Assembly (NCBI GenBank): GCA_035711845.1
Contig: DASTBU010000136.1
Coordinates: forward strand, 1 to 43,866
Reading direction: 5' to 3'
Source: Vicinamibacterales bacterium
GTDB taxonomy: Bacteria > Acidobacteriota > Vicinamibacteria > Vicinamibacterales > 2-12-FULL-66-21
Length of the DNA stretch: 43,866 bases
Part shown: piece by piece, positions 1 to 43,866 of the stretch
How the letters are laid out: the number at the start of each line of letters is the position of its first letter
How positions within the stretch are numbered: position 1 is the stretch's first letter
Position numbers and translations under genes: made by a program
The notes under the pieces: model-generated
Database searches by the model: none
Told to the model about the DNA's origin: nothing
Seen by the model: the letters and a program-made list of their open reading frames with translations, nothing else

Positions 1-42
1 GTCGCCGCTCCCGGTCTTGCACCAAACAAGATCTGACCCCCG

Positions 43-1203
43 TTGCACTATCATTCTGCGGACATGCAGACACGACTGCTCGAGGGCGATGTGAGCTGGC
101 AGCCAGTCCTGCTGGCTGTTCTGGCCACACTGCTGGTGGCCTGGCTGGTCGCGCGAATGACGCGCCGGCTCGTCCAGCGTGTCCTCGTCGCCAGTCTCGG
201 CGACACGCTCGCGCCATCGAGTCCCCTCGTGCGCGGACCGCTCCGCCTGGTCGGACTCGCCGTCTTCCTGCTCGTCACCGCGCTGCTGATGTTCCCCGCC
301 CTCAGACTTGCGGGGATCGACCCCCCGGCCGGGGTGCCCCGGCAGGAGATCATGGCCTGGGCCTTTGGTTCGGGCTTTCGTGTTGCGCTCGTCACGCTCC
401 TGGCGTACGCCTTGATCAGAGCGACGACGCTTCTCGTCAAGCGCTTCGAGTACGAGCTCGCGACGGCGAGTGGGCTGGACGCCGTGGAGCGCGGCAAGCG
501 CGCGCGGACCCTCGGTGGCCTCATTCGAAATGTCGCAACCATCGCCATCGCGTCGATCGCCGTGCTCATGATCCTCCGCGAGTTCAGGATCGATATCGCG
601 CCGGTGCTGGCGGGTGCGGGCATCGCGGGGCTGGCCCTGGGCTTCGGCGCCCAGACGCTCGTACGCGACATCATCAGCGGGTTCTTTCTGATCCTCGAAG
701 ATCAAGTCAGGGTGGGCGACGTCGCGACCATCAACGGCACCGGCGGGCTCGTCGAGGAAATCAACCTTCGGACGGTCGTGCTTCGCGATCAGCATGGAGC
801 CGTGCACGTTTTTCCCAACGGGGCGATTGAACGGCTTGCCAACCACAGCAAGGACTTCTCGTACTACGTGATGGACCTCGGAATAACCTACGGGGAGGAT
901 CCGGATCGGGTGGGTGCCGTGCTGCAAGACGTGGGGGCGGAATTGCAGAGAGATCCGCAGTTCGGCCCGTTCATCCTGGAACCCATCGAGGTCCTTGGCA
1001 TCGAGGGATTCGCGGACTGGTCGGTCCAGTTGAAGCTGCGCATCAAGACCGTCCCGCTCAAGCAGTGGGTGGTCGGCCGGGAGCTCCGCAAACGCATCAG
1101 GAAGGCGTTCGATCGCCAAGGGATCGAGATCCCGTTCCCGGGACGGCTGGCCACGGTGCAGGCGCAGCCCGATGACAGGGGCACCGAAGCTCCCCCTCAA
1201 TAG
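43..1203 (+). CDS. Small-conductance mechanosensitive channel (MscS family)
   Basis: 386-aa ORF with N-terminal TM helices followed by the conserved MscS beta-domain region ([26 protein letters not shown]...[10 protein letters not shown]). Confidence 0.85.
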
Positions 1204-2078
1204 CCGCTCGGGGCCGGTCCAACCTCCTTCTGCCCCTTGGTTTCCTGCACGATCTTCACGCCGGCGCTCGCCCCTACGCGGGTCGCCCCCGCGGCAACCA
1301 TGGCCTTGAGCCCCTCGAGATCCCGGACGCCGCCAGCCGCTTTCACGCCCATGTCGCTGCCAACGGTCCGGCGCATGAGCGCCACGTCGGCTGCCGTCGC
1401 CCCACCGGGTCCAAAACCAGTGGAGGTTTTCACGAAGTCCGCACCGGCGGCCTTGCTGAGCGTGCAGGCGGTGATCTTCTCTTCGTCCGACAACAGCGCC
1501 GCCTCGATGATGACCTTGCTCACGACGCCGCAGTGGTGGCAAGGCTCGACGACACTCTCGATGTCGCGCTCGACCGTCCGCAGGTCCCCGGACTTGAGTG
1601 CGCCCACGTTGATCACCATGTCGATCTCGGTCGCGCCGTCGAAAATGGCGCGGCGGGTTTCGTACTGTTTGACGTCCGATGTCGTGGCGCCCAGCGGAAA
1701 GCCGACGACCGAGCAGACGCCGACACCACTTCCCCGCAAACGAGAGGCGGCGAGCGATACCCATGCCGGGTTCACACAGACCGTCGCAAAGCGGAACTCC
1801 GCAGCCTCGCGGCACAGCTTCTCCACGTCCGCGCGCGTGGCGTCAGGCTTGAGCAGGGTGTGATCGATCATCGCCGCGACGCTGCCGGGCGCCCCACCCG
1901 GCGCGTGCAGGCCGAGCCGCGACGCCCCAGCGTCCAGCACCCCGCGGAGGCGATCCGGACAGCAGTCGATCATCACGGAGTGGCAGGCGCAATGCCCCGG
2001 CTGCGCCGCTCGCTGGGCCGCGATGACTTCTTCAGTGATGATTTCGATCAGTCGCCGCAATTCGCTGGAGGTCAACAT
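1197..2078 (-). CDS. deoC: Deoxyribose-phosphate aldolase (DeoC, class I) with ~70-aa N-terminal extension
   Basis: Core [12 protein letters not shown]...CVNP...VVGFPLG...DMVIN...[10 protein letters not shown] matches DeoC. ATG at 2076-2078 adds an amphipathic helix plus a Gly/Ala/Pro linker. The alternative internal start (MIDHTLL) would be at 1865. Confidence 0.85.
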
Positions 2079-2096
2079 ACGACTCCGAAGAGGACC

Positions 2097-2738
2097 CTAC
2101 GCGCGGCCCGCGCGTTCCTCGAGCCGGCGGATCTTGGCGAGCCGGCGGATATAGCGGGCTTCGCGCATCGGGGTGGACAGCCAGACGTCCAGGATTCGCA
2201 TGGCGGTTTCAGGCGTCAGCAGCGTGGCGCCCAGTGCGATGACGTTCGCCCCGTTGTGCTCCCGGGAATACCGGGCGATGGTTTCGTCCTGGCACATGGC
2301 GGCCCTGATCCCCGGGACCTTGTTCGCCGCAATCGCCGACCCGATGCCCGCGCCGTCGATGACGATGCCGGCATCCGCTTCGCCGCGGGCGACCACCTCG
2401 GCCACCTCGCCGGCGATGTCGGGGTAGTCGACAGGATCCTGCGTGTGCGAGCCGAGATCGTTGACAGCCAACCCGCGCCCCCGGAGCTGCTGAACGACCT
2501 GCTTCCTGAGGGCTATTCCGGTGTGATCGCTGCCGATGACGACCCGCCTGATGTCGGCCACGGGCGCCAGGTCCGAAACCGCGCGTCCAGCCAGACCGGG
2601 CGACACGACAGTCACTCGCCGGGCGGCGAGCGTATCCTGCGCCAGCGGCGTCACGACGCCTCCTTCCGCCAGCTCGACGGTCGAGCCGACATCCAGCAGC
2701 CGCGCGTCGGCCTCCGTGATGATCTCGAAGCGCCTCAT
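2097..2738 (-). CDS. rpiB: Ribose-5-phosphate isomerase B (RpiB/LacAB family) with ~60-aa N-terminal extension
   Basis: RRVVIGSDHTGIALRKQ...DAGIVIDGAGIGSAIAANKVPGIRAA...ANVIALGATLL is the RpiB fold. The ATG at 2736-2738 overlaps the hpt stop codon (ATGA). Confidence 0.8.
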   Translation of the reverse strand: MRRFEIITEADARLLDVGSTVELAEGGVVTPLAQDTLAARRVTVVSPGLAGRAVSDLAPVADIRRVVIGSDHTGIALRKQVVQQLRGRGLAVNDLGSHTQDPVDYPDIAGEVAEVVARGEADAGIVIDGAGIGSAIAANKVPGIRAAMCQDETIARYSREHNGANVIALGATLLTPETAMRILDVWLSTPMREARYIRRLAKIRRLEERAGRA

Positions 2739-3253
2739 GGCTCGCCGTCCACCACAGCGATGTAATCCAGGTTGCGGTATTTCTCGGCGAAGTCGAGTCC
2801 GTATCCGACCACGAAGCGATCCTCGATCGTGAAGCCAACGTAATCGACCGAAACATCGACCATGCGGCGCGACGGCTTGCTGAGAAGGCACGCGGTCCGC
2901 AGCGTGCGAGGCGCCCGCGCCCGGAGAATGTCCTGGAGGTAGGTGAGCGTCAGACCCGTATCGACGATGTCCTCCACGATGATCACGTGGCGGCCCTCGA
3001 GGCGGCTGTCGAGGTCCTTCAGCAGCCGCACCTCGCCAGACGACGTCCTGCTCTGCGCATAGCTCGAGACGGCGATGAAATCGAGCGTCACCCGCGCACT
3101 CATGGCACGAATGAGATCCGCCATGAACACGAACCCACCCTTCAGCACGCCAACGAGGTGGATTTCGTCCTCCGGCGGATAGTCGCGCTCGATCTCCGTC
3201 GCCAGCTCCCGCACCCGCGCCTGAATCCGGTCCGACGTTATCAGGGGTTCCAT
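2735..3253 (-). CDS. hpt: Hypoxanthine-guanine phosphoribosyltransferase
   Basis: 172 aa with VLKGGFVFMADLIRAM and the PRPP-binding IVEDIVDTGLTLTYL motif. Confidence 0.9.
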   Translation of the reverse strand: MEPLITSDRIQARVRELATEIERDYPPEDEIHLVGVLKGGFVFMADLIRAMSARVTLDFIAVSSYAQSRTSSGEVRLLKDLDSRLEGRHVIIVEDIVDTGLTLTYLQDILRARAPRTLRTACLLSKPSRRMVDVSVDYVGFTIEDRFVVGYGLDFAEKYRNLDYIAVVDGEP

Positions 3254-3261
3254 ATCAAGTG

Positions 3262-3294
3262 TGAAGGCTGAAGTAGGGAGCCTTCAGCCTTTCA
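3262..3294. terminator. Stem-loop TGAAGGCTGAAG-tagggag-CTTCAGCCTTT at the amidohydrolase-stop/hpt-start junction
   Basis: ~10-bp stem seen directly. It overlaps the stop codon of the upstream gene and lacks a U-tract. It has the same GAAGGCTGAAG unit as the array at 26853. Confidence 0.5.
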
Positions 3295-4680
3295 TCTGAC
3301 TGCCTCGCGTACCTTCGCTGCCCAGGCGCGCGCGTCGTCGAGCACCGCGCGCTCGTTCAACGTCTGCACGCGCCGATCGCGCATCACGAGCTGCCCATTC
3401 ACGACCATGCTCTGCACGTCGTCGCCACGCGTCACGTAGACGAGGTGCGACACCGGATCGTAGAGAGGGGTCTGGCGCGCGCCCGACATCGAGACCACGA
3501 TCAGATCCGCGCGCTTGCCCGCCTCGAGGGAGCCGATCTCCCTGTCGAGCCCAAGCGCGCGCGCGCCGTCGATCGTGGCCATTCGGAGGGCGGTGGACGC
3601 CGGCAGCGCACGCGGATCACCGCTCGTCAGCTTGTGCAGCAGCGCAGCCTGACGCATCGCCTCGAACATGTCCAGGTCGTTGTTGCTGGCGGCCCCGTCC
3701 GTGCCCAGGCCGACCGGTACCGATGCTTTTCGCAGATCCAGAACGGGTGCAGTCCCGCTCGCGAGCTTCATGTTGCTTTCGGGGTTGTGCGCAAGCCCCA
3801 CATGCCGTCGGGCAAGGATCCGGATATCGGCCGGGGTCAGCCAGACCCCGTGCGCGGCAATGGTGCGTGGGCCCCAGAAGCCAATCCGCTCGAGATACTG
3901 CACCGGCGTCGCCTTGTACCGCTCGCGGGCGATCTTCACCTCCTCGCGTGTTTCGGCCAGGTGGATGATGACGGGCGCGCGCTCCCGATCCGCAACCGCG
4001 CGAATGGCCTTCAGCGTCGCCGTGTCCAGCGTGTACATGGCGTGTGGGGCGATGGCCGGAACGATCAACTCGTCGTTCGCCCACGCGCGAAGGAACACGG
4101 ACGCACGCGCGATGCCCTCGCTCGGCGTCTTCGCGTCGGGGGACGGGAACTCGATGATGGTCTGGCCGAGCACGCCGCGGATGCCGGCGTCCTTCGTAAC
4201 CCTGGCGATCTCCTCCTCGAAGTAGTACATGTCCGCGTAAGTGGTCGTTCCGGACTGGATCATCTCCAGGACGGCCAGCCGCGTGCCCGCGCGGACGAAC
4301 TCGGGGCTGACGGTCCTGGCCTCGGCTGGAAAGATGTACTTCTGCAGCCAGTCCATCAGGGCCAGGTCGTCCGCCAGGCCACGGTAGAGCACCATCGGCG
4401 CATGTGTATGTGTGTTGATGAGGCCGGGAAGGACAACGGCGCCGGAGGCGTCGAGGGTATCGCGCCCGGTGAACTGCGACGCGATGGCGTCGGGGCTGCC
4501 GACGGCGACGATATCTCGGCCATCGACGGCAAGCGCCCCCGGGGAAAGGACCCGATTCGAGGGGTCGGCTGTGACGATCGACCCGCCAGTGACGACCAGC
4601 GACACCTCGCGAGGCGCTGACTGCCAGGCCGGCAGGACGAGTCCTGCGGCCGCGAGGGCCGCGCAGAGCCACCACAGCAT
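3292..4680 (-). CDS. Amidohydrolase-superfamily deaminase/chlorohydrolase (MTA/SAH-deaminase or guanine-deaminase-like), secreted
   Basis: Metal-binding LPGLINTHTHAPM motif and TRZ/ATZ-like core. Probable start is MLWWLCAALAAAGLVLPA (signal peptide) at 4680. A longer ORF reaches 4719. Confidence 0.75.
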   Translation of the reverse strand: MLWWLCAALAAAGLVLPAWQSAPREVSLVVTGGSIVTADPSNRVLSPGALAVDGRDIVAVGSPDAIASQFTGRDTLDASGAVVLPGLINTHTHAPMVLYRGLADDLALMDWLQKYIFPAEARTVSPEFVRAGTRLAVLEMIQSGTTTYADMYYFEEEIARVTKDAGIRGVLGQTIIEFPSPDAKTPSEGIARASVFLRAWANDELIVPAIAPHAMYTLDTATLKAIRAVADRERAPVIIHLAETREEVKIARERYKATPVQYLERIGFWGPRTIAAHGVWLTPADIRILARRHVGLAHNPESNMKLASGTAPVLDLRKASVPVGLGTDGAASNNDLDMFEAMRQAALLHKLTSGDPRALPASTALRMATIDGARALGLDREIGSLEAGKRADLIVVSMSGARQTPLYDPVSHLVYVTRGDDVQSMVVNGQLVMRDRRVQTLNERAVLDDARAWAAKVREAVR

Positions 4681-4741
4681 TTGAGGGGAAAATTCTATCA
4701 GCCTTCTCCCTTTTCCCATTTCCGTTTTGTATAGTGAAGCC

Positions 4742-5362
4742 GTGCCGCTGCACCTCGTCCAGCATCCGCTCGTTCACGACGCCCTCGTGGCCTTGCGGGA
4801 CGCCGCCACCCCGCCCGAGCTGTTCCGGCGGATGGCCGTCCGCATCAGCCTGCTGCTCGCCTCGGAGGCGACCAGGGAGATTCCCGTCGAGGACGTGAGC
4901 GTCCTCACCCCCCTTGGACCGGCCGACGGGAGAAAAGTGCGTGATGGCGTGGTGGTCGTCCCGGTCCTGCGGGCTGGGCTGGGAATGTTGGATGCCGTGC
5001 TCGAGCTGATTCCGACGGCGCGCGTGGGCCACATCGGATTGCAGCGGGACGAGATCACCGCCGTGGCGTCACAGTACTACTCGAAGCTCCCGGGCAACCT
5101 CACCGGCGCGTTCGTCCTGATGATCGACCCCATGCTGGCCACGGGCGGAAGCGCCGTCGCCGCGCTCGATCTGCTGAGCCGGGCCGGGGCGCGCCACGTG
5201 CGCATGATTTGTATCGTTGCCGCCCCCGAGGGGATCGCCCTCGTGGAGCGCCACCACCCCGACGTCCACATCTACACGCCGGTGGTCGATCAGAAGCTGA
5301 ACGAGCACAAGTTCATCGTCCCGGGACTCGGAGACTTTGGCGACAGGCTGTACGGGACCTGA
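4742..5362 (+). CDS. upp: Uracil phosphoribosyltransferase
   Basis: VQHPLVHDALVALRD...VPVLRAGLGM...MIDPMLATGGSA is the Upp signature. A GTG start at 4742 is assumed (ORF opens at 4727). Confidence 0.85.
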   Translation: MPLHLVQHPLVHDALVALRDAATPPELFRRMAVRISLLLASEATREIPVEDVSVLTPLGPADGRKVRDGVVVVPVLRAGLGMLDAVLELIPTARVGHIGLQRDEITAVASQYYSKLPGNLTGAFVLMIDPMLATGGSAVAALDLLSRAGARHVRMICIVAAPEGIALVERHHPDVHIYTPVVDQKLNEHKFIVPGLGDFGDRLYGT

Positions 5363-5368
5363 CGCTGA

Positions 5369-5536
5369 CGTAATTCGTAGTTCGTGCTCCGTGGTTCGTA
5401 GTCCGTGGTCCGTAGTCTGTGAGACGTCGCTGGCACGTCGCACGAGCACACGTCGCACGTCGCACGTGACAAGCAGCACATCGCACATCACACGTAGCAC
5501 GTCGCACGTGACAAGTGGCAAGTGGCATGTGGCACC
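5369..5536. repeat. 24 consecutive phase-locked heptads (CGTNGTN x7, then TCGCACG/TGACAAG-like x~16)
   Basis: Hand-phased from 5369. Every 7-mer boundary is preserved across 168 bp. Lies between the upp stop and the citryl-CoA-lyase-like start. Confidence 0.9.
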
Positions 5537-5553
5537 CGCAAACCGAGGCCCCC

Positions 5554-6414
5554 ATGAAAGACCAAATGGTCAGAGACAGGCTCACACCGCGCGAGGAACG
5601 ACGCAGCCAGAAGCGCCTGGCCGAAGACGGGTGGCGGACCGCCTTGACCTGTATCGAGCCCAACAAAATCCTCGTCCGCGGGTTTCCGCTCGACGAGATG
5701 ATGGGCCGCCTGACATTCGGCGAGGCGATTTACCTGCTGCTGGTCGGAGAGGTCCCCTCACCGGCGATTGGCAGCCTCATGGAGGCGATGCTGGTCTCGT
5801 TCATCGATCACGGCGCGACGCCGCCATCGACGATGGCGGCGAGGAATACGGCAACGACGGGCGCGCCGCTGCGGGCGTGCGTGGCCGCAGGCGTGCTCGG
5901 GTTCGGCCGCTATCACGGCGGCGACATCCAAACCTGCATGACCTTTCTGGACGCCGGGCTCGACCTGGTGCGCGGCGAGGCGAGCTACCACGACGCGGCA
6001 ACAGAGATAGTGAGGCGATGCGAGGAAGCCGACGAGATACCGCCCGGCTTCGGGCACCGCTTCCATACACGCGATCCGCGGGCGGCGCGACTCTTCCAGA
6101 TGGCGCTCGAGCTGGAAGTCGAAGGGCAGCACATCCAGATGATCCGCGCCGTGGAGGTCGTCCTGAGCGAACGGCCGGACAGCCAGGGCCGGGTGCTGCC
6201 GGTGAACATCGACGGGGCCATCGCCGCAGTCTGCGGGGATCTGGGGCTGGCGCCGTCGATCGCGGAGGCGCTCTTCATCATCTCGCGCGTCCCCGGGATC
6301 ACTGCCCATGCCGACGAGGAGCGGGCGCGCCATGGACCGATGCGCCAGATCGATCCCAAGGAGCATCGCTACGACGGACCGTCCCAACGCCGGCTGCCGG
6401 AACGGCGCAAGTGA
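5554..6414 (+). CDS. Citrate synthase-family small protein (citryl-CoA lyase-like)
   Basis: 286 aa matching the C-terminal catalytic half of citrate synthase (GFGHRFHTRDPRA, VLPVNIDGAIAAV). Confidence 0.65.
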   Translation: MKDQMVRDRLTPREERRSQKRLAEDGWRTALTCIEPNKILVRGFPLDEMMGRLTFGEAIYLLLVGEVPSPAIGSLMEAMLVSFIDHGATPPSTMAARNTATTGAPLRACVAAGVLGFGRYHGGDIQTCMTFLDAGLDLVRGEASYHDAATEIVRRCEEADEIPPGFGHRFHTRDPRAARLFQMALELEVEGQHIQMIRAVEVVLSERPDSQGRVLPVNIDGAIAAVCGDLGLAPSIAEALFIISRVPGITAHADEERARHGPMRQIDPKEHRYDGPSQRRLPERRK

Positions 6415-6475
6415 CCGCCTCGCTGCGTTGCGGTGGTTGGAGGGCTGAGATAAACTGAGGTTCCGCACACGAGGT

Positions 6476-6550
6476 TGGGCGCTTGGCTCAGCGGTAGAGC
6501 ATCGCCTTCACACGGCGGGGGTCAGTGGTTCGAATCCACTAGCGCCCACC
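6476..6550 (+). tRNA. tRNA-Val (anticodon CAC)
   Basis: Cloverleaf folded by hand: acceptor GGGCGCT/AGCGCCC, D-arm GCTC-AGCGGTA-GAGC, anticodon stem TCGCC/GGCGG with loop TTCACAC, T-arm AGTGG-TTCGAATC-CCACT, encoded CCA. Confidence 0.85.
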
Positions 6551-6717
6551 AACCACAAACCCTAGTTCACCAGGGGCTTACCAGCAGCAGGCGCGTCGCC
6601 GTTGCACGCAGGGGGATGCTGAGTCGCCGGCTCGGTTGCAACGGGTTTGCAACGGCGGGCGGGGTTCGTCCCGAACCGACGCATGCTCTCCTCCAAGCCG
6701 ACCAGCGTGGCGTTGAG

Positions 6718-6900
6718 GCTATGTCGAAATCTGCTTCAGGTCGGCGCGACCGAGCGTCGCTTGCACGTGGTGCACCGGCCAACCCGGCCTCGATCAGGCG
6801 CGAGCCGGCCTCCGTGCCGCAGGTCGTGGAAGTGCAGGTCGATCGCGCGCAGCGCACGGCCAAGCGCCGAAGTGGGAGCCGGGCGGCAAAGCTGTCGGCC
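6718..6900 (-). pseudogene. Tyrosine-recombinase (phage integrase) C-terminal remnant, frameshifted
   Basis: The minus strand reads RAIDLHFHDLRH, then EAGSRLIEAG, then PVHHVQATLGRADLKQIST in three different frames, resembling the integrase HxLRH / VQ..LGH boxes. The remnant ends 168 bp from the tRNA-Val 3' end. Confidence 0.4.
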
Positions 6901-7215
6901 GCGATCAGCGTGCCGTCCGGATGTCCCGGCGCGGCCGTCCCGTCAGCGAGCGCCCGTTGCGGCTGGCGCTGGTTGTCGAGGAACGAAGTCTTGCCGCCAA
7001 GCTGCCGTGGTCACGGCTTCGGCGCGAATGGAACGAGAGCCACAGACATGGACGTACGCCAGCGATCGGGCCTTCGCGAGCGATGCGCGGGCGGCTGTGA
7101 GCCGCGTGCCTCGCTACCGCTGAAGGGTTGTTCGTCGGGGCAATACGATCACGGAGGCTCTCTCGTCGGACATATCCTGAACAAGCCGGCGCGCGACTCT
7201 CAAGCGCGCAGGCGC

Positions 7216-7680
7216 TTACTGCTTCTCGTAAAACGACACCGCGTCGGCCGGCTTCCCTGTCTTGTCAGGCCCCTTGGCAGTCGTCGTCCGCGTCTTGCCA
7301 TCCGCCGAAACGACGATCGTATGAGTCGTCGTCGGTTTTCCCTGGTACTTGTTCACGATCCTTATTGTGCGTGCGTCGACGCGCGTCAGCGCCACGGTGT
7401 CGCCGTACGGATTCTCCCCTTTCACGGGAGCGTCCTTGCCGTCGAAGTTCGCTGTGAATTCCCAGTGATTCTTCGTGCCGTCTGCGCCCACGAGGTCCAC
7501 CATGAACTTGATCCCCTCACCGACCGCCTCGATTGTGGTTGCTCCGCTCTTGAACGGCGCTTTGGATTTGTCGACGTTCAGTTTCCAGGTGCCGACCAGT
7601 GGATCGGTGGACTGAGCGAGAACGATCCCGGTGGATACCCCGATGAGGATGACCGCCGCAAGGAAGCGTTTCGTGGTCAT
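7216..7680 (-). CDS. Secreted lipocalin-like domain protein (unknown function)
   Basis: Signal peptide MTTKRFLAAVILIGVSTGIVLAQS, then a GTWKL... beta-rich domain. GC content is visibly lower than the surrounding DNA. Confidence 0.65.
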   Translation of the reverse strand: MTTKRFLAAVILIGVSTGIVLAQSTDPLVGTWKLNVDKSKAPFKSGATTIEAVGEGIKFMVDLVGADGTKNHWEFTANFDGKDAPVKGENPYGDTVALTRVDARTIRIVNKYQGKPTTTHTIVVSADGKTRTTTAKGPDKTGKPADAVSFYEKQ

Positions 7681-8491
7681 GATCTGGACCCTCTCTGTTG
7701 ACGGTTGGCGCGCTGAGAAAAACGATGCAGTCTGGCTCAGCCGCCGCGCGAACGCAACTGCTTTCTGGAATCTCCGGCTTCACAGAGGGGCGGCAAGGTG
7801 CTGGTCCCGAGCGCACGGAGCGTCCACCGCTTCGCGAAGCCGACGGATTATCGGAACGCGTTGCAAGCCATTGCAAACCGGCGGACGAAAACCCGAATAA
7901 AATCCGACGACGCATCGCCTGAATCCGACGATTGCGCAGCACGCGAACTGTTTTCTGCCCAGAAGTGGCCGCGGCGCATCGCCTACGTCCGCTGATCCCA
8001 TTCGACGCTTGAGTTGTTTTGCAACGGCTTGCGAGGTCCCGACAGGCAGCCGGAGCTATAAGAGTTGGTCTCAAAATGAAGGATCGGGGGGAACTTGTGG
8101 GCTGACACCGTGAGCAGATCAGCGTCGATATCCCGCACAGGTCTCGGTCCATGCCCTGAACTGCGTCCACGTGCAGATAGACGTGATCACGAGCAGGATG
8201 GCGCCGGCGGGACGTCTCCGATACTGTGCGCATGGAGTACGTGTCCAGAGTGCCGCGAGCGCCGCTGGAAGGGGCTGATCGACGACCTCTACTTTCGACC
8301 AGGCCCACTTCGGTCACGAGTTCCGGGCGTTCCCGGGCTCACGCCGACCCGGTACGTCGAAGTCCGGCGGCGGTTCCTGCACGAACATTCCGGCCACGTG
8401 CTGCACAGCTCGCCGCTGCCGGCCGATTGATTTCCTACAAGAGCGATAGCTCACAAAACGCTAATCTGACCCTAAAGCAGAGGAGAGCCCC

Positions 8492-9073
8492 ATGGGCAAA
8501 GTCGTCATGTACAGCTCGGTGTCGGTAGACGGCTTCATCGCGGACGAGAACGACCAGCCGGGACCACTGTTCGACTGGTTGCTCAGCGGTGACGTCCCGT
8601 TGGACGAGAGCGGCGAGTTGAAGGTGTCGCAGACGTCCTACGAGTACACCCGGCCGTACTGGGACCAGATCGGGGCGACAATCGTCGGGCGCCACGTCTT
8701 CGACATGACGAACGGCTGGGATGGGAAGCCTCCGGGCGGGGTCGGCCACGTCGTCGTCGTGACTCACCGGGGCAGGCCCGAAGGCTGGCATCCCGAGGCA
8801 CCGTTCTATTTCGTCGACGGCGTCGAGGCAGCCATGGCCAATGCGCAGGAGCTCGCGGGTGACCGCATAGTCGAGGTCGCCGCTGGCGACGTCGGTGGCC
8901 AGGTGCTAGCCGCGGGCCTGATTGACGAGGTGCGCATGGACGTCGTACCCGTCGTGTTCGGGTCCGGCAAGCGCTACTTCGGGTCGGTCCATGCGCAGCA
9001 CCTGTTGGAGGATCCTGACGTGGCGATTCAGGGCAACCGGGTGCTTCACCTGCGCTATCGGGTGCGCCGTTGA
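8492..9073 (+). CDS. Dihydrofolate reductase-family protein (RibD C-terminal domain)
   Basis: MGKVVMYSSVSVDGFIADENDQPGPLFDWLL...VVVVTHRG... with an AGGAGA RBS 6 nt upstream. Confidence 0.8.
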   Translation: MGKVVMYSSVSVDGFIADENDQPGPLFDWLLSGDVPLDESGELKVSQTSYEYTRPYWDQIGATIVGRHVFDMTNGWDGKPPGGVGHVVVVTHRGRPEGWHPEAPFYFVDGVEAAMANAQELAGDRIVEVAAGDVGGQVLAAGLIDEVRMDVVPVVFGSGKRYFGSVHAQHLLEDPDVAIQGNRVLHLRYRVRR

Positions 9074-9330
9074 CCGATCTGAGCAGCGGCCAGAGCTGAC
9101 TGACAGTGCCGGTTGCCGGGGGTGGTGGAGTGCGCAAGCGGGCTGCCCGAGCCGTCGACGATCAGATGGTGCTTCGCGCCCGGCTTGCCGCAGTTGACCG
9201 GGCTCGGGCCGTCGTGGCGCCCCCTTTTTCGCCTGCACGTGGCTGGCGTCGATGCAGACTCGGTCCCAGCCGAGCAGGCGGGCCACGAACGGCAGGCGCT
9301 CGTCCACGGGCTGACACTCCTTCCACGGCA
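9074..9330 (-). pseudogene. IS5-family (IS427/IS1031-group) transposase remnant, frameshifted and truncated
   Basis: Two minus frames read ...WDRVCIDASHVQAKKGAP and ...GPSPVNCGKPGAKHHLIVDGSGSPLAHSTTPGNRHCQS. Together these match the conserved IDxSxxRAxxxGG...GxKxHxxVDxxGxPL...TxGNxHD transposase core. The distal part is overwritten by the DHFR-family gene. Confidence 0.45.
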
Positions 9331-9542
9331 TGGCGCCTCCTCAGTGAGGGGCCGAAGTGTCACCCATGTCTCTGGAATCCGGTGTTACCTATGTCTCAGG
9401 AATGACAGCTCACGCGTGCCAACGAGGGCGTGAGCTACGGTTGGCAAGCCACGCGCAGGTTGTCCACCGTAGCGCAAAGCGCGAAGATGGACCTTGAGGC
9501 CGTTTTCGATCGGAAACGTCCCGCGATTTGCCCACCGAAGGG

Positions 9543-10115
9543 TCAGGACGCTCCCTTCGCCTGCGCCGCGAGGAGGCTCAGGATCCGGGCGTACCGTTGG
9601 TCGGCCTCCGAGAACGCCTTCATGTACTCGTCCTCGCTGAGCTTCGCCTTCCGCCAATCCCCGTCGAAGGCCAGCTGGCTGCTACCGTTCTCGAACGTAT
9701 CGGCCGCCTGATCGCCATCAGGCCTGGCCACGAGCCCATCGCAGCTCTGATCGATGATGAAGACTTTCGACCCGGCGACCGAGGCCGAGTTGAGGTCGAT
9801 GTAGATATCCCGATAGTTCTTGCTGCTCATCTTCGCAACGAGCAGCGGCGGCGCCGCGTACTTCGCGGATACGACCAGTAGCTGCGCGCCAGGGAAATAG
9901 AGAGCGGCCACGAAGGTGGTGGGATCGGACGGATCGACAGCCGCGATGCTGTCCAGCTTCGCCGCGTCCAACGCGGCCGCCAGTTCCTTGGCAGCCGCGA
10001 CCGACTTGGCTTCCTGGGCCTGGACGGGCGCCAGCATCCCAAACATCAGCGCAACAGAAGCGGCGACGAGAGGTGTCAGCGCAGGGCGGACAGAAAACCG
10101 GAACTTGGGCTTCAT
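9543..10115 (-). CDS. Secreted hypothetical protein
   Basis: MKPKFRFSVRPALTPLVAASVALMFGMLAPVQA signal peptide followed by an Ala-rich soluble domain. Confidence 0.6.
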   Translation of the reverse strand: MKPKFRFSVRPALTPLVAASVALMFGMLAPVQAQEAKSVAAAKELAAALDAAKLDSIAAVDPSDPTTFVAALYFPGAQLLVVSAKYAAPPLLVAKMSSKNYRDIYIDLNSASVAGSKVFIIDQSCDGLVARPDGDQAADTFENGSSQLAFDGDWRKAKLSEDEYMKAFSEADQRYARILSLLAAQAKGAS

Positions 10116-10271
10116 GGCAACCTCGACAGGGTGAGTAGGGCTCCCTTCTACCACCGTCTCCCATCGAAGGTCAATCCAAGCGGTGTCGGACCCGCCCCCG
10201 ATCGCGAGGACTGGACGCCGGTGGCCTTGTCGGACAGGTCCCTTTGCTGAAGGACAGTTCCGCGCGGAACC

Positions 10272-10697
10272 TTACCCGATGAACAGGGGATCTTCTTCCT
10301 CGGCGTGCCGCCCGTGGCGGGGGCGCATGGTCCGGAAGCCCCTGAGCGCACCCAGAGTCGCCTTCAGGGCGGCCATCACGGCGAGACCCTCGCGCGCCGG
10401 CGTAATGATGGCTTCCTGCACCACCCCGGACGTGTACTCCACGCGTTGCGAGAGCTCGGTCACGAGCCTGTCGACCTTCTGCGCCTGTGCTGTGGCGAGA
10501 GCCGCCGTCCGGGACGCCTCGTCCGCGACGGCGGACGCCTTGGCGATGAGCGGACGGATCTCCTGCTGGACGGTCGTGAGCGTCTGCTGTGCCTGCCGGG
10601 CGATGCGCGCGGCCGCCACGATTGCCCCGATCTGGATCAGGGCCATGATCAGCGTGGCCCCCGCGATGACGGCCAGGAACGTCTCGCTCCAGCTCAC
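10272..10697 (-). CDS. DUF948-family membrane protein
   Basis: One N-terminal TM helix followed by a coiled-coil. The ATGA overlap with upstream ytxH suggests translational coupling. Confidence 0.65.
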   Translation of the reverse strand: MSWSETFLAVIAGATLIMALIQIGAIVAAARIARQAQQTLTTVQQEIRPLIAKASAVADEASRTAALATAQAQKVDRLVTELSQRVEYTSGVVQEAIITPAREGLAVMAALKATLGALRGFRTMRPRHGRHAEEEDPLFIG

Positions 10698-10996
10698 AGG
10701 CTCTCCCCGGGCTCTCGCGGCGGCGTGGCGGTCCCGCCGCGCGCCTGATTGTATGCTTCGCGCCCGCGCTCGACCGCGGAGGAGAACGTATCACGCTGGC
10801 GGTTGACGAACTCGCGCCCCTGGCGGGCGGCATCGGTGGCCCGCTCCCGCCCCTCGCGGGCCTTGTCCCCAAGCTTGCGGCGCATTTCCTCGCCTGTGGA
10901 AGGCGCCATCAGGAGGGCTACCGTGGCGCCGGTAATCGCGCCCAGCACGAACGACACTACGATGGTCCCCGCGGCTCCTGCGTCGTCTCTGGCCAT
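10694..10996 (-). CDS. YtxH-like stress protein
   Basis: 100 aa with an N-terminal hydrophobic segment and a charged helical tail (GEEMRRKLGDKAREGRERATDAARQGREF). Confidence 0.65.
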   Translation of the reverse strand: MARDDAGAAGTIVVSFVLGAITGATVALLMAPSTGEEMRRKLGDKAREGRERATDAARQGREFVNRQRDTFSSAVERGREAYNQARGGTATPPREPGESL

Positions 10997-11007
10997 CTCG
11001 CGCTCCG

Positions 11008-12051
11008 CTAGAAGATGCTGACCCTTACGTTGAGGTACTTGCGTGGATCTTTCCGGATGTCTGCGATGAGCGATCGGAGCTCGTTCGCAGCCGCATTCAT
11101 GTTCTCATATAACTGCCGGTCGTGCAGCAGTTGTCCGGCGGTTCCTTCACCCTTGCTCAGGCCCGCCGCGAGCTGGTCCACACGGCCTGCCAGCGAGTTG
11201 AACCGATCGTAGAGCTCTTTGTCCGTCAGGAGCTTACCGACGGTGTTGTCTCCGGAGTTCAGGCGCGTCGAGACGCGGTCGAAGTTTCCCGCCGCCGACG
11301 TCACCGACTTGGCCAGCGCGTCGTCGTTCAACAGGCGGCCCAGGCTTCCCTCGCCGGCGTTGATGCGCCGGGTCATCTCCTGGAGGTTCTGCAGGGACGC
11401 ATTGAGTCGCTGATACGCGGCGGGATCCCGAATCAGGTGGCCCAGCGTGCCTTTCCCTTCCCGAAGACCCGACGCGACGCCTTCAGCGGCCGCGACGAAG
11501 CCGGTGATCTCCTTGTACAACTCGTCGTCGCTGAACAGCCGGCCGACGGTTCCTTTTCCGGCTCGAATGTCCTGGAGGATCGCCGTCACCTGCGCGAGCG
11601 ATTCGGTCGCGCTGGCCGCCACGTCAGAGATCTGCCCCGTCGCGCGGGTGGACGGGATGAACGCGCCGTCCTCGAGCGGCGTGCCGGAGGCCGAGGGGCT
11701 GATGTCGATCACGGGTTCGCCCAGCAGGCTGAGGGAGCCGATCGAGGCGCGCGACTCGGTCGTGATGCGCGACTGCATGTCGTCGTCGATCTGCAGCGAC
11801 ACCTCGACTTCGGCGCCCGAGAAGAGGATGTCGTCGACCTTGCCGACCTCGACGCCGGCGACGCGGACGACGGCGCCGGACTTGAGCCCCTGCACATTGC
11901 TGAAGCGGGTCTTGAGCTCGTATCGCCCGCCAAAGAGGCCGCCGGCACCGGCTCCGACGGCGACGATCAGCATGGATGCGAGCGCGATCGCCGCGACGGC
12001 GATGATGCCAATCTTGAGTTCCGCCCAGGCGAGTGATCGTGTGCGTGGCAT
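11008..12051 (-). CDS. mlaD: MlaD / MCE-family substrate-binding protein
   Basis: N-terminal TM helix plus the MCE domain (VRVAGVEVGKVDDI) and a long helical C-terminus. Confidence 0.8.
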   Translation of the reverse strand: MPRTRSLAWAELKIGIIAVAAIALASMLIVAVGAGAGGLFGGRYELKTRFSNVQGLKSGAVVRVAGVEVGKVDDILFSGAEVEVSLQIDDDMQSRITTESRASIGSLSLLGEPVIDISPSASGTPLEDGAFIPSTRATGQISDVAASATESLAQVTAILQDIRAGKGTVGRLFSDDELYKEITGFVAAAEGVASGLREGKGTLGHLIRDPAAYQRLNASLQNLQEMTRRINAGEGSLGRLLNDDALAKSVTSAAGNFDRVSTRLNSGDNTVGKLLTDKELYDRFNSLAGRVDQLAAGLSKGEGTAGQLLHDRQLYENMNAAANELRSLIADIRKDPRKYLNVRVSIF

Positions 12052-12071
12052 AAGAAAGCTTCTTCAGAGTC

Positions 12072-12929
12072 TCAGGAAAGGAAAGCCTCGATATAGGGAT
12101 CCGCCGTGACCATCTCGCGCAGCTCGGAGGCATTCCCCTCGAAGGCGATTCCGCCGTCCCGCAGCATGATGAACTCTCCCTCGTCCGCCTTGGGACCGGT
12201 GGCGCGCTCGAAGAGGATGTCGTTTCCCTGTCGGACGGCCGTGTGTTCGGCGATGTAGAACGCGTCGCGCAGCTGGTGGGTCACGACGATGGAGCTGACG
12301 CCTTCGAGGTCGCGGAGCTTGATGATCTCCTCGTCCACCGTGAGGGCGGTGATGGGATCGAGGCCCGTGGTCGGCTCGTCGTACAACAGGATTCGCGGCT
12401 TGGCCGCCATGGCGCGGGCGATCGCCACCCGCCGCCGCTGCCCCCCCGACAGCTCCGACGGCATCCTGTCGATGAATTCCCCGAGCCCGATGAACCCCAG
12501 GACTTCCCGCACCCGTTGGTTCGCTTTCTCGATGGGCCAGTGCAGCTCCTCGAACAGCTTGTACCCGACGTTTTGGCGGACCGTCAGCGAGTCGAACAGG
12601 GCGCCCTCCTGGAAGACCATCCCGAGATCCGCGCGCACGGCCATGAGCTGATTCTCCGTCATGTTGTCCACTTGCTCGCCATTGACGAAGATCCGGCCGC
12701 CATCAGGCTTCAGCAACCCGAGGATCAATCGCAGAATCGTGGATTTGCCGGCCCCGCTCGCGCCGAGAAAGACCTTCGTGTGTCCGGTCTGGAGCGTGAA
12801 GCTGATGTTGCTCAGGATCACCTTTTCGTCGAACGCCAGGGACACATGGTCGAACACGATGATCGGGCCGCCGTGTGCCAGCGCTTCCTCGAGCAGGGGC
12901 GGGCGTGGGGTAGGCTGGAGAATCGCCAT
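12072..12929 (-). CDS. mlaF: ABC transporter ATP-binding protein MlaF
   Basis: Walker A GASGAGKST, signature LSGGQRRRVAIARAM, Walker B ILLYDEPTTGLD. The start overlaps the mlaE stop (ATGA). Confidence 0.85.
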   Translation of the reverse strand: MAILQPTPRPPLLEEALAHGGPIIVFDHVSLAFDEKVILSNISFTLQTGHTKVFLGASGAGKSTILRLILGLLKPDGGRIFVNGEQVDNMTENQLMAVRADLGMVFQEGALFDSLTVRQNVGYKLFEELHWPIEKANQRVREVLGFIGLGEFIDRMPSELSGGQRRRVAIARAMAAKPRILLYDEPTTGLDPITALTVDEEIIKLRDLEGVSSIVVTHQLRDAFYIAEHTAVRQGNDILFERATGPKADEGEFIMLRDGGIAFEGNASELREMVTADPYIEAFLS

Positions 12930-13702
12930 CAGTACATCAGCACGATGAGCAGCTGTGTCACCAGATAGTCCACCGCGATCACGGACACCGAGCTTGCGAC
13001 GACGGCGTTCGTCGTCGAACGACCGACGCCCTGCGTGCCGCCCTGCGTGCGCATCCCCACGTGACAGCCGATGCTCACGATCGTGAACCCGAGGATGAAC
13101 GGCTTGATGAGCCCCATCCACACGTCCTGGATGTAGAGCGCCTGCACCACCGAGTTCCAGTAGACCGAGGATGCGACGCGCAGCAGGAAAACGGTGACGA
13201 CCCAGCCGCCCACCATGCCGACGCTGCTCGCGATGACCGTGAGGACCGGCACCATCACGACGCCGGCGAGGATCCGGGGGAGCACCAGCTTCCGGATGGG
13301 ATCGGTGCCGAGCGCCCGAAGCGCCGCGATCTGATCGGTGACGACCATCGAGCCCAGCTCAGCGGCGATGCCCGAGCCGACCCGGCCGGCGACCATGAGG
13401 CCGGTGAGCACGGGCCCGAGCTCCTTCACGATCGACGCGCTGACGAGCCGCCCCACCATGGACCGCGCGCCGAACTGGTCGAGCGTGAAACCCGACTGCA
13501 GCGCGAGCACCATGCCGGTGAACATCCCGGTGAGGACGACGACGGTCATCGACCCGACGCCGATCGCCTCGAACTGCTCGATGATGTCGCGGTAGTAGTA
13601 CGGACGCGACACCAGCGCGCGGCCAACCTTGCCGACCATGCGGACGTACTCCTGGACCTCCAGGAGCGCCGCTTTCAGCCACTCGACGGACTGGCCCGGC
13701 AC
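12929..13702 (-). CDS. mlaE: ABC transporter permease MlaE
   Basis: 257-aa polytopic permease with the MlaE/YrbE pattern. Confidence 0.85.
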   Translation of the reverse strand: MPGQSVEWLKAALLEVQEYVRMVGKVGRALVSRPYYYRDIIEQFEAIGVGSMTVVVLTGMFTGMVLALQSGFTLDQFGARSMVGRLVSASIVKELGPVLTGLMVAGRVGSGIAAELGSMVVTDQIAALRALGTDPIRKLVLPRILAGVVMVPVLTVIASSVGMVGGWVVTVFLLRVASSVYWNSVVQALYIQDVWMGLIKPFILGFTIVSIGCHVGMRTQGGTQGVGRSTTNAVVASSVSVIAVDYLVTQLLIVLMY

Positions 13703-13704
13703 GA

Positions 13705-15714
13705 TCAGCGCCTGCTTCCCGCGAGACCCAGTTCGCGGCCGCGCAGCTGTTTGATCCGGTCGCGCAGGGCTGCCGCTTTCTCGAACTCGAGATTGGCGGC
13801 TGCCGCTTTCATCTGGGTCTGAAGCTCCGCAATATGTGCCTCCAGCTCGGCGTACGTGCGGAACTCGTCGCCCTCTTCGGCGGGAACGGTCACATAATCG
13901 CGCTCGTAGACGCTCGTCAGCACCTCGTCGATGCTCTTCACAATCGACGCGGGCGTGATGCCGTGCTGCTGGTTGTATTCTTCCTGGATCGCCCGTCGCC
14001 GTTCGGTCTCGTCGATGGCCTGCCGCATCGAATCGGTCACTCTGTCGGCGTACATGATGGCGCGGCCGTTGACGTTGCGCGCGGCGCGGCCGACCGTCTG
14101 GATGAGCGAGCCGCCCGAGCGGAGAAATCCCTCCTTGTCGGCGTCGAGAATCGCCACGAGCGACACCTCGGGCAGATCCAGCCCCTCGCGCAGCAGGTTG
14201 ATCCCGACCAGCACGTCGAACTCTCCGCGGCGCAGATCCCGCAGGATCTGGATCCGCTCGAGCGTGTCGATGTCGGAGTGCAGGTACCGGACCTTGACGG
14301 CCAGCTCCTGATAGTACTGCGTGAGGTCCTCAGCCATACGTTTGGTCAGCGTCGTGACGAGCACTCGTTCGTGTTGCGCGGCGCGCTCCCGAATCTCGGC
14401 GAGGAGGTCGTCCACCTGGCCGCGGACCGGCCGCACCTCGATCACGGGATCGAGAAGGCCCGTGGGGCGGATGATCTGCTCGACGACGGCACCGCCCGCG
14501 CGGCGCAGCTCGTACGGTCCCGGGGTTGCGCTGACGAAGAGGAGCTGGCCCACGCGCGTCTCCCACTCCTCGAAGTTCAGGGGCCGGTTGTCCAGCGCCG
14601 AGGGCAGGCGAAACCCGTACGCCACGAGGACTTCCTTGCGGGAACGGTCGCCGTGATACATGCCGCGGACCTGGGGCACCGTCTGGTGGCTCTCGTCCAC
14701 GATGGTCAAGGCGTCCGACGGCAGATAGTCGAGCAGCGTGGGGGGCGGCTCGCCTGGCGCCCGCCCGGTGAGGTGCCGTGCGTAGTTCTCGATCCCATGG
14801 CAGTATCCGATCTCCTTGATCATCTCGAGATCGAACATCGTCCGCTGGTGCACGCGGTGGGCTTCGAGAACCTTGCCCTCCGACTCGAGCTGGCCCCGAT
14901 ACCACGCCAGTTCGGCCTTGATGCTCTCCACGGCCTGCTTCGTCCTGTCGCGGGAGGTGACGAAGTGGGTCTTCGGGTAGATCGCGACCTTGTCGTTCCG
15001 GCGAATCGTCTTCCCGGTCAGCGGGTCGAAGCTGACGAGCTCGTCGACTTCATCGCCGAACAGCTCGATTCTGAGCGCCTGATCCTCGTAGGAGGGGTAC
15101 ACCTCCACGATGTCCCCGCGGACACGGAAAACGCCCCGGTTGAACTCGTAGTCATTGCGCTCGTACTGAATCTCGACAAGTTTTCGCAGGATCTGCTCGC
15201 GATCGATCCGCTGACCGCGCTCGAGCGGCAGCATCATCCCGTAGTAGGCCTCCGGCGAGCCCAACCCGTAGATGCACGACACGCTCGCCACGAGGATGAC
15301 GTCGCGCCGTTCGAAGAGCGAGCGGGTCGCGGAAAGCCGCATGCGGTCGATCTCGTCGTTGATCGTCGCTTCTTTCTCGATGTAGGAGTCGGTGCTGGGG
15401 ACGTAGGCTTCGGGCTGGTAGTAGTCGTAATAGCTGACGAAGTATTCGACGGCGTTCTCGGGGAAGAAACGCCGGAACTCCTGATAGAGCTGGGCCGCGA
15501 GCGTCTTGTTGTGCGCCATCACGAGCGTCGGGCGATTCACGCGCGCGATGCACTGGGCCATCGTGAAGGTCTTGCCGGATCCGGTCACCCCGAGGAGGAC
15601 CTGGGCCTTGTCCCCGCGATCGAGCCCCTCGACGAGCTCGTCGATGGCGCGGGCCTGATCGCCGCGCAACTCGAAGTCGCTGACCAGCGTGAAACGGTCG
15701 TATTTGGAGGCCAT
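13705..15714 (-). CDS. uvrB: Excinuclease ABC subunit B
   Basis: [31 protein letters not shown]...[12 protein letters not shown], helicase motifs, and the C-terminal UVR domain [16 protein letters not shown]. Confidence 0.95.
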
Positions 15715-15836
15715 CGCAGTGGAAGTACAGAAGCGCCCCGGCGAGGGACGACAATCGGTGATCGTACCATAGGTTCCACCGGAGCCAGTCGTCCGGCAGG
15801 CGGGTGAATGTGACCCGAGGAAGGACCAACCCCTCC

Positions 15837-16880
15837 TCAGGGCAACGATGCCTCGCGGTAGGGGGCGAAGTAGCCTGATCTGCTTCTGATCCGGGTGTCT
15901 TTGAGGTCGGAGCGCTTGAGCCGAATCTGGACTTTCCTCCACGCGCCGTCGGTGCGGGCGTCCGTGGAGACGTACCCGAGACTGTAGCGGGCGGCCATCT
16001 CCCGCTGAATGTTCTCGTAAATCCGATCGAGCTCCTTCAGGCTGGCCGGAAAGAACGCCTGGCCGCCCGTGGTCGCCGCCAGACGTTGAAGCTGCATCCG
16101 CTGCTCGTTCCGCGACGAGCTCGAGTAGTGTTCAAGGTATCCAATCACATACAGGGTGACGTCCGAGGCCTTGAGCAGATCCATCAATTCCTGATACGTG
16201 AGCGCGCTCCGAGTGTCGCCGCCGTCGGTGTACACGAGGAGGATCTTCTGGCCGGTCTGGCCGGCAGCGCCGTTCAGGTACACGCCGAGCGCGTCGTAGA
16301 ATGCCGTCCATCCTTCCGGCTGGCGCATGCGAATCCGCTCGATGAGCCGCGCGTACTCGCTCGCCGCATACCGGCTGATCCGGACTTCGGTGTCGAAATC
16401 CACCAGCGTGACATCCACGGCCGCCTCGTTCGCGTTCAGGAACTTGATGACGGCCGTCCGAACCTCATGAATGTCCTGCTCCATGCTCCCGCTCGTATCG
16501 AGCGCGACCCCAAGGTGCAGCTTCAGGATTTCGGCGACGTCCGCTCCCTCGGTGGGATCGCCCTCGGAAAAATACGTGATCGTCTGAGACTTGCCTTCTT
16601 CGAGGACCTCGAAGTCATCCACGGTCAGACCTGTGACCGGCGTGCCCTGCTTGTCGGTGACAATCACGGAGAAATGGACGAGGTCGACGGCGGCACGGAA
16701 GGTTTGCTGCGCGCCGAGCGTCAGGGTGCCGGCGACCACCACGATCACCGACACAGCGGCCAGGCCCTCGACCTCGTGTCGTCGCGCGAAGCTGGTCCGT
16801 CGCGATCCAAGGAGCCGCCACCGACCGTGCTCGGAATCCTCCACGACTCCCGCAACCTGATCTTCTGCGTTGGCGTTCAT
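15837..16880 (-). CDS. von Willebrand factor A domain membrane protein
   Basis: TM anchor then a VWA fold with MIDAS residues (LDTSGSM...). Lies 13 bp downstream of the large beta-barrel-like ORF. Confidence 0.7.
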
Positions 16881-16893
16881 GGGATTCCTCCGG

Positions 16894-19608
16894 TCAGAAG
16901 ATCTTGTATGCCGTCACCCTGAACACGTGGGTGCCCCGACGGCCGTCGTTGCGCCGGCCCTGAACGCCAAACCCCCACTCGGCCGCCAAGAGCGTTCCGA
17001 AGGGCGCGGGCGCTTCAACCGCCATGCCGATGCCAGTGAACCGGTGCAGTCCCTCGCCAAAGCCCGGATCGTGAACGAACGCCGCGTCGGCGAAGCCGTC
17101 CAGTCGCAGCCGGCTGCTGGCCGACCAGGCCATGGCCCCCCGCAGCACGGCGCCGCGATCATACCGGATCAGCGCGCTCGGATACCCCCGAAGTGGATTG
17201 TCGAACGCTCCGAATGAATACCGGCTGAAACGGTCGAGATCGTGACCGCCCATCCAGGCTGCCTCCCCACGCGCAACCAGCGCCGGCGTGAGAACAATCG
17301 AACGGGCGAGGGAGGCGCCGTAACGCTGGAAGTCACGATGCTCCAAGCGATACTCGTCACTGCCAGGGGCCCCCCAATCCCTCCACGCCTGCCGGACCGC
17401 CGGTGCCCACCACGCGCTCGCGTTCCATCCCCGCTTCCGGGCCTCGACCACGACCCGGACCCCATGAACCAGGTGTGACGCCGGGACGACGAACGCCGGG
17501 TCCGTGGATTCTGCCGGTGCGTAGTGCGTGTAATCGAGGTCGTATCCGACACCGAGCGATACGCGCTCGCTCAAGGGCCGGACACCCTGGACCGATAGGT
17601 GCGCCGGCCTCTGCCGGATGTTTCGTTCGTATTGCTCACGGCCCTCGAGGAATGCGCGGTCGTTGAAGGATGACGCGATCGCGAAGGCACGCCCGGCAAG
17701 CTGCCAGCGGGACCCGCCCGCCGATGGCAGCGAGAAGGCCAGCTGGCCGAACGTTCCGCCGAAGAACCCGTTGAACTGCATGCCGGTGCCGAACAGGTTG
17801 AAATCGACATAGTTGACCCCGGCAAATGGAAGCGGACGGGTGATGTTCGGATCGACGATCATCCCCGCGGCAATCGTGCGCACGCGCTCGGCCGGCCCGT
17901 GGATGTTGGGCGGGATGGCGTCGCCCGCGGCCCCTGCGAGGCCAGACCGGCGCGCGAGGTAGCGGTATCCGTCAGCCGTGTCGCGCAGCATGACGTGGCC
18001 GGACGCGTATGCCCCGGCGCGGCGGTCCGTGAAATCCGCCGCGTTGATCTCGTGACGATGGACGGCCAGGACGCGCTCGATTGGCGTGCGATGGGCCGCC
18101 CCCTGGTAGACCTGATACACGCGCGACTCGCGCAGCAGCCAGATCTGCTCATCGAACTGCTCGAACCGGTCGACCTGCTCTGAGTACACAATCGGGCCGC
18201 GCAAGCGCACCTGCGTCGCCGCCAGCTTCACGAGCGCGAACGAGTCTGCGGCAATCCACGCCTTCCCCTTGAACAGGCTGCGCTCTCCGAGCGGCTCGAA
18301 CGAGACGACGTAGCACGGCGTGCCGTTGACGGTCTCAGTGCCGGCAAGCGTGTACGAGTACATGTCGGTCAGCTCGATCGCGAGGGGCGCAGACACCACC
18401 CGTTCGGGCTCGATGAGCGGCAGCCTCGGCACCCCGCGGTCACCGAACGCGAGCCCGTTCACGCGAATCGACCGCTGCTCGATCTCCGTGCGCGTGCGAT
18501 CGCTGTAGATAATCGCGTCGGAGCCGATCGTCACGGGCGCCGGGAAACCGGGGGCTTCGAAGGTCAGCGTGAACGTGCCCGAGGAGATTCTCGTGCGCAC
18601 CCTCGAGGCTTGCCGCGCCACGGCCGCCTGGTGGCGGGCGATGACCTCCTGAACGGTGAGCAGGCGCGGTGCTCGAACATCGATACCCTCGGCGAAGCGC
18701 TCGCCCGTGGACTCACGAATGCTGACCAGCAGATCCCCGGTCGACAGTGCGACGACCTCGGCTGCTCTGTCGGCCGGGGTCACACGCAACAGGCTCGTCT
18801 GGCAGTCGTCGATCCACGACACGTGGTCGAGTGTCTCGGGATCGAGCCAGACATCGGATTGACGCTCGCCACACGCCACGCGAACACTCGCACCATGGAC
18901 GAGGACGAGCCCTTCCGGCAGGATTGCCGCTGCGGCGGCGAGATCGGCCAGCATCCGAGTCAGGACTTCCCCGTCGCGTGGCGCCTGCCACAGCGAGCGC
19001 GCCGGGGCACCCGAATGCGTCCCCCTGACGGCCGTCGCCACCTCGGACAGTTCCCCGGCGTCGAACCACCAGGGGACGAGCATGGAGGGAGGCGACCGGC
19101 CAACGACGAAATCAGCGTACGCGCCGATGTCGTGGGCCAGCAAATCGCCGAGCATCGCATCTGGCGCCGCGATGCCGATAGGCACATGCCGCGGAAGGCT
19201 CGCTCGCAGCGCCGTCAACCGGGTCTTCAGGTCGTAGTGAAGCTCCACCGGTACTACGAGCGCATCGTCGATCCGGATGACGACCGTCTCCAGCGCGGAG
19301 GCAATCGCGGGAGGCAGATCTCGCCCGGGCAGTCCCTCGATCAGGAGGCCGGCGCGGCCGCCCCGCTCCACGACCGCCTCCACCATCTGCCGGCCCGCTG
19401 CTTCCCCGCCGGGCCGAACCCGCACGAGGATCTCCACCCCGGACAGCCTGGGGGGCAAGCGGTCAGCGTGCGCCGGCGACGCGACGACCACCACGCAACG
19501 CCCACAGGGCGCCTCGTCGGCGGACGCCAGCCGGACCTCACACATACCGGCCGTCAGCAGCAGCGCCACGAACAGCCGAGATATACCAAGCGAACCCACG
19601 CGTCGCAT
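16894..19608 (-). CDS. Large secreted protein, probable outer-membrane beta-barrel with periplasmic N-terminal domains (unknown function)
   Basis: Signal peptide MRRVGSLGISRLFVALLLTAGMCEVRLASA. The C-terminal ~350 aa are rich in alternating aromatics/Gly and end in ...VTAYKIF, an OMP-like terminal Phe. Confidence 0.55.
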   Translation of the reverse strand: MRRVGSLGISRLFVALLLTAGMCEVRLASADEAPCGRCVVVVASPAHADRLPPRLSGVEILVRVRPGGEAAGRQMVEAVVERGGRAGLLIEGLPGRDLPPAIASALETVVIRIDDALVVPVELHYDLKTRLTALRASLPRHVPIGIAAPDAMLGDLLAHDIGAYADFVVGRSPPSMLVPWWFDAGELSEVATAVRGTHSGAPARSLWQAPRDGEVLTRMLADLAAAAAILPEGLVLVHGASVRVACGERQSDVWLDPETLDHVSWIDDCQTSLLRVTPADRAAEVVALSTGDLLVSIRESTGERFAEGIDVRAPRLLTVQEVIARHQAAVARQASRVRTRISSGTFTLTFEAPGFPAPVTIGSDAIIYSDRTRTEIEQRSIRVNGLAFGDRGVPRLPLIEPERVVSAPLAIELTDMYSYTLAGTETVNGTPCYVVSFEPLGERSLFKGKAWIAADSFALVKLAATQVRLRGPIVYSEQVDRFEQFDEQIWLLRESRVYQVYQGAAHRTPIERVLAVHRHEINAADFTDRRAGAYASGHVMLRDTADGYRYLARRSGLAGAAGDAIPPNIHGPAERVRTIAAGMIVDPNITRPLPFAGVNYVDFNLFGTGMQFNGFFGGTFGQLAFSLPSAGGSRWQLAGRAFAIASSFNDRAFLEGREQYERNIRQRPAHLSVQGVRPLSERVSLGVGYDLDYTHYAPAESTDPAFVVPASHLVHGVRVVVEARKRGWNASAWWAPAVRQAWRDWGAPGSDEYRLEHRDFQRYGASLARSIVLTPALVARGEAAWMGGHDLDRFSRYSFGAFDNPLRGYPSALIRYDRGAVLRGAMAWSASSRLRLDGFADAAFVHDPGFGEGLHRFTGIGMAVEAPAPFGTLLAAEWGFGVQGRRNDGRRGTHVFRVTAYKIF

Positions 19609-19743
19609 CGTACCCTGAACGCGGGACAGACGGGCGATCGACGCCGCCGGGGTCCGGAACGCCTCCCGATTCGTCATATAATCAGCGTTTGCCCATGGAC
19701 ACCCTGCGGCCCGCGGGAGCCGGCCACCGGAGGCTCGGCTGAC

Positions 19744-21174
19744 GTGCGCGTTCTGGCCATTTGTCTCGACGAGCTCGTCATCCGGTCGCTCGACGACGTG
19801 CTGTTGCCCAGCTTCGAGGTGGATTTCCTCGTGGAGAGCCGTCCGCTGGCGCGGCGGCTCCACGACGCCGGCCTGCAGGTGACCTGCGGCGACCCCCGCC
19901 GCGTCGACACCTACCTCAAGGCCGACATCGTCCCCAGCACCTGCTTCATCGTGGAAGACAACGGCCGCCGGAGCATTCGCAAGATCGTGTCAGCAATCCG
20001 GGACGCGGGCGGCACGCTGATTTACGTCATTCACACGGGGCCGAGGACGGCGAAGACATCCGAGGCGGTGCGGTCGGTGGTGCCCGACGTCACGCACATG
20101 GATCTCGCCGAGCTGATCCGTCCCACACTGGTCACGGAGTTGAGCCGGTCGATGACGCGGGCCCGGGTCCAGCAGTATCAGCGCTATTTCGCCGATGCCG
20201 ACCGCGTGCTGATCCTGCTGCACAACGACCCCGATCCCGATGCGCTGGCGAGCGGGCTGGCGCTCAGGAACCTGTTGCGCCGGACGAAGACCACGGCGAT
20301 CATCGGCGCGATGCAGGGTGTCACGCGTCCGGAGAATCTGCGGATGGCGAACATGCTCGACATCCAGGTCGAGCAGATTACGCCGGCGTCGTTCCAGGAG
20401 TTCGCGCGCGTCGCCACGGTGGACGTGCAGCCGCACTATTTCGGCGGCCTCCTGGATCGCGCGGACCTGGTGATCGACCATCATCCCGAACAGCCTGGCT
20501 ACAGCGCCGTGTTCAAGGACATCCGCGCGGACTACGGCTCGACGTCCACGATCCTCACCGAGCACCTGCGCGCCGTTGACGTGAACATCTCGGAACGGAC
20601 GGCGACCGCGATGTTGTACGCAATCAAGTCCGACACCTTGTTTTTCGCGCGCCATACCAACCGCGTCGATCTCGAGGCCTTCACCTTTCTGTATCCCCTC
20701 GCGGACGCGGCGCTCATCCGCAAGATGGAGGGGGCGGAAATCACGCTGGAGCGGCTGGATTTCGTCACCCGCGCGAGCCAGGGCGGGATCATGCGCGATC
20801 AGGTGTTCAGTGCGTTCATCGGCGAAGCCTCGCGCGAGGATTTCATCCCGTACACCGCCGACTTCTTCCTCCAGCTCGAGGCCGTGAAGTGGACGATCGT
20901 CGCGGGTGTGGTCAACGACTCCCTCATCCTCAGCGTCCGCAACCTCGGGTACTCGCGCAACGCGGGAGAATTCGTCAAGCGCTGGTTCGGAGACATCGGG
21001 AGCGCAGGGGGCCACCGCGCGATGGCCAAGGCGGTCGTGCCAATCGAGCGCTTCCGCCAGAAGTTCGGCGACCTGTCGGGCCCGGAAATCACGGCGAAGA
21101 TCGCCGAGATGGCCGAACAATTCCTGCACGAGCCGATCACGGACAAAAGGAAGGAAGCCGTCGTCCGCCCGTGA
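19744..21174 (+). CDS. DHH-family phosphoesterase (NrnA-like DHH-DHHA1) with N-terminal ~155-aa Rossmann/RCK-like extension
   Basis: DHH motifs RVLILLHNDPDPDALASG and VIDHHP, and the DHHA1 GGGH motif (IGSAGGHRAMAKA). GTG start with GGAGG 10 nt upstream. Confidence 0.75.
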   Translation: MRVLAICLDELVIRSLDDVLLPSFEVDFLVESRPLARRLHDAGLQVTCGDPRRVDTYLKADIVPSTCFIVEDNGRRSIRKIVSAIRDAGGTLIYVIHTGPRTAKTSEAVRSVVPDVTHMDLAELIRPTLVTELSRSMTRARVQQYQRYFADADRVLILLHNDPDPDALASGLALRNLLRRTKTTAIIGAMQGVTRPENLRMANMLDIQVEQITPASFQEFARVATVDVQPHYFGGLLDRADLVIDHHPEQPGYSAVFKDIRADYGSTSTILTEHLRAVDVNISERTATAMLYAIKSDTLFFARHTNRVDLEAFTFLYPLADAALIRKMEGAEITLERLDFVTRASQGGIMRDQVFSAFIGEASREDFIPYTADFFLQLEAVKWTIVAGVVNDSLILSVRNLGYSRNAGEFVKRWFGDIGSAGGHRAMAKAVVPIERFRQKFGDLSGPEITAKIAEMAEQFLHEPITDKRKEAVVRP

Positions 21175-21255
21175 GGATCCCGGCGGTGCCCGGACCGCGC
21201 GCGCGGATACGATGAACCAGCGGGGCCGTCTCGAACGGGCCGGGACCCCCAGGAT

Positions 21256-22416
21256 TCAGCCGAGCGCCTGATCCAGATCCGCGATCAGATCCTCAGGGTC
21301 TTCCAACCCGATCGACAGGCGCGCCATGCTCGTCGTGACCCCTGCCCGCGCGAGCTGCTCCTCGGAGTGCCCCCACTGCGAGGTCAGCACGGGCAGGCTG
21401 CAGAGGCTCTCCACGCCGCCGAGGCTTGCCGCGCGCGTGAACACGCGCAGCCGATCGAAGAACCGCGCGGCCCCTTCGTAGCCACCGCCGACGTCGACAC
21501 ACACCATGCCGCCGAAGCCACGCATCTGCTTCGACGCGACGGCGTAGTCGGGGTGCGACTCCAGCCCCGGATAGTAGACGGTGCGTACCCGGGCGTCGCG
21601 CTCGAGCCAGCGCGCGACCGCCATCGCGTTCCTGTTGTGACGGTCCATACGGACCGCCAGCGTCTTCAGGCCGCGGCCGAGCGCATAGGCAGCATACGGG
21701 TCCAGCACGGCGCCTGCCAGCTTGCGGACCTTCAGCATCCGTTCGATGAGGCGTGCCGGTCCGGCCAGCACGCCGGCCGTCACGTCACTATGGCCATTGA
21801 GGTATTTGGTCGCGCTGTGCATCACGAGGTCGATCCCCAGCGCAACCGGCTGCTGGTTCAACGGGCTGGCAAACGTGTTGTCGATCACCGAGACGACGCC
21901 GCGCGCGCGGCAGGCAGCTGCCACACGGGCAATGTCGATGCAGCGCAAGGTTGGGTTGATCGGGGACTCGAACCACACCACTTTCGTCCCGTCCGAGATC
22001 AGGGCCTCCGGGCGTGCCAGCTCGTCGAGCGACGCGAACCGCGACCGCACGCCGAAGGCCGACAACAGGTCGACGATGAGGTGCAACGTCCCGCCGTAGA
22101 TCGCAGAACTGCAGACGATCTCGTCACCGGAGCCGACGAGCGCCAGCAGCGCCGTCGTCGTCGCCGCCTGACCGCTCGAGAGCACCAGGGCCGCCTCGGC
22201 GCCCTCGAGCGCGGCCAGCTTCGTTTCCACTTCGACGACGGTCGGATTGGCGTAGCGCGTGTACAGGAACTTTGCCGAGCGGCCTTCGTTGTAGGCCAGT
22301 ACCTCGGCCGCGCTTTCGAACACGAACGTCGTCGTTTCGTAGATCGGGGTGGTCAGCGGCGCGGCGTCGTCGGCGACACCCGCCACGCGATGAATGAGCT
22401 CTGTTGCTGCACGCAT
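21256..22416 (-). CDS. PLP-dependent trans-sulfuration enzyme (cystathionine gamma-synthase/beta-lyase/Met gamma-lyase family)
   Basis: PLP-Lys region DLVMHSATKYLNGHSDV and an N-terminal PIYETTTF motif. The ATG at 22414-22416 is immediately followed by the repeat array. Confidence 0.85.
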   Translation of the reverse strand: MRAATELIHRVAGVADDAAPLTTPIYETTTFVFESAAEVLAYNEGRSAKFLYTRYANPTVVEVETKLAALEGAEAALVLSSGQAATTTALLALVGSGDEIVCSSAIYGGTLHLIVDLLSAFGVRSRFASLDELARPEALISDGTKVVWFESPINPTLRCIDIARVAAACRARGVVSVIDNTFASPLNQQPVALGIDLVMHSATKYLNGHSDVTAGVLAGPARLIERMLKVRKLAGAVLDPYAAYALGRGLKTLAVRMDRHNRNAMAVARWLERDARVRTVYYPGLESHPDYAVASKQMRGFGGMVCVDVGGGYEGAARFFDRLRVFTRAASLGGVESLCSLPVLTSQWGHSEEQLARAGVTTSMARLSIGLEDPEDLIADLDQALG

Positions 22417-22420
22417 ATTT

Positions 22421-22797
22421 GTCCCTGGTCGCTCAGTCCCTGGTCGCTGGTCCCTTGGTCCTCGGTCCCTGGTCGCTGGTCGCTGGTCCCTTGGTCCTGG
22501 GTCCCTGGTCTCGGGTACCTTGGTCCTCGGTCGCTCATCCCGTGTCCTTTGGTCCTCAGTCTTGGGACCGACCCTGGTCGGAATACTAACGCATCCCCGG
22601 AGGTCGACCGAGTCCAAGCCAAGAGAGGACGCACGGTAAGGGAGGAGGCAAGGGACTCAGGACGAAGGGACCCAGGACGAAGGGACCAACGACTGAGGGA
22701 CCGACCAGGGACCGAGGGACCCGGGACCGAGGGACCCGGGACTGAGGGACCCGGGACTGAGGGACCCGGGACTAAGGGACCAAGGGACCAAGGGACT
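22421..22797. repeat. Composite inverted tandem-repeat element (GGTCCCT/GGTCGCT units on the left arm, GGGACCGAGGGACCC units on the right arm, ~100-bp unique centre)
   Basis: Direct reading: the left arm is the reverse complement of the right-arm unit. The patatin-like gene's stop codon lies in the right arm, and the metB-like ATG abuts the left arm. Confidence 0.9.
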
Positions 22798-24199
22798 GCT
22801 CGCTCTCCCCCACGACCGGCTCGATGAAGAGGCGGTAGGCATCTTCGTATCCGCGATCGACCAGCTCGGCGAGCGTGTGGGCGCGGTCCGAACGCTCGTC
22901 GTAGACGCCGGCGAAATCGAGCGGACCCAACGGATTGTGCAGGGGACGAATGACGTACAGCCCGGCAAAACGGCCGGCCGTGTGCTCCACGACGTCGCGG
23001 AGTGCGGCGGCCTCGAAGCTCCCGAGCGATTCTGCTGCGCGGCCGCGGATGTCGGCGCGTCCGGCGCTCAGCTCGTGCGGCCCGCCGGGCGGCGGCACTG
23101 GTGCGACGATGATGATCTGCTCGACGCCGGCGGCGGCCACTTCTTCCAGCAACCGGAGAAGGCCGCCGGGCCGATCGCACAGGCGGTGTGTTTCGCCCCG
23201 CCAGGGACCTTCGGGCGCAAAGGTCACCAGGTGCGGATCGCACGCGACGGGCACGGCGAGCGCCGCCGTGAGCGCATCCAGCGCATGCTCGCGAGCCACG
23301 CCGCTGAGATCGAAGGCTTCGAGCTGGCGGACTCCTCCCACCGGCCCGGCTCGCGTCGGGAACCGGTTCCGGTGGCTTCCGGAAAGAAGGGCAAAGACCA
23401 GGTCACGTCGCGCGTCCAGATCGTGAACCGTGATCAGCAGCTCCCTGAAGCCGGGCTGTCCAAGGTTCTCCGACAGCAGCTCCAGATACTTGCGCGCCAG
23501 ATCTGGCGAGGACGGCGCGGCGAGCGGAGCCGCGCCCCGAATCAAGTTCCAGAGCTCCGACGAACTTCGCTCGACGAGCGAGGAGGCGGAGAAGGGCCCG
23601 CCGAAAATCCGACCCACGAGCCCATGCTGCGCCCGGCGCTTCGAGGTCCGGCCCGTCAGCGCCGGCAACGCGCCGGCGACAGCGGCGGCGGCCGACAGGA
23701 GCACGGCGAGCAGCGCCAGCCGTGGGATGATCGTCGGGAGCACAGCCGGGGCGAAGAGCACCTCCATCCAGCGGCTGTATCCCGCGCTCACCTGTGAGCC
23801 GATCCCTCCGAGGCCGATCAGCGTCAGGAGGAGCCCCGCCATGGCGGCCAGCACCGAGAGGGCGAGCAGGGCAAGAGGCACCGCAAGGACGGCCAGCCCA
23901 GCGACGAGCGCCCAGGCGGCGACCCGCAGCGAGCGGCGCCACCCGTAGAACCGAGCGGCGGAGGCGCTGCGCCAGATCCCGGTCTCTTCCCACAGCCGGG
24001 CGCTTCCATCGATCGCCGCGTACATCGCCGCGATGACCCCCACGCCGCGGGCCGCCACGAGGTCGATGCGAATACCCGCCTCGTGCAGCGCGCGCAGCAC
24101 GCCCGCATGGTAGGCGCCGCCCGTGCCGGAGCCGGTGAGCACGAGCGCCGTGCGCAGCCGGGTGGAGTACTGGCGGTCGGGTGAATCGGGTGTGATCAC
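22772..24199 (-). CDS. Patatin-like phospholipase-family protein, apparently catalytically degenerate, with a central TM segment
   Basis: The patatin block LVLTGSGTGGAYHAGVLRAL...IDLVAARGVGVIAAMYA aligns to GGGxRG...GxSxG, but the Ser and Arg positions are replaced. GTG start. Confidence 0.65.
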   Translation of the reverse strand: MITPDSPDRQYSTRLRTALVLTGSGTGGAYHAGVLRALHEAGIRIDLVAARGVGVIAAMYAAIDGSARLWEETGIWRSASAARFYGWRRSLRVAAWALVAGLAVLAVPLALLALSVLAAMAGLLLTLIGLGGIGSQVSAGYSRWMEVLFAPAVLPTIIPRLALLAVLLSAAAAVAGALPALTGRTSKRRAQHGLVGRIFGGPFSASSLVERSSSELWNLIRGAAPLAAPSSPDLARKYLELLSENLGQPGFRELLITVHDLDARRDLVFALLSGSHRNRFPTRAGPVGGVRQLEAFDLSGVAREHALDALTAALAVPVACDPHLVTFAPEGPWRGETHRLCDRPGGLLRLLEEVAAAGVEQIIIVAPVPPPGGPHELSAGRADIRGRAAESLGSFEAAALRDVVEHTAGRFAGLYVIRPLHNPLGPLDFAGVYDERSDRAHTLAELVDRGYEDAYRLFIEPVVGESEQSLGPLVP

Positions 24200-24209
24200 A
24201 CCGTGCGCG

Positions 24210-24674
24210 TCACTCGTCGTGAATGGTGAGCAGCTTGACGACCTCGAATCGCCGGCTGCCGTTCGGCGTGGTCACGGTCACCTCGTCGCCTTCCTCCTTG
24301 TTGAGCAGCGCCCGGCCAATCGGGGAGGCGGTCGAGATCAGCCCGTGCTCGACGTCGGCGTCTTCGGGCATGACCAGCTGATAGACGATCTCCTGGCCAT
24401 TCGGATCCTTGAGATGAACGGTCGAGCCGAATCCCACGCGATCCTTCGGAAGCTTGTCGAGGTTCATCAGAGAGATTTCGCTGACGCGTTTCTTGAGAAG
24501 GCTGATCCTCGATTCCACGAGCCGCTGCCGTTCCTTGGCAGCGTGATACTCCGCGTTTTCCCGCAGGTCGCCAAGCTCCCGTGCGCGCTTGATCTCCTTC
24601 GGCAGCTCCATCTTGAGCTCCCGTTCGAGCTGCTGGATCTCGCCCTCGAACTTCTTCAGAATCTGCGCCTTCAT
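24210..24674 (-). CDS. greA: Transcription elongation factor GreA
   Basis: 154 aa, MKAQILKKFEGEIQQLERELK...GDLRENAEYHAAKE... Confidence 0.9.
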   Translation of the reverse strand: MKAQILKKFEGEIQQLERELKMELPKEIKRARELGDLRENAEYHAAKERQRLVESRISLLKKRVSEISLMNLDKLPKDRVGFGSTVHLKDPNGQEIVYQLVMPEDADVEHGLISTASPIGRALLNKEEGDEVTVTTPNGSRRFEVVKLLTIHDE

Positions 24675-24681
24675 CGGGACG

Positions 24682-25542
24682 ATGGTAGCACGATCGCATG
24701 CGACGAAACGCCGGGCCGGAGGCCTCCCGCACGCGGCGTACAATACGACGGTGGAACGCATTTCGAGCCGGCAGAACGCGGTCGTGAAACGTTTTCGCGC
24801 GTTGATCCGCGCAGGCTCGATCGACGATGAGGTGCTCCTCGACGGTGTGCACCTGCTCGAGGAGGCGCTCTCGGCCGGCATGCGGATCGAGGTCGCGGCA
24901 TTCGCGGAGCCGCTGATCTCTGGCCCGCTCGCCGCGCTGGCGGCGCGAACCGAGGCCGTCCACGCCAGGACCATCGCCGTGCCGCAAGAGGTGCTCACCA
25001 CCATCGGCCCGGTGCGGCACCCGTCCGGCGTCGTCGCGATCGCGCAGCTTCGCCGCCGAGCACTCGACGAGGCGCTCGCCGGTGAGCGGCCGCTCGTCGT
25101 GATCCTCCACCAGGTCCAGGACCCTGGCAACGTGGGCGCAGTCGTCCGCGCCGCCGAAGCGTGCGGCGCAACCGGCGTCGTCACGACGAGCGGGACCGCC
25201 GATCCGTATGGGTGGAAGTCGCTCCGCGGCGCGATGGGCAGCGCGTTCAGACTGCCTATCGCGACAGGGATATCACCCGGTCGGCTCGGCACTGCGCTCG
25301 ACGCTCGGGGTATTTCCCTCATGGCCGCCGTGCCGCGGGACGGCACGCCATTGCCGGAAGCCGATCTCACCGGCCCGGCAGCGATCCTGCTGGGCGGCGA
25401 AGGCGCCGGCCTGCCGCCCGAGGTCGTGGCCGATGCCCACGCGCGCCTCACGATTCCGATGAAGGCGCCCGTCGAGTCGCTGAACGTCGCCATCGCCGCA
25501 TCCCTTATCCTGTACGAAGCCGCGCGACAGCGCTGCAACTGA
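24682..25542 (+). CDS. TrmH/SpoU-family RNA 2'-O-methyltransferase
   Basis: SpoU substrate-binding and methylase motifs (VVILHQVQDPGNVGAVVRAAEA, LLGGEGAGL, ESLNVAIAASLILYE). The start is uncertain: ATG 24682 lies only 7 bp from the divergent greA start, and GTG 24751 is an alternative. Confidence 0.75.
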   Translation: MVARSHATKRRAGGLPHAAYNTTVERISSRQNAVVKRFRALIRAGSIDDEVLLDGVHLLEEALSAGMRIEVAAFAEPLISGPLAALAARTEAVHARTIAVPQEVLTTIGPVRHPSGVVAIAQLRRRALDEALAGERPLVVILHQVQDPGNVGAVVRAAEACGATGVVTTSGTADPYGWKSLRGAMGSAFRLPIATGISPGRLGTALDARGISLMAAVPRDGTPLPEADLTGPAAILLGGEGAGLPPEVVADAHARLTIPMKAPVESLNVAIAASLILYEAARQRCN

Positions 25543-25549
25543 AGGCCAC

Positions 25550-26875
25550 ATGTCTCTTTTCGACGACCCGGAACCGGAAGCAACCATCCCCGCCACATCC
25601 CCGCTGGCCGAACGCATGCGGCCGCGCACGCTCGACGAATTCGTGGGACAGGATGCGCTGCTCGCTCCCGGACGGCCGTTGCGCCAGGCGATCGAGCAGG
25701 ACCGCCTGCAGTCGCTGATTCTCTGGGGTCCTCCAGGAACCGGCAAGACAACGCTCGCCCGTCTCGTCGCCAGGGTCACCCGCGCCCAGTTCACCTCGTT
25801 CAGCGCGGTGCTCTCGGGCATCAAGGAGATCCGGACCGTGATGGCCGAAGCGGAGGAGGCGCGGCGTCGGCGCGGACGGAGGACCCTGCTCTTCGTGGAC
25901 GAGATCCACCGCTTCAACAAGGCGCAACAGGACGCGTTCCTGCCGCGTGTCGAGGCGGGCGACATCGTGCTGATCGGCGCGACCACGGAGAACCCGTCCT
26001 TCGAGGTGAACTCCGCGCTGTTGTCGCGGTCCAAGGTGTACGTGCTTCAGCCACTCGGTCCGGAGGCGATCGTGACCATCCTGCGCCGGGCCCTCTCGGA
26101 CGCCGAGCGGGGACTCGGAGCGATGAACCTCGGCGTCGAGGAAGAAGCGCTCGCGGCCATCGCGCGCTATGCCAACGGGGACGCTCGCGTTGCGCTGAAC
26201 CTCATCGAGATGGCGTCGGGGGCGGCCGCGGGCTCCGGGCGGATCGACGCGGCGATGATTGCGGACCTGGCGCAGAACCGGGCGCTGCTGTACGACAAGT
26301 CCGGCGAGGAACACTACAACCTGATCTCGGCGCTGCACAAATCCATGCGTAACAGCGATCCGGACGCCTCCGTGTACTGGCTGGCTCGCATGCTCGAAGC
26401 CGGCGAGGACCCGCTCTATGTCGCCAGGCGCCTGGTGAGGTTCGCCTCGGAAGACGTCGGGAACGCCGACCCCCAGGCGCTGGCGATCGCGGTCGCGGCC
26501 AAGGACGCCGTTCACTTCATCGGCATGCCCGAAGGCAATACCGCACTGGCCCAGGCCGTCATCTACCTGGCGACCACACCGAAGAGCAACGCGGTGTACA
26601 CCGCGTACCTGCAGGCAGCGGAGGCGGCCGCCAGCGAGATTGCCGAACCCGTGCCGCTGCACCTGCGGAATGCCCCTACGCGCCTGATGAAACAGCTCGA
26701 ATACGGAAAGGGGTACAAGTACGCCCACGACGAACCGGAGGGTATAGCGGAAATGGAATGCCTGCCCCCTGCGCACCGCGGGCGGAAGTTCTACCGGCCC
26801 ACGAACCGGGGCCGCGAGGCAGCGGTCAGAAAGTGGATGGAGGAGAAAGTTAGAAGGCTGAAGGCTGAAGGCTGA
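25550..26875 (+). CDS. rarA: Replication-associated recombination protein A (AAA+ ATPase)
   Basis: Walker A GPPGTGKTT, Walker B LLFVDEIHRFNK, and the MgsA C-terminal domain. The last residues (LKAEG) are encoded by the GAAGGCT array. Confidence 0.9.
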   Translation: MSLFDDPEPEATIPATSPLAERMRPRTLDEFVGQDALLAPGRPLRQAIEQDRLQSLILWGPPGTGKTTLARLVARVTRAQFTSFSAVLSGIKEIRTVMAEAEEARRRRGRRTLLFVDEIHRFNKAQQDAFLPRVEAGDIVLIGATTENPSFEVNSALLSRSKVYVLQPLGPEAIVTILRRALSDAERGLGAMNLGVEEEALAAIARYANGDARVALNLIEMASGAAAGSGRIDAAMIADLAQNRALLYDKSGEEHYNLISALHKSMRNSDPDASVYWLARMLEAGEDPLYVARRLVRFASEDVGNADPQALAIAVAAKDAVHFIGMPEGNTALAQAVIYLATTPKSNAVYTAYLQAAEAAASEIAEPVPLHLRNAPTRLMKQLEYGKGYKYAHDEPEGIAEMECLPPAHRGRKFYRPTNRGREAAVRKWMEEKVRRLKAEG

Positions 26876-26929
26876 AGGCTGAAGGAACTTCAGCGTTCCA
26901 CCTTCAGCCTTCCACCTCAGCTTTGAAGG
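26853..26929. repeat. (GAAGGCT)x4.5 tandem array followed by its inverted complement (multi-hairpin) between convergent rarA and protease genes
   Basis: GAAGGCTGAAGGCTGAAGGCTGAAGGCTGAAGG, then AACTTCAGCGTTCCACCTTCAGCCTTCCACCTCAGC. Both gene stop codons lie inside it. Confidence 0.85.
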
Positions 26930-27792
26930 TGTGCGACCTTCCGGAACATCTCGGTGCGGATGGGCAGGATGAACGAGAACCTGTAATCGCCCTGCATACG
27001 CCCGATCGGGATGCCAACCAGTTCTCCGTCGCGGTTGAGCACGCCTCCGCCGGACACACCCGGGTGCCCGTCCGTGAGGCAGGTGACCAGCTTGTTGGCG
27101 GTCTTCTGCCCCACATAGCCGGTCGAGACGATGATGCCCTTCGAATAATCGTTGCCGAGCCGGAAGATCGGGTCCGCGAAGTCGAACCCGTACGCCAGGT
27201 TGGGTCTCAATGCCGGCAGATCCACCGGCTGCTTCACCTTGATGATGGCCCAGTCGCCCGGATCGACCTCGACTTCGGCATCCCCGGAATCCACCACGCG
27301 CGCGGGAATCAGCTTCCCGTCGTACATCAGCTTGACCGAGACGATGCGGCGCGGATCCGACAGACCTTCCTGGCCGAGCGCGACAACGCCGTGTTTCACG
27401 GTGATGAAGTATCCGTTGCCAAGGTAGCCCGCCGTGCCGTAGCTGCTCGAGCCGCGGTCGTCGTACGAATACAGCTCGACGAAGCTGGAGCGGCTGTCGC
27501 GGAGGAGATCCAGCGGGAGAAGCCCCATCTCGTCCTGCAGCTGCCGCTTGACGTCGGCCACGATCGCCGCGCGGTTGGCTTCGTCCATGGAGTCTGCGGC
27601 CGCCTTGCGGCCGTTGCCCGATGTCCCGGCCGCCTCGGCCAGTGGGCGTTTGAGTTGCGCAATCTCGGCGCGCAGGGCGGCAAGCTGCTCGTCGCTATCG
27701 TTCTGGCGAGCGCCCAGGTAGTTGCCCAGTCCAAAGAAGAGCAGGGCAAAGGCGGAAGCGATGATCGCTGGTAGCGTACGACGCGTGGACAT
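26917..27792 (-). CDS. Membrane-anchored trypsin-like (S1) serine protease
   Basis: N-terminal TM helix, coiled-coil, and a C-terminal chymotrypsin fold with DGHPGVSGGGV around the catalytic Ser. Confidence 0.75.
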   Translation of the reverse strand: MSTRRTLPAIIASAFALLFFGLGNYLGARQNDSDEQLAALRAEIAQLKRPLAEAAGTSGNGRKAAADSMDEANRAAIVADVKRQLQDEMGLLPLDLLRDSRSSFVELYSYDDRGSSSYGTAGYLGNGYFITVKHGVVALGQEGLSDPRRIVSVKLMYDGKLIPARVVDSGDAEVEVDPGDWAIIKVKQPVDLPALRPNLAYGFDFADPIFRLGNDYSKGIIVSTGYVGQKTANKLVTCLTDGHPGVSGGGVLNRDGELVGIPIGRMQGDYRFSFILPIRTEMFRKVAHLQS

Positions 27793-28024
27793 AGCAACTC
27801 CAAGTTCGGCAGCTAAACCACCCCGCACCAACGGGGCTTACAGCTTTGCGCACTTCCTGAACGGACGTGGCCTTTTCGCTTGGAAAAAAGTTCAGAGCCG
27901 AGTTGCTGGGATAAAAAACTGTAACGGGAATGCGGGTGACTGTCAAGAGTAAATCTTGCGCAGTCAGTCGGTTATGGCTCAGGTGCACACACCGGCACGC
28001 CGATGCATCGCTCCTCACCGGACG

Positions 28025-29638
28025 TCATTCCCGCCGGGTTCCGCCCTCCCGAGGCGGCTTGACGATCGGCGGTGAGGGCGCCGGCGAGTCCGCCGGCGGC
28101 GGCGCTGCAGCACTCGTGCCGCGAACGCCCAGCTGCTCCAGGACGCTGGGGACGTTCAGGCCGAGCGCCTCCATCTGCTGCAACAGGCTGAACACGACGG
28201 CCGGGCTGGTCTTCGCAATCCGGCCGAGGCCGCCGCTGCCGCCATCGGCGTTGCCGTTGCCTTGATCGATGACAACCAGCTTGTCGATGTTGCCGAGCGG
28301 CGACGCTATGGCCCCGAAGATGCCCGTCGACGCCTCGAGGATCGCCGGCATCTTCTCGAGGATGGTCTGGAGCCGCGCCGCGTCGTTGAACTCCTTCCAC
28401 GCCTCGGCCTTTCGGAGAATGGCGGTGGCTTCCGCGACACCCTGGGCCTCGATCGCCTTGGCCTGCGCCAGTCCGATGGCCTCGATCTTCGCCGCCTCGG
28501 CCCGGCCTTCGGCCTCGACCGCGGCCGCACGACCGACGCCCTCCTTCCGCAGCTTCTCCTGCTCCGCTTCTGCCAGCGCAATCAACGCCGCGCGCCGGCC
28601 CTCCGCTTCGAGAATGGCCGACTGCTTGGCCGCTTCGGCGCGCACGACCGCGGCAAGACGATCAGCTTCGGCCGGCTTGATCACCGTCGCCTCGAGCTCC
28701 TTCTGCTTGCGAAGGACCTCCTGTTCCTGAACGGAGATCAATTCCTGCGTGCGCGTCCGCTCGACCCTGACTTCTTCGGCAACTACCGCCTGGCGCGCGG
28801 TGGCCTCCGACAGCGGGCCGGCCTGCTCCGCGCGGGCTTTCTGAGTCTCGACCTCCGCCTGATACTGCGCCTGGCGGATCATGAAGTCGCGCTGTGCCTG
28901 GGCGATCTCGGCATCCGCGATGAACTTGGCCTGTTCGCCCTGCTGCAGCGCCTGCGCGGACTTGATCTTCGCGTCCCGATGCGCTTCGGCTTCGCCGATG
29001 GTCGCATCCCGCTTGACCTCCGCCGTGCGACGCTTCCCGAGCGCGTTGAGATACTCCTCCTCGTCGCTGATCTCCTGAATCGTCAGGACGTCCACGCCGA
29101 TGCCCATCTTCTCGAGATCGACGGTGGCTTCGCTCGTCAACTTCTGAGCGAAGCTCTGACGATCGCTGTTGACCTCCTCGACGGTCAGCGTGCCGAGGAT
29201 CGATCGCAGGTGCCCTTCGAGCGTCTGGAAGATGACCTTCTGCACTTCCACGTGTGTCATCCCGAGAAACCGTTCGGCGGCCGCCTGAAGCGATGTCTCG
29301 TCGCCGCGGATCTTCACGTTGGCGACAGCCTTCACCGATACCGGGACGCCCTTCAACGTGTACGCCCGACGGATCTCCAGCGGGATCGTCATGACGTTCA
29401 GATGCAGGTACTCGACCTTCTCCAGGAGCGGGATGCGCAGCGCGGCGCCGCCCCTGACCATCCGGTAGCCGACGACGCGGCCGTCAGGCAGCTTGCGCCG
29501 GCGTCCGCTCAGGACGGCGACCGCATTCGGTGAGACCTTCAGATAGTTCCGGCTGATCAGCCAGAAGCCGGCGAAAAAGGCGAGCACGACCGCCAGGATC
29601 AGCGGAGCGATCCAGATATTGGTATCCAGGGAGAGCAT
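28025..29638 (-). CDS. Flotillin-family SPFH/band-7 protein (YqiK-like)
   Basis: N-terminal TM helix, SPFH domain, and a long Ala/Glu-rich coiled-coil (EAEGRRAALIALAEAEQEKLRKEG...). Confidence 0.85.
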   Translation of the reverse strand: MLSLDTNIWIAPLILAVVLAFFAGFWLISRNYLKVSPNAVAVLSGRRRKLPDGRVVGYRMVRGGAALRIPLLEKVEYLHLNVMTIPLEIRRAYTLKGVPVSVKAVANVKIRGDETSLQAAAERFLGMTHVEVQKVIFQTLEGHLRSILGTLTVEEVNSDRQSFAQKLTSEATVDLEKMGIGVDVLTIQEISDEEEYLNALGKRRTAEVKRDATIGEAEAHRDAKIKSAQALQQGEQAKFIADAEIAQAQRDFMIRQAQYQAEVETQKARAEQAGPLSEATARQAVVAEEVRVERTRTQELISVQEQEVLRKQKELEATVIKPAEADRLAAVVRAEAAKQSAILEAEGRRAALIALAEAEQEKLRKEGVGRAAAVEAEGRAEAAKIEAIGLAQAKAIEAQGVAEATAILRKAEAWKEFNDAARLQTILEKMPAILEASTGIFGAIASPLGNIDKLVVIDQGNGNADGGSGGLGRIAKTSPAVVFSLLQQMEALGLNVPSVLEQLGVRGTSAAAPPPADSPAPSPPIVKPPREGGTRRE

Positions 29639-29652
29639 AGGGGACCTCGCCT

Positions 29653-30192
29653 TCAGTTCTTCCGAACGATCACGACTTCGCCGAGGACCTCCTCAATCTT
29701 CACGAGCGCGTTTTCCGGAATCGTGCCGTTGTCGCCTGCGCGGGCGACTTTGTCGATCAGTTCTTCGCCCAGGCGGCATCGGATCTGTCCCACGCCGCCT
29801 GAGGGAATCGTCACGACGACCCGCGCCGACTGGCCGACGAGATCGCTCGATCGCAATTCGGACGATGCCTGCTGGCCGTAGAGGAATCGTGCGAAGACGT
29901 AAACGGCGCCGCCAAAGACGAGCCCGCCGGCAAACCCGATCGCCGAAGCCGGAAGCGGGCTCAAGCCGTAGTGTGTCGCGATCGCCCCGAAACCGCCGAA
30001 CGCCGTAATGAAGACACCCATGACCCGGCTGCTGAAAAAGCCGGGCCCGCCATGGTCCAGATCGTGGTCGAGCGCCGCATCGAAATGTTCGAAAACCTCG
30101 CCGAAGAGCAGCGAGATCATCATGAACACGAAGCCGATGCCGGCGATCGCGAGAAAGACAGCGAATGCGTTGCTCGACGAGAAGAAGTCCAT
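29653..30192 (-). CDS. NfeD-like membrane protein (YqiJ-type partner of flotillin)
   Basis: Gly-rich TM region plus a C-terminal OB-fold (VGQSARVVVTIPSGGVGQIRCRLGEELID). The stop lies 15 bp upstream of the flotillin start. Confidence 0.75.
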   Translation of the reverse strand: MDFFSSSNAFAVFLAIAGIGFVFMMISLLFGEVFEHFDAALDHDLDHGGPGFFSSRVMGVFITAFGGFGAIATHYGLSPLPASAIGFAGGLVFGGAVYVFARFLYGQQASSELRSSDLVGQSARVVVTIPSGGVGQIRCRLGEELIDKVARAGDNGTIPENALVKIEEVLGEVVIVRKN

Positions 30193-30301
30193 TGGGGCGG
30201 AGCGAGCCCACTCTAGGAGGAACGCGCATCCAAGTCAACTCGGCAACGACCCGGGACCGGGGGCGCCGAGCGTCGGCATCAGGCCAGGGCCGCGGCGCCG
30301 C

Positions 30302-32113
30302 TCAGATACGCTGGAAGTTTTTTTCGATCTCGCGGCGGGACATCCGCAGCACCACGGGACGGCCGTGCGGGCAGACGCTCGAGTAGGCGGTGCGGCGCAA
30401 CTCCTGGAGGATGTAGCGCATCTTGTCGAGCGTCAACGGGTAGTTGGCTTTCACGGCCGCATGGCACGCCATGGTCGCCGCGATCCGGCGCAGCGGCTCC
30501 TCGACGCGCGTGCCCCGGTCGAGACCTTCGAGATCGTCGCCTAGCGCCCGAACCACGACTTCGCACTCGGCAGGGTCCAGCAGCGCCGGAACGGCCGAGA
30601 GTCGCAGGCTGCCGCCGCCGAACTCCTCGATCTCGATCCCGAACCGGTCCAGGGTGCCAGCATGGATCGTCAGGGCCTCGCGCTGGGCGGGCGACAACTC
30701 GATGAGAATTGGGCTCAGGAGCCGCTGTCCTTCGAGGCGTCCGGAGGTCAGCTTCTCCATGACCTGCTCGAACAGCACCCGCTCGTGCGCCACGTGCTGA
30801 TCGATCACCGCAATCCCCTCGTCGTCCACGGCAATGATGTACGTGTCGCGGAATTGCCCCAGCGGGATCATCGGCCGGATGTCCTCCGGCGTAATCCCGC
30901 CGGCCAGCGCGGCTCCGGCCGCCGACGCCACGTGGGCCAGCGGCGATACGTCGAGGTCGTGGGCGGAGGGGCCCGCCAGCGATCGCCAGACCGCGTCATG
31001 CTCCAGGGTCCAGCGGCTGCCAACGGTCGCGCCGGAGAGCACGCCGGGGATGCTGCGCGGGCTCGGCTCGTCGGGCCGCGCCGCAAATGGCGTGAACTGC
31101 AGCTCCGGCGCGCGCCCCTGACCGAGGGCCTCGGCCATCGCGCGTCTCAGGACCTCGTGCACGAGCGACTGCTCCAGGAAGCGGACTTCAGCCTTCGTCG
31201 GATGGACGTTGACGTCGACCCGATCCGGCGGGATCTCGACGAAGAGATGGACCTCCGGGCTGCGTTCCTTGATGGTTGCGACGCTGTAGGCTTCGGAGAT
31301 GGCGTGGGCGATCGTGCGATCCTTCACGATGCGGCGGTTCACGAACACGTTCTGCGCCCCGCGGACCGGCCCCTGGTCGCCGAGCGCGGCCACGTAGCCG
31401 TGGATCTTCAGCCCGCCGGCCTCCTTTTGAACCTCGACGAGCTCCGCCCGCTCGCCGAAGAGCTGAAAGAAGCGCTCGCGCAGCCCGGCAGCCGGCGGGC
31501 ACGCCAGCAGCGTGCGGCCCGGGCCCGTGGAGGCGCTGCCGCTCGTCAGCGTGAACCCCACCTCGGGGTAGCCGAGCGCCATCTGCGTCACGAGCCGGGA
31601 GATCTGCGTGGTCTCCGCGGTGTCCGACTTCAGAAACTTCCGCCGCGCCGGCAGATTGTAGAAGAGATCGGCGACCTCGAGGCACGTGCCTTCGGGAACG
31701 CCCACGTCACGCTCGGAGGCGATCGTGCCGCCGTTGACGCGGATTTCGGTGCCGGCCGCACTTCCGCGCGCGCGCGTGCGCAGCGTGAAGTGCGAGACCG
31801 ATGCGATGCTCGGCAACGCCTCGCCGCGGAAGCCGAGGGTGCGGATGGCTGCGAGATCCTCGGCGCTCGCAATCTTGCTCGTCGCGTGGCGCTCGACAGC
31901 CAGCCGTGCGTCTTCCGCCTCCATGCCGTCCCCGTCGTCCTCCACGCGGATCAGCTTCTTCCCGCCGAGCTCCACCGCGATCGCGATCCGCCGGGCGTGA
32001 GCGTCGAGCGCATTTTCGACCAGCTCCTTCACGACCGACGCCGGACGTTCGACGACCTCGCCGGCGGCGATCTGGTTGGCGAGGTGGAGTGGCAGGCGAT
32101 GGATACGGGACAT
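30302..32113 (-). CDS. mutL: DNA mismatch repair protein MutL
   Basis: GHKL ATPase N-terminus MSRIHRLPLHLANQIAAGEVVERPASVVKELVENALDA and the C-terminal dimerisation domain. Confidence 0.95.
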   Translation of the reverse strand: MSRIHRLPLHLANQIAAGEVVERPASVVKELVENALDAHARRIAIAVELGGKKLIRVEDDGDGMEAEDARLAVERHATSKIASAEDLAAIRTLGFRGEALPSIASVSHFTLRTRARGSAAGTEIRVNGGTIASERDVGVPEGTCLEVADLFYNLPARRKFLKSDTAETTQISRLVTQMALGYPEVGFTLTSGSASTGPGRTLLACPPAAGLRERFFQLFGERAELVEVQKEAGGLKIHGYVAALGDQGPVRGAQNVFVNRRIVKDRTIAHAISEAYSVATIKERSPEVHLFVEIPPDRVDVNVHPTKAEVRFLEQSLVHEVLRRAMAEALGQGRAPELQFTPFAARPDEPSPRSIPGVLSGATVGSRWTLEHDAVWRSLAGPSAHDLDVSPLAHVASAAGAALAGGITPEDIRPMIPLGQFRDTYIIAVDDEGIAVIDQHVAHERVLFEQVMEKLTSGRLEGQRLLSPILIELSPAQREALTIHAGTLDRFGIEIEEFGGGSLRLSAVPALLDPAECEVVVRALGDDLEGLDRGTRVEEPLRRIAATMACHAAVKANYPLTLDKMRYILQELRRTAYSSVCPHGRPVVLRMSRREIEKNFQRI

Positions 32114-32121
32114 GAAGGCGT

Positions 32122-32261
32122 CAGTTACCAGTTTCCAGTTTCCAGTTCCCAGTTTCCAGTTTCCAGTTTCCAGTTCTCAGTTTCCAGTTCCCAGTTTCCA
32201 GTTCGCCCCCTCAGCTGCCAGCTCCACTAACCGGCAACTGGGAACTGGAAACTGAGAACTG
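32122..32261. repeat. 12 tandem CAGTTTC/CAGTTCC heptads, 30-bp centre, then inverted (AACTGGG AACTGGA AACTGAG) units
   Basis: Hand-phased. Occupies the whole corA-stop to mutL-start gap and begins 8 bp from the mutL ATG. Confidence 0.9.
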
Positions 32262-32263
32262 TA

Positions 32264-33229
32264 TTACAACCATCCTCTCCGCCTGAAGAACACGAGCATG
32301 ACGGCCGAGATCGACAGCATCGCCGCGAACAGGGCCCAGAAGAACGTGGGCTCCCGAACCCCGAACAGGGGCAGCGTCACGTTCATTCCATACAGGCTCG
32401 TAATGAACGTGAGTGGCATGAACACGGTGGAAATGACCGTCAGCACCTTCATGACCGAGTTCAGCTGGTTCGACACGGCTGACAAGTGTGCGTCGAGCAG
32501 GCTGGTGACACGGTCCTGCAGGAAGGTGGCCTCCTCGCTCAACCGAACGAGATGGTCGTAGACGTCCCGGTAGCGGTACGACAGCGATTCGGAGATGAAC
32601 GGGAATTCGCGGCGGGCCAGTCGCCCGACCACGTCGCGCTGCGGCTGGACCACACGGCGCAGCGACGCGACGTCGCGCTTGAAATCGAGGATGCGGCGTG
32701 CGAGGTGCTGTTTGGTCCCCGCGAAGACGTCCTTCTCCAGCTCGTCGAGACGATCGTCGAGCTTGTCCACTTCGGGCCGATAGTTGTCCACCATCGCGTC
32801 GATGATCCGGTGCATCAACGCGGCCGGCCCCTCCCCCAGCAGCCGGCTGTCGCGCGGGCAGAGCTCGTTGATCTTTCCTATCGAACGCGAGATGCCGGGG
32901 TGCACCGTGACGAGATACCGGGTACCGAGAAAGAAGTCGACGTCCTGCGTGCGGAAGTAGTGCTGCCTGGCCCGGAAGTCGATGCCGTGCAGGACCACGT
33001 AGAGGTGGTCGCCGTACGACTCGACCTTGGGATGCTGAATCTCCGCAATGGCGTCCTCGATCGCCAGTTCGTGAAAATGAAACGTGTCCGACAGGATCCG
33101 CGCCTCCTCCGCGGTCGGCTGGCTGAGGTCCACCCACACCGATGTATTGTCCCCGGCGGCGAGCCAGGCGGGGTCCAGCTGCTCCACGCGCTGGGTGGAC
33201 CCATTCTGGTGGAGGTAGATGCTGATCAA
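32264..33229 (-). CDS. corA: CorA-family magnesium transporter
   Basis: Two C-terminal TM helices with the YGMN motif (LYGMNVTLP). 4-bp overlap with the ppdK stop. Confidence 0.85.
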   Translation of the reverse strand: MISIYLHQNGSTQRVEQLDPAWLAAGDNTSVWVDLSQPTAEEARILSDTFHFHELAIEDAIAEIQHPKVESYGDHLYVVLHGIDFRARQHYFRTQDVDFFLGTRYLVTVHPGISRSIGKINELCPRDSRLLGEGPAALMHRIIDAMVDNYRPEVDKLDDRLDELEKDVFAGTKQHLARRILDFKRDVASLRRVVQPQRDVVGRLARREFPFISESLSYRYRDVYDHLVRLSEEATFLQDRVTSLLDAHLSAVSNQLNSVMKVLTVISTVFMPLTFITSLYGMNVTLPLFGVREPTFFWALFAAMLSISAVMLVFFRRRGWL

Positions 33230-36036
33230 TCTCCGACCTTCACCTGCAGCGCCGCCTGTGCCGCGGCCAGCCGGGCGACGGGAATACGGTAGGGCGAGGC
33301 GCTGACGTAATCGAGCCCGACCTGCTCGAAGAAGTGAATCGACGAAGGATCACCACCATGCTCGCCGCAGATCCCGAGCTTCAGGTCGGGCCTGGCCGCC
33401 CGTCCCTTCTCCACGCCCATCGCCACGAGCGGGCCCACCCCGATGGTGTCAATGGTCGCAAAGGGATCCTTGTCGAGGATCTTCTTGTCCTGATAGGCCC
33501 CGAGGAACTTCCCGATGTCGTCCCGCGAGAAGCCGTAGGTCAGCTGCGTCAGGTCGTTGGTGCCGAATGAGAAGAACTCCGCCTCGGCGGCAATTTCGTC
33601 GGCCGTTATCGCTCCGCGCGGCACCTCGATCATCGTGCCGACCAGGTATTTGATCCTGATCCCCTGCTCCTTCATCACCTCGGAGGCGGCATTGTGCACG
33701 ACGATCTTCTGATCGCGCAGCTCCTTCACGTGACCCACGAGGGGGATCATGATCTCCGGCACCACCTTCGTGCCTTCCTTCGCAAGCTGACAGGCCGCCT
33801 CGATGATCGCCCGCGTCTGCATCTCGGTGATTTCGGGGTAGGTGATCCCGAGCCGCACACCGCGGTGGCCGAGCATCGGATTGAACTCGTGCAGCTGCTC
33901 CACGCGCCTGAGGAGCGCGCGCTTCTCCTCCAGCGCGCCAGCCTTGCCGCCTGCCGCTTCCATCCTCGCGATCTCGACCATGAGATCCTCTCGTTTGGGA
34001 AGGAACTCGTGCAGCGGCGGATCGATGGTCCGGATCGTCACCGGAGAGCCATGCATGCCCTTGAACACGCCGTAGAAATCTGCGCGCTGCAGCGGCAGCA
34101 GTTCGTTGAGCGCCTTCCGGCGTTCCGTTTCGTTGTCGGCCAGGATCATGCGCTGCACGATGGGGATGCGCCCCTCGCCGAAGAACATGTGTTCGGTGCG
34201 GCACAGCCCGATGCCCCGCGCGCCGAATGCATAGGCAGTCTCGGCCTGATCGGGCTGATCGGCGTTCGCCCGGATGCCGAGGCGGCGGAACTTGTCGGCC
34301 CAGGAGAGCAGGCGCTCGAACCGCTGGTACACGTCCGACTCGGCCGGCTTCATCTCACCGGCAACGACCTGAAGGATCTCGCTGGGCGTGGTCGGCACCT
34401 GCCCGAACTTGACCTCGCCGGTCAACCCGTCGAACGAGAGGAAGTCCCCCTCTTTCAGGGTCTTGCCTCCGACGGTGACCGCGCGCTCCGATTCCGAGAT
34501 CTCGAGCGCGCCGGCGCCGACGACGGAGGGTTTGCCCATCTGGCGGCCGACCACGGCGGCGTGCGACGTCATGCCGCCGGTCGCCGTCAGGATGCCCTGC
34601 GCCACGAACATGCCGTGGATGTCGTCGGGCACCGTTTCCTTCCGCACGAGAATGACCTTCATCCCCTGCCTCGACCACTCCACCGCGTGGTCGGCCGTGA
34701 AGACCACCTGTCCCGAAGCGGCGCCGGGGGACGCGGGCAGCCCCCGGGTCGCCGTGGGAAGCGCCTTCCACGCCTTGGGCTCGAAGACAGGGGCCAGCAA
34801 CTGCGAAACCGATTCCGGATCGACCTGCAGTACCGCCTCCTTCGGGGTGATGAGCTTCTCGGCGACGAGGTCGGTCGCGATCATGACCGCCGCGTAGCCG
34901 GTACGCTTTCCGTTGCGCGTCTGCAGCATGAAGAGGCGGTCGTCCTGGATCGTGAACTCGAAGTCCTGCACATCCTTGTAGTGCTTCTCCAGGCGGCTCG
35001 TGATCTGCCGCAACTCGTGGAACGCACGCGGCATGACATTCTTGAGCTGGCTGATCGGCTGCGGCGTCCGGATTCCGGCAACCACGTCCTCACCCTGCGC
35101 ATTGACGAGGAACTCGCCGTAGAACTCCTTGGCGCCGGTCGCAGGGTTCCGCGTGAAGCCCACGCCGGTTGCCGACCGATCCCCGGTGTTGCCGAACACC
35201 ATCGTCTGGACGTTGACGGCAGTCCCGATCGAGTCGGGAATGTCGTAGATGCGGCGGTACTCGATCGCCCTGGCATTGTTCCACGATCTGAACACGGCGT
35301 CGCGGGCGCCGCGCAGCTGAGCGAGCGGATCCTGCGGGAACACCTTGCGAATCTTCGATCGAACGACGCCCTTGTAACGCTCCACGACCTCGCGCAGCGC
35401 CGCCTCGTCGAGGTCCGTATCGAGGTGCGCCCCGTGCGACTCCTTGACGTCCTCGAATGCCCTCTCGAACACGTCCTTCGGAATCTCGAGGACCACGTTC
35501 CCGTACATCTGAATGAAGCGCCTGTAGCTGTCGTACGCGAACCGTCCGTTGCCCGTCCGCCGCTTCAAGCCCTCGACCGTGGCGTCGTTCAAGCCGAGGT
35601 TGAGGATCGTGTCCATCATGCCCGGCATGGAGAACTTCGCGCCCGAGCGCACCGACACGAGCAGCGGATTGTTCTCGTCGCCCAGCCGCGCGCCGGCAGC
35701 CTTCTCGAGCTTGCGGAGGTTCTCGTTCATCTGCGCGTCGACAACGAGCGGAACCTTCCGGCCCTCCTTGTAGTACAGCGTGCAGGCCTCGGTCGAGATC
35801 GTGAACCCCGGGGGCACCGGCAATCCGGCGTTGGTCATCTCGGCAAGGCCCGAACCCTTGCCCCCGAGCAGATCCTTCATGTTGCGGTTGCCGTCCGCCT
35901 TGCCGCTTCCGAAAAAGTACACGTACTTCCGCCGCCCGCCGGCCGCCTTCGTCACGCGAGCCGTCTTTTTCGCCGAGGCAACCGTGCGCTTCGGCGCCGC
36001 CTTCGACCCTGCCTTCCGTGCCGCCTTCTTTGCCAT
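33226..36036 (-). CDS. ppdK: Pyruvate, phosphate dikinase
   Basis: KYVYFFG...NLLGGKGSGLAEM N-terminus, the phospho-His GGMTSHAAVVGRQMGKPSVVGAG, and a C-terminal PEP-utilising TIM barrel. With the ATG at 36036 there is a 33-aa Ala/Lys-rich N-terminal tail. Confidence 0.9.
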   Translation of the reverse strand: MAKKAARKAGSKAAPKRTVASAKKTARVTKAAGGRRKYVYFFGSGKADGNRNMKDLLGGKGSGLAEMTNAGLPVPPGFTISTEACTLYYKEGRKVPLVVDAQMNENLRKLEKAAGARLGDENNPLLVSVRSGAKFSMPGMMDTILNLGLNDATVEGLKRRTGNGRFAYDSYRRFIQMYGNVVLEIPKDVFERAFEDVKESHGAHLDTDLDEAALREVVERYKGVVRSKIRKVFPQDPLAQLRGARDAVFRSWNNARAIEYRRIYDIPDSIGTAVNVQTMVFGNTGDRSATGVGFTRNPATGAKEFYGEFLVNAQGEDVVAGIRTPQPISQLKNVMPRAFHELRQITSRLEKHYKDVQDFEFTIQDDRLFMLQTRNGKRTGYAAVMIATDLVAEKLITPKEAVLQVDPESVSQLLAPVFEPKAWKALPTATRGLPASPGAASGQVVFTADHAVEWSRQGMKVILVRKETVPDDIHGMFVAQGILTATGGMTSHAAVVGRQMGKPSVVGAGALEISESERAVTVGGKTLKEGDFLSFDGLTGEVKFGQVPTTPSEILQVVAGEMKPAESDVYQRFERLLSWADKFRRLGIRANADQPDQAETAYAFGARGIGLCRTEHMFFGEGRIPIVQRMILADNETERRKALNELLPLQRADFYGVFKGMHGSPVTIRTIDPPLHEFLPKREDLMVEIARMEAAGGKAGALEEKRALLRRVEQLHEFNPMLGHRGVRLGITYPEITEMQTRAIIEAACQLAKEGTKVVPEIMIPLVGHVKELRDQKIVVHNAASEVMKEQGIRIKYLVGTMIEVPRGAITADEIAAEAEFFSFGTNDLTQLTYGFSRDDIGKFLGAYQDKKILDKDPFATIDTIGVGPLVAMGVEKGRAARPDLKLGICGEHGGDPSSIHFFEQVGLDYVSASPYRIPVARLAAAQAALQVKVGD

Positions 36037-36045
36037 TTCGTCCGC

Positions 36046-38235
36046 CTACTCCGTTTGAGGAACGATTTCCGAGATGTCCGCGAGCTCCAGGATGAGATCG
36101 CGCAGTTCCGCCGTCAACGTCAGGCGCGCGGTTCGAAGCCGCTCATCGTCGGCCATGACGAAGACGTGCGTGAAAAATGCGTCCACGACGGACCGCAGCC
36201 CGGAGATTTCCGTGAACGCCGTCCGATAGTCCCCTCCGCGCTGCGCCTCGGCCACGCGTGGCCGACGCGCATCGAGCTCGGCGAGCAACGCAAGCTCGGC
36301 CTGATCCGTGAGCGCCGAACGCTCCAGCGTCCCGCGAACGGCCAGCCCGCGGGCGATGTTCTTCACACGCTTGAACAGCACGGCGAGCGCCTGGAAATCC
36401 TCCGACGAGCGCATGGCCTGCAGCGCCGTCGCGACGCGGAGCGCGCGAAGAGGGCTCACGTCGCTCGAGGAGGCCGCCGCCCGCGCCACCTCGCTCGGCA
36501 TACCGCGCTGCTCCAGCGCATAGCGCACGCGGTCGAGCGCGAACGCGACGGCGGCATCGCTGTCCCAGTCACCTGCTGCGTCCAACTGCGCCGCCGCTCG
36601 ATTCAACAGCGTCCCGACGCCGACCTCGCGGTCGATGCCGGCCAGTTCCGGGAGATCCATCAGCACCCGCGCGATGCCATGCATCTGACGACGGAGTCCG
36701 AACGGATCCCGGGATCCGGTGGGCCGTTCGCCGGCCCGGGTCAGGCCGGCTACGGTGTCGAGCTTGTCGGCAAGCGACACGGCGGCCCAGGCCACCGCGG
36801 CCTCGCCGAGCTGCGCTCGTGCCGGGGGGGCGTCCGCTTCGACGCTGATCGGCAGGTAGTGGTGATAGATCGCCTTCCAGACCTCGGCCGGCTGCCCTTC
36901 CTCGCGGGCATAGATACCGCCCATCCGGCCCTGCAGCTCCGGGAACTCGAACACCATGTCGCTCGTCAGGTCCGCCTTGCACAGCCGGCCTGCCGTGGCA
37001 GCGTGTCCGGCCTCCCGCGGGCGCCCGAACACATCGTCGGCCATCCATCGGGCGAGCTGCTCGATCCGCTCTGCCTTGTCGCGATAGCTGCCGAGCTTCT
37101 TGTGGAAGAGGACGGTGTGCAGCCGCCCCAGCCGCGACTGGAGCGAGACCTTCCGATCGGATTCCCAGAAGAACTTCGCGTCGCGAAGACGGGCCGTCAC
37201 CACGCGCTCGGCGTTCTTGCCGATCACCCGCTCGTCCTGCGGCTGCGTGTTGACGACCGCCAGGAAGGCCTCCTTCAAATCGCCACGCTCGTCCACGACC
37301 GGGAAGAAATGCTGGTGGTGCACGAGCGTCGTCGTCAGGATCTCTTCGGGAAGCGTCAGGAACGCGCGATCGAAGAACCCTGCGACGACCGAAGGGTACT
37401 CCACGAGATCGGCCACTTCCTCGATGAGTGCCGCGTGTTCCTTGAGCAGCACCCGGCCGCCCAGCCGTCGCGCGTGTATCTCGAGATCCCGCGCGATGCG
37501 GTCGCGCCGATCCGCGTGCTCGAGCACGACGAAATGTTCGGCCAGCCTGGCCTGGTACTCCTCGAAGCTGCGGACCTTGATCGAGCGGCCGGCGCGCCCG
37601 CTCGTTGCCAGAAAACGATGCCCGTAGGTCAGCGCCGCGGACTCGACATCCTGGACCTGCGGGCTGCTGGCGTGCGGGGTCCGGCCGATCCTGAACGGCA
37701 CCACGCGGCCGCCGTACAGAAACAGCAGCCATCGAATGGGTCGGCCGAACAAGAGCTCGCCCCGGCCATCCTCGAGCTGCGCGTCCCAGTGCATCTGCTT
37801 CGGAAACGTGAGGTCCCGCAGAACGGCAGTGAGGATCGACGGCAGCGTGTCCACCGCGCTGCGGCCGCGGTGACGCTTCTCGACGGCCAGGTACTCACCC
37901 TTCTGCGTGCGTACCCGGCTCAGGCCCTCGAACGACACGCCATGCTTCCTGGCAAAGCCGAGCGCCGCGGGGGTGGGCTGCCCGTCGGCGCCGGTCGCGG
38001 CGGACACGGGCGGTCCGGTGATCGTCTCGTCGAGATCCTCCTGCCGCTCCGCGATGCGCGCGATCCGTGCGGTGAGGCGGCGCGGTGTGCTGAAGGTCTC
38101 GATCGGAGCGCCCGGCGCGATGCGATGCTCGATCATCCGCGCCTCGACGCGCTCGGCCAGCCGACGCGTCACGTCGGGCATCCAGGATGCGGGGAGCTCC
38201 TCGACGCCAATTTCGATGAGGAGCTCACGATCCAT
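36046..38235 (-). CDS. glyS: Glycine--tRNA ligase beta subunit
   Basis: [21 protein letters not shown]... Overlaps the glyQ stop by 11 nt. Confidence 0.9.
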
Positions 38236-39103
38236 CCGTCTCGTTCCCTTCCCCGACCCACTTCTTCGCAATGGCGACCGCCATCTGCCGCACGCGGAGG
38301 ATGTACGCGGTGCGCTCGGTCACTCCGATGCCGCCGCTTGCGTCGAGCAGGTTGAACATGTGCGAGCACTTGAGGCAGTAGTCGAGCGCCGGCAGCACCA
38401 GACCGGATCGCAGCAGCGTTCCGGCAAGCGTGTAGTACTGATCGAACATCGTTCGATGAAGCGCGTGCAGCTCCGCGGCCGGCATGTCCACCTGGCCGAA
38501 CGCGTACTTCGACTGCTCCACTTCGTCGCGATGGCGTACATCCCCATATTTCACACCCGGCGCCCACTCGAGATCGAAGACGTCGGCCACGTCCTGGAGC
38601 GCCATGGCGAATCGCTCGAGTCCATAGGTCAACTCGACGGAGATCGGCGTCAGATCGATGCCACCAGCCTGCTGGAAGTAGGTGAACTGGGTGATTTCCT
38701 GGCCGTCGAAGAGCACCTGCCAGCCGATGCCCCAGGCGCCGAGGGTCGGGGATTCCCAGTTGTCTTCCTCGAATCGCACGTCGTGCGCGCGCAAATCGAT
38801 CCCGCACGCCTCGAGGCTTTGCAGATACAGCGCCTGCACATCGTCGGGCGCCGGCTTCAGAACGACCTGAAACTGGTGATGTTTGAAGAGCCGGTTGGGA
38901 TTCTCACCAAAGCGGCCGTCAGCGGGCCGGCGCGATGGCTGGACGTACGCCACGCTCCAGTGGGCAGGGCCGAGGACGCGGAGAAACGTCTCGGGGTGCA
39001 TCGTCCCGGCGCCCAACTCGATGTCGAGAGGCTGCTGAATCAAACAGCCGCGTGAGCCCCAGAACTCCGACAGCTTGAACACCAGTTGTTGCAGCGTGAC
39101 CAT
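38225..39103 (-). CDS. glyQ: Glycine--tRNA ligase alpha subunit
   Basis: [42 protein letters not shown]... Highly conserved. Confidence 0.95.
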
Positions 39104-39111
39104 TCGCGAGA

Positions 39112-39864
39112 TTATCGGGCCTGGCGCATTTCACGGAGGACCCGGGCTGATTTGAGCTCCTTTTCGAGGTGCAGGCTGATCAACCGCCGGTGCGCGGTTT
39201 CGAGCTCCTGCGACGCGCCGGAGGTCAGCGGCATGCGGCCGAGCTGCTCGGGCCCCAGCCGCCCGGCGGCCAGCAGGAACCCCACGGCTTCGGGCGACAG
39301 CCTGCTGCCGCTGGTGCCAGGCGCACACGAGCCGCAGACGAACACGTGCTCGCGCGGTGGCATCACGACCCCGGCGCGGCGGTCGAACAACGTGCCGCAG
39401 GCACTGCACGCCAGACCGGGATAGACGCCCTGCAGCCGGAGCAGCCAGTACTCGAAGTAGCGCGCCAGGGGTTCGACCGCTCCCCCGGCAGCAACCGCGC
39501 CGAGCATCGAGGCGCCGAGCCTGAACAACCGTTCGTCGGCGTGCGCTTCGGGCGCCCACTCGTCGATCAACTCGGCGAAATATCCCACGTGTCCGAGCGC
39601 CTCTGCCGTGGCCGCCGACAGCGGCGACTGTACGGGCTCGACGTAGTTCAACCGCACGAGATCACGCTGCTCGCGCTCGTAATAGGCGACGCCCGCGCGC
39701 GTCATGGGCTCGAGCGCGCCGATGTACCTCGACCGCGGCCTCCGCGCCCCCTTGGCAACACCCCGCTTCTTCCCCCGATCCCGGGTCAGAAAGACGACTA
39801 TCCGATCGGCTTCACCCAGCTTGTATGTGCGGAGAATCAGCGCGTCGGCGGTGTAGACGGGCAT
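39112..39864 (-). CDS. recO: DNA repair protein RecO
   Basis: [34 protein letters not shown]-fold and a Cys4 zinc motif (CSACG...CGSC). The ATG at 39862-39864 abuts the TGAATGC array. Confidence 0.85.
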
Positions 39865-39871
39865 GGGAGTG

Positions 39872-40075
39872 CTGAGTTCTGAATGCTGAATGCTGAATGC
39901 TGAATGCTGAATGCCAAAAATGCCAACTGCTGCCGAATCGCTCGCCCTTTGCTGAACGTCATTACACCCCACATTCAGCACTCAGCATTCAACATTCAGC
40001 ATTCCCTTGAATCGCTTGCCTCCTGCTGAACGTCATCCCAATTCAGCATTCAGCATTCGACATTCAGCATTCATT
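39872..40075. repeat. (TGAATGC)x5 - spacer - inverted (ATTCAGC)x4 - duplicated spacer - inverted x4
   Basis: Direct reading. The 30-bp spacer GAATCGCT(C/T)GCC..TGCTGAACGTCAT occurs twice. Fills the whole mgtE-stop to recO-start gap. Confidence 0.9.
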
Positions 40076-41449
40076 TTACCCCGTCAGCTGCAAGTACCTG
40101 ATGAACAACGTCGCGAGGCCGAGGAACGAGAAAAACCCGAACACGTCGGTCAGCGTCGTGATGAACACGGACGAGGCCAGCGCGGGATCGACCTTCAGCG
40201 CTCTGAGCGACAGGGGGATCAACGTGCCTGCCGTCGCTGCCACGAACATGTTGATGATCATCGCCATCCCGAGGATCACGCCCAGCCACGGATCGCCCTG
40301 CGCGATCCAGACGACGAGTCCACCGATCAACCCGCAGGCGAGGCCGTTGGCCACGCCAACGGCAGCCTCCTTGAACAACGCCTTGCGCGAGTTGCCCCAC
40401 GTGAGCTCGCCGAGCGCAATCCCGCGGACGATGACGGTCAGTGTCTGCGTGGCGGCGTTCCCGCCCATGCCGGCGACGACCGGCATGAAGAACGCCACGG
40501 CCGTGTAGACGGTAATCGTGTTCTGAAACAGGGCGACGACGGAGGCGGCCGCGAAGGCGGTCACGAGGTTGACGAGCAGCCATGGGAGTCGCTTGCGGAA
40601 GGATTCGCGGGCGGGCGTGAACACCCGATCGTCGCTCGACACGCCCGCGAGTCGATAGACGTCCTCGGTCGCCTCGTCCTTGATGACGTCGATGACGTCG
40701 TCCACCGTGATCACGCCGACCAGCTTGTTCTCCTCGTCGACGACGGGGATCGCGAGGAGGTTGTAGGACGCGACCTGTCGCGCGACTTCCTCCTGATCCA
40801 TGTCCGCGCGGACGCTGATCAGATCCGTCGTCATGATCCGCTTCAGGGGCGTGGTCGGCGGGACCAGCAGCAGCCGGCGCAGCGAAACCACCCCTACGAG
40901 GTGTCGCCGCGCATCGATCACATAGAGATAGAACACCATCTCCACGTCGCGCGCACCCTGGACGGCAGTGATCGCTTCCCCGGCCGTGATGTCCTCCGAA
41001 AGTGCGAACACTTTCGGGTTCATGATGCGGCCGGCCGTCTGCTCCTTGTATTCCAGCAGCTCGCCGACGTCGCCGCCTGCCGGCCGTTTCTGGATCAGCT
41101 CCAGGACGGCAGCCGACAGCTCCTTTGGAAGGTAGTCGATGATCGCGGCGGCGTCGTCGGAGGGGAGCTCCTGCGTCAGCTTGACGATGTCTTCGCCGGA
41201 TCGATCGGCGAGGAGCGCCGCGCCCGCTTCGGGGCCGAGCTCGCTCAAGGCCTCCATCGCGAGCCGGCTGTTGCGTTCGACGAGCAGCGAAAACGCCGAA
41301 TGCCGGTCCTTTTCAGGCAGCTCGGAGAAGAGCTGCGCGAGGTCCGCGGGGTGCTGTTTTTGAAGAAGGTTCACCAGGTTGGACGTCGCCCCCATGCGCT
41401 GGAGGCGCTTCACGGAGTCGAGCACGACATCGAGCTTGCGCTGGGTCAT
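40076..41449 (-). CDS. mgtE: Magnesium transporter MgtE
   Basis: N-terminal domain, tandem CBS domains, and a C-terminal 5-TM MgtE channel. ATG at 41447-41449. Confidence 0.9.
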   Translation of the reverse strand: MTQRKLDVVLDSVKRLQRMGATSNLVNLLQKQHPADLAQLFSELPEKDRHSAFSLLVERNSRLAMEALSELGPEAGAALLADRSGEDIVKLTQELPSDDAAAIIDYLPKELSAAVLELIQKRPAGGDVGELLEYKEQTAGRIMNPKVFALSEDITAGEAITAVQGARDVEMVFYLYVIDARRHLVGVVSLRRLLLVPPTTPLKRIMTTDLISVRADMDQEEVARQVASYNLLAIPVVDEENKLVGVITVDDVIDVIKDEATEDVYRLAGVSSDDRVFTPARESFRKRLPWLLVNLVTAFAAASVVALFQNTITVYTAVAFFMPVVAGMGGNAATQTLTVIVRGIALGELTWGNSRKALFKEAAVGVANGLACGLIGGLVVWIAQGDPWLGVILGMAMIINMFVAATAGTLIPLSLRALKVDPALASSVFITTLTDVFGFFSFLGLATLFIRYLQLTG

Positions 41450-41675
41450 CGGCGGTCCGAGTCCGGTGAAAGATAACTGTTCAATGTAACACGAAGTTAC
41501 GGACTCAATCACGCGGGAAATCGCATCGATAGGCGCGAATCTGCGCGAATCTTCACGTATGGATATGCGTGGTCCGCAGCGTCCGCCGGCGGCAGTCCAC
41601 GGAAGACCCCGGGCGAGGCCTCGCCAATGCTTCTTGAATGCTGCTTATCGTCTGGCCCACTGGGCACGGCACGGC

Positions 41676-41717
41676 TTGACATACTACTACCGTGGACGTT
41701 ATAATACCGTCACGGTA
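41676..41717 (+). promoter_or_regulatory. Putative sigma70 promoter (TTGACA-18-TATAAT) with a 6-1-6 palindrome TACCGTcACGGTA immediately downstream
   Basis: TTGACA 41676-41681, TATAAT 41700-41705, palindrome 41705-41717. Lies 17-58 bp upstream of the padR ATG. A candidate autoregulatory PadR operator. Confidence 0.45.
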
Positions 41718-41733
41718 TTACTCAGGATGGAAT

Positions 41734-42066
41734 ATGGCACGTCGTGATGATGTTGCGGATCTCGAGGAGTTCGGCCGGTTCGCCGAGCCGGCGCTGCTGA
41801 TCTTGATCAGCCTGGCCGACGGCCCTAAACACGGCTACGCGATCACCGAAGACATCGCCCACTTCGCGCGCGTCCGCTTTGGACCCGGATCGCTCTACGG
41901 CGCCATCGCTCGACTCGAATCGCGCGGCCTCATCGAGGCGCTCGATGCGGACGAGCGGCGCAATCCGTACCAACTCACGGCAATCGGCGAGACGGCGCTG
42001 CGCGCCCGCCTCGCCAGCATGCAGGCCGTTGCAAAGGTCGGCCAGAAGCGGCTGGCCCACGCGTGA
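41734..42066 (+). CDS. PadR-family transcriptional regulator
   Basis: 110 aa with a winged-HTH (LLILISLADGPKHGYAITEDI...GPGSLYGAIARLESRGLIE). AGGATGG RBS. Confidence 0.85.
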   Translation: MARRDDVADLEEFGRFAEPALLILISLADGPKHGYAITEDIAHFARVRFGPGSLYGAIARLESRGLIEALDADERRNPYQLTAIGETALRARLASMQAVAKVGQKRLAHA

Positions 42067-42572
42067 CCTGGTTGATCAAGCTCTATCCCCCGGCGTGGCG
42101 ACGCCGCTACGGCCCGGAGCTGGAGGAACTCATCGCCGCCCAGCCAGCGTCGTTCGCTACGGCGATCGATCTGGTCGCTGCCGCCATCGATGCCTGGCTC
42201 AACCCTCGGTTGCCGACGGCCGTCGCAGCCGCCGATGCGAAAGGAGCACGAACAATGGTCCCTCAGATACTGCAACTCAAATGCGCGGGGTATGGTCCGA
42301 ACGTCACGCGTGCCGACAGCTTCAAAGCCGCCGCAGTGACGCTGGGCGGAACTCTTGCGCTGGTGCTGGTGTGGATGTGGGCGACAGCGCAGTACGGAGG
42401 CAACCCGTACATCGAAACAATCGGTCTCTTTTCGTGGATTCCGCCGATGCTCTTCGGCCTCCGCTACACATCTTTGAAGGGGCGCCCGGGCCGGGTGCAG
42501 GCGGTGTTCATCGCGGCCAACACGGCGATTGTGATCGCCATCGCTCTGGGAGCCGCGTGGCTCAACAGCTGA
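42063..42572 (+). CDS. Small membrane protein with 'permease-prefix' N-terminal domain (LIKLYPPAWRRRYG), PadR-coupled
   Basis: GTG start overlapping the padR stop. The prefix motif is typical of PadR-associated FtsX-like permeases, but here it is followed by only ~3 TM helices (169 aa total). Confidence 0.55.
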   Translation: MTWLIKLYPPAWRRRYGPELEELIAAQPASFATAIDLVAAAIDAWLNPRLPTAVAAADAKGARTMVPQILQLKCAGYGPNVTRADSFKAAAVTLGGTLALVLVWMWATAQYGGNPYIETIGLFSWIPPMLFGLRYTSLKGRPGRVQAVFIAANTAIVIAIALGAAWLNS

Positions 42573-42632
42573 TGCGATCGCCAGGCGAGAAGAGCATGAA
42601 ATCGCGCGATCGAGCTGATCCATGCCTGAAGG

Positions 42633-43547
42633 TCATCCCCGTCTGGCCGTTCCTCGGGCAGTTTTCGGGACGTTGAGGTCGTCGAGGACGCGTTCGTTGT
42701 TCCGCCAGTCGGGGTTCACCTTGACGCGAAGATCGAGGAACACCCGCGTCTCGAAGAACTGCTCGAGGTCGCGCCGGGCCTCGGTGCCGATCGTCTTGAT
42801 CATCTCACCGCGTCGCCCGATGACAATGGCCTTCTGGGACTCCTGCTCGACGAAGATCGTGCAGTACAGCCGCAGGATACTGTCCCGCTCGCTCTCGTCG
42901 AACTGATCGACGATGACCGCGGTCGAGAACGGAAGCTCGGCCCGGGTATGCTGCAGCACCTTCTCGCGGACCATCTCGGCGACGATGGCGCGTTCCGGCT
43001 GATCGGTGAGGAAATCCGCCGGATAGATGGGATCGCCCTCGGGCAGCTGCGCGAGCAGCGCCTGCTCCAGTTGCTCGATGCCGTCGCCGGTCACCGCCGA
43101 CACGGGAACGATCGCGGCAAACGAGTGCCACCGCTGCGCCTGCTCGATGAGCGGGAGCAGCCTGGGCTTGGCGATCAGGTCGATCTTGTTGAGCACGAGG
43201 ATCACTGGCGCCTTGACACCGGCGAGCAGCCTCGACACGTACTCATCGCCGCGCCCCGGCTTGCTCGACGCGTCGAAAACCAGGACCACGACATCGACCT
43301 CCCGCAGGGTCTCGACCGCCGCGTCAACCATCCGCACGTTCAGCCGGTGCAGCGGACGGTGAATGCCGGGCGTATCGACGAACACAATCTGGCTGTCGCC
43401 AATGTTCTTGACGGCCAGAATCCGCGTCCGCGTGGTCTGCGGCTTGTCGGAGACGATGGCGACCTTGGTGCCAACGATGCGATTGAGAAGCGTGGACTTG
43501 CCCGCATTTGGCCGGCCCACCAGTGATGCGAATCCGCAACGCGACAT
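42633..43547 (-). CDS. era: GTPase Era
   Basis: G1 GRPNAGKST, G3 DTPG, G4 NKID, and a C-terminal KH domain. Confidence 0.9.
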   Translation of the reverse strand: MSRCGFASLVGRPNAGKSTLLNRIVGTKVAIVSDKPQTTRTRILAVKNIGDSQIVFVDTPGIHRPLHRLNVRMVDAAVETLREVDVVVLVFDASSKPGRGDEYVSRLLAGVKAPVILVLNKIDLIAKPRLLPLIEQAQRWHSFAAIVPVSAVTGDGIEQLEQALLAQLPEGDPIYPADFLTDQPERAIVAEMVREKVLQHTRAELPFSTAVIVDQFDESERDSILRLYCTIFVEQESQKAIVIGRRGEMIKTIGTEARRDLEQFFETRVFLDLRVKVNPDWRNNERVLDDLNVPKTARGTARRG

Positions 43548-43552
43548 CGATC

Positions 43553-43866
43553 GGTCCCTCGTCCCTCGATCCCATGGTCCCTGGTCCCTCGGTCCCTCGG
43601 TCCTGGGTCCCTGGTCCGGGTCCCGGGGTCCCTGGTCCGGGTCCGGGGTCCCTGGTCCGGGTCCCGGGTCCCTGGTCCGGTCGCGGGGTCCCTGGTCCGG
43701 TCGCGGGGTCCCTGGTCCCTCGGTCCTTCAATCTCGGGTCCCTCACGAACGGGGTGCGACTCGAGACCGGGGACTCAGGAGCAGCGACCCCGGACCGAGG
43801 GACCCCGGACCGAGGGACCCCGGACCGAGGGACCCCGGACCGAGGGACCCCAGACCGAGGGACCCC
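43553..43866. repeat. Second copy of the GGTCCCT / CCGGACCGAGGGACC composite inverted repeat family (runs off the window end)
   Basis: Left arm GGTCCCTGGTCCGGGTCCCGG repeats; centre containing GGGGACTCAGGAGCAGCGACC; right arm (CCGGACCGAGGGACC)x5. Same unit and same GGGACTCAGGA centre motif as the 22.4-kb locus. Confidence 0.9.

Follow-up and report, generated by a model that had tools for sequence, protein, structure and literature searches.

What places runs of seven-nucleotide repeats between the genes of a soil acidobacterium? The window, a 43,866-nucleotide stretch of DNA from a member of the Vicinamibacterales (Acidobacteriota), carries them at seven sites, which an earlier note had described as palindromes, each a tandem array followed by its inverted copy. 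The arrays look like fast-evolving by-products of slippage during DNA copying and not like a new regulatory device. The best reading is that they are akin to the STRR or Xanthomonas GGGAATC type of repeat, with hairpin consequences on the mRNA.

Arrays in the window

Tandem arrays of period 7 (7/8) are present at all seven noted sites and absent from the rest of the window. TRF called arrays with a period of 7 (or 7+8=15, 14, 21 or 28) at 5374-5534, 22421-22796, 26853-26921, 32122-32261, 39867-40073 and 43551-43866. A lag scan of the window gave runs at lags 7, 8, 14 and 15, plus one at lag 9 and one at lag 13; at a stricter threshold, 100 shuffles gave none. The lag-7 autocorrelation was 0.48-0.69 in the seven array spacers (0.58 at 3262-3294), compared to about 0.25 in the 13 remaining noncoding segments. 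The features are as follows.

3262-3294, minus strand: minimal hairpin, about 2 GAAGGCT units per arm, 12-bp stem, opening with the 3-nt amidohydrolase stop (3292-3294) and closing 8 nt short of the hpt-like start (3253)
5374-5421, plus strand: direct heptad array CGTRGTY, about 6-7 units (TRF and sequence), beginning 12 nt past the upp stop (5360-5362)
5433-5534, plus strand: direct heptad array GCACGTN, about 14 units, higher-order period 21/42 (TRF), ending 19 nt upstream of the citrate-synthase-like ATG (5554)
22421-22561, minus strand: 3′ arm (transcript sense), GGGACC(N) 7/8-nt array, TRF periods 7/15/29/36, adjoining the ATG (22416, gap 4 nt) of a Cys/Met-PLP (metB-like) gene identified by Pfam
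22650-22796, minus strand: 5′ arm, GGUCCC(N) in the transcript (TRF and fold), encoding the final 8 codons and TAG stop (22772-22774) of a patatin-like gene
26853-26885, plus strand: GAAGGCT x4.7 (TRF, 100% matches), encoding the MgsA/RarA C-terminus (..RRLKAEG) and TGA stop (26873-26875)
26888-26921, plus strand: inverted arm (CTTCAGC CTTCCAC; TRF, sequence and fold), including the stop (26917-26919) of a convergent trypsin-like peptidase gene
32122-32204, minus strand: long 3′ arm, about 12 units of GAAACTG (transcript sense), higher-order period 28, ending 8 nt ahead of the mutL ATG (32113)
32236-32261, minus strand: short 5′ arm of 26 nt, beginning 2 nt after the corA stop (32264-32266)
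39867-39914, minus strand: 3′ arm, about 6 units of GCATTCA (transcript sense; TRF, sequence and fold), ending 2 nt before the recO ATG (39864)
39972-40004 and 40041-40073, minus strand: two direct TGAATGC arrays (TRF and fold), the region beginning 2 nt after the mgtE stop (40076-40078)
43551-43726, minus strand: 3′ arm, GGGACC(N) 7/8-nt array, higher-order period 20 (TRF), adjoining the era ATG (43547, gap 3-5 nt)
43764-43866, minus strand: 5′ arm, GGUCCC(N) in the transcript, period 15, continuing past the window end

Most of the flanking genes lie on the minus strand, and the spacer is filled by the arrays, from the stop codon of the upstream gene to 2-19 nt short of the downstream start. 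The earlier note had placed five arrays within 20 bp of the start of the gene to their right. The distances hold for the metB-like, era, mutL, recO and citrate-synthase-like genes, but the first four are minus-strand genes, each to the left of its array. That arrays straddle stop codons was borne out by those of the amidohydrolase, patatin-like, MgsA and peptidase genes, all within arrays or arms. The units do differ between loci, as had been proposed, but not at every one: GAAGGCT serves both 3262 and 26853, and GGGACC(N) both 22421 and 43553.

The palindromic architecture is more varied than was first described. Heptad arrays occur at all seven sites and strong hairpins at six, the smallest of which, at 3262-3294, amounts to no more than a 12-bp stem. 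The site at 5369-5536 is not palindromic: its CGTRGTY array is followed in direct order by the different GCACGTN array, and a search for inverted matches to the former found no partner. The recO site, 39867-40073, holds three arrays: in the transcript each TGAATGC array is followed by a repeat of about 30 nt (ATGACGTTCAGCA..GCGATTC), so that an array-plus-flank module is present in two direct copies, and one inverted array comes after them. At mutL the 26-nt arm matches one register of the long arm at 26 of 26 positions, variant units included, in mirror order; this best register is unique, and in the MFE structure the distal 57 nt or so of the long arm, some 8 units, stay single-stranded. The two arms of a pair often differ in length, as with 12 vs. 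4 units at mutL, and most have several possible pairing registers.

On the transcribed strand the RNA folds had z scores of -4.05 to -9.1 at six sites, where no shuffle folded equally well. The values were -17.1 kcal/mol, z -4.05, at 3251-3297; -44.9 kcal/mol, z -4.96, at 26845-26935; z -7.0 at the mutL site (32114-32266); -98.7 kcal/mol, z -7.68, at the recO site (39865-40078); -221 kcal/mol, z -5.97, at the era site (43548-43866); and -227 kcal/mol, z -9.1, at the metB-like site (22417-22800). Where very long perfect hairpins were once expected, six of the seven sites would form very stable ones on the mRNA; 5369-5536 folds worse than its shuffles (z +2.36).

Distribution among relatives

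A census was made of about 1.4 Mb (1.36 Mb) from 80 relatives, in which some 85% of the DNA is coding. Period 7 was by far the commonest repeat period, with 104 arrays compared to 3 of period 6 and 25 of period 8; repeats with periods of 9, 12, 15 and 18 were mostly coding. The expectation that a wider scan would find mostly noncoding arrays at gene boundaries proved correct, 85 of the 104 being noncoding or at gene edges, and noncoding array sites occur about once per 14 kb. A 150-kb high-GC control (62% GC) contained no period-7 arrays. About one-third of noncoding arrays have an inverted partner, compared to 5% of other repeats, and about two-thirds have none. Exact two-copy tandem duplications outside arrays showed no specific 7-nt enrichment, in what is a noisy test.

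The corA-mutL junction reveals the turnover of these elements. In about half of the genomes the spacer is 22 nt or less or the genes overlap, and among larger expansions the strongest periodicity is at lag 7 or 8 in 14 of 27. Arrays have been gained or lost between relatives (present in L009 but not in its close relative L014, in L013 but not in L015), and the units are clade-specific, tracking small clades. Palindromic arrays with differing units were found here in at least 10 relatives, and the GCACGTN unit of the window's 5433-5534 array fills this spacer in relatives L019-L021. The TGAATGC unit is found at the recO/mgtE junction of L007 and L008 too. Of the period-7 calls, 19 fall within genes, and these cluster in the disordered MutL linker. 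Eleven relatives have a linker array (period-7 and period-21 calls), each with a different unit that is read as 7-amino-acid repeats, which indicates that the process acts wherever constraint is low.

Strains differ within arrays chiefly by indels, and the rate of divergence there is similar to the rate in other intergenic DNA. The GAAGGCT array at 26853-26885 is one unit longer in the window than in four independent contigs (L102-L105), an exact polymorphism that agrees with the slip-prone character first proposed; the arm at 43551-43726 is present in L001-L004 with small indels and unit-variant differences.

Origin of the arrays

The reading that we somewhat favor is that these are heptanucleotide (7-8 nt) microsatellites, made and remodelled locally by replication and repair, with no single mobile element and no dedicated RNA device. 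The lineage would be strongly biased to the expansion of 7-nt units through slipped-strand mispairing. Arrays would then build up where constraint is low: in intergenic spacers, right up to stop and start codons, and in the disordered MutL linker, where growth would be in 21-nt steps. An inverted pair may arise when an array has a stem-loop next to it and fold-back or strand-switch synthesis makes a copy of the array on the far side; alternatively, both arms of a seed hairpin may expand. The excess of inverted partners needs a specific process, presumably one of this kind. Subsequent independent slippage of the two arms would explain why they are often unequal and pair in several registers. 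The long hairpins that the pairs would have to form across the whole spacer of a polycistronic mRNA probably have effects on processing, stability or the start of translation, as side-effects and not as a selected function. The arrays themselves, their distribution, turnover, unit-count polymorphism and folding potential are observed; slippage as their source, strand-switch copying as the origin of the pairs and the lack of selection are inferences. Counting against slippage, the preference for 7 nt is unexplained, and the presence of arrays at the same junctions across the order could reflect selection.

Alternative explanations

A less likely reading sees the paired arrays as functional RNA hairpins, REP/BIME-like intercistronic elements on which selection acts for structure only. 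They would shield upstream mRNA from 3′ exonucleases, serve as RNase III sites or set downstream translation, and slippage would give quick tuning of stem length. The very stable folds at six sites agree with this, as do the palindromic arrays of differing units at the corA-mutL junction and the extension of hairpins from stop to start codon (the one at recO begins 3 nt past the stop and reaches to 2 nt from the ATG). At two sites (window 32122-32261 and L057 19800-19935) the variant units are mirrored in a register that is unique, which would fit recent copying but also the maintenance of pairing. However, there was no sign of selection on the transcribed strand among 20 paired sites: sense and antisense fold equally well, half of the sites are more stable on one strand and half on the other, and GU pairs number 105 vs. 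80, without strand bias. The many close relatives with no spacer at corA-mutL indicate that the element is dispensable. The unpaired majority of arrays, the similar arrays within a coding linker and a between-strain divergence at roughly the level of other intergenic DNA also speak against this reading.

That the arrays are canonical intrinsic (Rho-independent) or bidirectional terminators between convergent genes, a role suggested at the outset, is improbable. The 26853-26921 hairpin does lie between convergent genes, and in L065 a classical stem-loop with a T-run after it has heptad arms on both sides, but U-runs follow none of the array hairpins in the window, that at 26853-26921 included, and a terminator scan was negative at every array. 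Most array sites lie between co-directional genes, directly ahead of start codons. Arrays occur at 15% of convergent, 9% of co-directional and 12% of divergent junctions, the convergent frequency only slightly above the co-directional and with no clear enrichment by orientation. No sigma-70 consensus was found at the arrays, and no Rfam family matched the arrays.

Miniature mobile elements of the MITE or REP/RAYT type, whose terminal inverted repeats are the tandem arrays, are very improbable. Identical units occur at non-orthologous sites in 16 pairs, compared to 2.8 expected by chance, and two of the pairs are within the window; the sequences hint at either dispersal or favored units. In L033, inverted octad arrays surround a unique segment of 330 nt. 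However, the centers of the two GGGACC sites share no homology, which upholds the original view that this is not one copied element; there are 71 canonical units among 93 arrays and no conserved core; arrays also occur singly and inside ORFs; and at a fixed junction the units track host phylogeny.

Equally doubtful is a role as G-quadruplex/i-motif regulatory repeats, like Xanthomonas GGGAATC, or as regulator-binding arrays. The two largest sites (22421-22796 and 43551-43866) consist of GGGACC(N), with G3 tracts every 7-8 nt, and this is the unit of 49 Geobacter elements, but CAGTTTC, TGAATGC, GAAGGCT, GCACGTN and most units in relatives lack G-tracts, and there is no common motif for a regulator to read.

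The chance that the arrays are assembly artefacts, from collapsed or chimeric reads, is negligible: short-read contigs regularly end within arrays, but five of the seven sites have matching sequences from independent samples and different assemblers (JGI and Logan), and long-read MAGs of relatives with Mb-scale contigs carry the same kind of array, which settles their existence and overall structure. An unchanged 53 nt of the 22421-22561 arm recur in 8 independent contigs, and the 32122-32204 arm is identical in 5, all of which break within it; uncertainty attaches only to how many units, exactly, the longest arrays have.

Comparison with known systems

REP are single imperfect palindromes of 20-40 nt, conserved in sequence throughout a genome and tied to RAYT transposases. 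Like REP/BIME of enterobacteria and pseudomonads, which offer an analogy for functional RNA hairpins, the window arrays are intercistronic or 3′ hairpin-forming repeats in operons; REP/BIME, however, have no tandem heptad substructure, and no conserved sequence was found here. The cyanobacterial STRR of Mazel et al. 1990 are said to be tandem heptanucleotides with several distinct units per genome, mainly noncoding. In these respects the microsatellites of the window resemble them, but each STRR unit is dispersed at many loci in low-GC cyanobacterial genomes, and in Nostoc few arrays form inverted pairs.

Similar repeats are already known in Xanthomonas, Geobacter and cyanobacteria, and the claim that such density was undescribed in high-GC bacteria was too strong (PMC4692102; PMC2700814), although a literature description from Acidobacteria was not found. 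Three Calothrix heptanucleotides are cited in PMC4692102, as is the related system of Mrazek, Guo and Shah (2007), long prokaryotic simple sequence repeats; as represented in citing papers, that work includes no palindromic pairing, fixed-junction turnover or Acidobacteria.

In Geobacter metallireducens, four GGGACCG units make up each of 49 elements, which lie in intergenic and genic positions alike, one of them beside transsulfuration genes; at 15 sites the heptanucleotide MTYCTGA occurs five times in tandem. These repeats were taken to be regulatory RNAs or binding sites (PMC2700814). The window's two largest sites are likewise built of GGGACCG, and one of the two adjoins the Cys/Met-PLP enzyme gene. 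The Geobacter elements are short (4-5 units) families matched by BLAST, whereas the window arrays are long, locus-specific and variable.

In Xanthomonas (about 65% GC) there are some 185 intergenic GGGAATC heptamer arrays per genome; arrays have 2-26 copies of the 7-nt unit, 89-93% of all arrays are intergenic, they lie mostly between co-directional genes, and there are 70-75 cases per genome of two close convergent arrays capable of forming a stem-loop (Rehm et al., 2015, PMC4692102). Among close species, array length and sequence vary, but single arrays usually remain single and pairs remain pairs (PMC4692102). The window shares with this system a high-GC genome, tandem 7-nt units, intergenic location, convergent pairs, co-directional genes and variation in array length and sequence. 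A single G-rich unit with G4 potential (GGGANTN) recurs across the Xanthomonas genome, whereas here there are many unrelated units, five families at seven sites. In Xanthomonas some 28 nt separate an array from the nearer (5′) ORF, and some 160 nt separate it from the following downstream ORF (PMC4692102); in contrast, the arrays of the window, in a different phylum, fill the spacer to within 2-19 nt of the start.

Heptad Arrays and Their Setting

The GC content of the window is 65-66%, and most of its genes lie on the minus strand, as judged from a GC3-based ORF map combined with Pfam.

Genes of the window (GC3-based ORF map and Pfam)
2735-3253, minus, hpt-like
3292-4719, minus, amidohydrolase
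21256-22416, minus, Cys/Met-PLP enzyme (metB-like)
22772-24199, minus, patatin-like
26917-27831, minus, trypsin-like peptidase
28025-29638, minus, flotillin
30302-32113, minus, mutL
32264-33229, minus, corA
33226-36036, minus, PPDK
39112-39864, minus, recO
40076-41512, minus, mgtE
42633-43547, minus, era
minus, glyS and glyQ
4727-5362, plus, upp
5554-6414, plus, citrate-synthase-like
25550-26875, plus, MgsA/RarA
plus, SpoU

A GreA gene (154 aa, minus strand, about 24120-24590) fills the 389-nt gap that the first gene map had left between the patatin-like and SpoU genes, and a tRNA-Val (CAC) lies at 6477-6551.

An earlier note had reported period-7 tandem arrays at seven gene boundaries. Tandem Repeats Finder (TRF) and lag scans found arrays at all seven places and nowhere else in the window. 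The periods are almost exclusively 7, 8, 14 and 15, the exceptions being one lag-9 run and one lag-13 run, and lag scans of shuffled window sequence produced no such array. Lag-7 autocorrelation is 0.48-0.69 in the seven array spacers versus approximately 0.25 in 13 other noncoding segments. The 7-nt units are arranged head to tail in at least three copies, and in some arrays a mixture of 7- and 8-nt units results in a period of 15. Every array in the window is intergenic or overlaps only the final codons of a gene.

Lag-10 periodicity (0.43), along with repeats of period 10 and period 11, marks the divergent region between mgtE and padR (41513-41705). At 41676-41705 a perfect TTGACA-18-TATAAT overlaps the start of the longest padR ORF, which suggests that padR is shorter than this ORF and perhaps leaderless; its length in metagenome gene calls is 110 aa.

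Architecture of the Sites

Inverted pairs of arrays are present at five or six of the seven window sites. When the RNA of the transcribed strand was folded and scored against dinucleotide shuffles, six sites gave hairpins far more stable than the shuffles: 3251-3297 (z -4.05), 22417-22800 (z -9.1), 26845-26935 (z -4.96), 32114-32266 (z -7.0), 39865-40078 (z -7.68) and 43548-43866 (z -5.97). The palindrome that had been described at 5369-5536 does not exist. That stretch holds two distinct arrays, CGTRGTY first and GCACGTN after it in direct orientation, and the RNA of the spacer (5363-5556) folds less stably than its shuffles (z +2.36). A hairpin is indeed found at 3262-3294, but it is a mere 12-bp stem with about two units per arm. 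The site at 39872-40075, described as an array, a centre and an inverted array, does contain the inverted array, but it has three arrays in all (39867-40073): a module made of a TGAATGC array and a 30-nt flank is duplicated, and one inverted array follows. The arms are frequently unequal, for example 12 versus 4 units at mutL. Nor does each locus strictly have a unit of its own, as had been thought; two units, GAAGGCT and GGGACC(N), each recur at two loci within the 44-kb window.

The arrays begin 0-12 nt past the upstream stop codon or contain it, as with the amidohydrolase, patatin-like, MgsA and peptidase genes, and they end 2-19 nt ahead of the downstream start codon. Since they fill the spacers in this way, the earlier note was right that they adjoin start codons, but four of the five genes it named as right-flanking are left-flanking genes on the minus strand. 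At recO the structure begins 3 nt past the mgtE stop and ends 2 nt short of the ATG; for hpt, the stem includes the stop codon and the ATG follows 8 nt later.

Array units also encode the ends of two genes: in the patatin-like gene (22772-22800) the final 8 codons plus the stop, and in MgsA the final 7 codons. The longest-ORF calls for the metB-like gene (21256-22617) and recO (39112-39981) run through an array for 200 nt and 117 nt, respectively, upstream of the true starts.

Distribution in Relatives

All relatives identified by MutL (62-81% identity) belong to the Acidobacteriota, and most bear the label Vicinamibacterales; long-read MAGs with Mb-scale contigs are among them. The census covered 1.36 Mb from 80 relative loci and, with the window counted, approximately 1.40 Mb, in which TRF found 104 arrays of period 7, 3 of period 6, 25 of period 8 and 15 of period 10; arrays of period 9, 12, 15 and 18 were mainly coding repeats. 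Although about 85% of this DNA is coding, 85 of the 104 period-7 arrays are noncoding or at a gene edge. There are about 100 noncoding heptad sites, one per 14 kb, spread over 54 of 81 loci, and their density in the window is about three times that in the average relative. A Cupriavidus megaplasmid (62% GC, 150 kb), scanned with the same settings as a control, yielded no array of period 7, 8 or 14.

An inverted partner lies within 400 nt of 43 of 124 noncoding heptad-family arrays in the window and relatives. Among other repeats the figure is 13 of 237, and among coding heptad arrays 1 of 32. Sites occur at 59 of 640 co-directional, 21 of 139 convergent and 14 of 118 divergent gene junctions, which is close to background; the latter two classes are noisy because the relatives' genes were called crudely, as longest ORFs with a GC3 filter. 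Among 93 arrays there are 71 canonical units. Identical units were shared by 16 pairs of non-orthologous sites, with 2.8 expected and a maximum of 8 in 200 simulations, and this recurrence counts against pure randomness of the units. Exact two-copy tandem duplications outside the arrays showed no specific 7-nt enrichment, in a comparison whose control was noisy.

One relative (L033, 440-990) has two octad arrays in inverted orientation (GAACCTTT, 95 and 128 nt) in the interval that separates mgtE from a ferritin-like gene. They bracket a unique segment of approximately 330 nt in which no convincing ORF was found. This pair has a MITE-like look.

Independent Contigs and Strain Differences

Exact-protein look-ups with era, mgtE-recO, corA, the metB-like gene and MgsA retrieved independent JGI and Logan contigs; that with upp gave no record. 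These contigs bear the same arrays as the window, which eliminates assembly artefact as their source. Long arms are the usual stopping place of short-read contigs, and nearly all those carrying era, corA or the metB-like gene (L001-L005, L086-L090, L094-L101) end within a heptad array. The arrays therefore fragment assemblies of this lineage in a systematic way.

For the same reason strain-level comparisons of copy number are few. At 26853-26885 the window has exactly one more GAAGGCT unit than four independent metagenome contigs (L102-L105), whose opposite arm also differs from the window's by 1 nt. This polymorphism leaves the MgsA protein as it is. Among contigs L001-L005 differences within arrays are mostly indels; the rate of difference, 1-8%, is about that of other intergenic DNA and exceeds that of coding DNA several-fold. 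In these few comparisons copy number thus varies between strains, by one unit in the first case and mainly by indels in the second.

Turnover at the corA-mutL Junction

In about half of the relatives corA and mutL overlap or lie no more than 22 nt apart, and the remainder have a spacer of 30-298 nt (computed lengths are imprecise for L013 and L020, for which the sequences themselves were used). Of the 27 larger expansions, 14 have their periodicity peak at lag 7 or 8, and at least 10 of the expansions are palindromic.

Units of the corA-mutL arrays
CAGTTTC, window
CAGTCGN, L007, L008 and L029
TGAATGT, L009
GATTGTC, L011
GATTGCG, L013
GCACGTN, L019-L021
AATGTTG, L041
GGTGCAA, L043
GATTTGGT, L057
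GTCGGCG, L065
CGGGTTCT, L076

On the MutL tree, units are common to small clades and differ between clades. Close relatives differ in the presence of an array (L009 has one and L014 none; L013 has one and L015 none), and the palindrome of L007 is reduced to its start-proximal arm in L008. The ancestral junction was overlapping or at most 22 nt wide.

In L065 (1985-2180) the heptad arms GTCGGCG and CGCCGAC surround a classical terminator-like stem-loop with a T-run, a possible case of arrays nucleating around a pre-existing hairpin. The spacers of L030 and L034 (about 9800-10000) hold scattered copies of TCCTTCGA(T) at irregular spacing and no tandem array.

Arrays Within the mutL Coding Sequence

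Heptad arrays also lie inside mutL in 11 relatives (L006, L023, L028, L031, L034, L037, L038, L044, L045, L048 and L057), in the disordered linker about nt 1100-1240 from the start. The unit differs from one relative to the next, with a higher-order period of 21, and translation yields 7-residue repeats, for instance three copies of DPGFGTR in L045. The window's own mutL has no linker heptad array. Other period-21 coding repeats lack a lag-7 signal and are ordinary two-copy repeats. Since these arrays sit in coding sequence, the heptad process is not limited to contexts of transcript structure; it appears wherever constraint is weak.

Origin and Possible Function

The best-supported reading is that the arrays are the product of a lineage-wide mutational process. 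Slipped-strand mispairing would expand and contract units of 7 nt, sometimes 8, which would then populate unconstrained DNA. An inverted pair could arise in two ways: fold-back or strand-switch synthesis might carry a copy of an array past a neighbouring stem-loop, or both arms of a seed hairpin might expand. We infer all three elements: slippage, how the pairs arise and why the unit is seven.

As modelled by folding, the hairpins should be a real consequence for the mRNA, spanning the distance from the stop codon to 2-8 nt before the start at recO and hpt. They may affect processing, stability or translation, with no sign of selection for this. Sense and antisense strands fold equally well (105 versus 80 GU pairs, with each strand the more stable in half of 20 paired sites), so there is no sign that selection at the RNA level acts on the mRNA strand. 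Several pairing registers are open to most hairpins. Mirrored unit variants with one clearly best register were found only at window 32122-32261 and L057 19800-19935, so the register test gives no general evidence of maintained pairing.

An alternative is that palindromic arrays are tolerated, perhaps favoured, in tightly coupled operon junctions. The base of the stem would hold stop and start a few nt apart, so that termination-reinitiation coupling would survive an insertion of 150-380 nt, and slippage of units would tune downstream housekeeping genes, including the mutation-rate genes mutL and recO. The geometry at recO and hpt fits this idea, as does the narrow ancestral corA-mutL junction. 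In the order more generally, 7-nt slippage specific to the lineage might be the chief origin of new intergenic DNA and of new disordered linker sequence. We nevertheless consider this whole reading improbable.

In a phase-variable contingency locus an SSR within an ORF or between the -35 and -10 elements switches a gene on and off. The arrays lie upstream of start codons and outside promoters recognised by scan (no sigma-70 consensus was detected at the arrays), and the unit polymorphism observed alters no protein. MITEs have a conserved core, terminal inverted repeats and target-site duplications. When the central segments of the two GGGACC sites were aligned locally, nothing beyond chance matches of 6-9 nt emerged, which argues against MITE-like copies; no core is shared between sites with the same unit, and single arrays also occur. 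REP/BIME elements have a conserved palindrome, and here the 71 canonical units and non-homologous central segments speak otherwise; Pfam, applied to array-flanking genes, identified no RAYT (TnpA-REP) transposase in the window. Rfam 15 at gathering thresholds matched only the tRNA-Val (hit at 6477-6548) in the entire window and none of the arrays. Intrinsic terminators, GC-rich stem-loops with a U-run, are not supported, as no array has a terminator-like site and the tails are not U-rich.

Significance

Vicinamibacterales rank with the most abundant bacteria of soil, and nearly all knowledge of them comes from metagenomes. The arrays are a real, widespread and practically relevant feature of these genomes: they explain breaks at gene boundaries in short-read contigs, and they mislead ORF callers when gene starts and ends run through them. 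They could serve in strain typing as natural VNTR-like markers. The arrays share with those of Xanthomonas, Geobacter and cyanobacteria a strong, unexplained bias to 7-nt expansion, which in this lineage has also put 7-residue repeats into a protein linker. The lineage thus offers a tractable system in which to ask why the unit is seven and how inverted microsatellite pairs arise. If the hairpins do act on mRNA, they would be a counterpart of REP elements that is free of any set sequence.

Comparison With Known Heptamer Repeats

Heptamers of the STRR type are present in cyanobacteria. Heptameric SSRs are over-represented in many bacteria, according to Mrazek et al. (2007) as cited in PMC4692102. 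A Xanthomonas genome contains approximately 185 intergenic arrays of GGGAATC, with 70-75 instances in which two convergent ones lie close together; array length differs among species, while a site generally stays single or paired (PMC4692102). Geobacter metallireducens has 49 elements of GGGACCG x4, both between and within genes, one of them adjoining transsulfuration genes, and five tandem MTYCTGA heptanucleotide units at 15 sites (PMC2700814).

The arrays described here are best filed with this phenomenon of heptanucleotide long SSRs and inverted pairs, rather than set apart as a new kind of element. Like long SSRs and STRR-like repeats they are predominantly noncoding, and convergent pairs are frequent among them, as among Xanthomonas arrays (five or six of seven window sites; 43 of 124 arrays). 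The Xanthomonas-type G3 unit (GGGANTN, G-quadruplex) is not general, since G3 tracts occur at GGGACC(N) sites only. GGGACCG of G. metallireducens is also the unit at window 22421-22796 and 43551-43866, and one of these arrays adjoins the Cys/Met-PLP enzyme gene. The shared unit and gene neighbourhood are probably coincidence; this unit may be favoured for its G3 tracts.

A literature search found no paper tying Acidobacteria or Vicinamibacter to heptamer repeats, and the host phylum is a different one. The arrays differ further from those known in that many unrelated units coexist within one genome, operon-internal spacers are occupied right up to start codons, a protein linker has been invaded, and birth, loss and turnover of units are documented at a fixed junction.

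Follow-up and report, generated by a model that had tools for sequence, protein, structure and literature searches.

The spacer between upp and a citryl-CoA lyase-like gene in this contig of a Vicinamibacterales bacterium holds a compound array of degenerate seven-nucleotide units, which in our judgement is most probably a slippage-driven heptanucleotide microsatellite that expanded recently in an operon spacer, evolves mainly by blocks of 28 and 42 nt and has no dedicated function. LSSR/VNTR loci are defined by head-to-tail units of 5-11 nt in a tract longer than chance, and this describes the array; it is a newly found instance of that known kind. As for contingency loci, G4 repeats, REP/MITE elements and structured RNAs, their tested features are absent from the array. 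The array and its surroundings are laid out as follows within the window, by which we mean the whole stretch of 43,866 nt that was analysed.

4727..5362, plus strand: upp, uracil phosphoribosyltransferase (Pfam UPRTase E=1.2e-66; NCBIfam NF001097 246 bits, cutoff 114)
5363..5368, plus strand: unique 6 nt, CGCTGA, directly after the upp stop and including a second in-frame TGA
5369..5417, plus strand: block A, seven CGTRSTY heptads in constant phase with a 14-nt higher-order period
5418..5432, plus strand: non-repeat junction TGTGAGACGTCGCTG, 15 nt
5433..5447, plus strand: block B1, two GCACG-type units, GCACGTC and then the 8-nt GCACGAGC
5448..5536, plus strand: block B2, about 13 degenerate heptads NNGCACG/GTSGCAM in constant register
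5537..5553, plus strand: unique 17-nt tail CGCAAACCGAGGCCCCC, carrying the Shine-Dalgarno sequence GAGG at 5546-5549
5554..6414, plus strand: citryl-CoA lyase-like gene, 286 aa, citrate-synthase C-terminal domain (PF00285 E=5e-35)
6477-6551, 3' of the lyase gene: tRNA-Val (Rfam gathering-score match at 6477-6548)

Both gene names proposed in the initial annotation proved correct, upp by NF001097 and citryl-CoA lyase by NF004866 (246.2 bits, cutoff 245) and NF004869 (229 bits, cutoff 212), which are both citryl-CoA lyase families. An alternative upp start is GTG 4742, as in the gene call of the near-identical contig L001, and upp was also called in L001-L004, while the start of the lyase gene at ATG 5554 is fixed by alignment with the closest relatives, L035 and L036. 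The whole array is located downstream of the upp stop (5362) and upstream of this ATG and is non-coding, since the 7-nt indels found between its alleles would shift any reading frame. The open reading frames that span it are out-of-frame or antisense overlaps of the real genes, and a coding repeat or leader peptide was therefore rejected, the frames in question being shadows of upp or of the lyase gene (cit). Likewise rejected were an in-frame ATG at 5527, which has neither a Shine-Dalgarno sequence nor a counterpart in relatives, and a three-frame stop barrier, stops being present in just two of the three forward frames.

The periodicity of seven nucleotides that had been read from the sequence by eye is real, and the units come out as first written when the region is set in 7-nt frames from 5369. 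Identity at lag 7 is 0.64 over 5369-5536 compared with a maximum of 0.41 across lags 2-12 in 20,000 shuffles; at lags 14, 21 and 28 it is 0.58, 0.57 and 0.50, and the remaining lags give 0.10-0.30. TRF resolves the region into three period-7 arrays instead of a single one:

5376-5417: CGTAGTC, 6 copies
5433-5509: GCACGTC, 10.9 copies, with indels
5504-5534: GCAAGTG, 4.4 copies

TRF further detected periods of a higher order (14, 21 and 42 nt), the 42-nt unit being present in 2.0 copies with 90% matches. The heptads themselves are degenerate (70-84% matches by TRF), and the longest perfect run amounts to two units. The stronger description, of 24 consecutive heptads in perfect phase, had to be given up: positions 5418-5431 (TGTGAGA CGTCGCT) are non-repeat sequence, an 8-nt unit shifts the register by +1, and TRF places indels in the array. 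The architecture is instead one of 7 units, a junction, 2 units, a slip of +1 and 13 units. Block A consists of the units CGTAATT, CGTAGTT, CGTGCTC, CGTGGTT, CGTAGTC, CGTGGTC and CGTAGTC, with a lag-7 identity of 0.76 and with CGT at phase 0 in all seven (5369-5411) according to the phase analysis. In the segment 5418-5452 the lag-7 identity falls to 0.32, which is background level. In the same phase analysis the GCACG core of block B has phase 1 in its first two occurrences (5433 and 5440) and phase 2 in those from 5448 to 5532; the single 8-nt unit moves the register by +1 at 5440-5448, and B1 is one base off the rest of block B. Block B2, with higher-order repeats of 21, 28 and 42 nt and with TGACAAG, TGGCAAG, TGGCATG and TGGCACC as its final units, is the polymorphic core of the array, and the whole of block B measures 103 nt in the window. 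The idea that the two unit families follow each other without losing register has no defined meaning, the families being unrelated and split by non-repeat sequence. The end of the array 17 nt before the ATG at 5554, in turn, was confirmed.

An exact look-up of the downstream protein returned ten contigs (L001-L010) from different soil metagenomes that encode the identical 286-aa protein and whose flanks are 96-99.6% identical to the window. All ten carry the array, in differing versions; the corresponding look-up of the exact upp protein, made for more alleles, found none on record. The block A region has three lengths, namely 55 nt (the window and L002-L004), 48 nt (L006 and L007) and 47 nt (L001 and L005), and block A of L006 and L007 comprises 6 units, one heptad fewer than in the window. 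Block B was found in six distinct alleles (103, 125, 131, 132, 159 and 159 nt), most of them from short-read assemblies, which are prone to mis-sizing tandem repeats:

103 nt: the window
125 nt: L008
131 nt: L005
132 nt: L002, L003, L006 and L007
159 nt: L001
159 nt: L004, with a sequence that differs from that of L001

The block B differences from the window amount to 22, 28, 29 or 56 nt, and the alleles differ by indels of whole repeat blocks. The recurrent step is one of 28 nt, that is, the four heptads GCACGTC GCACGTT GCACGTG ACAAGCA, and the 125-nt allele differs by a duplication of 22 nt in which the irregular 8-nt unit is included. Other parts do not vary: the junction TGTGAGACGTCGCTG is identical in all eight contigs that reach that far, the last ~70 nt of block B are invariant across alleles, and so is the 17-nt tail CGCAAACCGAGGCCCCC in ten of ten contigs. 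The invariance of the junction and of the 3' half of block B could reflect constraint or, equally, how very little the contigs have diverged. Independent samples twice yielded an identical allele (L002 and L003; L006 and L007), and one allele sits on a contig of 4.7 Mb (L001). An origin by stepwise slippage and duplication, suggested in the initial annotation, is supported by the one-heptad steps in block A and by the steps of 22, 28, 29 and 56 nt in block B in front of an identical downstream protein; the check proposed there, for differing unit counts in relatives, gave a copy number that varies among these contigs.

To place the array in a wider context, we used a comparison set of 24 GTDB species and 80 metagenome loci, 104 loci in all, with protein identities of 59-89%; the GTDB protein searches put the locus in the Vicinamibacterales, Acidobacteriota. 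In these loci upp lies almost always immediately upstream of the lyase gene, and in the 75 of them with both gene ends placed the gap between the two is mostly -14, -4 or +2 to +20 nt, an arrangement typical of co-transcription and translational coupling. A CGTRSTY/GCACGTC array is absent from the orthologous site in all 104 related loci. The closest relatives, L035 (89% protein identity) and L036 (88%), have a non-repetitive spacer of ~80 nt that ends in GAGGGCCCC-ATG, matching GAGGCCCCC-ATG of the window, with a recognisable GAGGG-CCCC-ATG pattern; as a weak hint, CGTGG-like and GCACGTGA-like motifs occur in L036 in the order of blocks A and B. A distant relative, L112 (59%), holds seven CGAGNNN heptads in the same spacer, acquired independently. 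Since the orthologous spacers of relatives are without the array, the expansion appears to be recent and to have taken place in situ within a species-level lineage. It had been stated beforehand that orthologous regions lacking any repeat between conserved flanking genes would speak against regulation, and such regions are what we found at the species level, pointing to recent expansion and not to conserved regulation.

Heptad arrays are not confined to this spacer. When lags 4-12 were scanned, only lag 7 gave arrays in the window, at seven sites other than the target:

3262-3294: period-7 site
4702-4728: period-7 site
22421-22796: period-7 site
26853-26921: period-7 site
32122-32261: period-7 site
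39867-40073: period-7 site
43551-43866: period-7 site

Six of the seven (all but 4702-4728) are paired arrays of reverse-complementary heptads. The five pairs that were folded give long hairpins (z = -5 to -9.6), and the pair at 3262-3294 gives a small hairpin by sequence reading, each arm of which has two units in the window and five in L001. The paired arrays are found between co-directional or convergent genes, and 4702-4728 between divergent ones. We also observed that the end of the window falls inside another heptad array, and that a 7-nt indel at window position 8176 is unrelated to any repeat. Further copies of either target unit pair were not found in the 43.9-kb window with up to 2 mismatches allowed. 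Across the 104 related loci (356 kb), period 7 accounts for 40 of the 52 tandem arrays with at least 4 copies (77%), dozens of different unit sequences are represented among the period-7 arrays, and all arrays are intergenic or in the 5' overhang of stop-to-stop ORFs; array density in the sampled DNA is ~110-160 per Mb. The spacer upstream of upp holds a different heptad array in many species, in some of them (L051, L053 and L057) with the GTCGCAC-type unit that the target also has, and the unit families NNNCTGA, GGGACCG and GGGGATT recur across loci and phyla. The presence of arrays in divergent, co-directional and convergent spacers alike fits a general mutational process, and the target is one direct, non-hairpin instance of an order-wide growth of heptad arrays in spacers. 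The recurrence of units across sites and phyla and the concerted growth of both hairpin arms are not accounted for by pure slippage.

As regards the expression of the lyase gene, its ribosome-binding site and promoter had been expected to lie inside the array or to be built from it. The ribosome-binding site does not: GAGG at 5546-5549 is located 4 nt before the ATG in the unique tail and is conserved in the array-free L035 and L036. Nor must the promoter, for the upp/lyase pair mostly overlaps or abuts in the 75 loci, and no sigma-70-like site was detected in 4500-6600 by a consensus scan, which may not fit Acidobacteriota promoters; a scan of the spacer for intrinsic terminators was negative as well. 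The overlapping or abutting gene ends in relatives make it most likely that upp and the lyase gene are co-transcribed, and with the pair as an operon a separate promoter is not required. Based on synteny and the sigma-70 consensus scan, the operon reading is probable, and a promoter inside the array is unsupported. By eye, the units TGGCAAG, TGGCATG and TGGCACC do not have the GG-N10-GC spacing of a sigma-54 promoter, and this candidate was rejected too.

Structural signals were likewise missing from the target. At the Rfam gathering threshold the tRNA-Val was the sole match in the whole window, and a permissive Rfam search of 5300-5620 gave a chance snoRNA match only (E=0.43). The spacer folds worse than its dinucleotide shuffles on both strands (z = +2.0 to +2.35), with minimum free energies of -61 to -69 kcal/mol where the shuffles average -70 to -78, and the Shine-Dalgarno sequence and AUG are unpaired in the predicted MFE structure. 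No stable hairpin and no inverted or terminal repeats were seen at the target. An RNA hairpin, a terminator and a riboswitch were rejected given that there is less structure than in shuffles and that the terminator scan and Rfam were negative, as was a decayed inverted pair formed by blocks A and B, the units of which are not complementary even with G-U pairs included. Runs of three or more G or C do not occur inside the array except for a CCC straddling its last two bases (5535-5537), and one further C run, CCCCC, is located in the unique tail. The lack of G-runs precludes a G-quadruplex, and together with the lack of C-runs it led us to discard an i-motif as well. To judge from these predictions, the array looks like an unstructured, untranslated stretch of operon mRNA.

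The explanation that we favour can be put as follows. Replication slippage or unequal pairing would have made compound degenerate heptads grow in place, in the short stretch that separates upp from the citryl-CoA lyase gene and in one species lineage of the Vicinamibacterales. The array would be transcribed as part of the upp-cit operon mRNA, forming an unstructured and untranslated intercistronic spacer, and translation of the lyase would start independently from GAGG in the unique tail. Its effects are likely to be incidental: the genes would no longer be coupled as tightly as in relatives, and the mRNA would have a longer naked stretch. The unit size of 7 nt would be due to a lineage-wide mutational bias and not to selection at the upp-lyase locus. 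Neutrality of the array is taken as the default.

It seems unlikely that the array is instead a tunable repeat of the contingency type, the length of which would set lyase expression through the distance between promoter and start or through Rho-dependent polarity. It does lie directly 5' of the start codon, its length is polymorphic among near-identical genomes, and the RNA would be unusually unstructured and untranslated over ~190-250 nt, which is the type of substrate used by Rho. A heptameric SSR in a 5'-UTR is, moreover, a proven expression rheostat in H. influenzae (PMC12721329), where the (ATCTTTC)n repeat upstream of hmw1A is the nearest model for this reading, but the hmw mechanism in that organism requires a long 5'-UTR hairpin cut by RNase III, whereas the target RNA folds worse than shuffles. 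With degenerate units, at most two of which are perfect in a row, slippage is expected to be much rarer than in true phase-variable tracts; the downstream gene encodes a housekeeping-type metabolic enzyme and not a surface antigen; the small excess of C over G (35 to 30 in block B) makes a weak case for a rut site; and in this free-living soil lineage arrays are found in all types of spacer, including convergent ones that have no 5' end to regulate. A role of the heptads as iterated DNA or mRNA binding sites for a putative factor that reads seven nucleotides, as proposed for the TAACTGA repeats in front of start codons in Beggiatoaceae and for the 'global regulatory' heptanucleotide elements of Geobacter metallireducens, appears distinctly improbable. 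Such a factor might account for window arrays ending 4-20 nt upstream of start codons, for the GTCGCAC-type unit that recurs beside upp in other species, for unit families common to several loci and phyla (NNNCTGA, GGGACCG and GGGGATT) and for the UAG/UGG triplets spaced 7 nt apart in block A; however, no single reader explains the dozens of unrelated units within the clade, the orthologous spacers of ~100 species are without the array, and the units are degenerate with a copy number that is not conserved within the species. A related proposal, to which we assign a low probability, is that an active process or heptad-reading factor specific to the Vicinamibacterales, beyond passive slippage, seeds and grows 7-nt arrays in most intergenic spacers, with both arms of the hairpins growing in concert. 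If this were true, the arrays would serve many operons as evolvable spacers governing intercistronic coupling, RNA processing or Rho polarity, and the target would be a length-tunable element of a genome-wide system undescribed for Acidobacteriota.

Two further explanations concern how the array came to be in this contig at all. It is very improbable that the array, instead of expanding in situ, was inserted between the genes as a mobile or interspersed element (MITE-, REP- or BIME-like). The array is indeed found in one lineage and missing from all others, other arrays in the window are inverted, hairpin-forming pairs like REPINs, and the 3262-3294 hairpin is far larger in one of two close genomes than in the other. 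Yet this hairpin is present in both genomes and only its unit number differs, and the target has no inverted or terminal repeats, the rest of the 43.9-kb window holds no copy of its units and it varies by internal repeat blocks, not by presence and absence; the closest relatives, free of the array, already have a spacer of 80 nt in which motifs similar to the two unit families follow each other as they do in the array. Finally, next to no weight can be given to mis-assembly of short reads as the source of the repeat or of its length differences. Most of the contigs are short-read metagenome assemblies, L008-L010 start or end inside the array, and the window terminates within another heptad array, but the same architecture is seen in 11 independent assemblies, the 4.7-Mb contig among them, the junction and tail are invariant, and the block lengths are below or near typical read and k-mer lengths. 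The identical alleles from different samples also argue against assembly error.

Read as an ordinary microsatellite, the upp-lyase array should not be annotated as a promoter, a ribosome-binding site or a regulatory RNA. The locus is rather a clean natural case of a tight two-gene operon junction that was pushed apart by 190-250 nt of repeat in a single species. Furthermore, it flags the Vicinamibacterales, an abundant and mostly uncultured order of soil bacteria, as extremely rich in heptanucleotide arrays. Why long SSRs of bacteria prefer 7-nt units is a question open since 2007, and a clade with many metagenome strains and with both direct and hairpin arrays offers material for measuring the mutational process. 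In practical terms, short-read assemblies break at heptad arrays, and strains could be typed by them.

Full-text searches found no literature on such repeats in Acidobacteriota or Vicinamibacterales. The array was compared with heptanucleotide repeats of other bacteria. The GGGAATC/GGGGAYT repeats of Xanthomonas and Nostoc are also intergenic and often occur at the same genes with a length and sequence that vary extensively between strains (Rehm et al. 2015, PMC4692102), and some of these heptamers are inverted pairs able to form stem-loops (PMC4692102). They are, however, G-rich, with G-quadruplex formation and a preference for four units (PMC4692102), in contrast to the target with its different unit and no G-runs; a G4 heptamer is defined by a G3-4 or C3-4 tract per unit and at least 4 units, and the units of the target carry no such tract. 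The Vicinamibacterales units are also highly diverse, as opposed to the single family of Xanthomonas and Nostoc. The (ATCTTTC)n repeat of hmw1A resembles the target in being a transcribed heptanucleotide repeat just upstream of a start codon with a copy number that varies between strains (PMC12721329). Its repeats are nevertheless perfect and numerous, they make up one side of a long hairpin that RNase III cleaves, and a surface adhesin is under their control (PMC12721329), whereas the target has degenerate units and a predicted unstructured RNA (z = +2) in front of a metabolic gene.

The TAACTGA direct repeats of marine Beggiatoaceae, cyanobacteria and Bacteroidetes, with which the cyanobacterial STRR heptamers were grouped for comparison, are likewise heptamers, and they are concentrated in intergenic DNA a few nucleotides from start codons (MacGregor 2015, PMC4679880); their function is unknown and a post-transcriptional role has been proposed (PMC4679880). 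In contrast to the target, they consist of a single unit conserved across loci and taxa, mostly in 2-6 copies (PMC4679880), while the target has a locus-specific unit and its array is not conserved between sister species. Short tandem heptads are also known from Geobacter metallireducens, a GC-rich soil or sediment bacterium (PMC2700814), in which GGGACCG x4 and MTYCTGA x5 were described as 'global regulatory' elements (PMC2700814). These units resemble AGGGACC and TGCTGAA of other arrays in the window. Nevertheless, the G. metallireducens elements belong to multicopy families with a fixed size of 4-5 units that were detected genome-wide with BLAST (PMC2700814), and the target differs in that its units are unique within the window and its array is variable in size.

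The target is most readily compared with heptanucleotide LSSRs, which Mrazek et al. 2007, as cited in PMC4679880 and PMC4692102, reported to outnumber the other classes of long SSR in many bacteria, particularly in large, GC-rich genomes of non-pathogens, and for which a slippage bias set by the polymerase footprint was proposed as the cause (Mrazek et al. 2007, via the same two papers). The bias towards 7 nt in the Vicinamibacterales matches this polymerase-slippage idea. Compared with these LSSRs, the target is compound, with two unit families, is degenerate and changes mostly by higher-order blocks of 28 and 42 nt. In common with them it has intergenic tandem 7-nt units beyond chance in a GC-rich, free-living host with a large genome, a rapid change of length and sequence between close relatives, and the dominance of period 7.

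Among 104 loci of more distant relatives (356 kb in all), period 7 was found in 40 of the 52 tandem arrays of at least 4 copies, about 110 per Mb. Many Vicinamibacterales species have a heptad array in the spacer that separates upp from the divergent amidohydrolase gene; the unit differs from species to species, and most units are richer in C than in G on the upp sense strand. The arrays upstream of upp are as follows:

4702-4728 in the window, amidohydrolase/upp spacer: heptad array
L011, L012, L015, L020, L022, L024, L025, L028, L051, L053 and L057 (related loci): heptad array upstream of upp

In L051, L053 and L057 the unit is of the GTCGCAC type and resembles the GCACG-type block of the 5369-5536 repeat, but lies on the opposite side of upp.

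The spacer between upp and the citryl-CoA-lyase-like gene is also expanded elsewhere. In L112, a distant relative with 59% protein identity, it was independently filled with seven CGAGNNN heptads (1479-1518) that extend from the stop codon up to 2 nt before the ATG. The same spacer is enlarged by another route than heptads in L013, where a ~100-nt non-heptad sequence, present twice in direct orientation, makes up its ~218 nt (about 2776-2995).

Furthermore, the window contains several heptad arrays arranged as inverted pairs:

22421-22561 and 22650-22796: reverse-complementary arrays of ~140 nt (GGTCCCT/AGGGACC) with a centre of ~90 nt, filling the spacer of two minus-strand genes
26853-26885 and 26888-26921: perfect GAAGGCT ×4.7 and, directly after it, the reverse-complementary array, in the spacer of two convergent genes
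32122-32204 and 32236-32261: CAGTTTC/GAAACTG, between co-directional minus-strand genes
39867-39914 and 39972-40073: TGCTGAA/TTCAGCA, between co-directional minus-strand genes
43551-43726 and 43764-43866: GGTCCCT/GGGACC, of the same unit family as the 22421 pair

Folding against shuffled controls predicted a very long hairpin for the 22421-22796 pair (z = -8 on the plus and -9.6 on the minus strand). The period of these arrays is in part 15 nt (7+8), and the downstream start codon lies 4 nt from the end of the left array. The pairs at 32122-32261, with unequal arms of 11.7 and 3.7 units, and at 39867-40073 gave predicted hairpins with z of -5.5 to -8.4. For 26853-26921 the predicted hairpin (z = -5.3) is not accompanied by a T-run, and the plus-strand gene apparently has its stop codon within the array. 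Since the window ends within the arm at 43764-43866, the data suggest that the contig was broken at this repeat during assembly.

A small putative hairpin at 3262-3294 (TGAAGGCTGAAG ... CTTCAGCCTTTCA), between the amidohydrolase stop and the start of the next gene, has 2 heptads per arm in the window versus about 5 in the ~98%-identical genome L001 (7605-7690). Both arms have grown in concert, which is unexplained by simple one-sided slippage. Another difference from this closely related genome, ~410 nt of L001 (12726-13137) missing from the window at about 8293, is a strain-specific deletion or insertion without relation to the heptad repeats.

Some heptads of the related loci or the window match units reported from other phyla. 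The CCAATCC unit of L015 is Nostoc GGGGATT (PMC4692102) reverse-complemented and rotated, the window unit AGGGACC is similar to Geobacter GGGACCG (PMC2700814), and several units found here are of the form NNNCTGA, as are Geobacter MTYCTGA (PMC2700814) and TAACTGA (PMC4679880).

Follow-up and report, generated by a model that had tools for sequence, protein, structure and literature searches.

A heptanucleotide-array hairpin upstream of a metB-like gene in a Vicinamibacterales bacterium is probably a hairpin microsatellite of a lineage-wide class

We analysed a whole 43,866-bp MAG contig from a Vicinamibacterales bacterium (hereafter the window), the end of which falls inside a second repeat array (element F, below). 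Between a patatin-like gene and a metB-like gene, both on the minus strand, lies a 377-bp element (element B, 22421–22797), a long imperfect inverted repeat formed by a left array and a right array around a centre of ~88 nt. Element B occupies the whole spacer, from the patatin-like stop codon to 4 nt short of the metB-like ATG. The locus contains the following features.

21256–22416, minus strand: downstream gene, a Cys/Met-metabolism PLP-dependent enzyme (metB/metC-like; Pfam PF01053 Cys_Met_Meta_PP, E = 2e-127)
22422–22426, minus strand: AGGGA of the last unit, which precedes the AUG by 5 nt; a weak Shine-Dalgarno (SD) candidate, paired in the predicted hairpin at its base
22421–22561, minus strand: left array, the 3′ arm on the sense RNA, with purine-rich AGGGACC, AGCGACC and AGGACC units (direct-repeat family D2)
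22562–22649, minus strand: centre (hairpin loop region), non-repetitive, as read from the sequence
22578–22618, minus strand: conserved block in the centre, sense strand CTTGGAC..GTC..GGATGCGtTAGTATtcCGA, with a −10-like TAsTAT hexamer
22650–22797, minus strand: right array, the 5′ arm on the sense RNA, with pyrimidine-rich GGUCCCU-type units and 8-nt variants
22774–22772, minus strand: TAG stop codon of the patatin-like gene, from the translation, ~23 nt inside the 5′ arm
22772–24199, minus strand: upstream gene, a patatin-like phospholipase (Pfam PF01734 Patatin, E = 2e-7)

The left array, which makes up the last ~140 nt ahead of the metB-like start codon, reads as GGTCCCT/GGTCGCT units on the plus strand and has a TRF period of 7 with 14.6 copies; it also contains higher-order units of 15, 29 and 36 nt, the period of 36 at a 94% match. 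The right array (AGGGACC units on the plus strand) has a TRF period of 15 (7 + 8) with 9.5 copies, is built of 15-nt super-units GGGACCCGGGACYGA, and contains a direct-repeat family (D1) of eight copies. Element B thus consists of head-to-tail copies of a 7-nt unit, as do heptanucleotide long simple sequence repeats (SSRs) and STRR-type repeats. In addition, there are 40 inverted-repeat pairs in the element, the best being 28 nt at 93%, verifying that the inverted repeat with complementary arms seen in the original prediction is real. Allowing one mismatch, we count 22 occurrences of the pattern GGGACCNNGGGAC in the window, where 2.1 would be expected; 21 of them fall inside 22421–22797 or 43553–43866.

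The junctions with the flanking genes are also as predicted. The metB-like ATG is at 22416–22414 and the array starts at 22421, leaving a gap of 4 nt; the leader reads ...GGGACCAGCGACCAGGGACAAAUAUG; and the patatin-like TAG is located inside the array, such that the final eight codons of the gene (SLGPLVP*) are made of array sequence. The synteny of the patatin-like and metB-like genes is kept in relatives. Most contigs found through the exact metB-like and Era proteins end within the arrays; the population variants that proved informative among these matches were only L177, L180, L181 and L182, and element B is present independently in L180, L181 and L182. Both the same-species contig L180 and the 88%-identity L182 have the same TTAG variant unit and patatin-like tail as the window. 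The centre differs from that of L180 by three substitutions and is mostly unalignable with that of L182, the block at 22578–22618 being the only part of it conserved between the window and L180 on one side and L182 on the other. This block may, from its sequence, be an internal promoter or a binding site; were it a promoter, the two arms would be on different RNAs. A scan for the σ70 promoter consensus around element B found none.

The minus-strand RNA 22810–22405 is predicted to fold into one long imperfect hairpin with an MFE of −236.2 kcal/mol, against −178.5 ± 6.3 kcal/mol for 100 dinucleotide shuffles (z = −9.2). The right array pairs with 22421–22561 in the MFE fold, so the pairing of the arms that had been proposed stands, while the duplex, with ~140 predicted pairs, is longer than the ~100 bp claimed. 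A heptamer array thereby supplies one side of a long predicted hairpin immediately 5′ of a gene, as in Haemophilus influenzae hmw1A. Across 14 co-directional hairpins, G·U pairs show no sense-strand bias (108 sense, 102 antisense), and in each of the three variants of element B it is the antisense strand that folds better; without a strand bias in MFE or G·U pairs in the 14 hairpins, there is no evidence of RNA-level selection on the sense strand. The sequence 3′ of the hairpin is AAAUAUG, with no U-tract. A scan of 22000–23200 for intrinsic terminators, that is, a G+C-rich stem-loop plus a U-tract, gave 0 sites, and an Rfam scan of the whole window at gathering thresholds returned a tRNA only, with no family at element B.

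The window carries at least six hairpin elements (A–F), with five different 7-nt units over six loci in 44 kb, and all six are intergenic. The other five are as follows.

Element A, 5374–5534, plus strand: CGTAGTC/CGTGGTC arrays followed by GCACGTC arrays, complementary only in part
Element C, 26853–26921, no strand assigned: GAAGGCT (4.7 copies) against opposed CTTCAGC/CTTCCAC
Element D, 32122–32261, minus strand: plus-strand CAGTTTC array (11.7 copies) against a GAAACTG/AACTGGG array (3.7 copies)
Element E, 39867–40073, minus strand: GAATGCT arrays (5′ arm module, two copies) against an opposed GCATTCA array, between the mgtE stop codon and recO
Element F, 43551–43866, minus strand: GGTCCCT/AGGGACC unit as in element B, ending ~4 nt before the era ATG (43547) and truncated by the contig end

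Element A lies between two plus-strand genes, its end 19 nt upstream of an ATG with a GAGG of its own. Element C lies between the convergent mgsA (plus) and trypsin-like (minus) genes, with both stop codons at or inside its arms, and the matching junction of L182 has the same unit. Element D lies between the corA stop codon and the mutL ATG (32113), and the GCATTCA array of element E ends 2 nt ahead of the recO ATG (39864). The distances from array end to start codon are 4 nt at B, 8 nt at D, 2 nt at E and ~4 nt at F, and stop codons lie at or within the arms of B, C and F. A complete copy of element F, in L177, is ~750 nt long and extends from the corC stop codon to era. The purine-rich arm is the one next to the start codon at B, D and F and weakly at A, with the reverse at E in two lineages; we do not claim a polarity rule, since the independent loci are too few. 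Elements A–F have the 7-nt period and the inverted layout in common but no sequence, and therefore do not make up a family of diverged copies in the sense of a miniature transposon (MITE).

Comparison of orthologous spacers reveals that the unit turns over. The patatin–metB spacer of L182 (88% identity) has GGTCCCT arrays, while at 74–77% identity the spacers have CTTCCAG/CTGGAAG (L002 and L007), CAGCTAT/AGCTGAG (L008) or a direct array only (L004); AAGTCTG and CTCAACT are also found among the relatives, and L001 and some metagenome relatives have no array. In element E, the unit has shifted in both arms together, from CTGAATG in the window to CTGAAGG in L178, and the difference between the window and L174 is exactly one 7-nt unit. 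The arms of element B differ by blocks of ~15 nt and ~29 nt among the window, L180 and L181. Repeat number is thus polymorphic within the species at B and E, as at hmw1A, with assembly error possible for the long arrays: short-read contigs from other samples break within both the B and F arrays, and copy numbers of long arrays may therefore be mis-assembled. Element F is missing in the same-species L174, in which the corC–era spacer is 30 nt and Era is 99% identical, and in relatives at 80% identity the corC–era and mgtE–recO spacers are 10–26 nt. The absence of F from a same-species genome and from these relatives indicates that such elements are dispensable.

The arrays in the window are at period 7 only, and the same period dominates the lineage. 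Vicinamibacterales loci (313 kb) contain 54 period-7 arrays (173 per Mb) and eight arrays for all other periods from 4 to 12 together; control loci (1.58 Mb) contain 22 arrays per Mb, which makes the lineage density ~8-fold higher. A genome-wide period-7 excess, mostly in non-coding DNA, is also a mark of STRR-type repeats. From relatives we collected 32 heptamer unit types, 11 of which contain CTGA (5% expected), an excess that hints at a sequence-specific factor beyond simple slippage.

Element B is one of many fast-changing heptamer hairpins in the gene spacers of a soil acidobacterium. In the Vicinamibacterales class to which it belongs, tandem 7-nt units together with their reverse complements take up the spacers of co-directional or convergent gene pairs, the unit being specific to the locus. 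We conclude that element B is probably (at about 0.6) a hairpin microsatellite of this lineage-wide class, composed of opposed heptamer arrays, and not a sequence-specific regulator dedicated to the metB-like gene. The best reading of such a hairpin microsatellite is a self-propagating repeat of the STRR or long-SSR kind.

Cyanobacterial heptamer repeats are known as STRR sequences. Long SSRs and STRRs have in common with the arrays described here tandem 7-nt units, an intergenic location, a period-7 excess and copy-number variation among close relatives. The arrays here differ in being opposed pairs that form one long hairpin, in a unit that changes from locus to locus (five units at six loci) where STRRs have one or a few consensus heptamers per genome, and in their host, an acidobacterium with 65% G+C. 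Heptamer SSRs are over-represented in bacteria, with slippage proposed as the cause (PMC4692102); for the general 7-nt SSR excess of Mrazek et al. 2007 and for the Calothrix heptamers we follow the accounts given in PMC4692102 and PMC4679880. In Xanthomonas and Nostoc, GGGNATC and GGGGAYT repeats likewise are G3-containing heptamers in the spacers of aligned ORFs near stop and start codons, with occasional inverted pairs and with junctions shared by related species that vary in length and sequence (PMC4692102). Those genomes have one consensus each and prefer four units, whereas GGGACCN is found at two of the six loci here, the arrays here are much longer, with arms of up to ~350 nt, and their G-rich strand is oriented to genes in the way opposite to that preferred in Xanthomonas. 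No function was found for the Xanthomonas and Nostoc repeats (PMC4692102).

TAACTGA repeats of marine Beggiatoaceae, cyanobacteria and some Bacteroidetes also end a few nt from start codons, overlap the expected ribosome-binding site and have strain indels in 7-nt steps, and their CTGA core is common to a third of the unit types here; they are short (2–6 copies) and direct, with one indirect set only, in BOGUAY, and one heptamer dominates (PMC4679880). The P6b stem-loop of the Nostoc tRNA-Leu(UAA) group I intron is a hairpin paired through two 7-nt motifs, varies in length by repeat gain and loss, and forms the same structure from TDNGATT or NNTGAGT; it is, unlike the elements here, a peripheral ribozyme element of 50–126 nt at a single locus and not intergenic (PMC4476775). 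The mechanistic precedent is the (ATCTTTC)n 5′UTR of hmw1A, which forms a long hairpin cleaved by RNase III and in which repeat-number change needs the hairpin, RNase III and transcription, all three (PMC12721329). As in element B, a heptamer SSR of polymorphic repeat number lies just upstream of a gene and forms one hairpin arm. The hmw1A leader is transcribed (PMC12721329), whereas transcription and RNase III cleavage of element B are proposed by analogy. Furthermore, the opposite arm of hmw1A is a non-repetitive G-rich stretch where both arms here are arrays, and hmw1A is one contingency locus that lies behind a promoter of its own, where the elements here lie between two genes at dozens of loci.

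Judging from the comparative data, the arms of a small spacer hairpin would grow and shrink by replication slippage in 7-nt steps, which in element B would be combined into steps of 7 + 8 = 15 nt and of 29 nt. Complementarity would be held at the DNA level, by arm-to-arm template switching or shared unit ancestry, and not by selection on a single RNA strand. The arm lengths of element B in the window and L180 do not track each other, which weakens the case for strict arm-to-arm copying, with assembly error possible. The arrays would be long-lived at a locus, their sequence turning over, and could be lost cleanly. Arrays persist at the same junctions over 88–90% and even ~75% protein identity, which may be due to selection for function and not just to mutational inertia.

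On a read-through transcript from the patatin-like to the metB-like gene, with co-transcription of the arms assumed, the arms would form a duplex of ~140 bp that places the patatin-like stop codon and the metB-like AUG together at one helix base, with the weak AGGGA buried. For the metB-like gene to be translated from this transcript, the helix base would have to be opened, potentially by a ribosome terminating at the TAG in the 5′ arm, which would amount to translational coupling. Alternatively, RNase III could cut the long dsRNA, by analogy with the hmw1A 5′UTR; the window shows no rnc gene. Copy-number change would tune the effect on metB and not switch it, and any such effect, be it sequestration of the ribosome-binding site, ribosome coupling or RNase III cleavage, would be a side-effect of the array.

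The original prediction held instead that a start-proximal arm made of AGGGA motifs pairs with the upstream arm to form a switch dedicated to the metB-like gene, acting on translation or processing. AGGGAC precedes the start codon by 5 nt in the window and by 7 nt in L182 and is thus a candidate weak SD (AGGG against anti-SD UCCU), so that the last unit can retain the role claimed for it; GAGGGA is positioned 9 nt ahead of the era AUG in element F, and several relatives keep a canonical GGAGG/GAGGAG 3′ of the array at the metB-like gene, which makes SD-dependent initiation plausible in this order. The AGGGA of element B, paired in the MFE fold at −5, matches the anti-SD at four positions only, one of them a G·U pair, and no competing structure and no ligand sensor was identified. 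As an organising principle, the SD run fails, because sister elements placed alike relative to start codons (A, D and E, of which D and E directly abut them) use GCACGTC, CAGTTTC and TGCTGAA units without SD character, and because orthologous spacers use unrelated units or none. Together with the dispensability of element F, the lack of a sense-strand G·U bias, the better folding of the antisense strand and the failure to match an Rfam family, a σ70 promoter or a terminator, this makes a dedicated switch quite unlikely. We regard as unlikely, too, a function at the 3′ end of the upstream mRNA in the manner of REP/BIME elements, either as a terminator without a U-tract, two-way at convergent junctions, or as a barrier to 3′-to-5′ exonucleases. 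The elements follow stop codons between co-directional or convergent genes (the convergent cases being C, L008 10363, L022 7154, L100 4421 and L102), with none at a clear divergent junction, a distribution like that of REPs and Xanthomonas heptamers, and REPs are likewise hairpin-forming, abundant and located in spacers after genes (PMC2817692). REPs, however, are short palindromes conserved genome-wide and linked to RAYT transposases, whereas the six elements here are tandem heptamers that share no sequence and do not form a short palindrome repeated in hundreds of copies. Element B lacks a U-tract and an intrinsic-terminator consensus, and E and F are inserted in junctions that measure 10–30 nt in relatives and resemble compact operons (phoH–ybeY–corC–era and mgtE–recO), where termination would shut off era and other essential genes downstream.

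It had also been proposed that the elements at 22421–22797 and 43553–43866 are diverged copies of one family with a shared unit and centre motif. The unit is indeed shared, with 14 of 15 positions identical in the 15-nt super-unit, and element F is polymorphic for presence within the species, as would suit a MITE. The centre motif is weak: the best local match, 12/14 where the centre meets the 3′ arm, is equalled in 21 of 300 shuffles and is not significant. Apart from the arrays we see no terminal inverted repeat and no target-site duplication, also when the L174 empty site is compared with the L177 filled site of F; B and F keep the same junctions in the 88–90% lineage with different centres; the remaining four elements have unrelated units; and the 15-mer GGGACCGAGGGACCC has no exact match among the 184 loci compared. 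A mobile element is accordingly very improbable, on a search for copies with shared internal sequence, terminal inverted repeats and duplications that covered one contig of the genome. The least probable of the alternatives is that the (GGGACCN)n arm folds into a G-quadruplex (G4) that regulates transcription or translation, as suggested by analogy with the Xanthomonas and Nostoc heptamers. Canonical G4 motifs (at least four G3 tracts with 1–7-nt loops), as motifs, are present at 22708–22794 on the plus strand and at 43556–43596 on the minus strand, and similar G-rich heptamer repeats form G4 in vitro (PMC4692102). The motif of element B, however, belongs to the strand that serves as template for the flanking genes and is thus absent from the mRNA, whose own arm has no canonical G4 motif; a complementary C-rich arm within 300 nt would compete by duplex formation; and the unit, GGGACCN, does not fit the GGGNATC or GGGGAYT consensus. 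Because A, C, D and E have no G-runs, G4 formation is unable to explain the class.

To our knowledge, neither the reason for seven nor a general function has been established for bacterial heptamer repeats. Read as a class of hairpin microsatellites, the Vicinamibacterales arrays provide an unusually clean natural experiment, with a fixed period, free sequence and complementary array pairs, in which the same junctions can be traced through unit turnover, concerted change of the arms, single-unit polymorphism and clean loss. This combination allows period-dependent explanations (slippage, hairpin geometry) to be separated from sequence-dependent ones (binding proteins, G4), and the hmw1A precedent of RNase III and transcription-dependent repeat dynamics becomes testable at many loci together.

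A bolder reading, which we hold to be unlikely, is that Vicinamibacterales have a period-locked, largely sequence-independent system in which a dedicated or strongly biased process would rebuild most hairpins at operon junctions and gene ends from locus-specific heptamers in 7-nt steps, with the CTGA/CTGR core, also found in the TAACTGA repeats of Beggiatoaceae and cyanobacteria, marking a conserved trans-acting heptamer reader and the arrays serving as tunable post-transcriptional insulators or couplers. If true, this would be an uncharacterised, widespread layer of gene-expression control. Proteins that could act as a heptamer reader include a Csp/S1-type single-strand binder or a nuclease. 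On the practical side, short-read assemblies of abundant soil Acidobacteriota fragment at these arrays, which also give rise to spurious ORF calls.

Element B, which lies between the patatin-like and metB-like genes, consists of two opposed heptamer arrays separated by a non-repetitive centre. The junction contains the following features (array units as + strand sequence):

21256–22416, minus strand: metB-like gene, Cys/Met-metabolism PLP enzyme (PF01053, E = 2e-127)
22421–22561: left array of B, GGTCCCT/GGTCGCT units; TRF period 7, 14.6 copies, with a 36-nt higher-order unit (94% match)
22562–22649: centre of B, non-repetitive
22650–22797: right array of B, AGGGACC units and 8-nt variants; TRF period 15, 9.5 copies
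22772–24199, minus strand: patatin-like gene (Patatin domain), upstream of B

A repeat search joins the two arrays by 40 inverted pairs, bearing out the original prediction of a 377-bp inverted repeat at 22421–22797. The left arm had been placed 4 nt from the metB-like start codon and the patatin-like stop codon inside the right arm, and both placements hold: the ATG occupies 22416–22414 with the array starting at 22421, and the TAG (22774–22772) lies within the array, so that the last eight patatin-like codons (SLGPLVP*) are repeat sequence. In addition, the minus-strand transcript, expected to pair arm with arm, is predicted to fold into a single long imperfect hairpin of ~140 base pairs (sense RNA 22810–22405), with an MFE of −236.2 kcal/mol versus −178.5 ± 6.3 in dinucleotide shuffles (z = −9.2). 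The SLGPLVP* tail, built on GGTCCCT units (22775–22797), is identical in the 88%-identity orthologue and different in 75%-identity relatives.

The window contains at least six elements with a common layout, in which an array is followed by a unique centre and an array of reverse-complement units, and the units differ. Period 7 is the only period that forms arrays in the window (TRF and period scan).

5374–5534: element A, CGTAGTC / GCACGTC, between two + strand genes
22421–22797: element B, GGTCCCT / AGGGACC, between the patatin-like and metB-like genes
26853–26921: element C, GAAGGCT / CTTCAGC, between convergent mgsA and a trypsin-like gene
32122–32261: element D, CAGTTTC / GAAACTG, between corA and mutL
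39867–40073: element E, GAATGCT / GCATTCA, between mgtE and recO
43551–43866 (window end): element F, GGTCCCT / AGGGACC, unit as in B, upstream of era; cut by the window end

Four of the five further elements use units unrelated to that of B. The distance from the array end to the next start codon is 4 nt in B, 8 nt in D, 2 nt in E and about 4 nt in F, and in B, C and F the first units reach or contain the upstream stop codon; because such arrays run from stop codon to start codon, the elements fill the spacer completely. The mgsA-like coding end (...RRLKAEG*) is built on GAAGGCT units, its TGA lying within the array (26853–26875). Element E carries an internal ~70-nt duplication (39915–40040) of a module made of array and then GACGTTCAGCA..GGCRAGCGATTC, which sets two 5′-arm modules opposite one 3′ arm.

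The closest relatives of the metB-like protein in a protein search are Vicinamibacterales/Acidobacteriota MAGs at 74–77% identity, and patatin–metB synteny is kept across relatives. At about 100% identity (contigs L180 and L181), the B centre is nearly identical, and variation in copy number and in higher-order units is found in the arms. L182, at 88% identity, retains the GGTCCCT/AGGGACC unit, and the sole part of the centre that is kept is a ~40-nt block (22578–22618; about 9800–9840 in L182). At 74–77% identity, the spacer holds CTTCCAG/CTGGAAG (L002, L007), CAGCTAT/AGCTGAG (L008), a direct GCTGAAA array (L004) or no array (L001). Direct arrays occur in a few metagenome relatives at 61–71% identity (AAGTCTG; CTCAACT; 28 GACTGAT copies opposed by CAGTC units); most have a short spacer, and in several a canonical GGAGG or GAGGAG precedes the ATG. 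In L102 (1338–1546), a metB orthologue is followed by a nested element, in which an outer inverted pair of ATCGGTG / CACCGAT units encloses a direct 12.7-copy GATTGCC array.

Elements C, D, E and F occupy matching junctions in the 88–90% lineage (L178/L182, one 49.7-kb contig), in which the E unit is CTGAAGG versus CTGAATG in the window, a concerted one-base change in both arms. In 80%-identity relatives, the corC–era and mgtE–recO spacers are 10–26 nt long and array-free, and heptamer arrays are found at other junctions of those genomes.

Same-species contigs differ at F. In L177 (Era 98% identical; 6474–7226), F measures ~750 nt; its 5′ arm opens with the corC TAG, and the element stops 5 nt short of the era ATG. 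In L174, a 4.7-Mb long-read contig (Era 99% identical), the corC–era spacer is 30 nt (9971–10000), roughly the first 8 plus the last 27 nt of F. Since the 90% lineage carries F, the short spacer would most simply represent a clean loss of the whole hairpin. In element E, L174 departs from the window by exactly one CATTCAG unit, and L081 shows a 12-nt centre indel; the window and L174 share the 12-nt segment TGGGGTGTAATG, which L081 and L082 lack. Nearly all short-read/Logan contigs with an identical Era or metB-like protein (L081–L093, L175, L176) end inside arrays, 23–245 nt upstream of the ATG, which shows that in this abundant soil lineage assemblies break at the repeats and that copy numbers of long arrays are uncertain. 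The window itself, a complete 43,866-bp MAG contig, ends inside the F array. The source annotation of L177 places a 288-aa ORF without a Pfam match across the F arrays (6334–7200, minus strand), a gene call that is very likely spurious and composed of repeat sequence; ORFs of the same kind occur in the window at 22394–22639 (+), 22404–22589 (+) and 22657–22968 (−).

We counted arrays of at least 3 copies and periods 4–12 in loci fetched by the same queries.

Period-7 arrays in Vicinamibacterales and control loci
Vicinamibacterales loci, 313 kb: 54 period-7 arrays (173 per Mb); 8 arrays of all other periods 4–12
Other-phyla loci, 1.58 Mb: 35 period-7 arrays (22 per Mb); 42 arrays of all other periods 4–12

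Period-7 density is about eight-fold higher in Vicinamibacterales. Period 7 is also the commonest period in the controls, consistent with a report that heptamer SSRs are generally in excess (PMC4692102). The unit sequences are non-random: among 32 unit types (window, L002–L008, L022, L094–L104, L178, L183, L184), read cyclically on either strand, CTGA occurs in 11 versus 5% expected (p about 3e-7) and CTGR in 15 versus 12.6% expected (p about 2e-6), some of the loci being orthologous and non-independent. The CTGA core is common to the TAACTGA repeats of Beggiatoaceae and cyanobacteria (PMC4679880).

By the features tested, this class of elements is not a REP, a MITE, an intrinsic terminator or an Rfam family. 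B has no Rfam match (the only one in the window is a tRNA gene at 6477–6548 (+), RF00005, 67.4 bits), and scans found no intrinsic terminator and no σ70 consensus near it. The ~40-nt centre block reads CTTGGAC..GTC..GGATGCGnTAsTAT..CGA on the sense strand (also CTTGGAC..GGATGCGtTAGTAT) and holds a −10-like hexamer, with TTGGAC 22–23 nt upstream, too far for a standard σ70 promoter. Promoter activity of the block, if it exists, would often separate the arms onto two RNAs, and the leader formed by the 3′ arm on its own would be purine-rich and unpaired. B and F had been read as plausibly diverged copies of one family; they do have their repeat unit in common, but the supposed common centre motif matches at only 12/14 positions, a score reached or exceeded in 21/300 shuffles. 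This non-significant match, together with no evident target-site duplication at the empty F site, speaks against a mobile element.

Maintenance as a sense RNA predicts mismatches biased to G·U on the sense strand. No such bias is seen across 14 co-directional hairpins (108 sense versus 102 antisense); therefore, either arm complementarity resides at the DNA level or the arms are not old enough for such a bias to have built up. B antisense folds better than sense in all three variants. The purine-rich arm lies toward the start codon in B, D and F, but not in E, and so we claim no polarity rule. A canonical G4 motif at B lies on the + strand only (22708–22794), which is the template strand, and F has a second on its sense strand; G-runs are absent from the other elements.

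Element B is most likely a hairpin microsatellite, in which the two arms of a small spacer hairpin would each have expanded through slippage in 7-nt steps, remaining complementary because one descended from, or was corrected against, the other. This reading accounts for a constant period combined with free sequence, the inverted layout, a unit changing in concert in both arms, single-unit polymorphism, clean loss and the lack of strand bias. Growth inside 10–30-nt spacers would explain why arrays extend from stop codons up to start codons, and hairpin geometry, by keeping the flanks adjacent, why insertions of 350–750 nt are tolerated in seemingly compact operons.

The arrangement described by the original prediction is confirmed, and its interpretation as a translational or processing switch is supported in part. 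On a read-through transcript, the duplex would bring the metB AUG and the stop codon of the patatin-like gene together at one helix base and pair the sole SD-like unit, AGGGA, 5 nt upstream of the AUG. Initiation could then depend on melting of the helix base by a ribosome that terminates about 23 nt into the 5′ arm, or alternatively on cleavage of the long dsRNA; any effect of B on metB-like expression is inferred. The interest lies mainly in the lineage-wide phenomenon and less in the metB-like leader itself.

In period, location and variability the elements fit the heptanucleotide long-SSR/STRR kind, but STRR, GGGNATC and TAACTGA repeats have one consensus unit per genome, which the present class does not. 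Helices made of heptamers also occur in the Nostoc trnL P6b hairpin, with two 7-nt motifs (PMC4476775), and in the leader of H. influenzae hmw1A. The latter is the only precedent that has been dissected by experiment: one arm of its long hairpin is (ATCTTTC)n, RNase III cleaves the hairpin, and repeat-number change requires the hairpin, RNase III and transcription (PMC12721329). In Nostoc, several different heptamers adjoin start codons, with regulatory effects reported (bioRxiv 10.1101/2022.06.06.494920). In our literature search, of incomplete coverage, no account of elements of this kind in Acidobacteriota came up.

Two further features of the window lie apart from the six elements. A canonical G4 motif (12479–12514, minus strand; four G3 tracts, loops ≤7 nt) apparently falls in a coding region. 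A degenerate short CCTTTTC-type array (4702–4728, 3.9 copies), at an apparently divergent junction, overlaps the region where the minus-strand gene 3292–4719 is predicted to start and is the sole array-like feature that does not follow a stop codon.

What the first reader, a model, noticed from the sequence alone, without database searches (positions are those of the whole stretch)
43553..43866. Second GGTCCCT-family element immediately upstream of era, truncated by the window edge
This locus has the same architecture and unit as the 22.4-kb locus. Its left arm again starts 6 bp from a minus-strand ATG (era), giving era a leader of GAGGGACGAGGGACC. The right arm carries five near-perfect 15-mers (CCGGACCGAGGGACC). 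The centre shares GGGACTCAGGA with the first copy. This is the strongest evidence for a dispersed, evolving repeat family rather than independent slippage.
Basis: seen in the sequence. Interest (0 to 1): 0.55.

Follow-up and report, generated by a model that had tools for sequence, protein, structure and literature searches.

The report
Hypervariable inverted heptamer-repeat spacer before era
The DNA just upstream of the era gene in this soil acidobacterium is a fast-changing pair of mirror-image 7-base tandem repeats that makes up the whole gap between two operon genes; it is a new example of a known but functionally unexplained class of bacterial repeats, not a mobile element.

Summary
Window 43553-43866 holds a GGTCCCT-type array starting 5 nt from the era ATG, a unique centre, and 5.4 copies of a reverse-complement 15-mer cut by the window end.

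Two metagenome contigs of the same species span the element. It begins at the last base of the stop codon of a CorC/CNNM gene and ends 5 nt before the era ATG. It is therefore the entire corC-era spacer of a phoH-ybeY-corC-era gene string. The spacer is 364 nt in one population and 750 nt in another, with era DNA 98.4-100% identical.

The 22.4-kb locus shares only the unit and a 15-nt double unit. It shares no centre and no flanks. Four other spacers in the window carry period-7 arrays with unrelated units, three of them with the same two-arm build.

Relatives carry other heptamers, or none, in the same corC-era spacer. One species shows 49/56/63-nt alleles.

This is an intergenic heptanucleotide simple-sequence repeat, a known kind, built by slippage. 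It is predicted to fold end to end into one long RNA hairpin. A role in tuning era expression, as in the Haemophilus hmw leader, is inferred only.

The parts
42633..43547 (-). era (GTPase Era, 304 aa), the gene immediately downstream of the element
   Evidence: Translation. Pfam MMR_HSR1/KH_2 on the identical protein. N-terminus MSRCGFASLVGRPNAGKS matches homologues.
43548..43552 (-). 5-nt linker (CGAUC on the mRNA) between the last repeat unit and the era AUG
43553..43726 (-). era-proximal arm. It reads AGGGACC-type on the sense strand and GGTCCCT-type on the + strand. The outer ~60 nt are degenerate and conserved between populations. The inner part is a 20/21-nt super-unit (GGACCAGGGACCCCGSGACC), with 5 copies here and 3, 4 or 13 copies elsewhere.
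   Evidence: TRF. Population comparison.
43727..43785 (-). Unique centre (hairpin apex). It is nearly the same in all populations of this species and unrelated to the centre of the 22.4-kb locus.
   Evidence: Apex of the predicted fold.
43786..43866 (-). era-distal arm. It reads GGGGUCCCUCGGUCC 15-mers on the sense strand. 5.4 copies are seen before the window ends. In full-length contigs it continues to the stop codon of the upstream CorC/CNNM gene.
   Evidence: TRF. L154 and L155. L156-L158.
22421..22797 (-). Second locus with the same unit. The arms are 22421-22561 and 22650-22797 and the unrelated centre is 22562-22649. It fills the spacer between a patatin-like gene (stop at 22772-22774, inside the arm) and a Cys/Met PLP enzyme (ATG at 22416).
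32122..32261 (-). Same two-arm build with a different unit (CAGTTTC / GAAACTG). It fills the CorA-MutL spacer.
39867..40073 (-). Same build with a different unit (GAATGCT / CATTCAG). It fills the MgtE-RecO spacer.
26853..26921 (.). Short inverted heptamer pair (GAAGGCT x4.7 and its complement) between the convergent MgsA/RarA and trypsin-like peptidase genes.
5376..5534 (+). Two adjacent period-7 arrays (CGTAGTC-type and GCACGTC-type), not clearly complementary, between upp and a citrate-synthase-like gene.

Best explanation
**Shown**
- The element is a pair of inverted, heptamer-based tandem arrays.
- Together with a ~59-nt unique centre, it forms the complete spacer between a CorC/CNNM gene and era.
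- The gene string is phoH-ybeY-corC-era in a Vicinamibacterales (Acidobacteriota) bacterium.
- Its length changes in whole repeat units between populations. This is the behaviour of a slippage-driven simple-sequence repeat.

**Inferred about origin**
- It arose and grows in place rather than by insertion.
- The perfect inner super-units (15 nt in one arm, 20/21 nt in the other) expand and contract.
- The degenerate outer units next to the two genes stay fixed.

**Inferred about mechanism**
- The spacer is transcribed with the operon.
- It folds end to end into one long imperfect hairpin. The bases right after the corC stop pair with the bases right before the era AUG.
- The era ribosome-binding region is therefore masked. 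It would be opened only by ribosomes finishing corC (translational coupling), or exposed or separated by RNase III cutting the stem.
- Repeat-number changes would then tune Era output relative to YbeY and CorC. This is how the heptamer repeat hairpin in the Haemophilus influenzae hmw1A leader works.
For: **Anatomy**
- L154 and L155 span corC to era. The array starts at the G of the corC TAG and ends 5 nt before the era ATG. The spacers are 364 and 750 nt.
- phoH, ybeY and corC overlap each other upstream.

**Repeat-number variation**
- The distance from centre to ATG is 151, 171, 188 or 352 nt. This equals 3, 4, 5 or 13 super-units.
- era DNA is 98.4-100% identical across these contigs.
- A related species has 49/56/63-nt (CTTCTAN)n alleles with an identical CorC.

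**Birth in place**
- The corC-era spacer is short and repeat-free in the closest genome (L006, 20 nt).
- Other lineages carry other heptamers there: L015 CCCTGAT/ATCAGGG, L013 AGCTGAA, L073 ATCAGCT/AGCTGAT, L061 and L062.
- Possible seeds exist in L008 (TCCCGGTCCCGGTCCCGG after the stop) and L007.
- The MgtE-RecO array starts at the conserved AATG after the stop.

**Period-7 excess**
- There are 35 arrays of period 7 against 5, 16, 2, 7, 0 and 0 for periods 5, 6, 8, 9, 10 and 11 in 918 kb.

**Hairpin prediction**
- The end-to-end folds give -278 kcal/mol (z -9.0) for L154 and -611 kcal/mol (z -13.1) for L155.
- The window fragment gives z -5.5.
- The stop-proximal and start-proximal 38/36-nt segments pair far better than shuffles in L154 (z -5.2) and L155 (z -3.9). 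The same holds with a different unit in L015 (z -4.3) and without repeats in L012 (z -3.9).

**Precedent**
- In the hmw1A (ATCTTTC)n 5'-UTR, a long hairpin is cut by RNase III and expression depends on repeat number (PMC12721329).
Against: - No transcript, cleavage or expression data exist for this organism.
- The element is absent from the closest relatives, so it is dispensable for era.
- A related species has a single-armed, unstructured array in the same spacer. Stop/start bridging is not significant in L007, L008, L013, L016 or L148/L153. A hairpin is therefore not a conserved requirement.
- At the CorA-MutL locus the start-proximal arm is three times longer than its partner, which leaves the mutL start unpaired.
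- The two arms have different super-units (15 against 20/21 nt), so pairing is imperfect.
- High GC and repeat content make very negative folding energies easy to obtain.
- Copy numbers in short-read assemblies, especially the 750-nt allele, may be inaccurate.
- The studies read here found no function for comparable heptamer repeats (PMC4692102).
Confidence: 0.4

Rival explanations
1. Selectively neutral by-product. The arrays are only slippage-prone heptamer microsatellites. They accumulate wherever a non-coding gap tolerates them and have no effect on era. The inverted arms reflect how they were seeded, for example from the two halves of an older small hairpin or by template switching, and not selection.
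For: - The arrays are absent in the closest relatives.
- Different units occupy the same spacer in different lineages, and a single-armed version exists.
- Length polymorphism is extreme.
- Arms are unbalanced at several loci.
- Heptamers are the most over-represented long simple-sequence repeats in many prokaryotes. This has been attributed to polymerase slippage (PMC4679880; PMC4692102).
Against: - The arrays consistently run from stop codon to within 0-8 nt of the next start codon. They therefore replace the ribosome-binding region of essential genes (era, recO, mutL) without apparent harm.
- Both arms are longer in the longer alleles: 184/151, ~243/171 and 369/352 nt (n=3).
- None of the six loci lies in a divergent (promoter-only) spacer.
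Confidence: 0.3
2. This is a dispersed repeat family in the sense of a mobile or copied element (MITE/REP-like), with copies landing upstream of era and at 22.4 kb.
For: - The two loci share the unit and a similar 15-nt double unit.
- 62 metagenome contigs carry the double unit at unrelated places.
- Many arrays have similar outer ends, GGTCCCTGGTCCCT... and ...AGGGACCAGGGACC.
Against: - There is no shared centre.
- There are no shared flanks, no target-site duplication, and no conserved non-repeat sequence.
- Four other loci in the window carry period-7 arrays with unrelated units, three of them in the same two-arm build.
- There is evidence for seeds in place and unit-step polymorphism.
- The double unit is absent from all 80 genome era loci.
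Confidence: 0.1
3. A G-quadruplex/i-motif element. The AGGGACC arm (G3 tract every 7-8 nt) forms a G-quadruplex in DNA or mRNA next to the era start, as shown in vitro for the GGGAATC repeats of Xanthomonas and the GGGGAYT repeats of Nostoc.
For: - G3 tracts recur with 3-5-nt loops in parts of both GGTCCCT loci.
- The unit differs from the Nostoc unit GGGGACT at one or two of seven positions.
- Those repeats also lie close to ORF ends, occur as inverted pairs, vary in length and avoid divergent spacers (PMC4692102).
Against: - The other heptamer units in this window (CAGTTTC, GAATGCT, GAAGGCT, CGTAGTC) have no G tracts yet show the same placement.
- A fully complementary C-rich arm sits in cis and competes with quadruplex folding.
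- In the era-proximal super-unit some G3 tracts are 10 nt apart.
Confidence: 0.08
4. An array of binding sites for a protein that recognises about 7 nt of single-stranded RNA or of DNA. Candidates are ribosomal protein S1, cold-shock proteins, CsrA (GGA motif) or a DNA-binding regulator, as proposed for the TAACTGA repeats of Beggiatoaceae.
For: - The arrays end within a few nt of start codons where no canonical Shine-Dalgarno sequence is visible. This parallels PMC4679880.
- Every AGGGACC unit holds a GGA.
Against: - Several unrelated units occur in one genome, so no single sequence-specific factor can serve them all.
- Most of the array is predicted to be double-stranded.
- No candidate protein was tested.
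Confidence: 0.07
5. An assembly artefact at a contig end.
For: The window ends inside the array. All short contigs break there.
Against: The same ordered sequence (conserved outer units, centre, inner super-units) was assembled independently from at least eight samples. Two contigs span it.
Confidence: 0.02

Closest known systems
Intergenic heptanucleotide long simple-sequence repeats of prokaryotes (Mrazek et al. 2007, as summarised in PMC4679880 and PMC4692102)
   Same: Tandem 7-nt units far longer than chance. They are intergenic, variable in length between close relatives, and period 7 dominates over neighbouring periods.
   Different: I found no description of them for Acidobacteriota in the searchable literature. 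The local density here is very high: six loci, about 1.27 kb or ~3% of 43.9 kb. Most are paired inverted arrays that occupy a whole spacer.
G-rich heptamer repeats GGGAATC (Xanthomonas) and GGGGA(C/T)T (Nostoc, includes STRR-type units) (PMC4692102)
   Same: One G3-4 tract per 7-nt unit. They lie close to ORF starts and ends, sometimes as inverted pairs able to form stem-loops. They show extensive length and sequence variation between relatives and are rare between divergent genes. Their function is unknown.
   Different: Different unit (GGGACCN) and phylum. The arrays are much longer (up to ~370 nt per arm, against a preferred four units). Higher-order 15- and 20/21-nt super-units are present. 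Quadruplex formation was not tested here. The same genome uses non-G-rich units in the same way.
Haemophilus influenzae hmw1A/hmw2A (ATCTTTC)n 5'-UTR repeat hairpin (PMC12721329)
   Same: A heptamer repeat lies in the leader of a gene. It is predicted to form one arm of a long hairpin reaching the translation start region. Copy number varies in populations.
   Different: There the partner arm is a non-repeat G-rich segment and the gene is a phase-variable adhesin. Here both arms are repeat arrays and the gene is a housekeeping GTPase inside an operon. RNase III cleavage, transcription and any expression effect are untested here.
TAACTGA direct repeats of marine Beggiatoaceae, some Cyanobacteria and Bacteroidetes (PMC4679880)
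   Same: Heptamer arrays end within a few nucleotides of start codons, in leaders without a canonical ribosome-binding site, upstream of housekeeping genes of no common function.
   Different: Those are almost all direct (169 direct sets, one indirect) and short (2-6 copies), with one dominant unit per genome. Here the pairs are inverted, run to tens of copies, and use several units.
REP/BIME and MITE-type dispersed palindromic elements
   Same: Extragenic, dispersed and able to form hairpins between genes.
   Different: Those have a conserved 20-40-nt or longer consensus and defined ends. Here the only thing shared between loci is a 7-nt unit.

Membership tests
Heptanucleotide long simple-sequence repeat (LSSR) | Head-to-tail tandem copies of a 5-11-nt unit, here 7 nt, longer than expected by chance | tested here: met
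   TRF finds period 7 with 24.7 copies. GGTCCCT occurs 34 times against 5.8 expected.
Heptanucleotide long simple-sequence repeat (LSSR) | Located outside coding sequence | tested here: met
   The array lies between the corC stop and the era ATG. The other five loci are also intergenic.
Heptanucleotide long simple-sequence repeat (LSSR) | Copy number varies between close relatives or populations (slippage behaviour) | tested here: met
   3, 4, 5 or 13 super-units with era 98.4-100% identical. 49/56/63-nt alleles in a related species. Caveat: these are short-read assemblies.
G-quadruplex-forming heptamer repeats (GGGAATC / GGGGAYT type) | At least four G3+ tracts separated by short loops | tested here: inconclusive
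   This is met in parts, for example AGGGACCCGGGACTGAGGGACCCGGGAC at 22715-22790. In the era-proximal super-unit the loops are 4 and 10 nt.
G-quadruplex-forming heptamer repeats (GGGAATC / GGGGAYT type) | K+-dependent quadruplex formation of the repeat oligonucleotide | not testable with these tools
   This needs CD spectroscopy or melting experiments.
hmw-type repeat hairpin leader (H. influenzae) | The heptamer repeat forms an arm of a long hairpin in the leader RNA | tested here: met
   In silico only. End-to-end hairpin with z -9.0 (L154) and -13.1 (L155).
hmw-type repeat hairpin leader (H. influenzae) | [quoted passage not shown] | not testable with these tools
   Inferred from the co-directional, overlapping phoH-ybeY-corC genes and the absence of a promoter-like site.
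hmw-type repeat hairpin leader (H. influenzae) | RNase III cleaves the hairpin and expression depends on repeat number | not testable with these tools
   No data are available.
REP/MITE-like dispersed element | A conserved non-repeat consensus or conserved ends shared between copies | tested here: not met
   Only unit-level matches were found. The centres are unrelated, with score 14 against a shuffle mean of 14.8.
Intrinsic (Rho-independent) terminator | A short GC-rich hairpin followed by a U run | tested here: not met
   No terminator-like site in L154 2600-3200.
Any curated RNA family (Rfam 15) | A match at the gathering score | tested here: not met
   Only tRNA-Val at 6477-6551 was found in the whole window.
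CRISPR array | Repeats of 24-48 nt separated by unique spacers | tested here: not met
   The units are 7-8 nt and directly abut one another.

The most novel reading that the evidence does not exclude
In Vicinamibacterales and related Acidobacteriota, paired inverted heptamer arrays could be a general, self-expanding kind of intercistronic 'loop-out' spacer.

- The two arms zip together from the stop codon of one gene to the start codon of the next.
- Hundreds of nucleotides can then be gained or lost without separating the two codons in space.
- Coupling, or RNase III processing, would be kept while repeat number acts as a heritable tuning knob for housekeeping genes (era, recO, mutL).
- The same spacer has been re-colonised by different units in different lineages. 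This would point to a structure-level rather than sequence-level requirement.
Probability: 0.12. Interest if true: 0.65.

Novelty: new member of a known kind. Interest (0 to 1): 0.4.

Why it matters
- Heptamer repeats are the commonest long simple-sequence repeats in many bacteria, yet the studies read here could assign them no role.
- This locus offers a clean natural test case. The repeat pair forms the whole spacer in front of an essential ribosome-assembly GTPase. It has natural length alleles (364 and 750 nt). Sister lineages carry other units or none.
- If the hairpin controls Era output, repeat-number 'tuning knobs' would extend from pathogen surface genes to core housekeeping operons of abundant soil bacteria.
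- On the practical side, these arrays break short-read assemblies. They also create spurious ORFs in acidobacterial metagenome bins.

Tried and rejected
1. **Rfam.** The gathering-threshold search over the whole window found nothing at any array.
2. **Promoter and terminator scan.** The scan of the full-length spacer found nothing.
3. **Search for the missing flank.** A tblastn search with a CorC protein found no hit among the 62 pattern-matched metagenome contigs. The flank was found through a protein-homologue search instead.
4. **First CorC candidate (P0021).** It belonged to another species, but it gave the 49/56/63-nt alleles.
5. **Look-up of the Cys/Met PLP protein.** This was meant to show polymorphism at the 22.4-kb locus. 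All 11 contigs stop 53 nt upstream of the ATG.
6. **Is a stop/start-bridging hairpin conserved in all corC-era spacers?** It is significant only in L012, L015, L154 and L155. It is not significant in L007, L008, L013, L016, L034 or L148/L153. I therefore do not claim conservation.
7. **A common motif across all units** (CTGA core, GGA, Shine-Dalgarno-like GAGG). None fits all units, so I rejected this.
8. **A sigma-54-like reading of TTGGCATTTTTGGCA** in the MgtE-RecO centre. The spacing is wrong, so I rejected it.
9. **CRISPR, terminator and coding-repeat readings.** I rejected all three (see the membership table).
10. **Literature searches for heptamer repeats in Acidobacteria.** They returned nothing.

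Full report
**What is in the window**

- On the + strand, 43553-43726 is a run of GGTCCCT-type units (TRF period 7, 24.7 copies). It contains a 20-nt super-unit at 43599-43718 (5.9 copies, 93% matches).
- 43727-43785 is non-repetitive apart from one stray unit.
- 43786-43866 is 5.4 copies of a 15-mer (98% matches) of reverse-complement type. It runs into the window end.
- era is 42633-43547 on the minus strand. Five bases separate its ATG from the first unit. The mRNA leader ends ...GAGGGACGAGGGACCGAUCG-AUG.
- GGTCCCT occurs 34 times in the window against 5.8 expected from shuffles. Thirty-one of the 34 hits are in this locus and at 22.4 kb.

**Source organism and the missing half**

- Era is at most 80% identical to proteins of uncultured Acidobacteriota/Vicinamibacterales genomes.
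- Seven metagenome contigs encode the identical Era. All the short ones end 150-245 nt upstream of era, inside the array.
- In relatives the upstream gene is a co-directional CorC/CNNM 'hemolysin-like' gene.
- A homologue search with that protein followed by contig look-ups identified P0025 as this species' CorC. It comes from the same samples as the Era contigs, and five of its contigs end in the array.
- Two contigs, L154 and L155, span the gap. The array begins with the last base of the corC TAG and ends 5 nt before the era ATG.
- The element is therefore the complete corC-era spacer of a phoH-ybeY-corC-era string, and the three upstream genes overlap.
- The spacer is 364 nt in L154 and 750 nt in L155.
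- From centre to ATG there are 151, 171, 188 or 352 nt in L154, L001/L002, the window and L155. This corresponds to 3, 4, 5 or 13 copies of the 20/21-nt super-unit.
- From the stop to the centre there are 184, about 243 and 369 nt (L154, L156, L155).
- era DNA is 98.4-100% identical among these contigs.
- The degenerate outer units next to both genes are the same in all populations. Only the perfect inner super-units vary. This is the behaviour of a slippage-prone tandem repeat.
- Copy numbers from short-read assemblies carry some uncertainty.

**Is it a copy of the 22.4-kb element?**

- Exact-match analysis of 22416-22800 against 43548-43866 finds only unit-level matches. The longest is 18 nt. 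A 14-nt double unit, GGACCGAGGGACCC, is shared.
- The shared GGGACTCAGGA is the degenerate first unit of the distal arm in both loci.
- The true centres are unrelated, with local alignment score 14 against a shuffle mean of 14.8.
- The flanking genes differ: patatin-like and Cys/Met PLP enzyme at one locus, CorC and Era at the other.
- Sharing one heptamer among six loci is still unlikely by chance. My estimate is about 1%.
- The double-unit pattern GAGGGACCNNGGACNGAGGGACC occurs in 62 soil and peat metagenome contigs at unrelated places. These arrays are one- or two-armed and lie in either orientation relative to the next gene.
- The pattern is absent from all 80 genome era loci.
- GGTCCCT/AGGGACC is therefore a favoured unit in some acidobacterial lineages. 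This resembles GGGAATC in Xanthomonas or the STRR units in Nostoc. It is not an element with defined ends.

**The wider pattern in the window**

- TRF finds four more intergenic period-7 loci with other units: 5376-5534, 26853-26921, 32122-32261 and 39867-40073.
- Pfam assignment of the neighbouring genes gives these positions:
  - upp and a citrate-synthase-like gene;
  - MgsA and a peptidase (convergent);
  - CorA and MutL;
  - MgtE and RecO.
- Of the six loci, five lie between co-directional genes, one lies between convergent genes, and none lies between divergent genes.
- Most run from within 0-3 nt of the upstream stop to within 2-8 nt of the downstream ATG. The exception is the upp locus, which starts about 14 nt after the stop and ends 20 nt before the ATG.
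- Five of the six have two arms of opposite orientation.
- Across 918 kb (the window plus 80 era loci), arrays of at least four units number 35 for period 7. Periods 5, 6, 8, 9, 10 and 11 give 5, 16, 2, 7, 0 and 0.

**Evidence for birth and change in place**

- The corC-era spacer is 20 nt and repeat-free in the closest genome (L006).
- L008 has TCCCGGTCCCGGTCCCGG right after the stop, and L007 has CCCCGGACCCCG.
- L015 has 333 nt of CCCTGAT... / ...ATCAGGG arms that abut the stop and the start.
- L013 has AGCTGAA units. L073 has ATCAGCT/AGCTGAT arms. L061 and L062 carry further units.
- A species whose CorC is 86% identical to that of L006 has (CTTCTAN)n. Its spacers are 49, 56 or 63 nt in six samples with an identical CorC protein.
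- The MgtE-RecO spacer is 4-33 nt in most relatives, with a conserved ...GGGGTAGAATG after the stop. L012 has (GATTGMT)x4.4 there. In the window, (GAATGCT)n begins exactly at that AATG.
- These facts fit repeated local origin and unit-step slippage. They do not fit insertion of a ready-made element.

**Predicted structure**

- As RNA of the sense strand, the full spacers fold into one long imperfect hairpin.
  - L154: -278 kcal/mol, z -9.0.
  - L155: -611 kcal/mol, z -13.1.
  - The truncated window copy: z -5.5.
  - The other two-armed loci: z -6.6 to -9.4.
- The first units after the corC stop pair with the last units before the era AUG.
  - Duplex energy is -47.9 kcal/mol against -24.9 +/- 4.4 for shuffles in L154.
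  - L155 (z -3.9) and L015 (z -4.3, unrelated unit) show similar significant bridging.
  - L012 also shows significant bridging without repeats.
- Bridging is not significant in L007, L008, L013, L016, L034 or the single-armed CTTCTAN species. It is therefore recurrent but not universal.
- The arms use different super-units, 15 against 20/21 nt, so they evolve separately and pair at about 72-85%.
- No Rfam family, promoter-like site or terminator-like site was found.

**How it most likely works**

- Shown: the element is a hypervariable inverted heptamer-repeat spacer between corC and era.
- Inferred: it is co-transcribed with the operon and forms a hairpin that hides the era initiation region.
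- Ribosomes terminating at corC would melt the base of the stem and free the era start (classical coupling). RNase III could also cut the stem.
- Either way, repeat number would set Era output relative to YbeY, its partner in 16S rRNA maturation. That partnership is established knowledge, not tested here.
- The closest worked example is the Haemophilus hmw1A leader. There a heptamer repeat forms one arm of a long hairpin cut by RNase III, and expression depends on copy number (PMC12721329).
- I put this functional reading at about 0.4. A purely neutral slippage by-product is at about 0.3. Smaller shares go to a quadruplex element, a protein-binding array and a mobile element.

**Comparison with what is known**

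- Over-representation of heptamer repeats in prokaryotic intergenic DNA is established. It has been tentatively ascribed to polymerase slippage (Mrazek 2007, as cited in PMC4679880 and PMC4692102).
- The following were already described for the G-rich heptamers of Xanthomonas and Nostoc, for which no function was found:
  - inverted pairs;
  - proximity to ORF ends;
  - length variation between relatives;
  - scarcity between divergent genes.
- Arrays abutting start codons without a canonical ribosome-binding site were described for TAACTGA in Beggiatoaceae.
- The present case adds a new unit and a new phylum. The arms are very long, with higher-order super-units. It also documents stop-to-start filling of an operon spacer.
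- I found no paper on such repeats in Acidobacteria.
- I therefore file it as a new member of a known kind.

**Verdict**

- Function remains inferred.
- Interest is moderate.

Noticed in passing
window 6477-6551 (+): tRNA-Val (anticodon CAC). The 408-aa ORF 6475-7701 from the mechanical ORF list starts inside it and has no Pfam hit, so its 5' part at least is spurious.
   Followed up: partly
L015 6923-7437: A 23S_rRNA_IVP / four-helix-bundle gene (PF05635, E 4.6e-14) lies on the minus strand between inverted heptamer arrays. AATGCTG starts inside the era stop codon. CATTCAG lies ~70 nt before the recO ATG. This protein family is named for genes inside the intervening sequences of 23S rRNA.
   Followed up: partly
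window 39867-39914 and L015 7397-7437: The same unit (CATTCAG on the sense strand) lies upstream of recO in two lineages whose Era proteins are only 66% identical and whose gene order differs. Closer relatives have a 4-33-nt spacer with no such array. I did not resolve whether this is shared ancestry, convergence from the conserved GAATG seed, or unit preference.
   Followed up: partly
window 22421-22470; L161-L168: All 11 contigs encoding the identical Cys/Met PLP enzyme end 53 nt upstream of its ATG, inside the 22.4-kb array. All short Era and CorC contigs end in the era array. Heptamer arrays are systematic assembly breakpoints in these metagenomes.
   Followed up: yes
L155 2606-3472; window 43324-43746: Gene callers and ORF lists produce spurious ORFs across the arrays. 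One example is a 288-aa 'gene' on the opposite strand in L155.
   Followed up: no
window 43553-43866 and 22421-22797: Every GGTCC/GGACC core is the palindrome GGWCC, and GGTCCCTGG also contains CCWGG. Both are classic methyltransferase/restriction sites. This may be coincidence.
   Followed up: no
window 39915-40040: The MgtE-RecO spacer contains a duplicated module: a GAATGCT array plus a ~30-nt non-repeat segment (GAUGACGUUCAGCAGGAGGCAAGCGAUUC / UAAUGACGUUCAGCAAAGGGCGAGCGAUUC). Segmental duplication therefore acts here as well as unit slippage. L001 differs from the window by a 9-nt indel in this region.
   Followed up: partly
L136 ~1310-1370: A GGTCCCT-type array falls within the region matched by RecO in tblastn (38.7% identity, 936-1478). 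It may be an in-frame insertion of repeat units in a coding sequence.
   Followed up: no
window 13705-32113: The window is rich in DNA-repair genes: uvrB (13705-15942), a DHH/RecJ-like gene (ending at 21174), mgsA/rarA (25550-26875), mutL (30302-32113) and recO (39112-39864). Three of them directly adjoin heptamer arrays. No causal link was tested.
   Followed up: no
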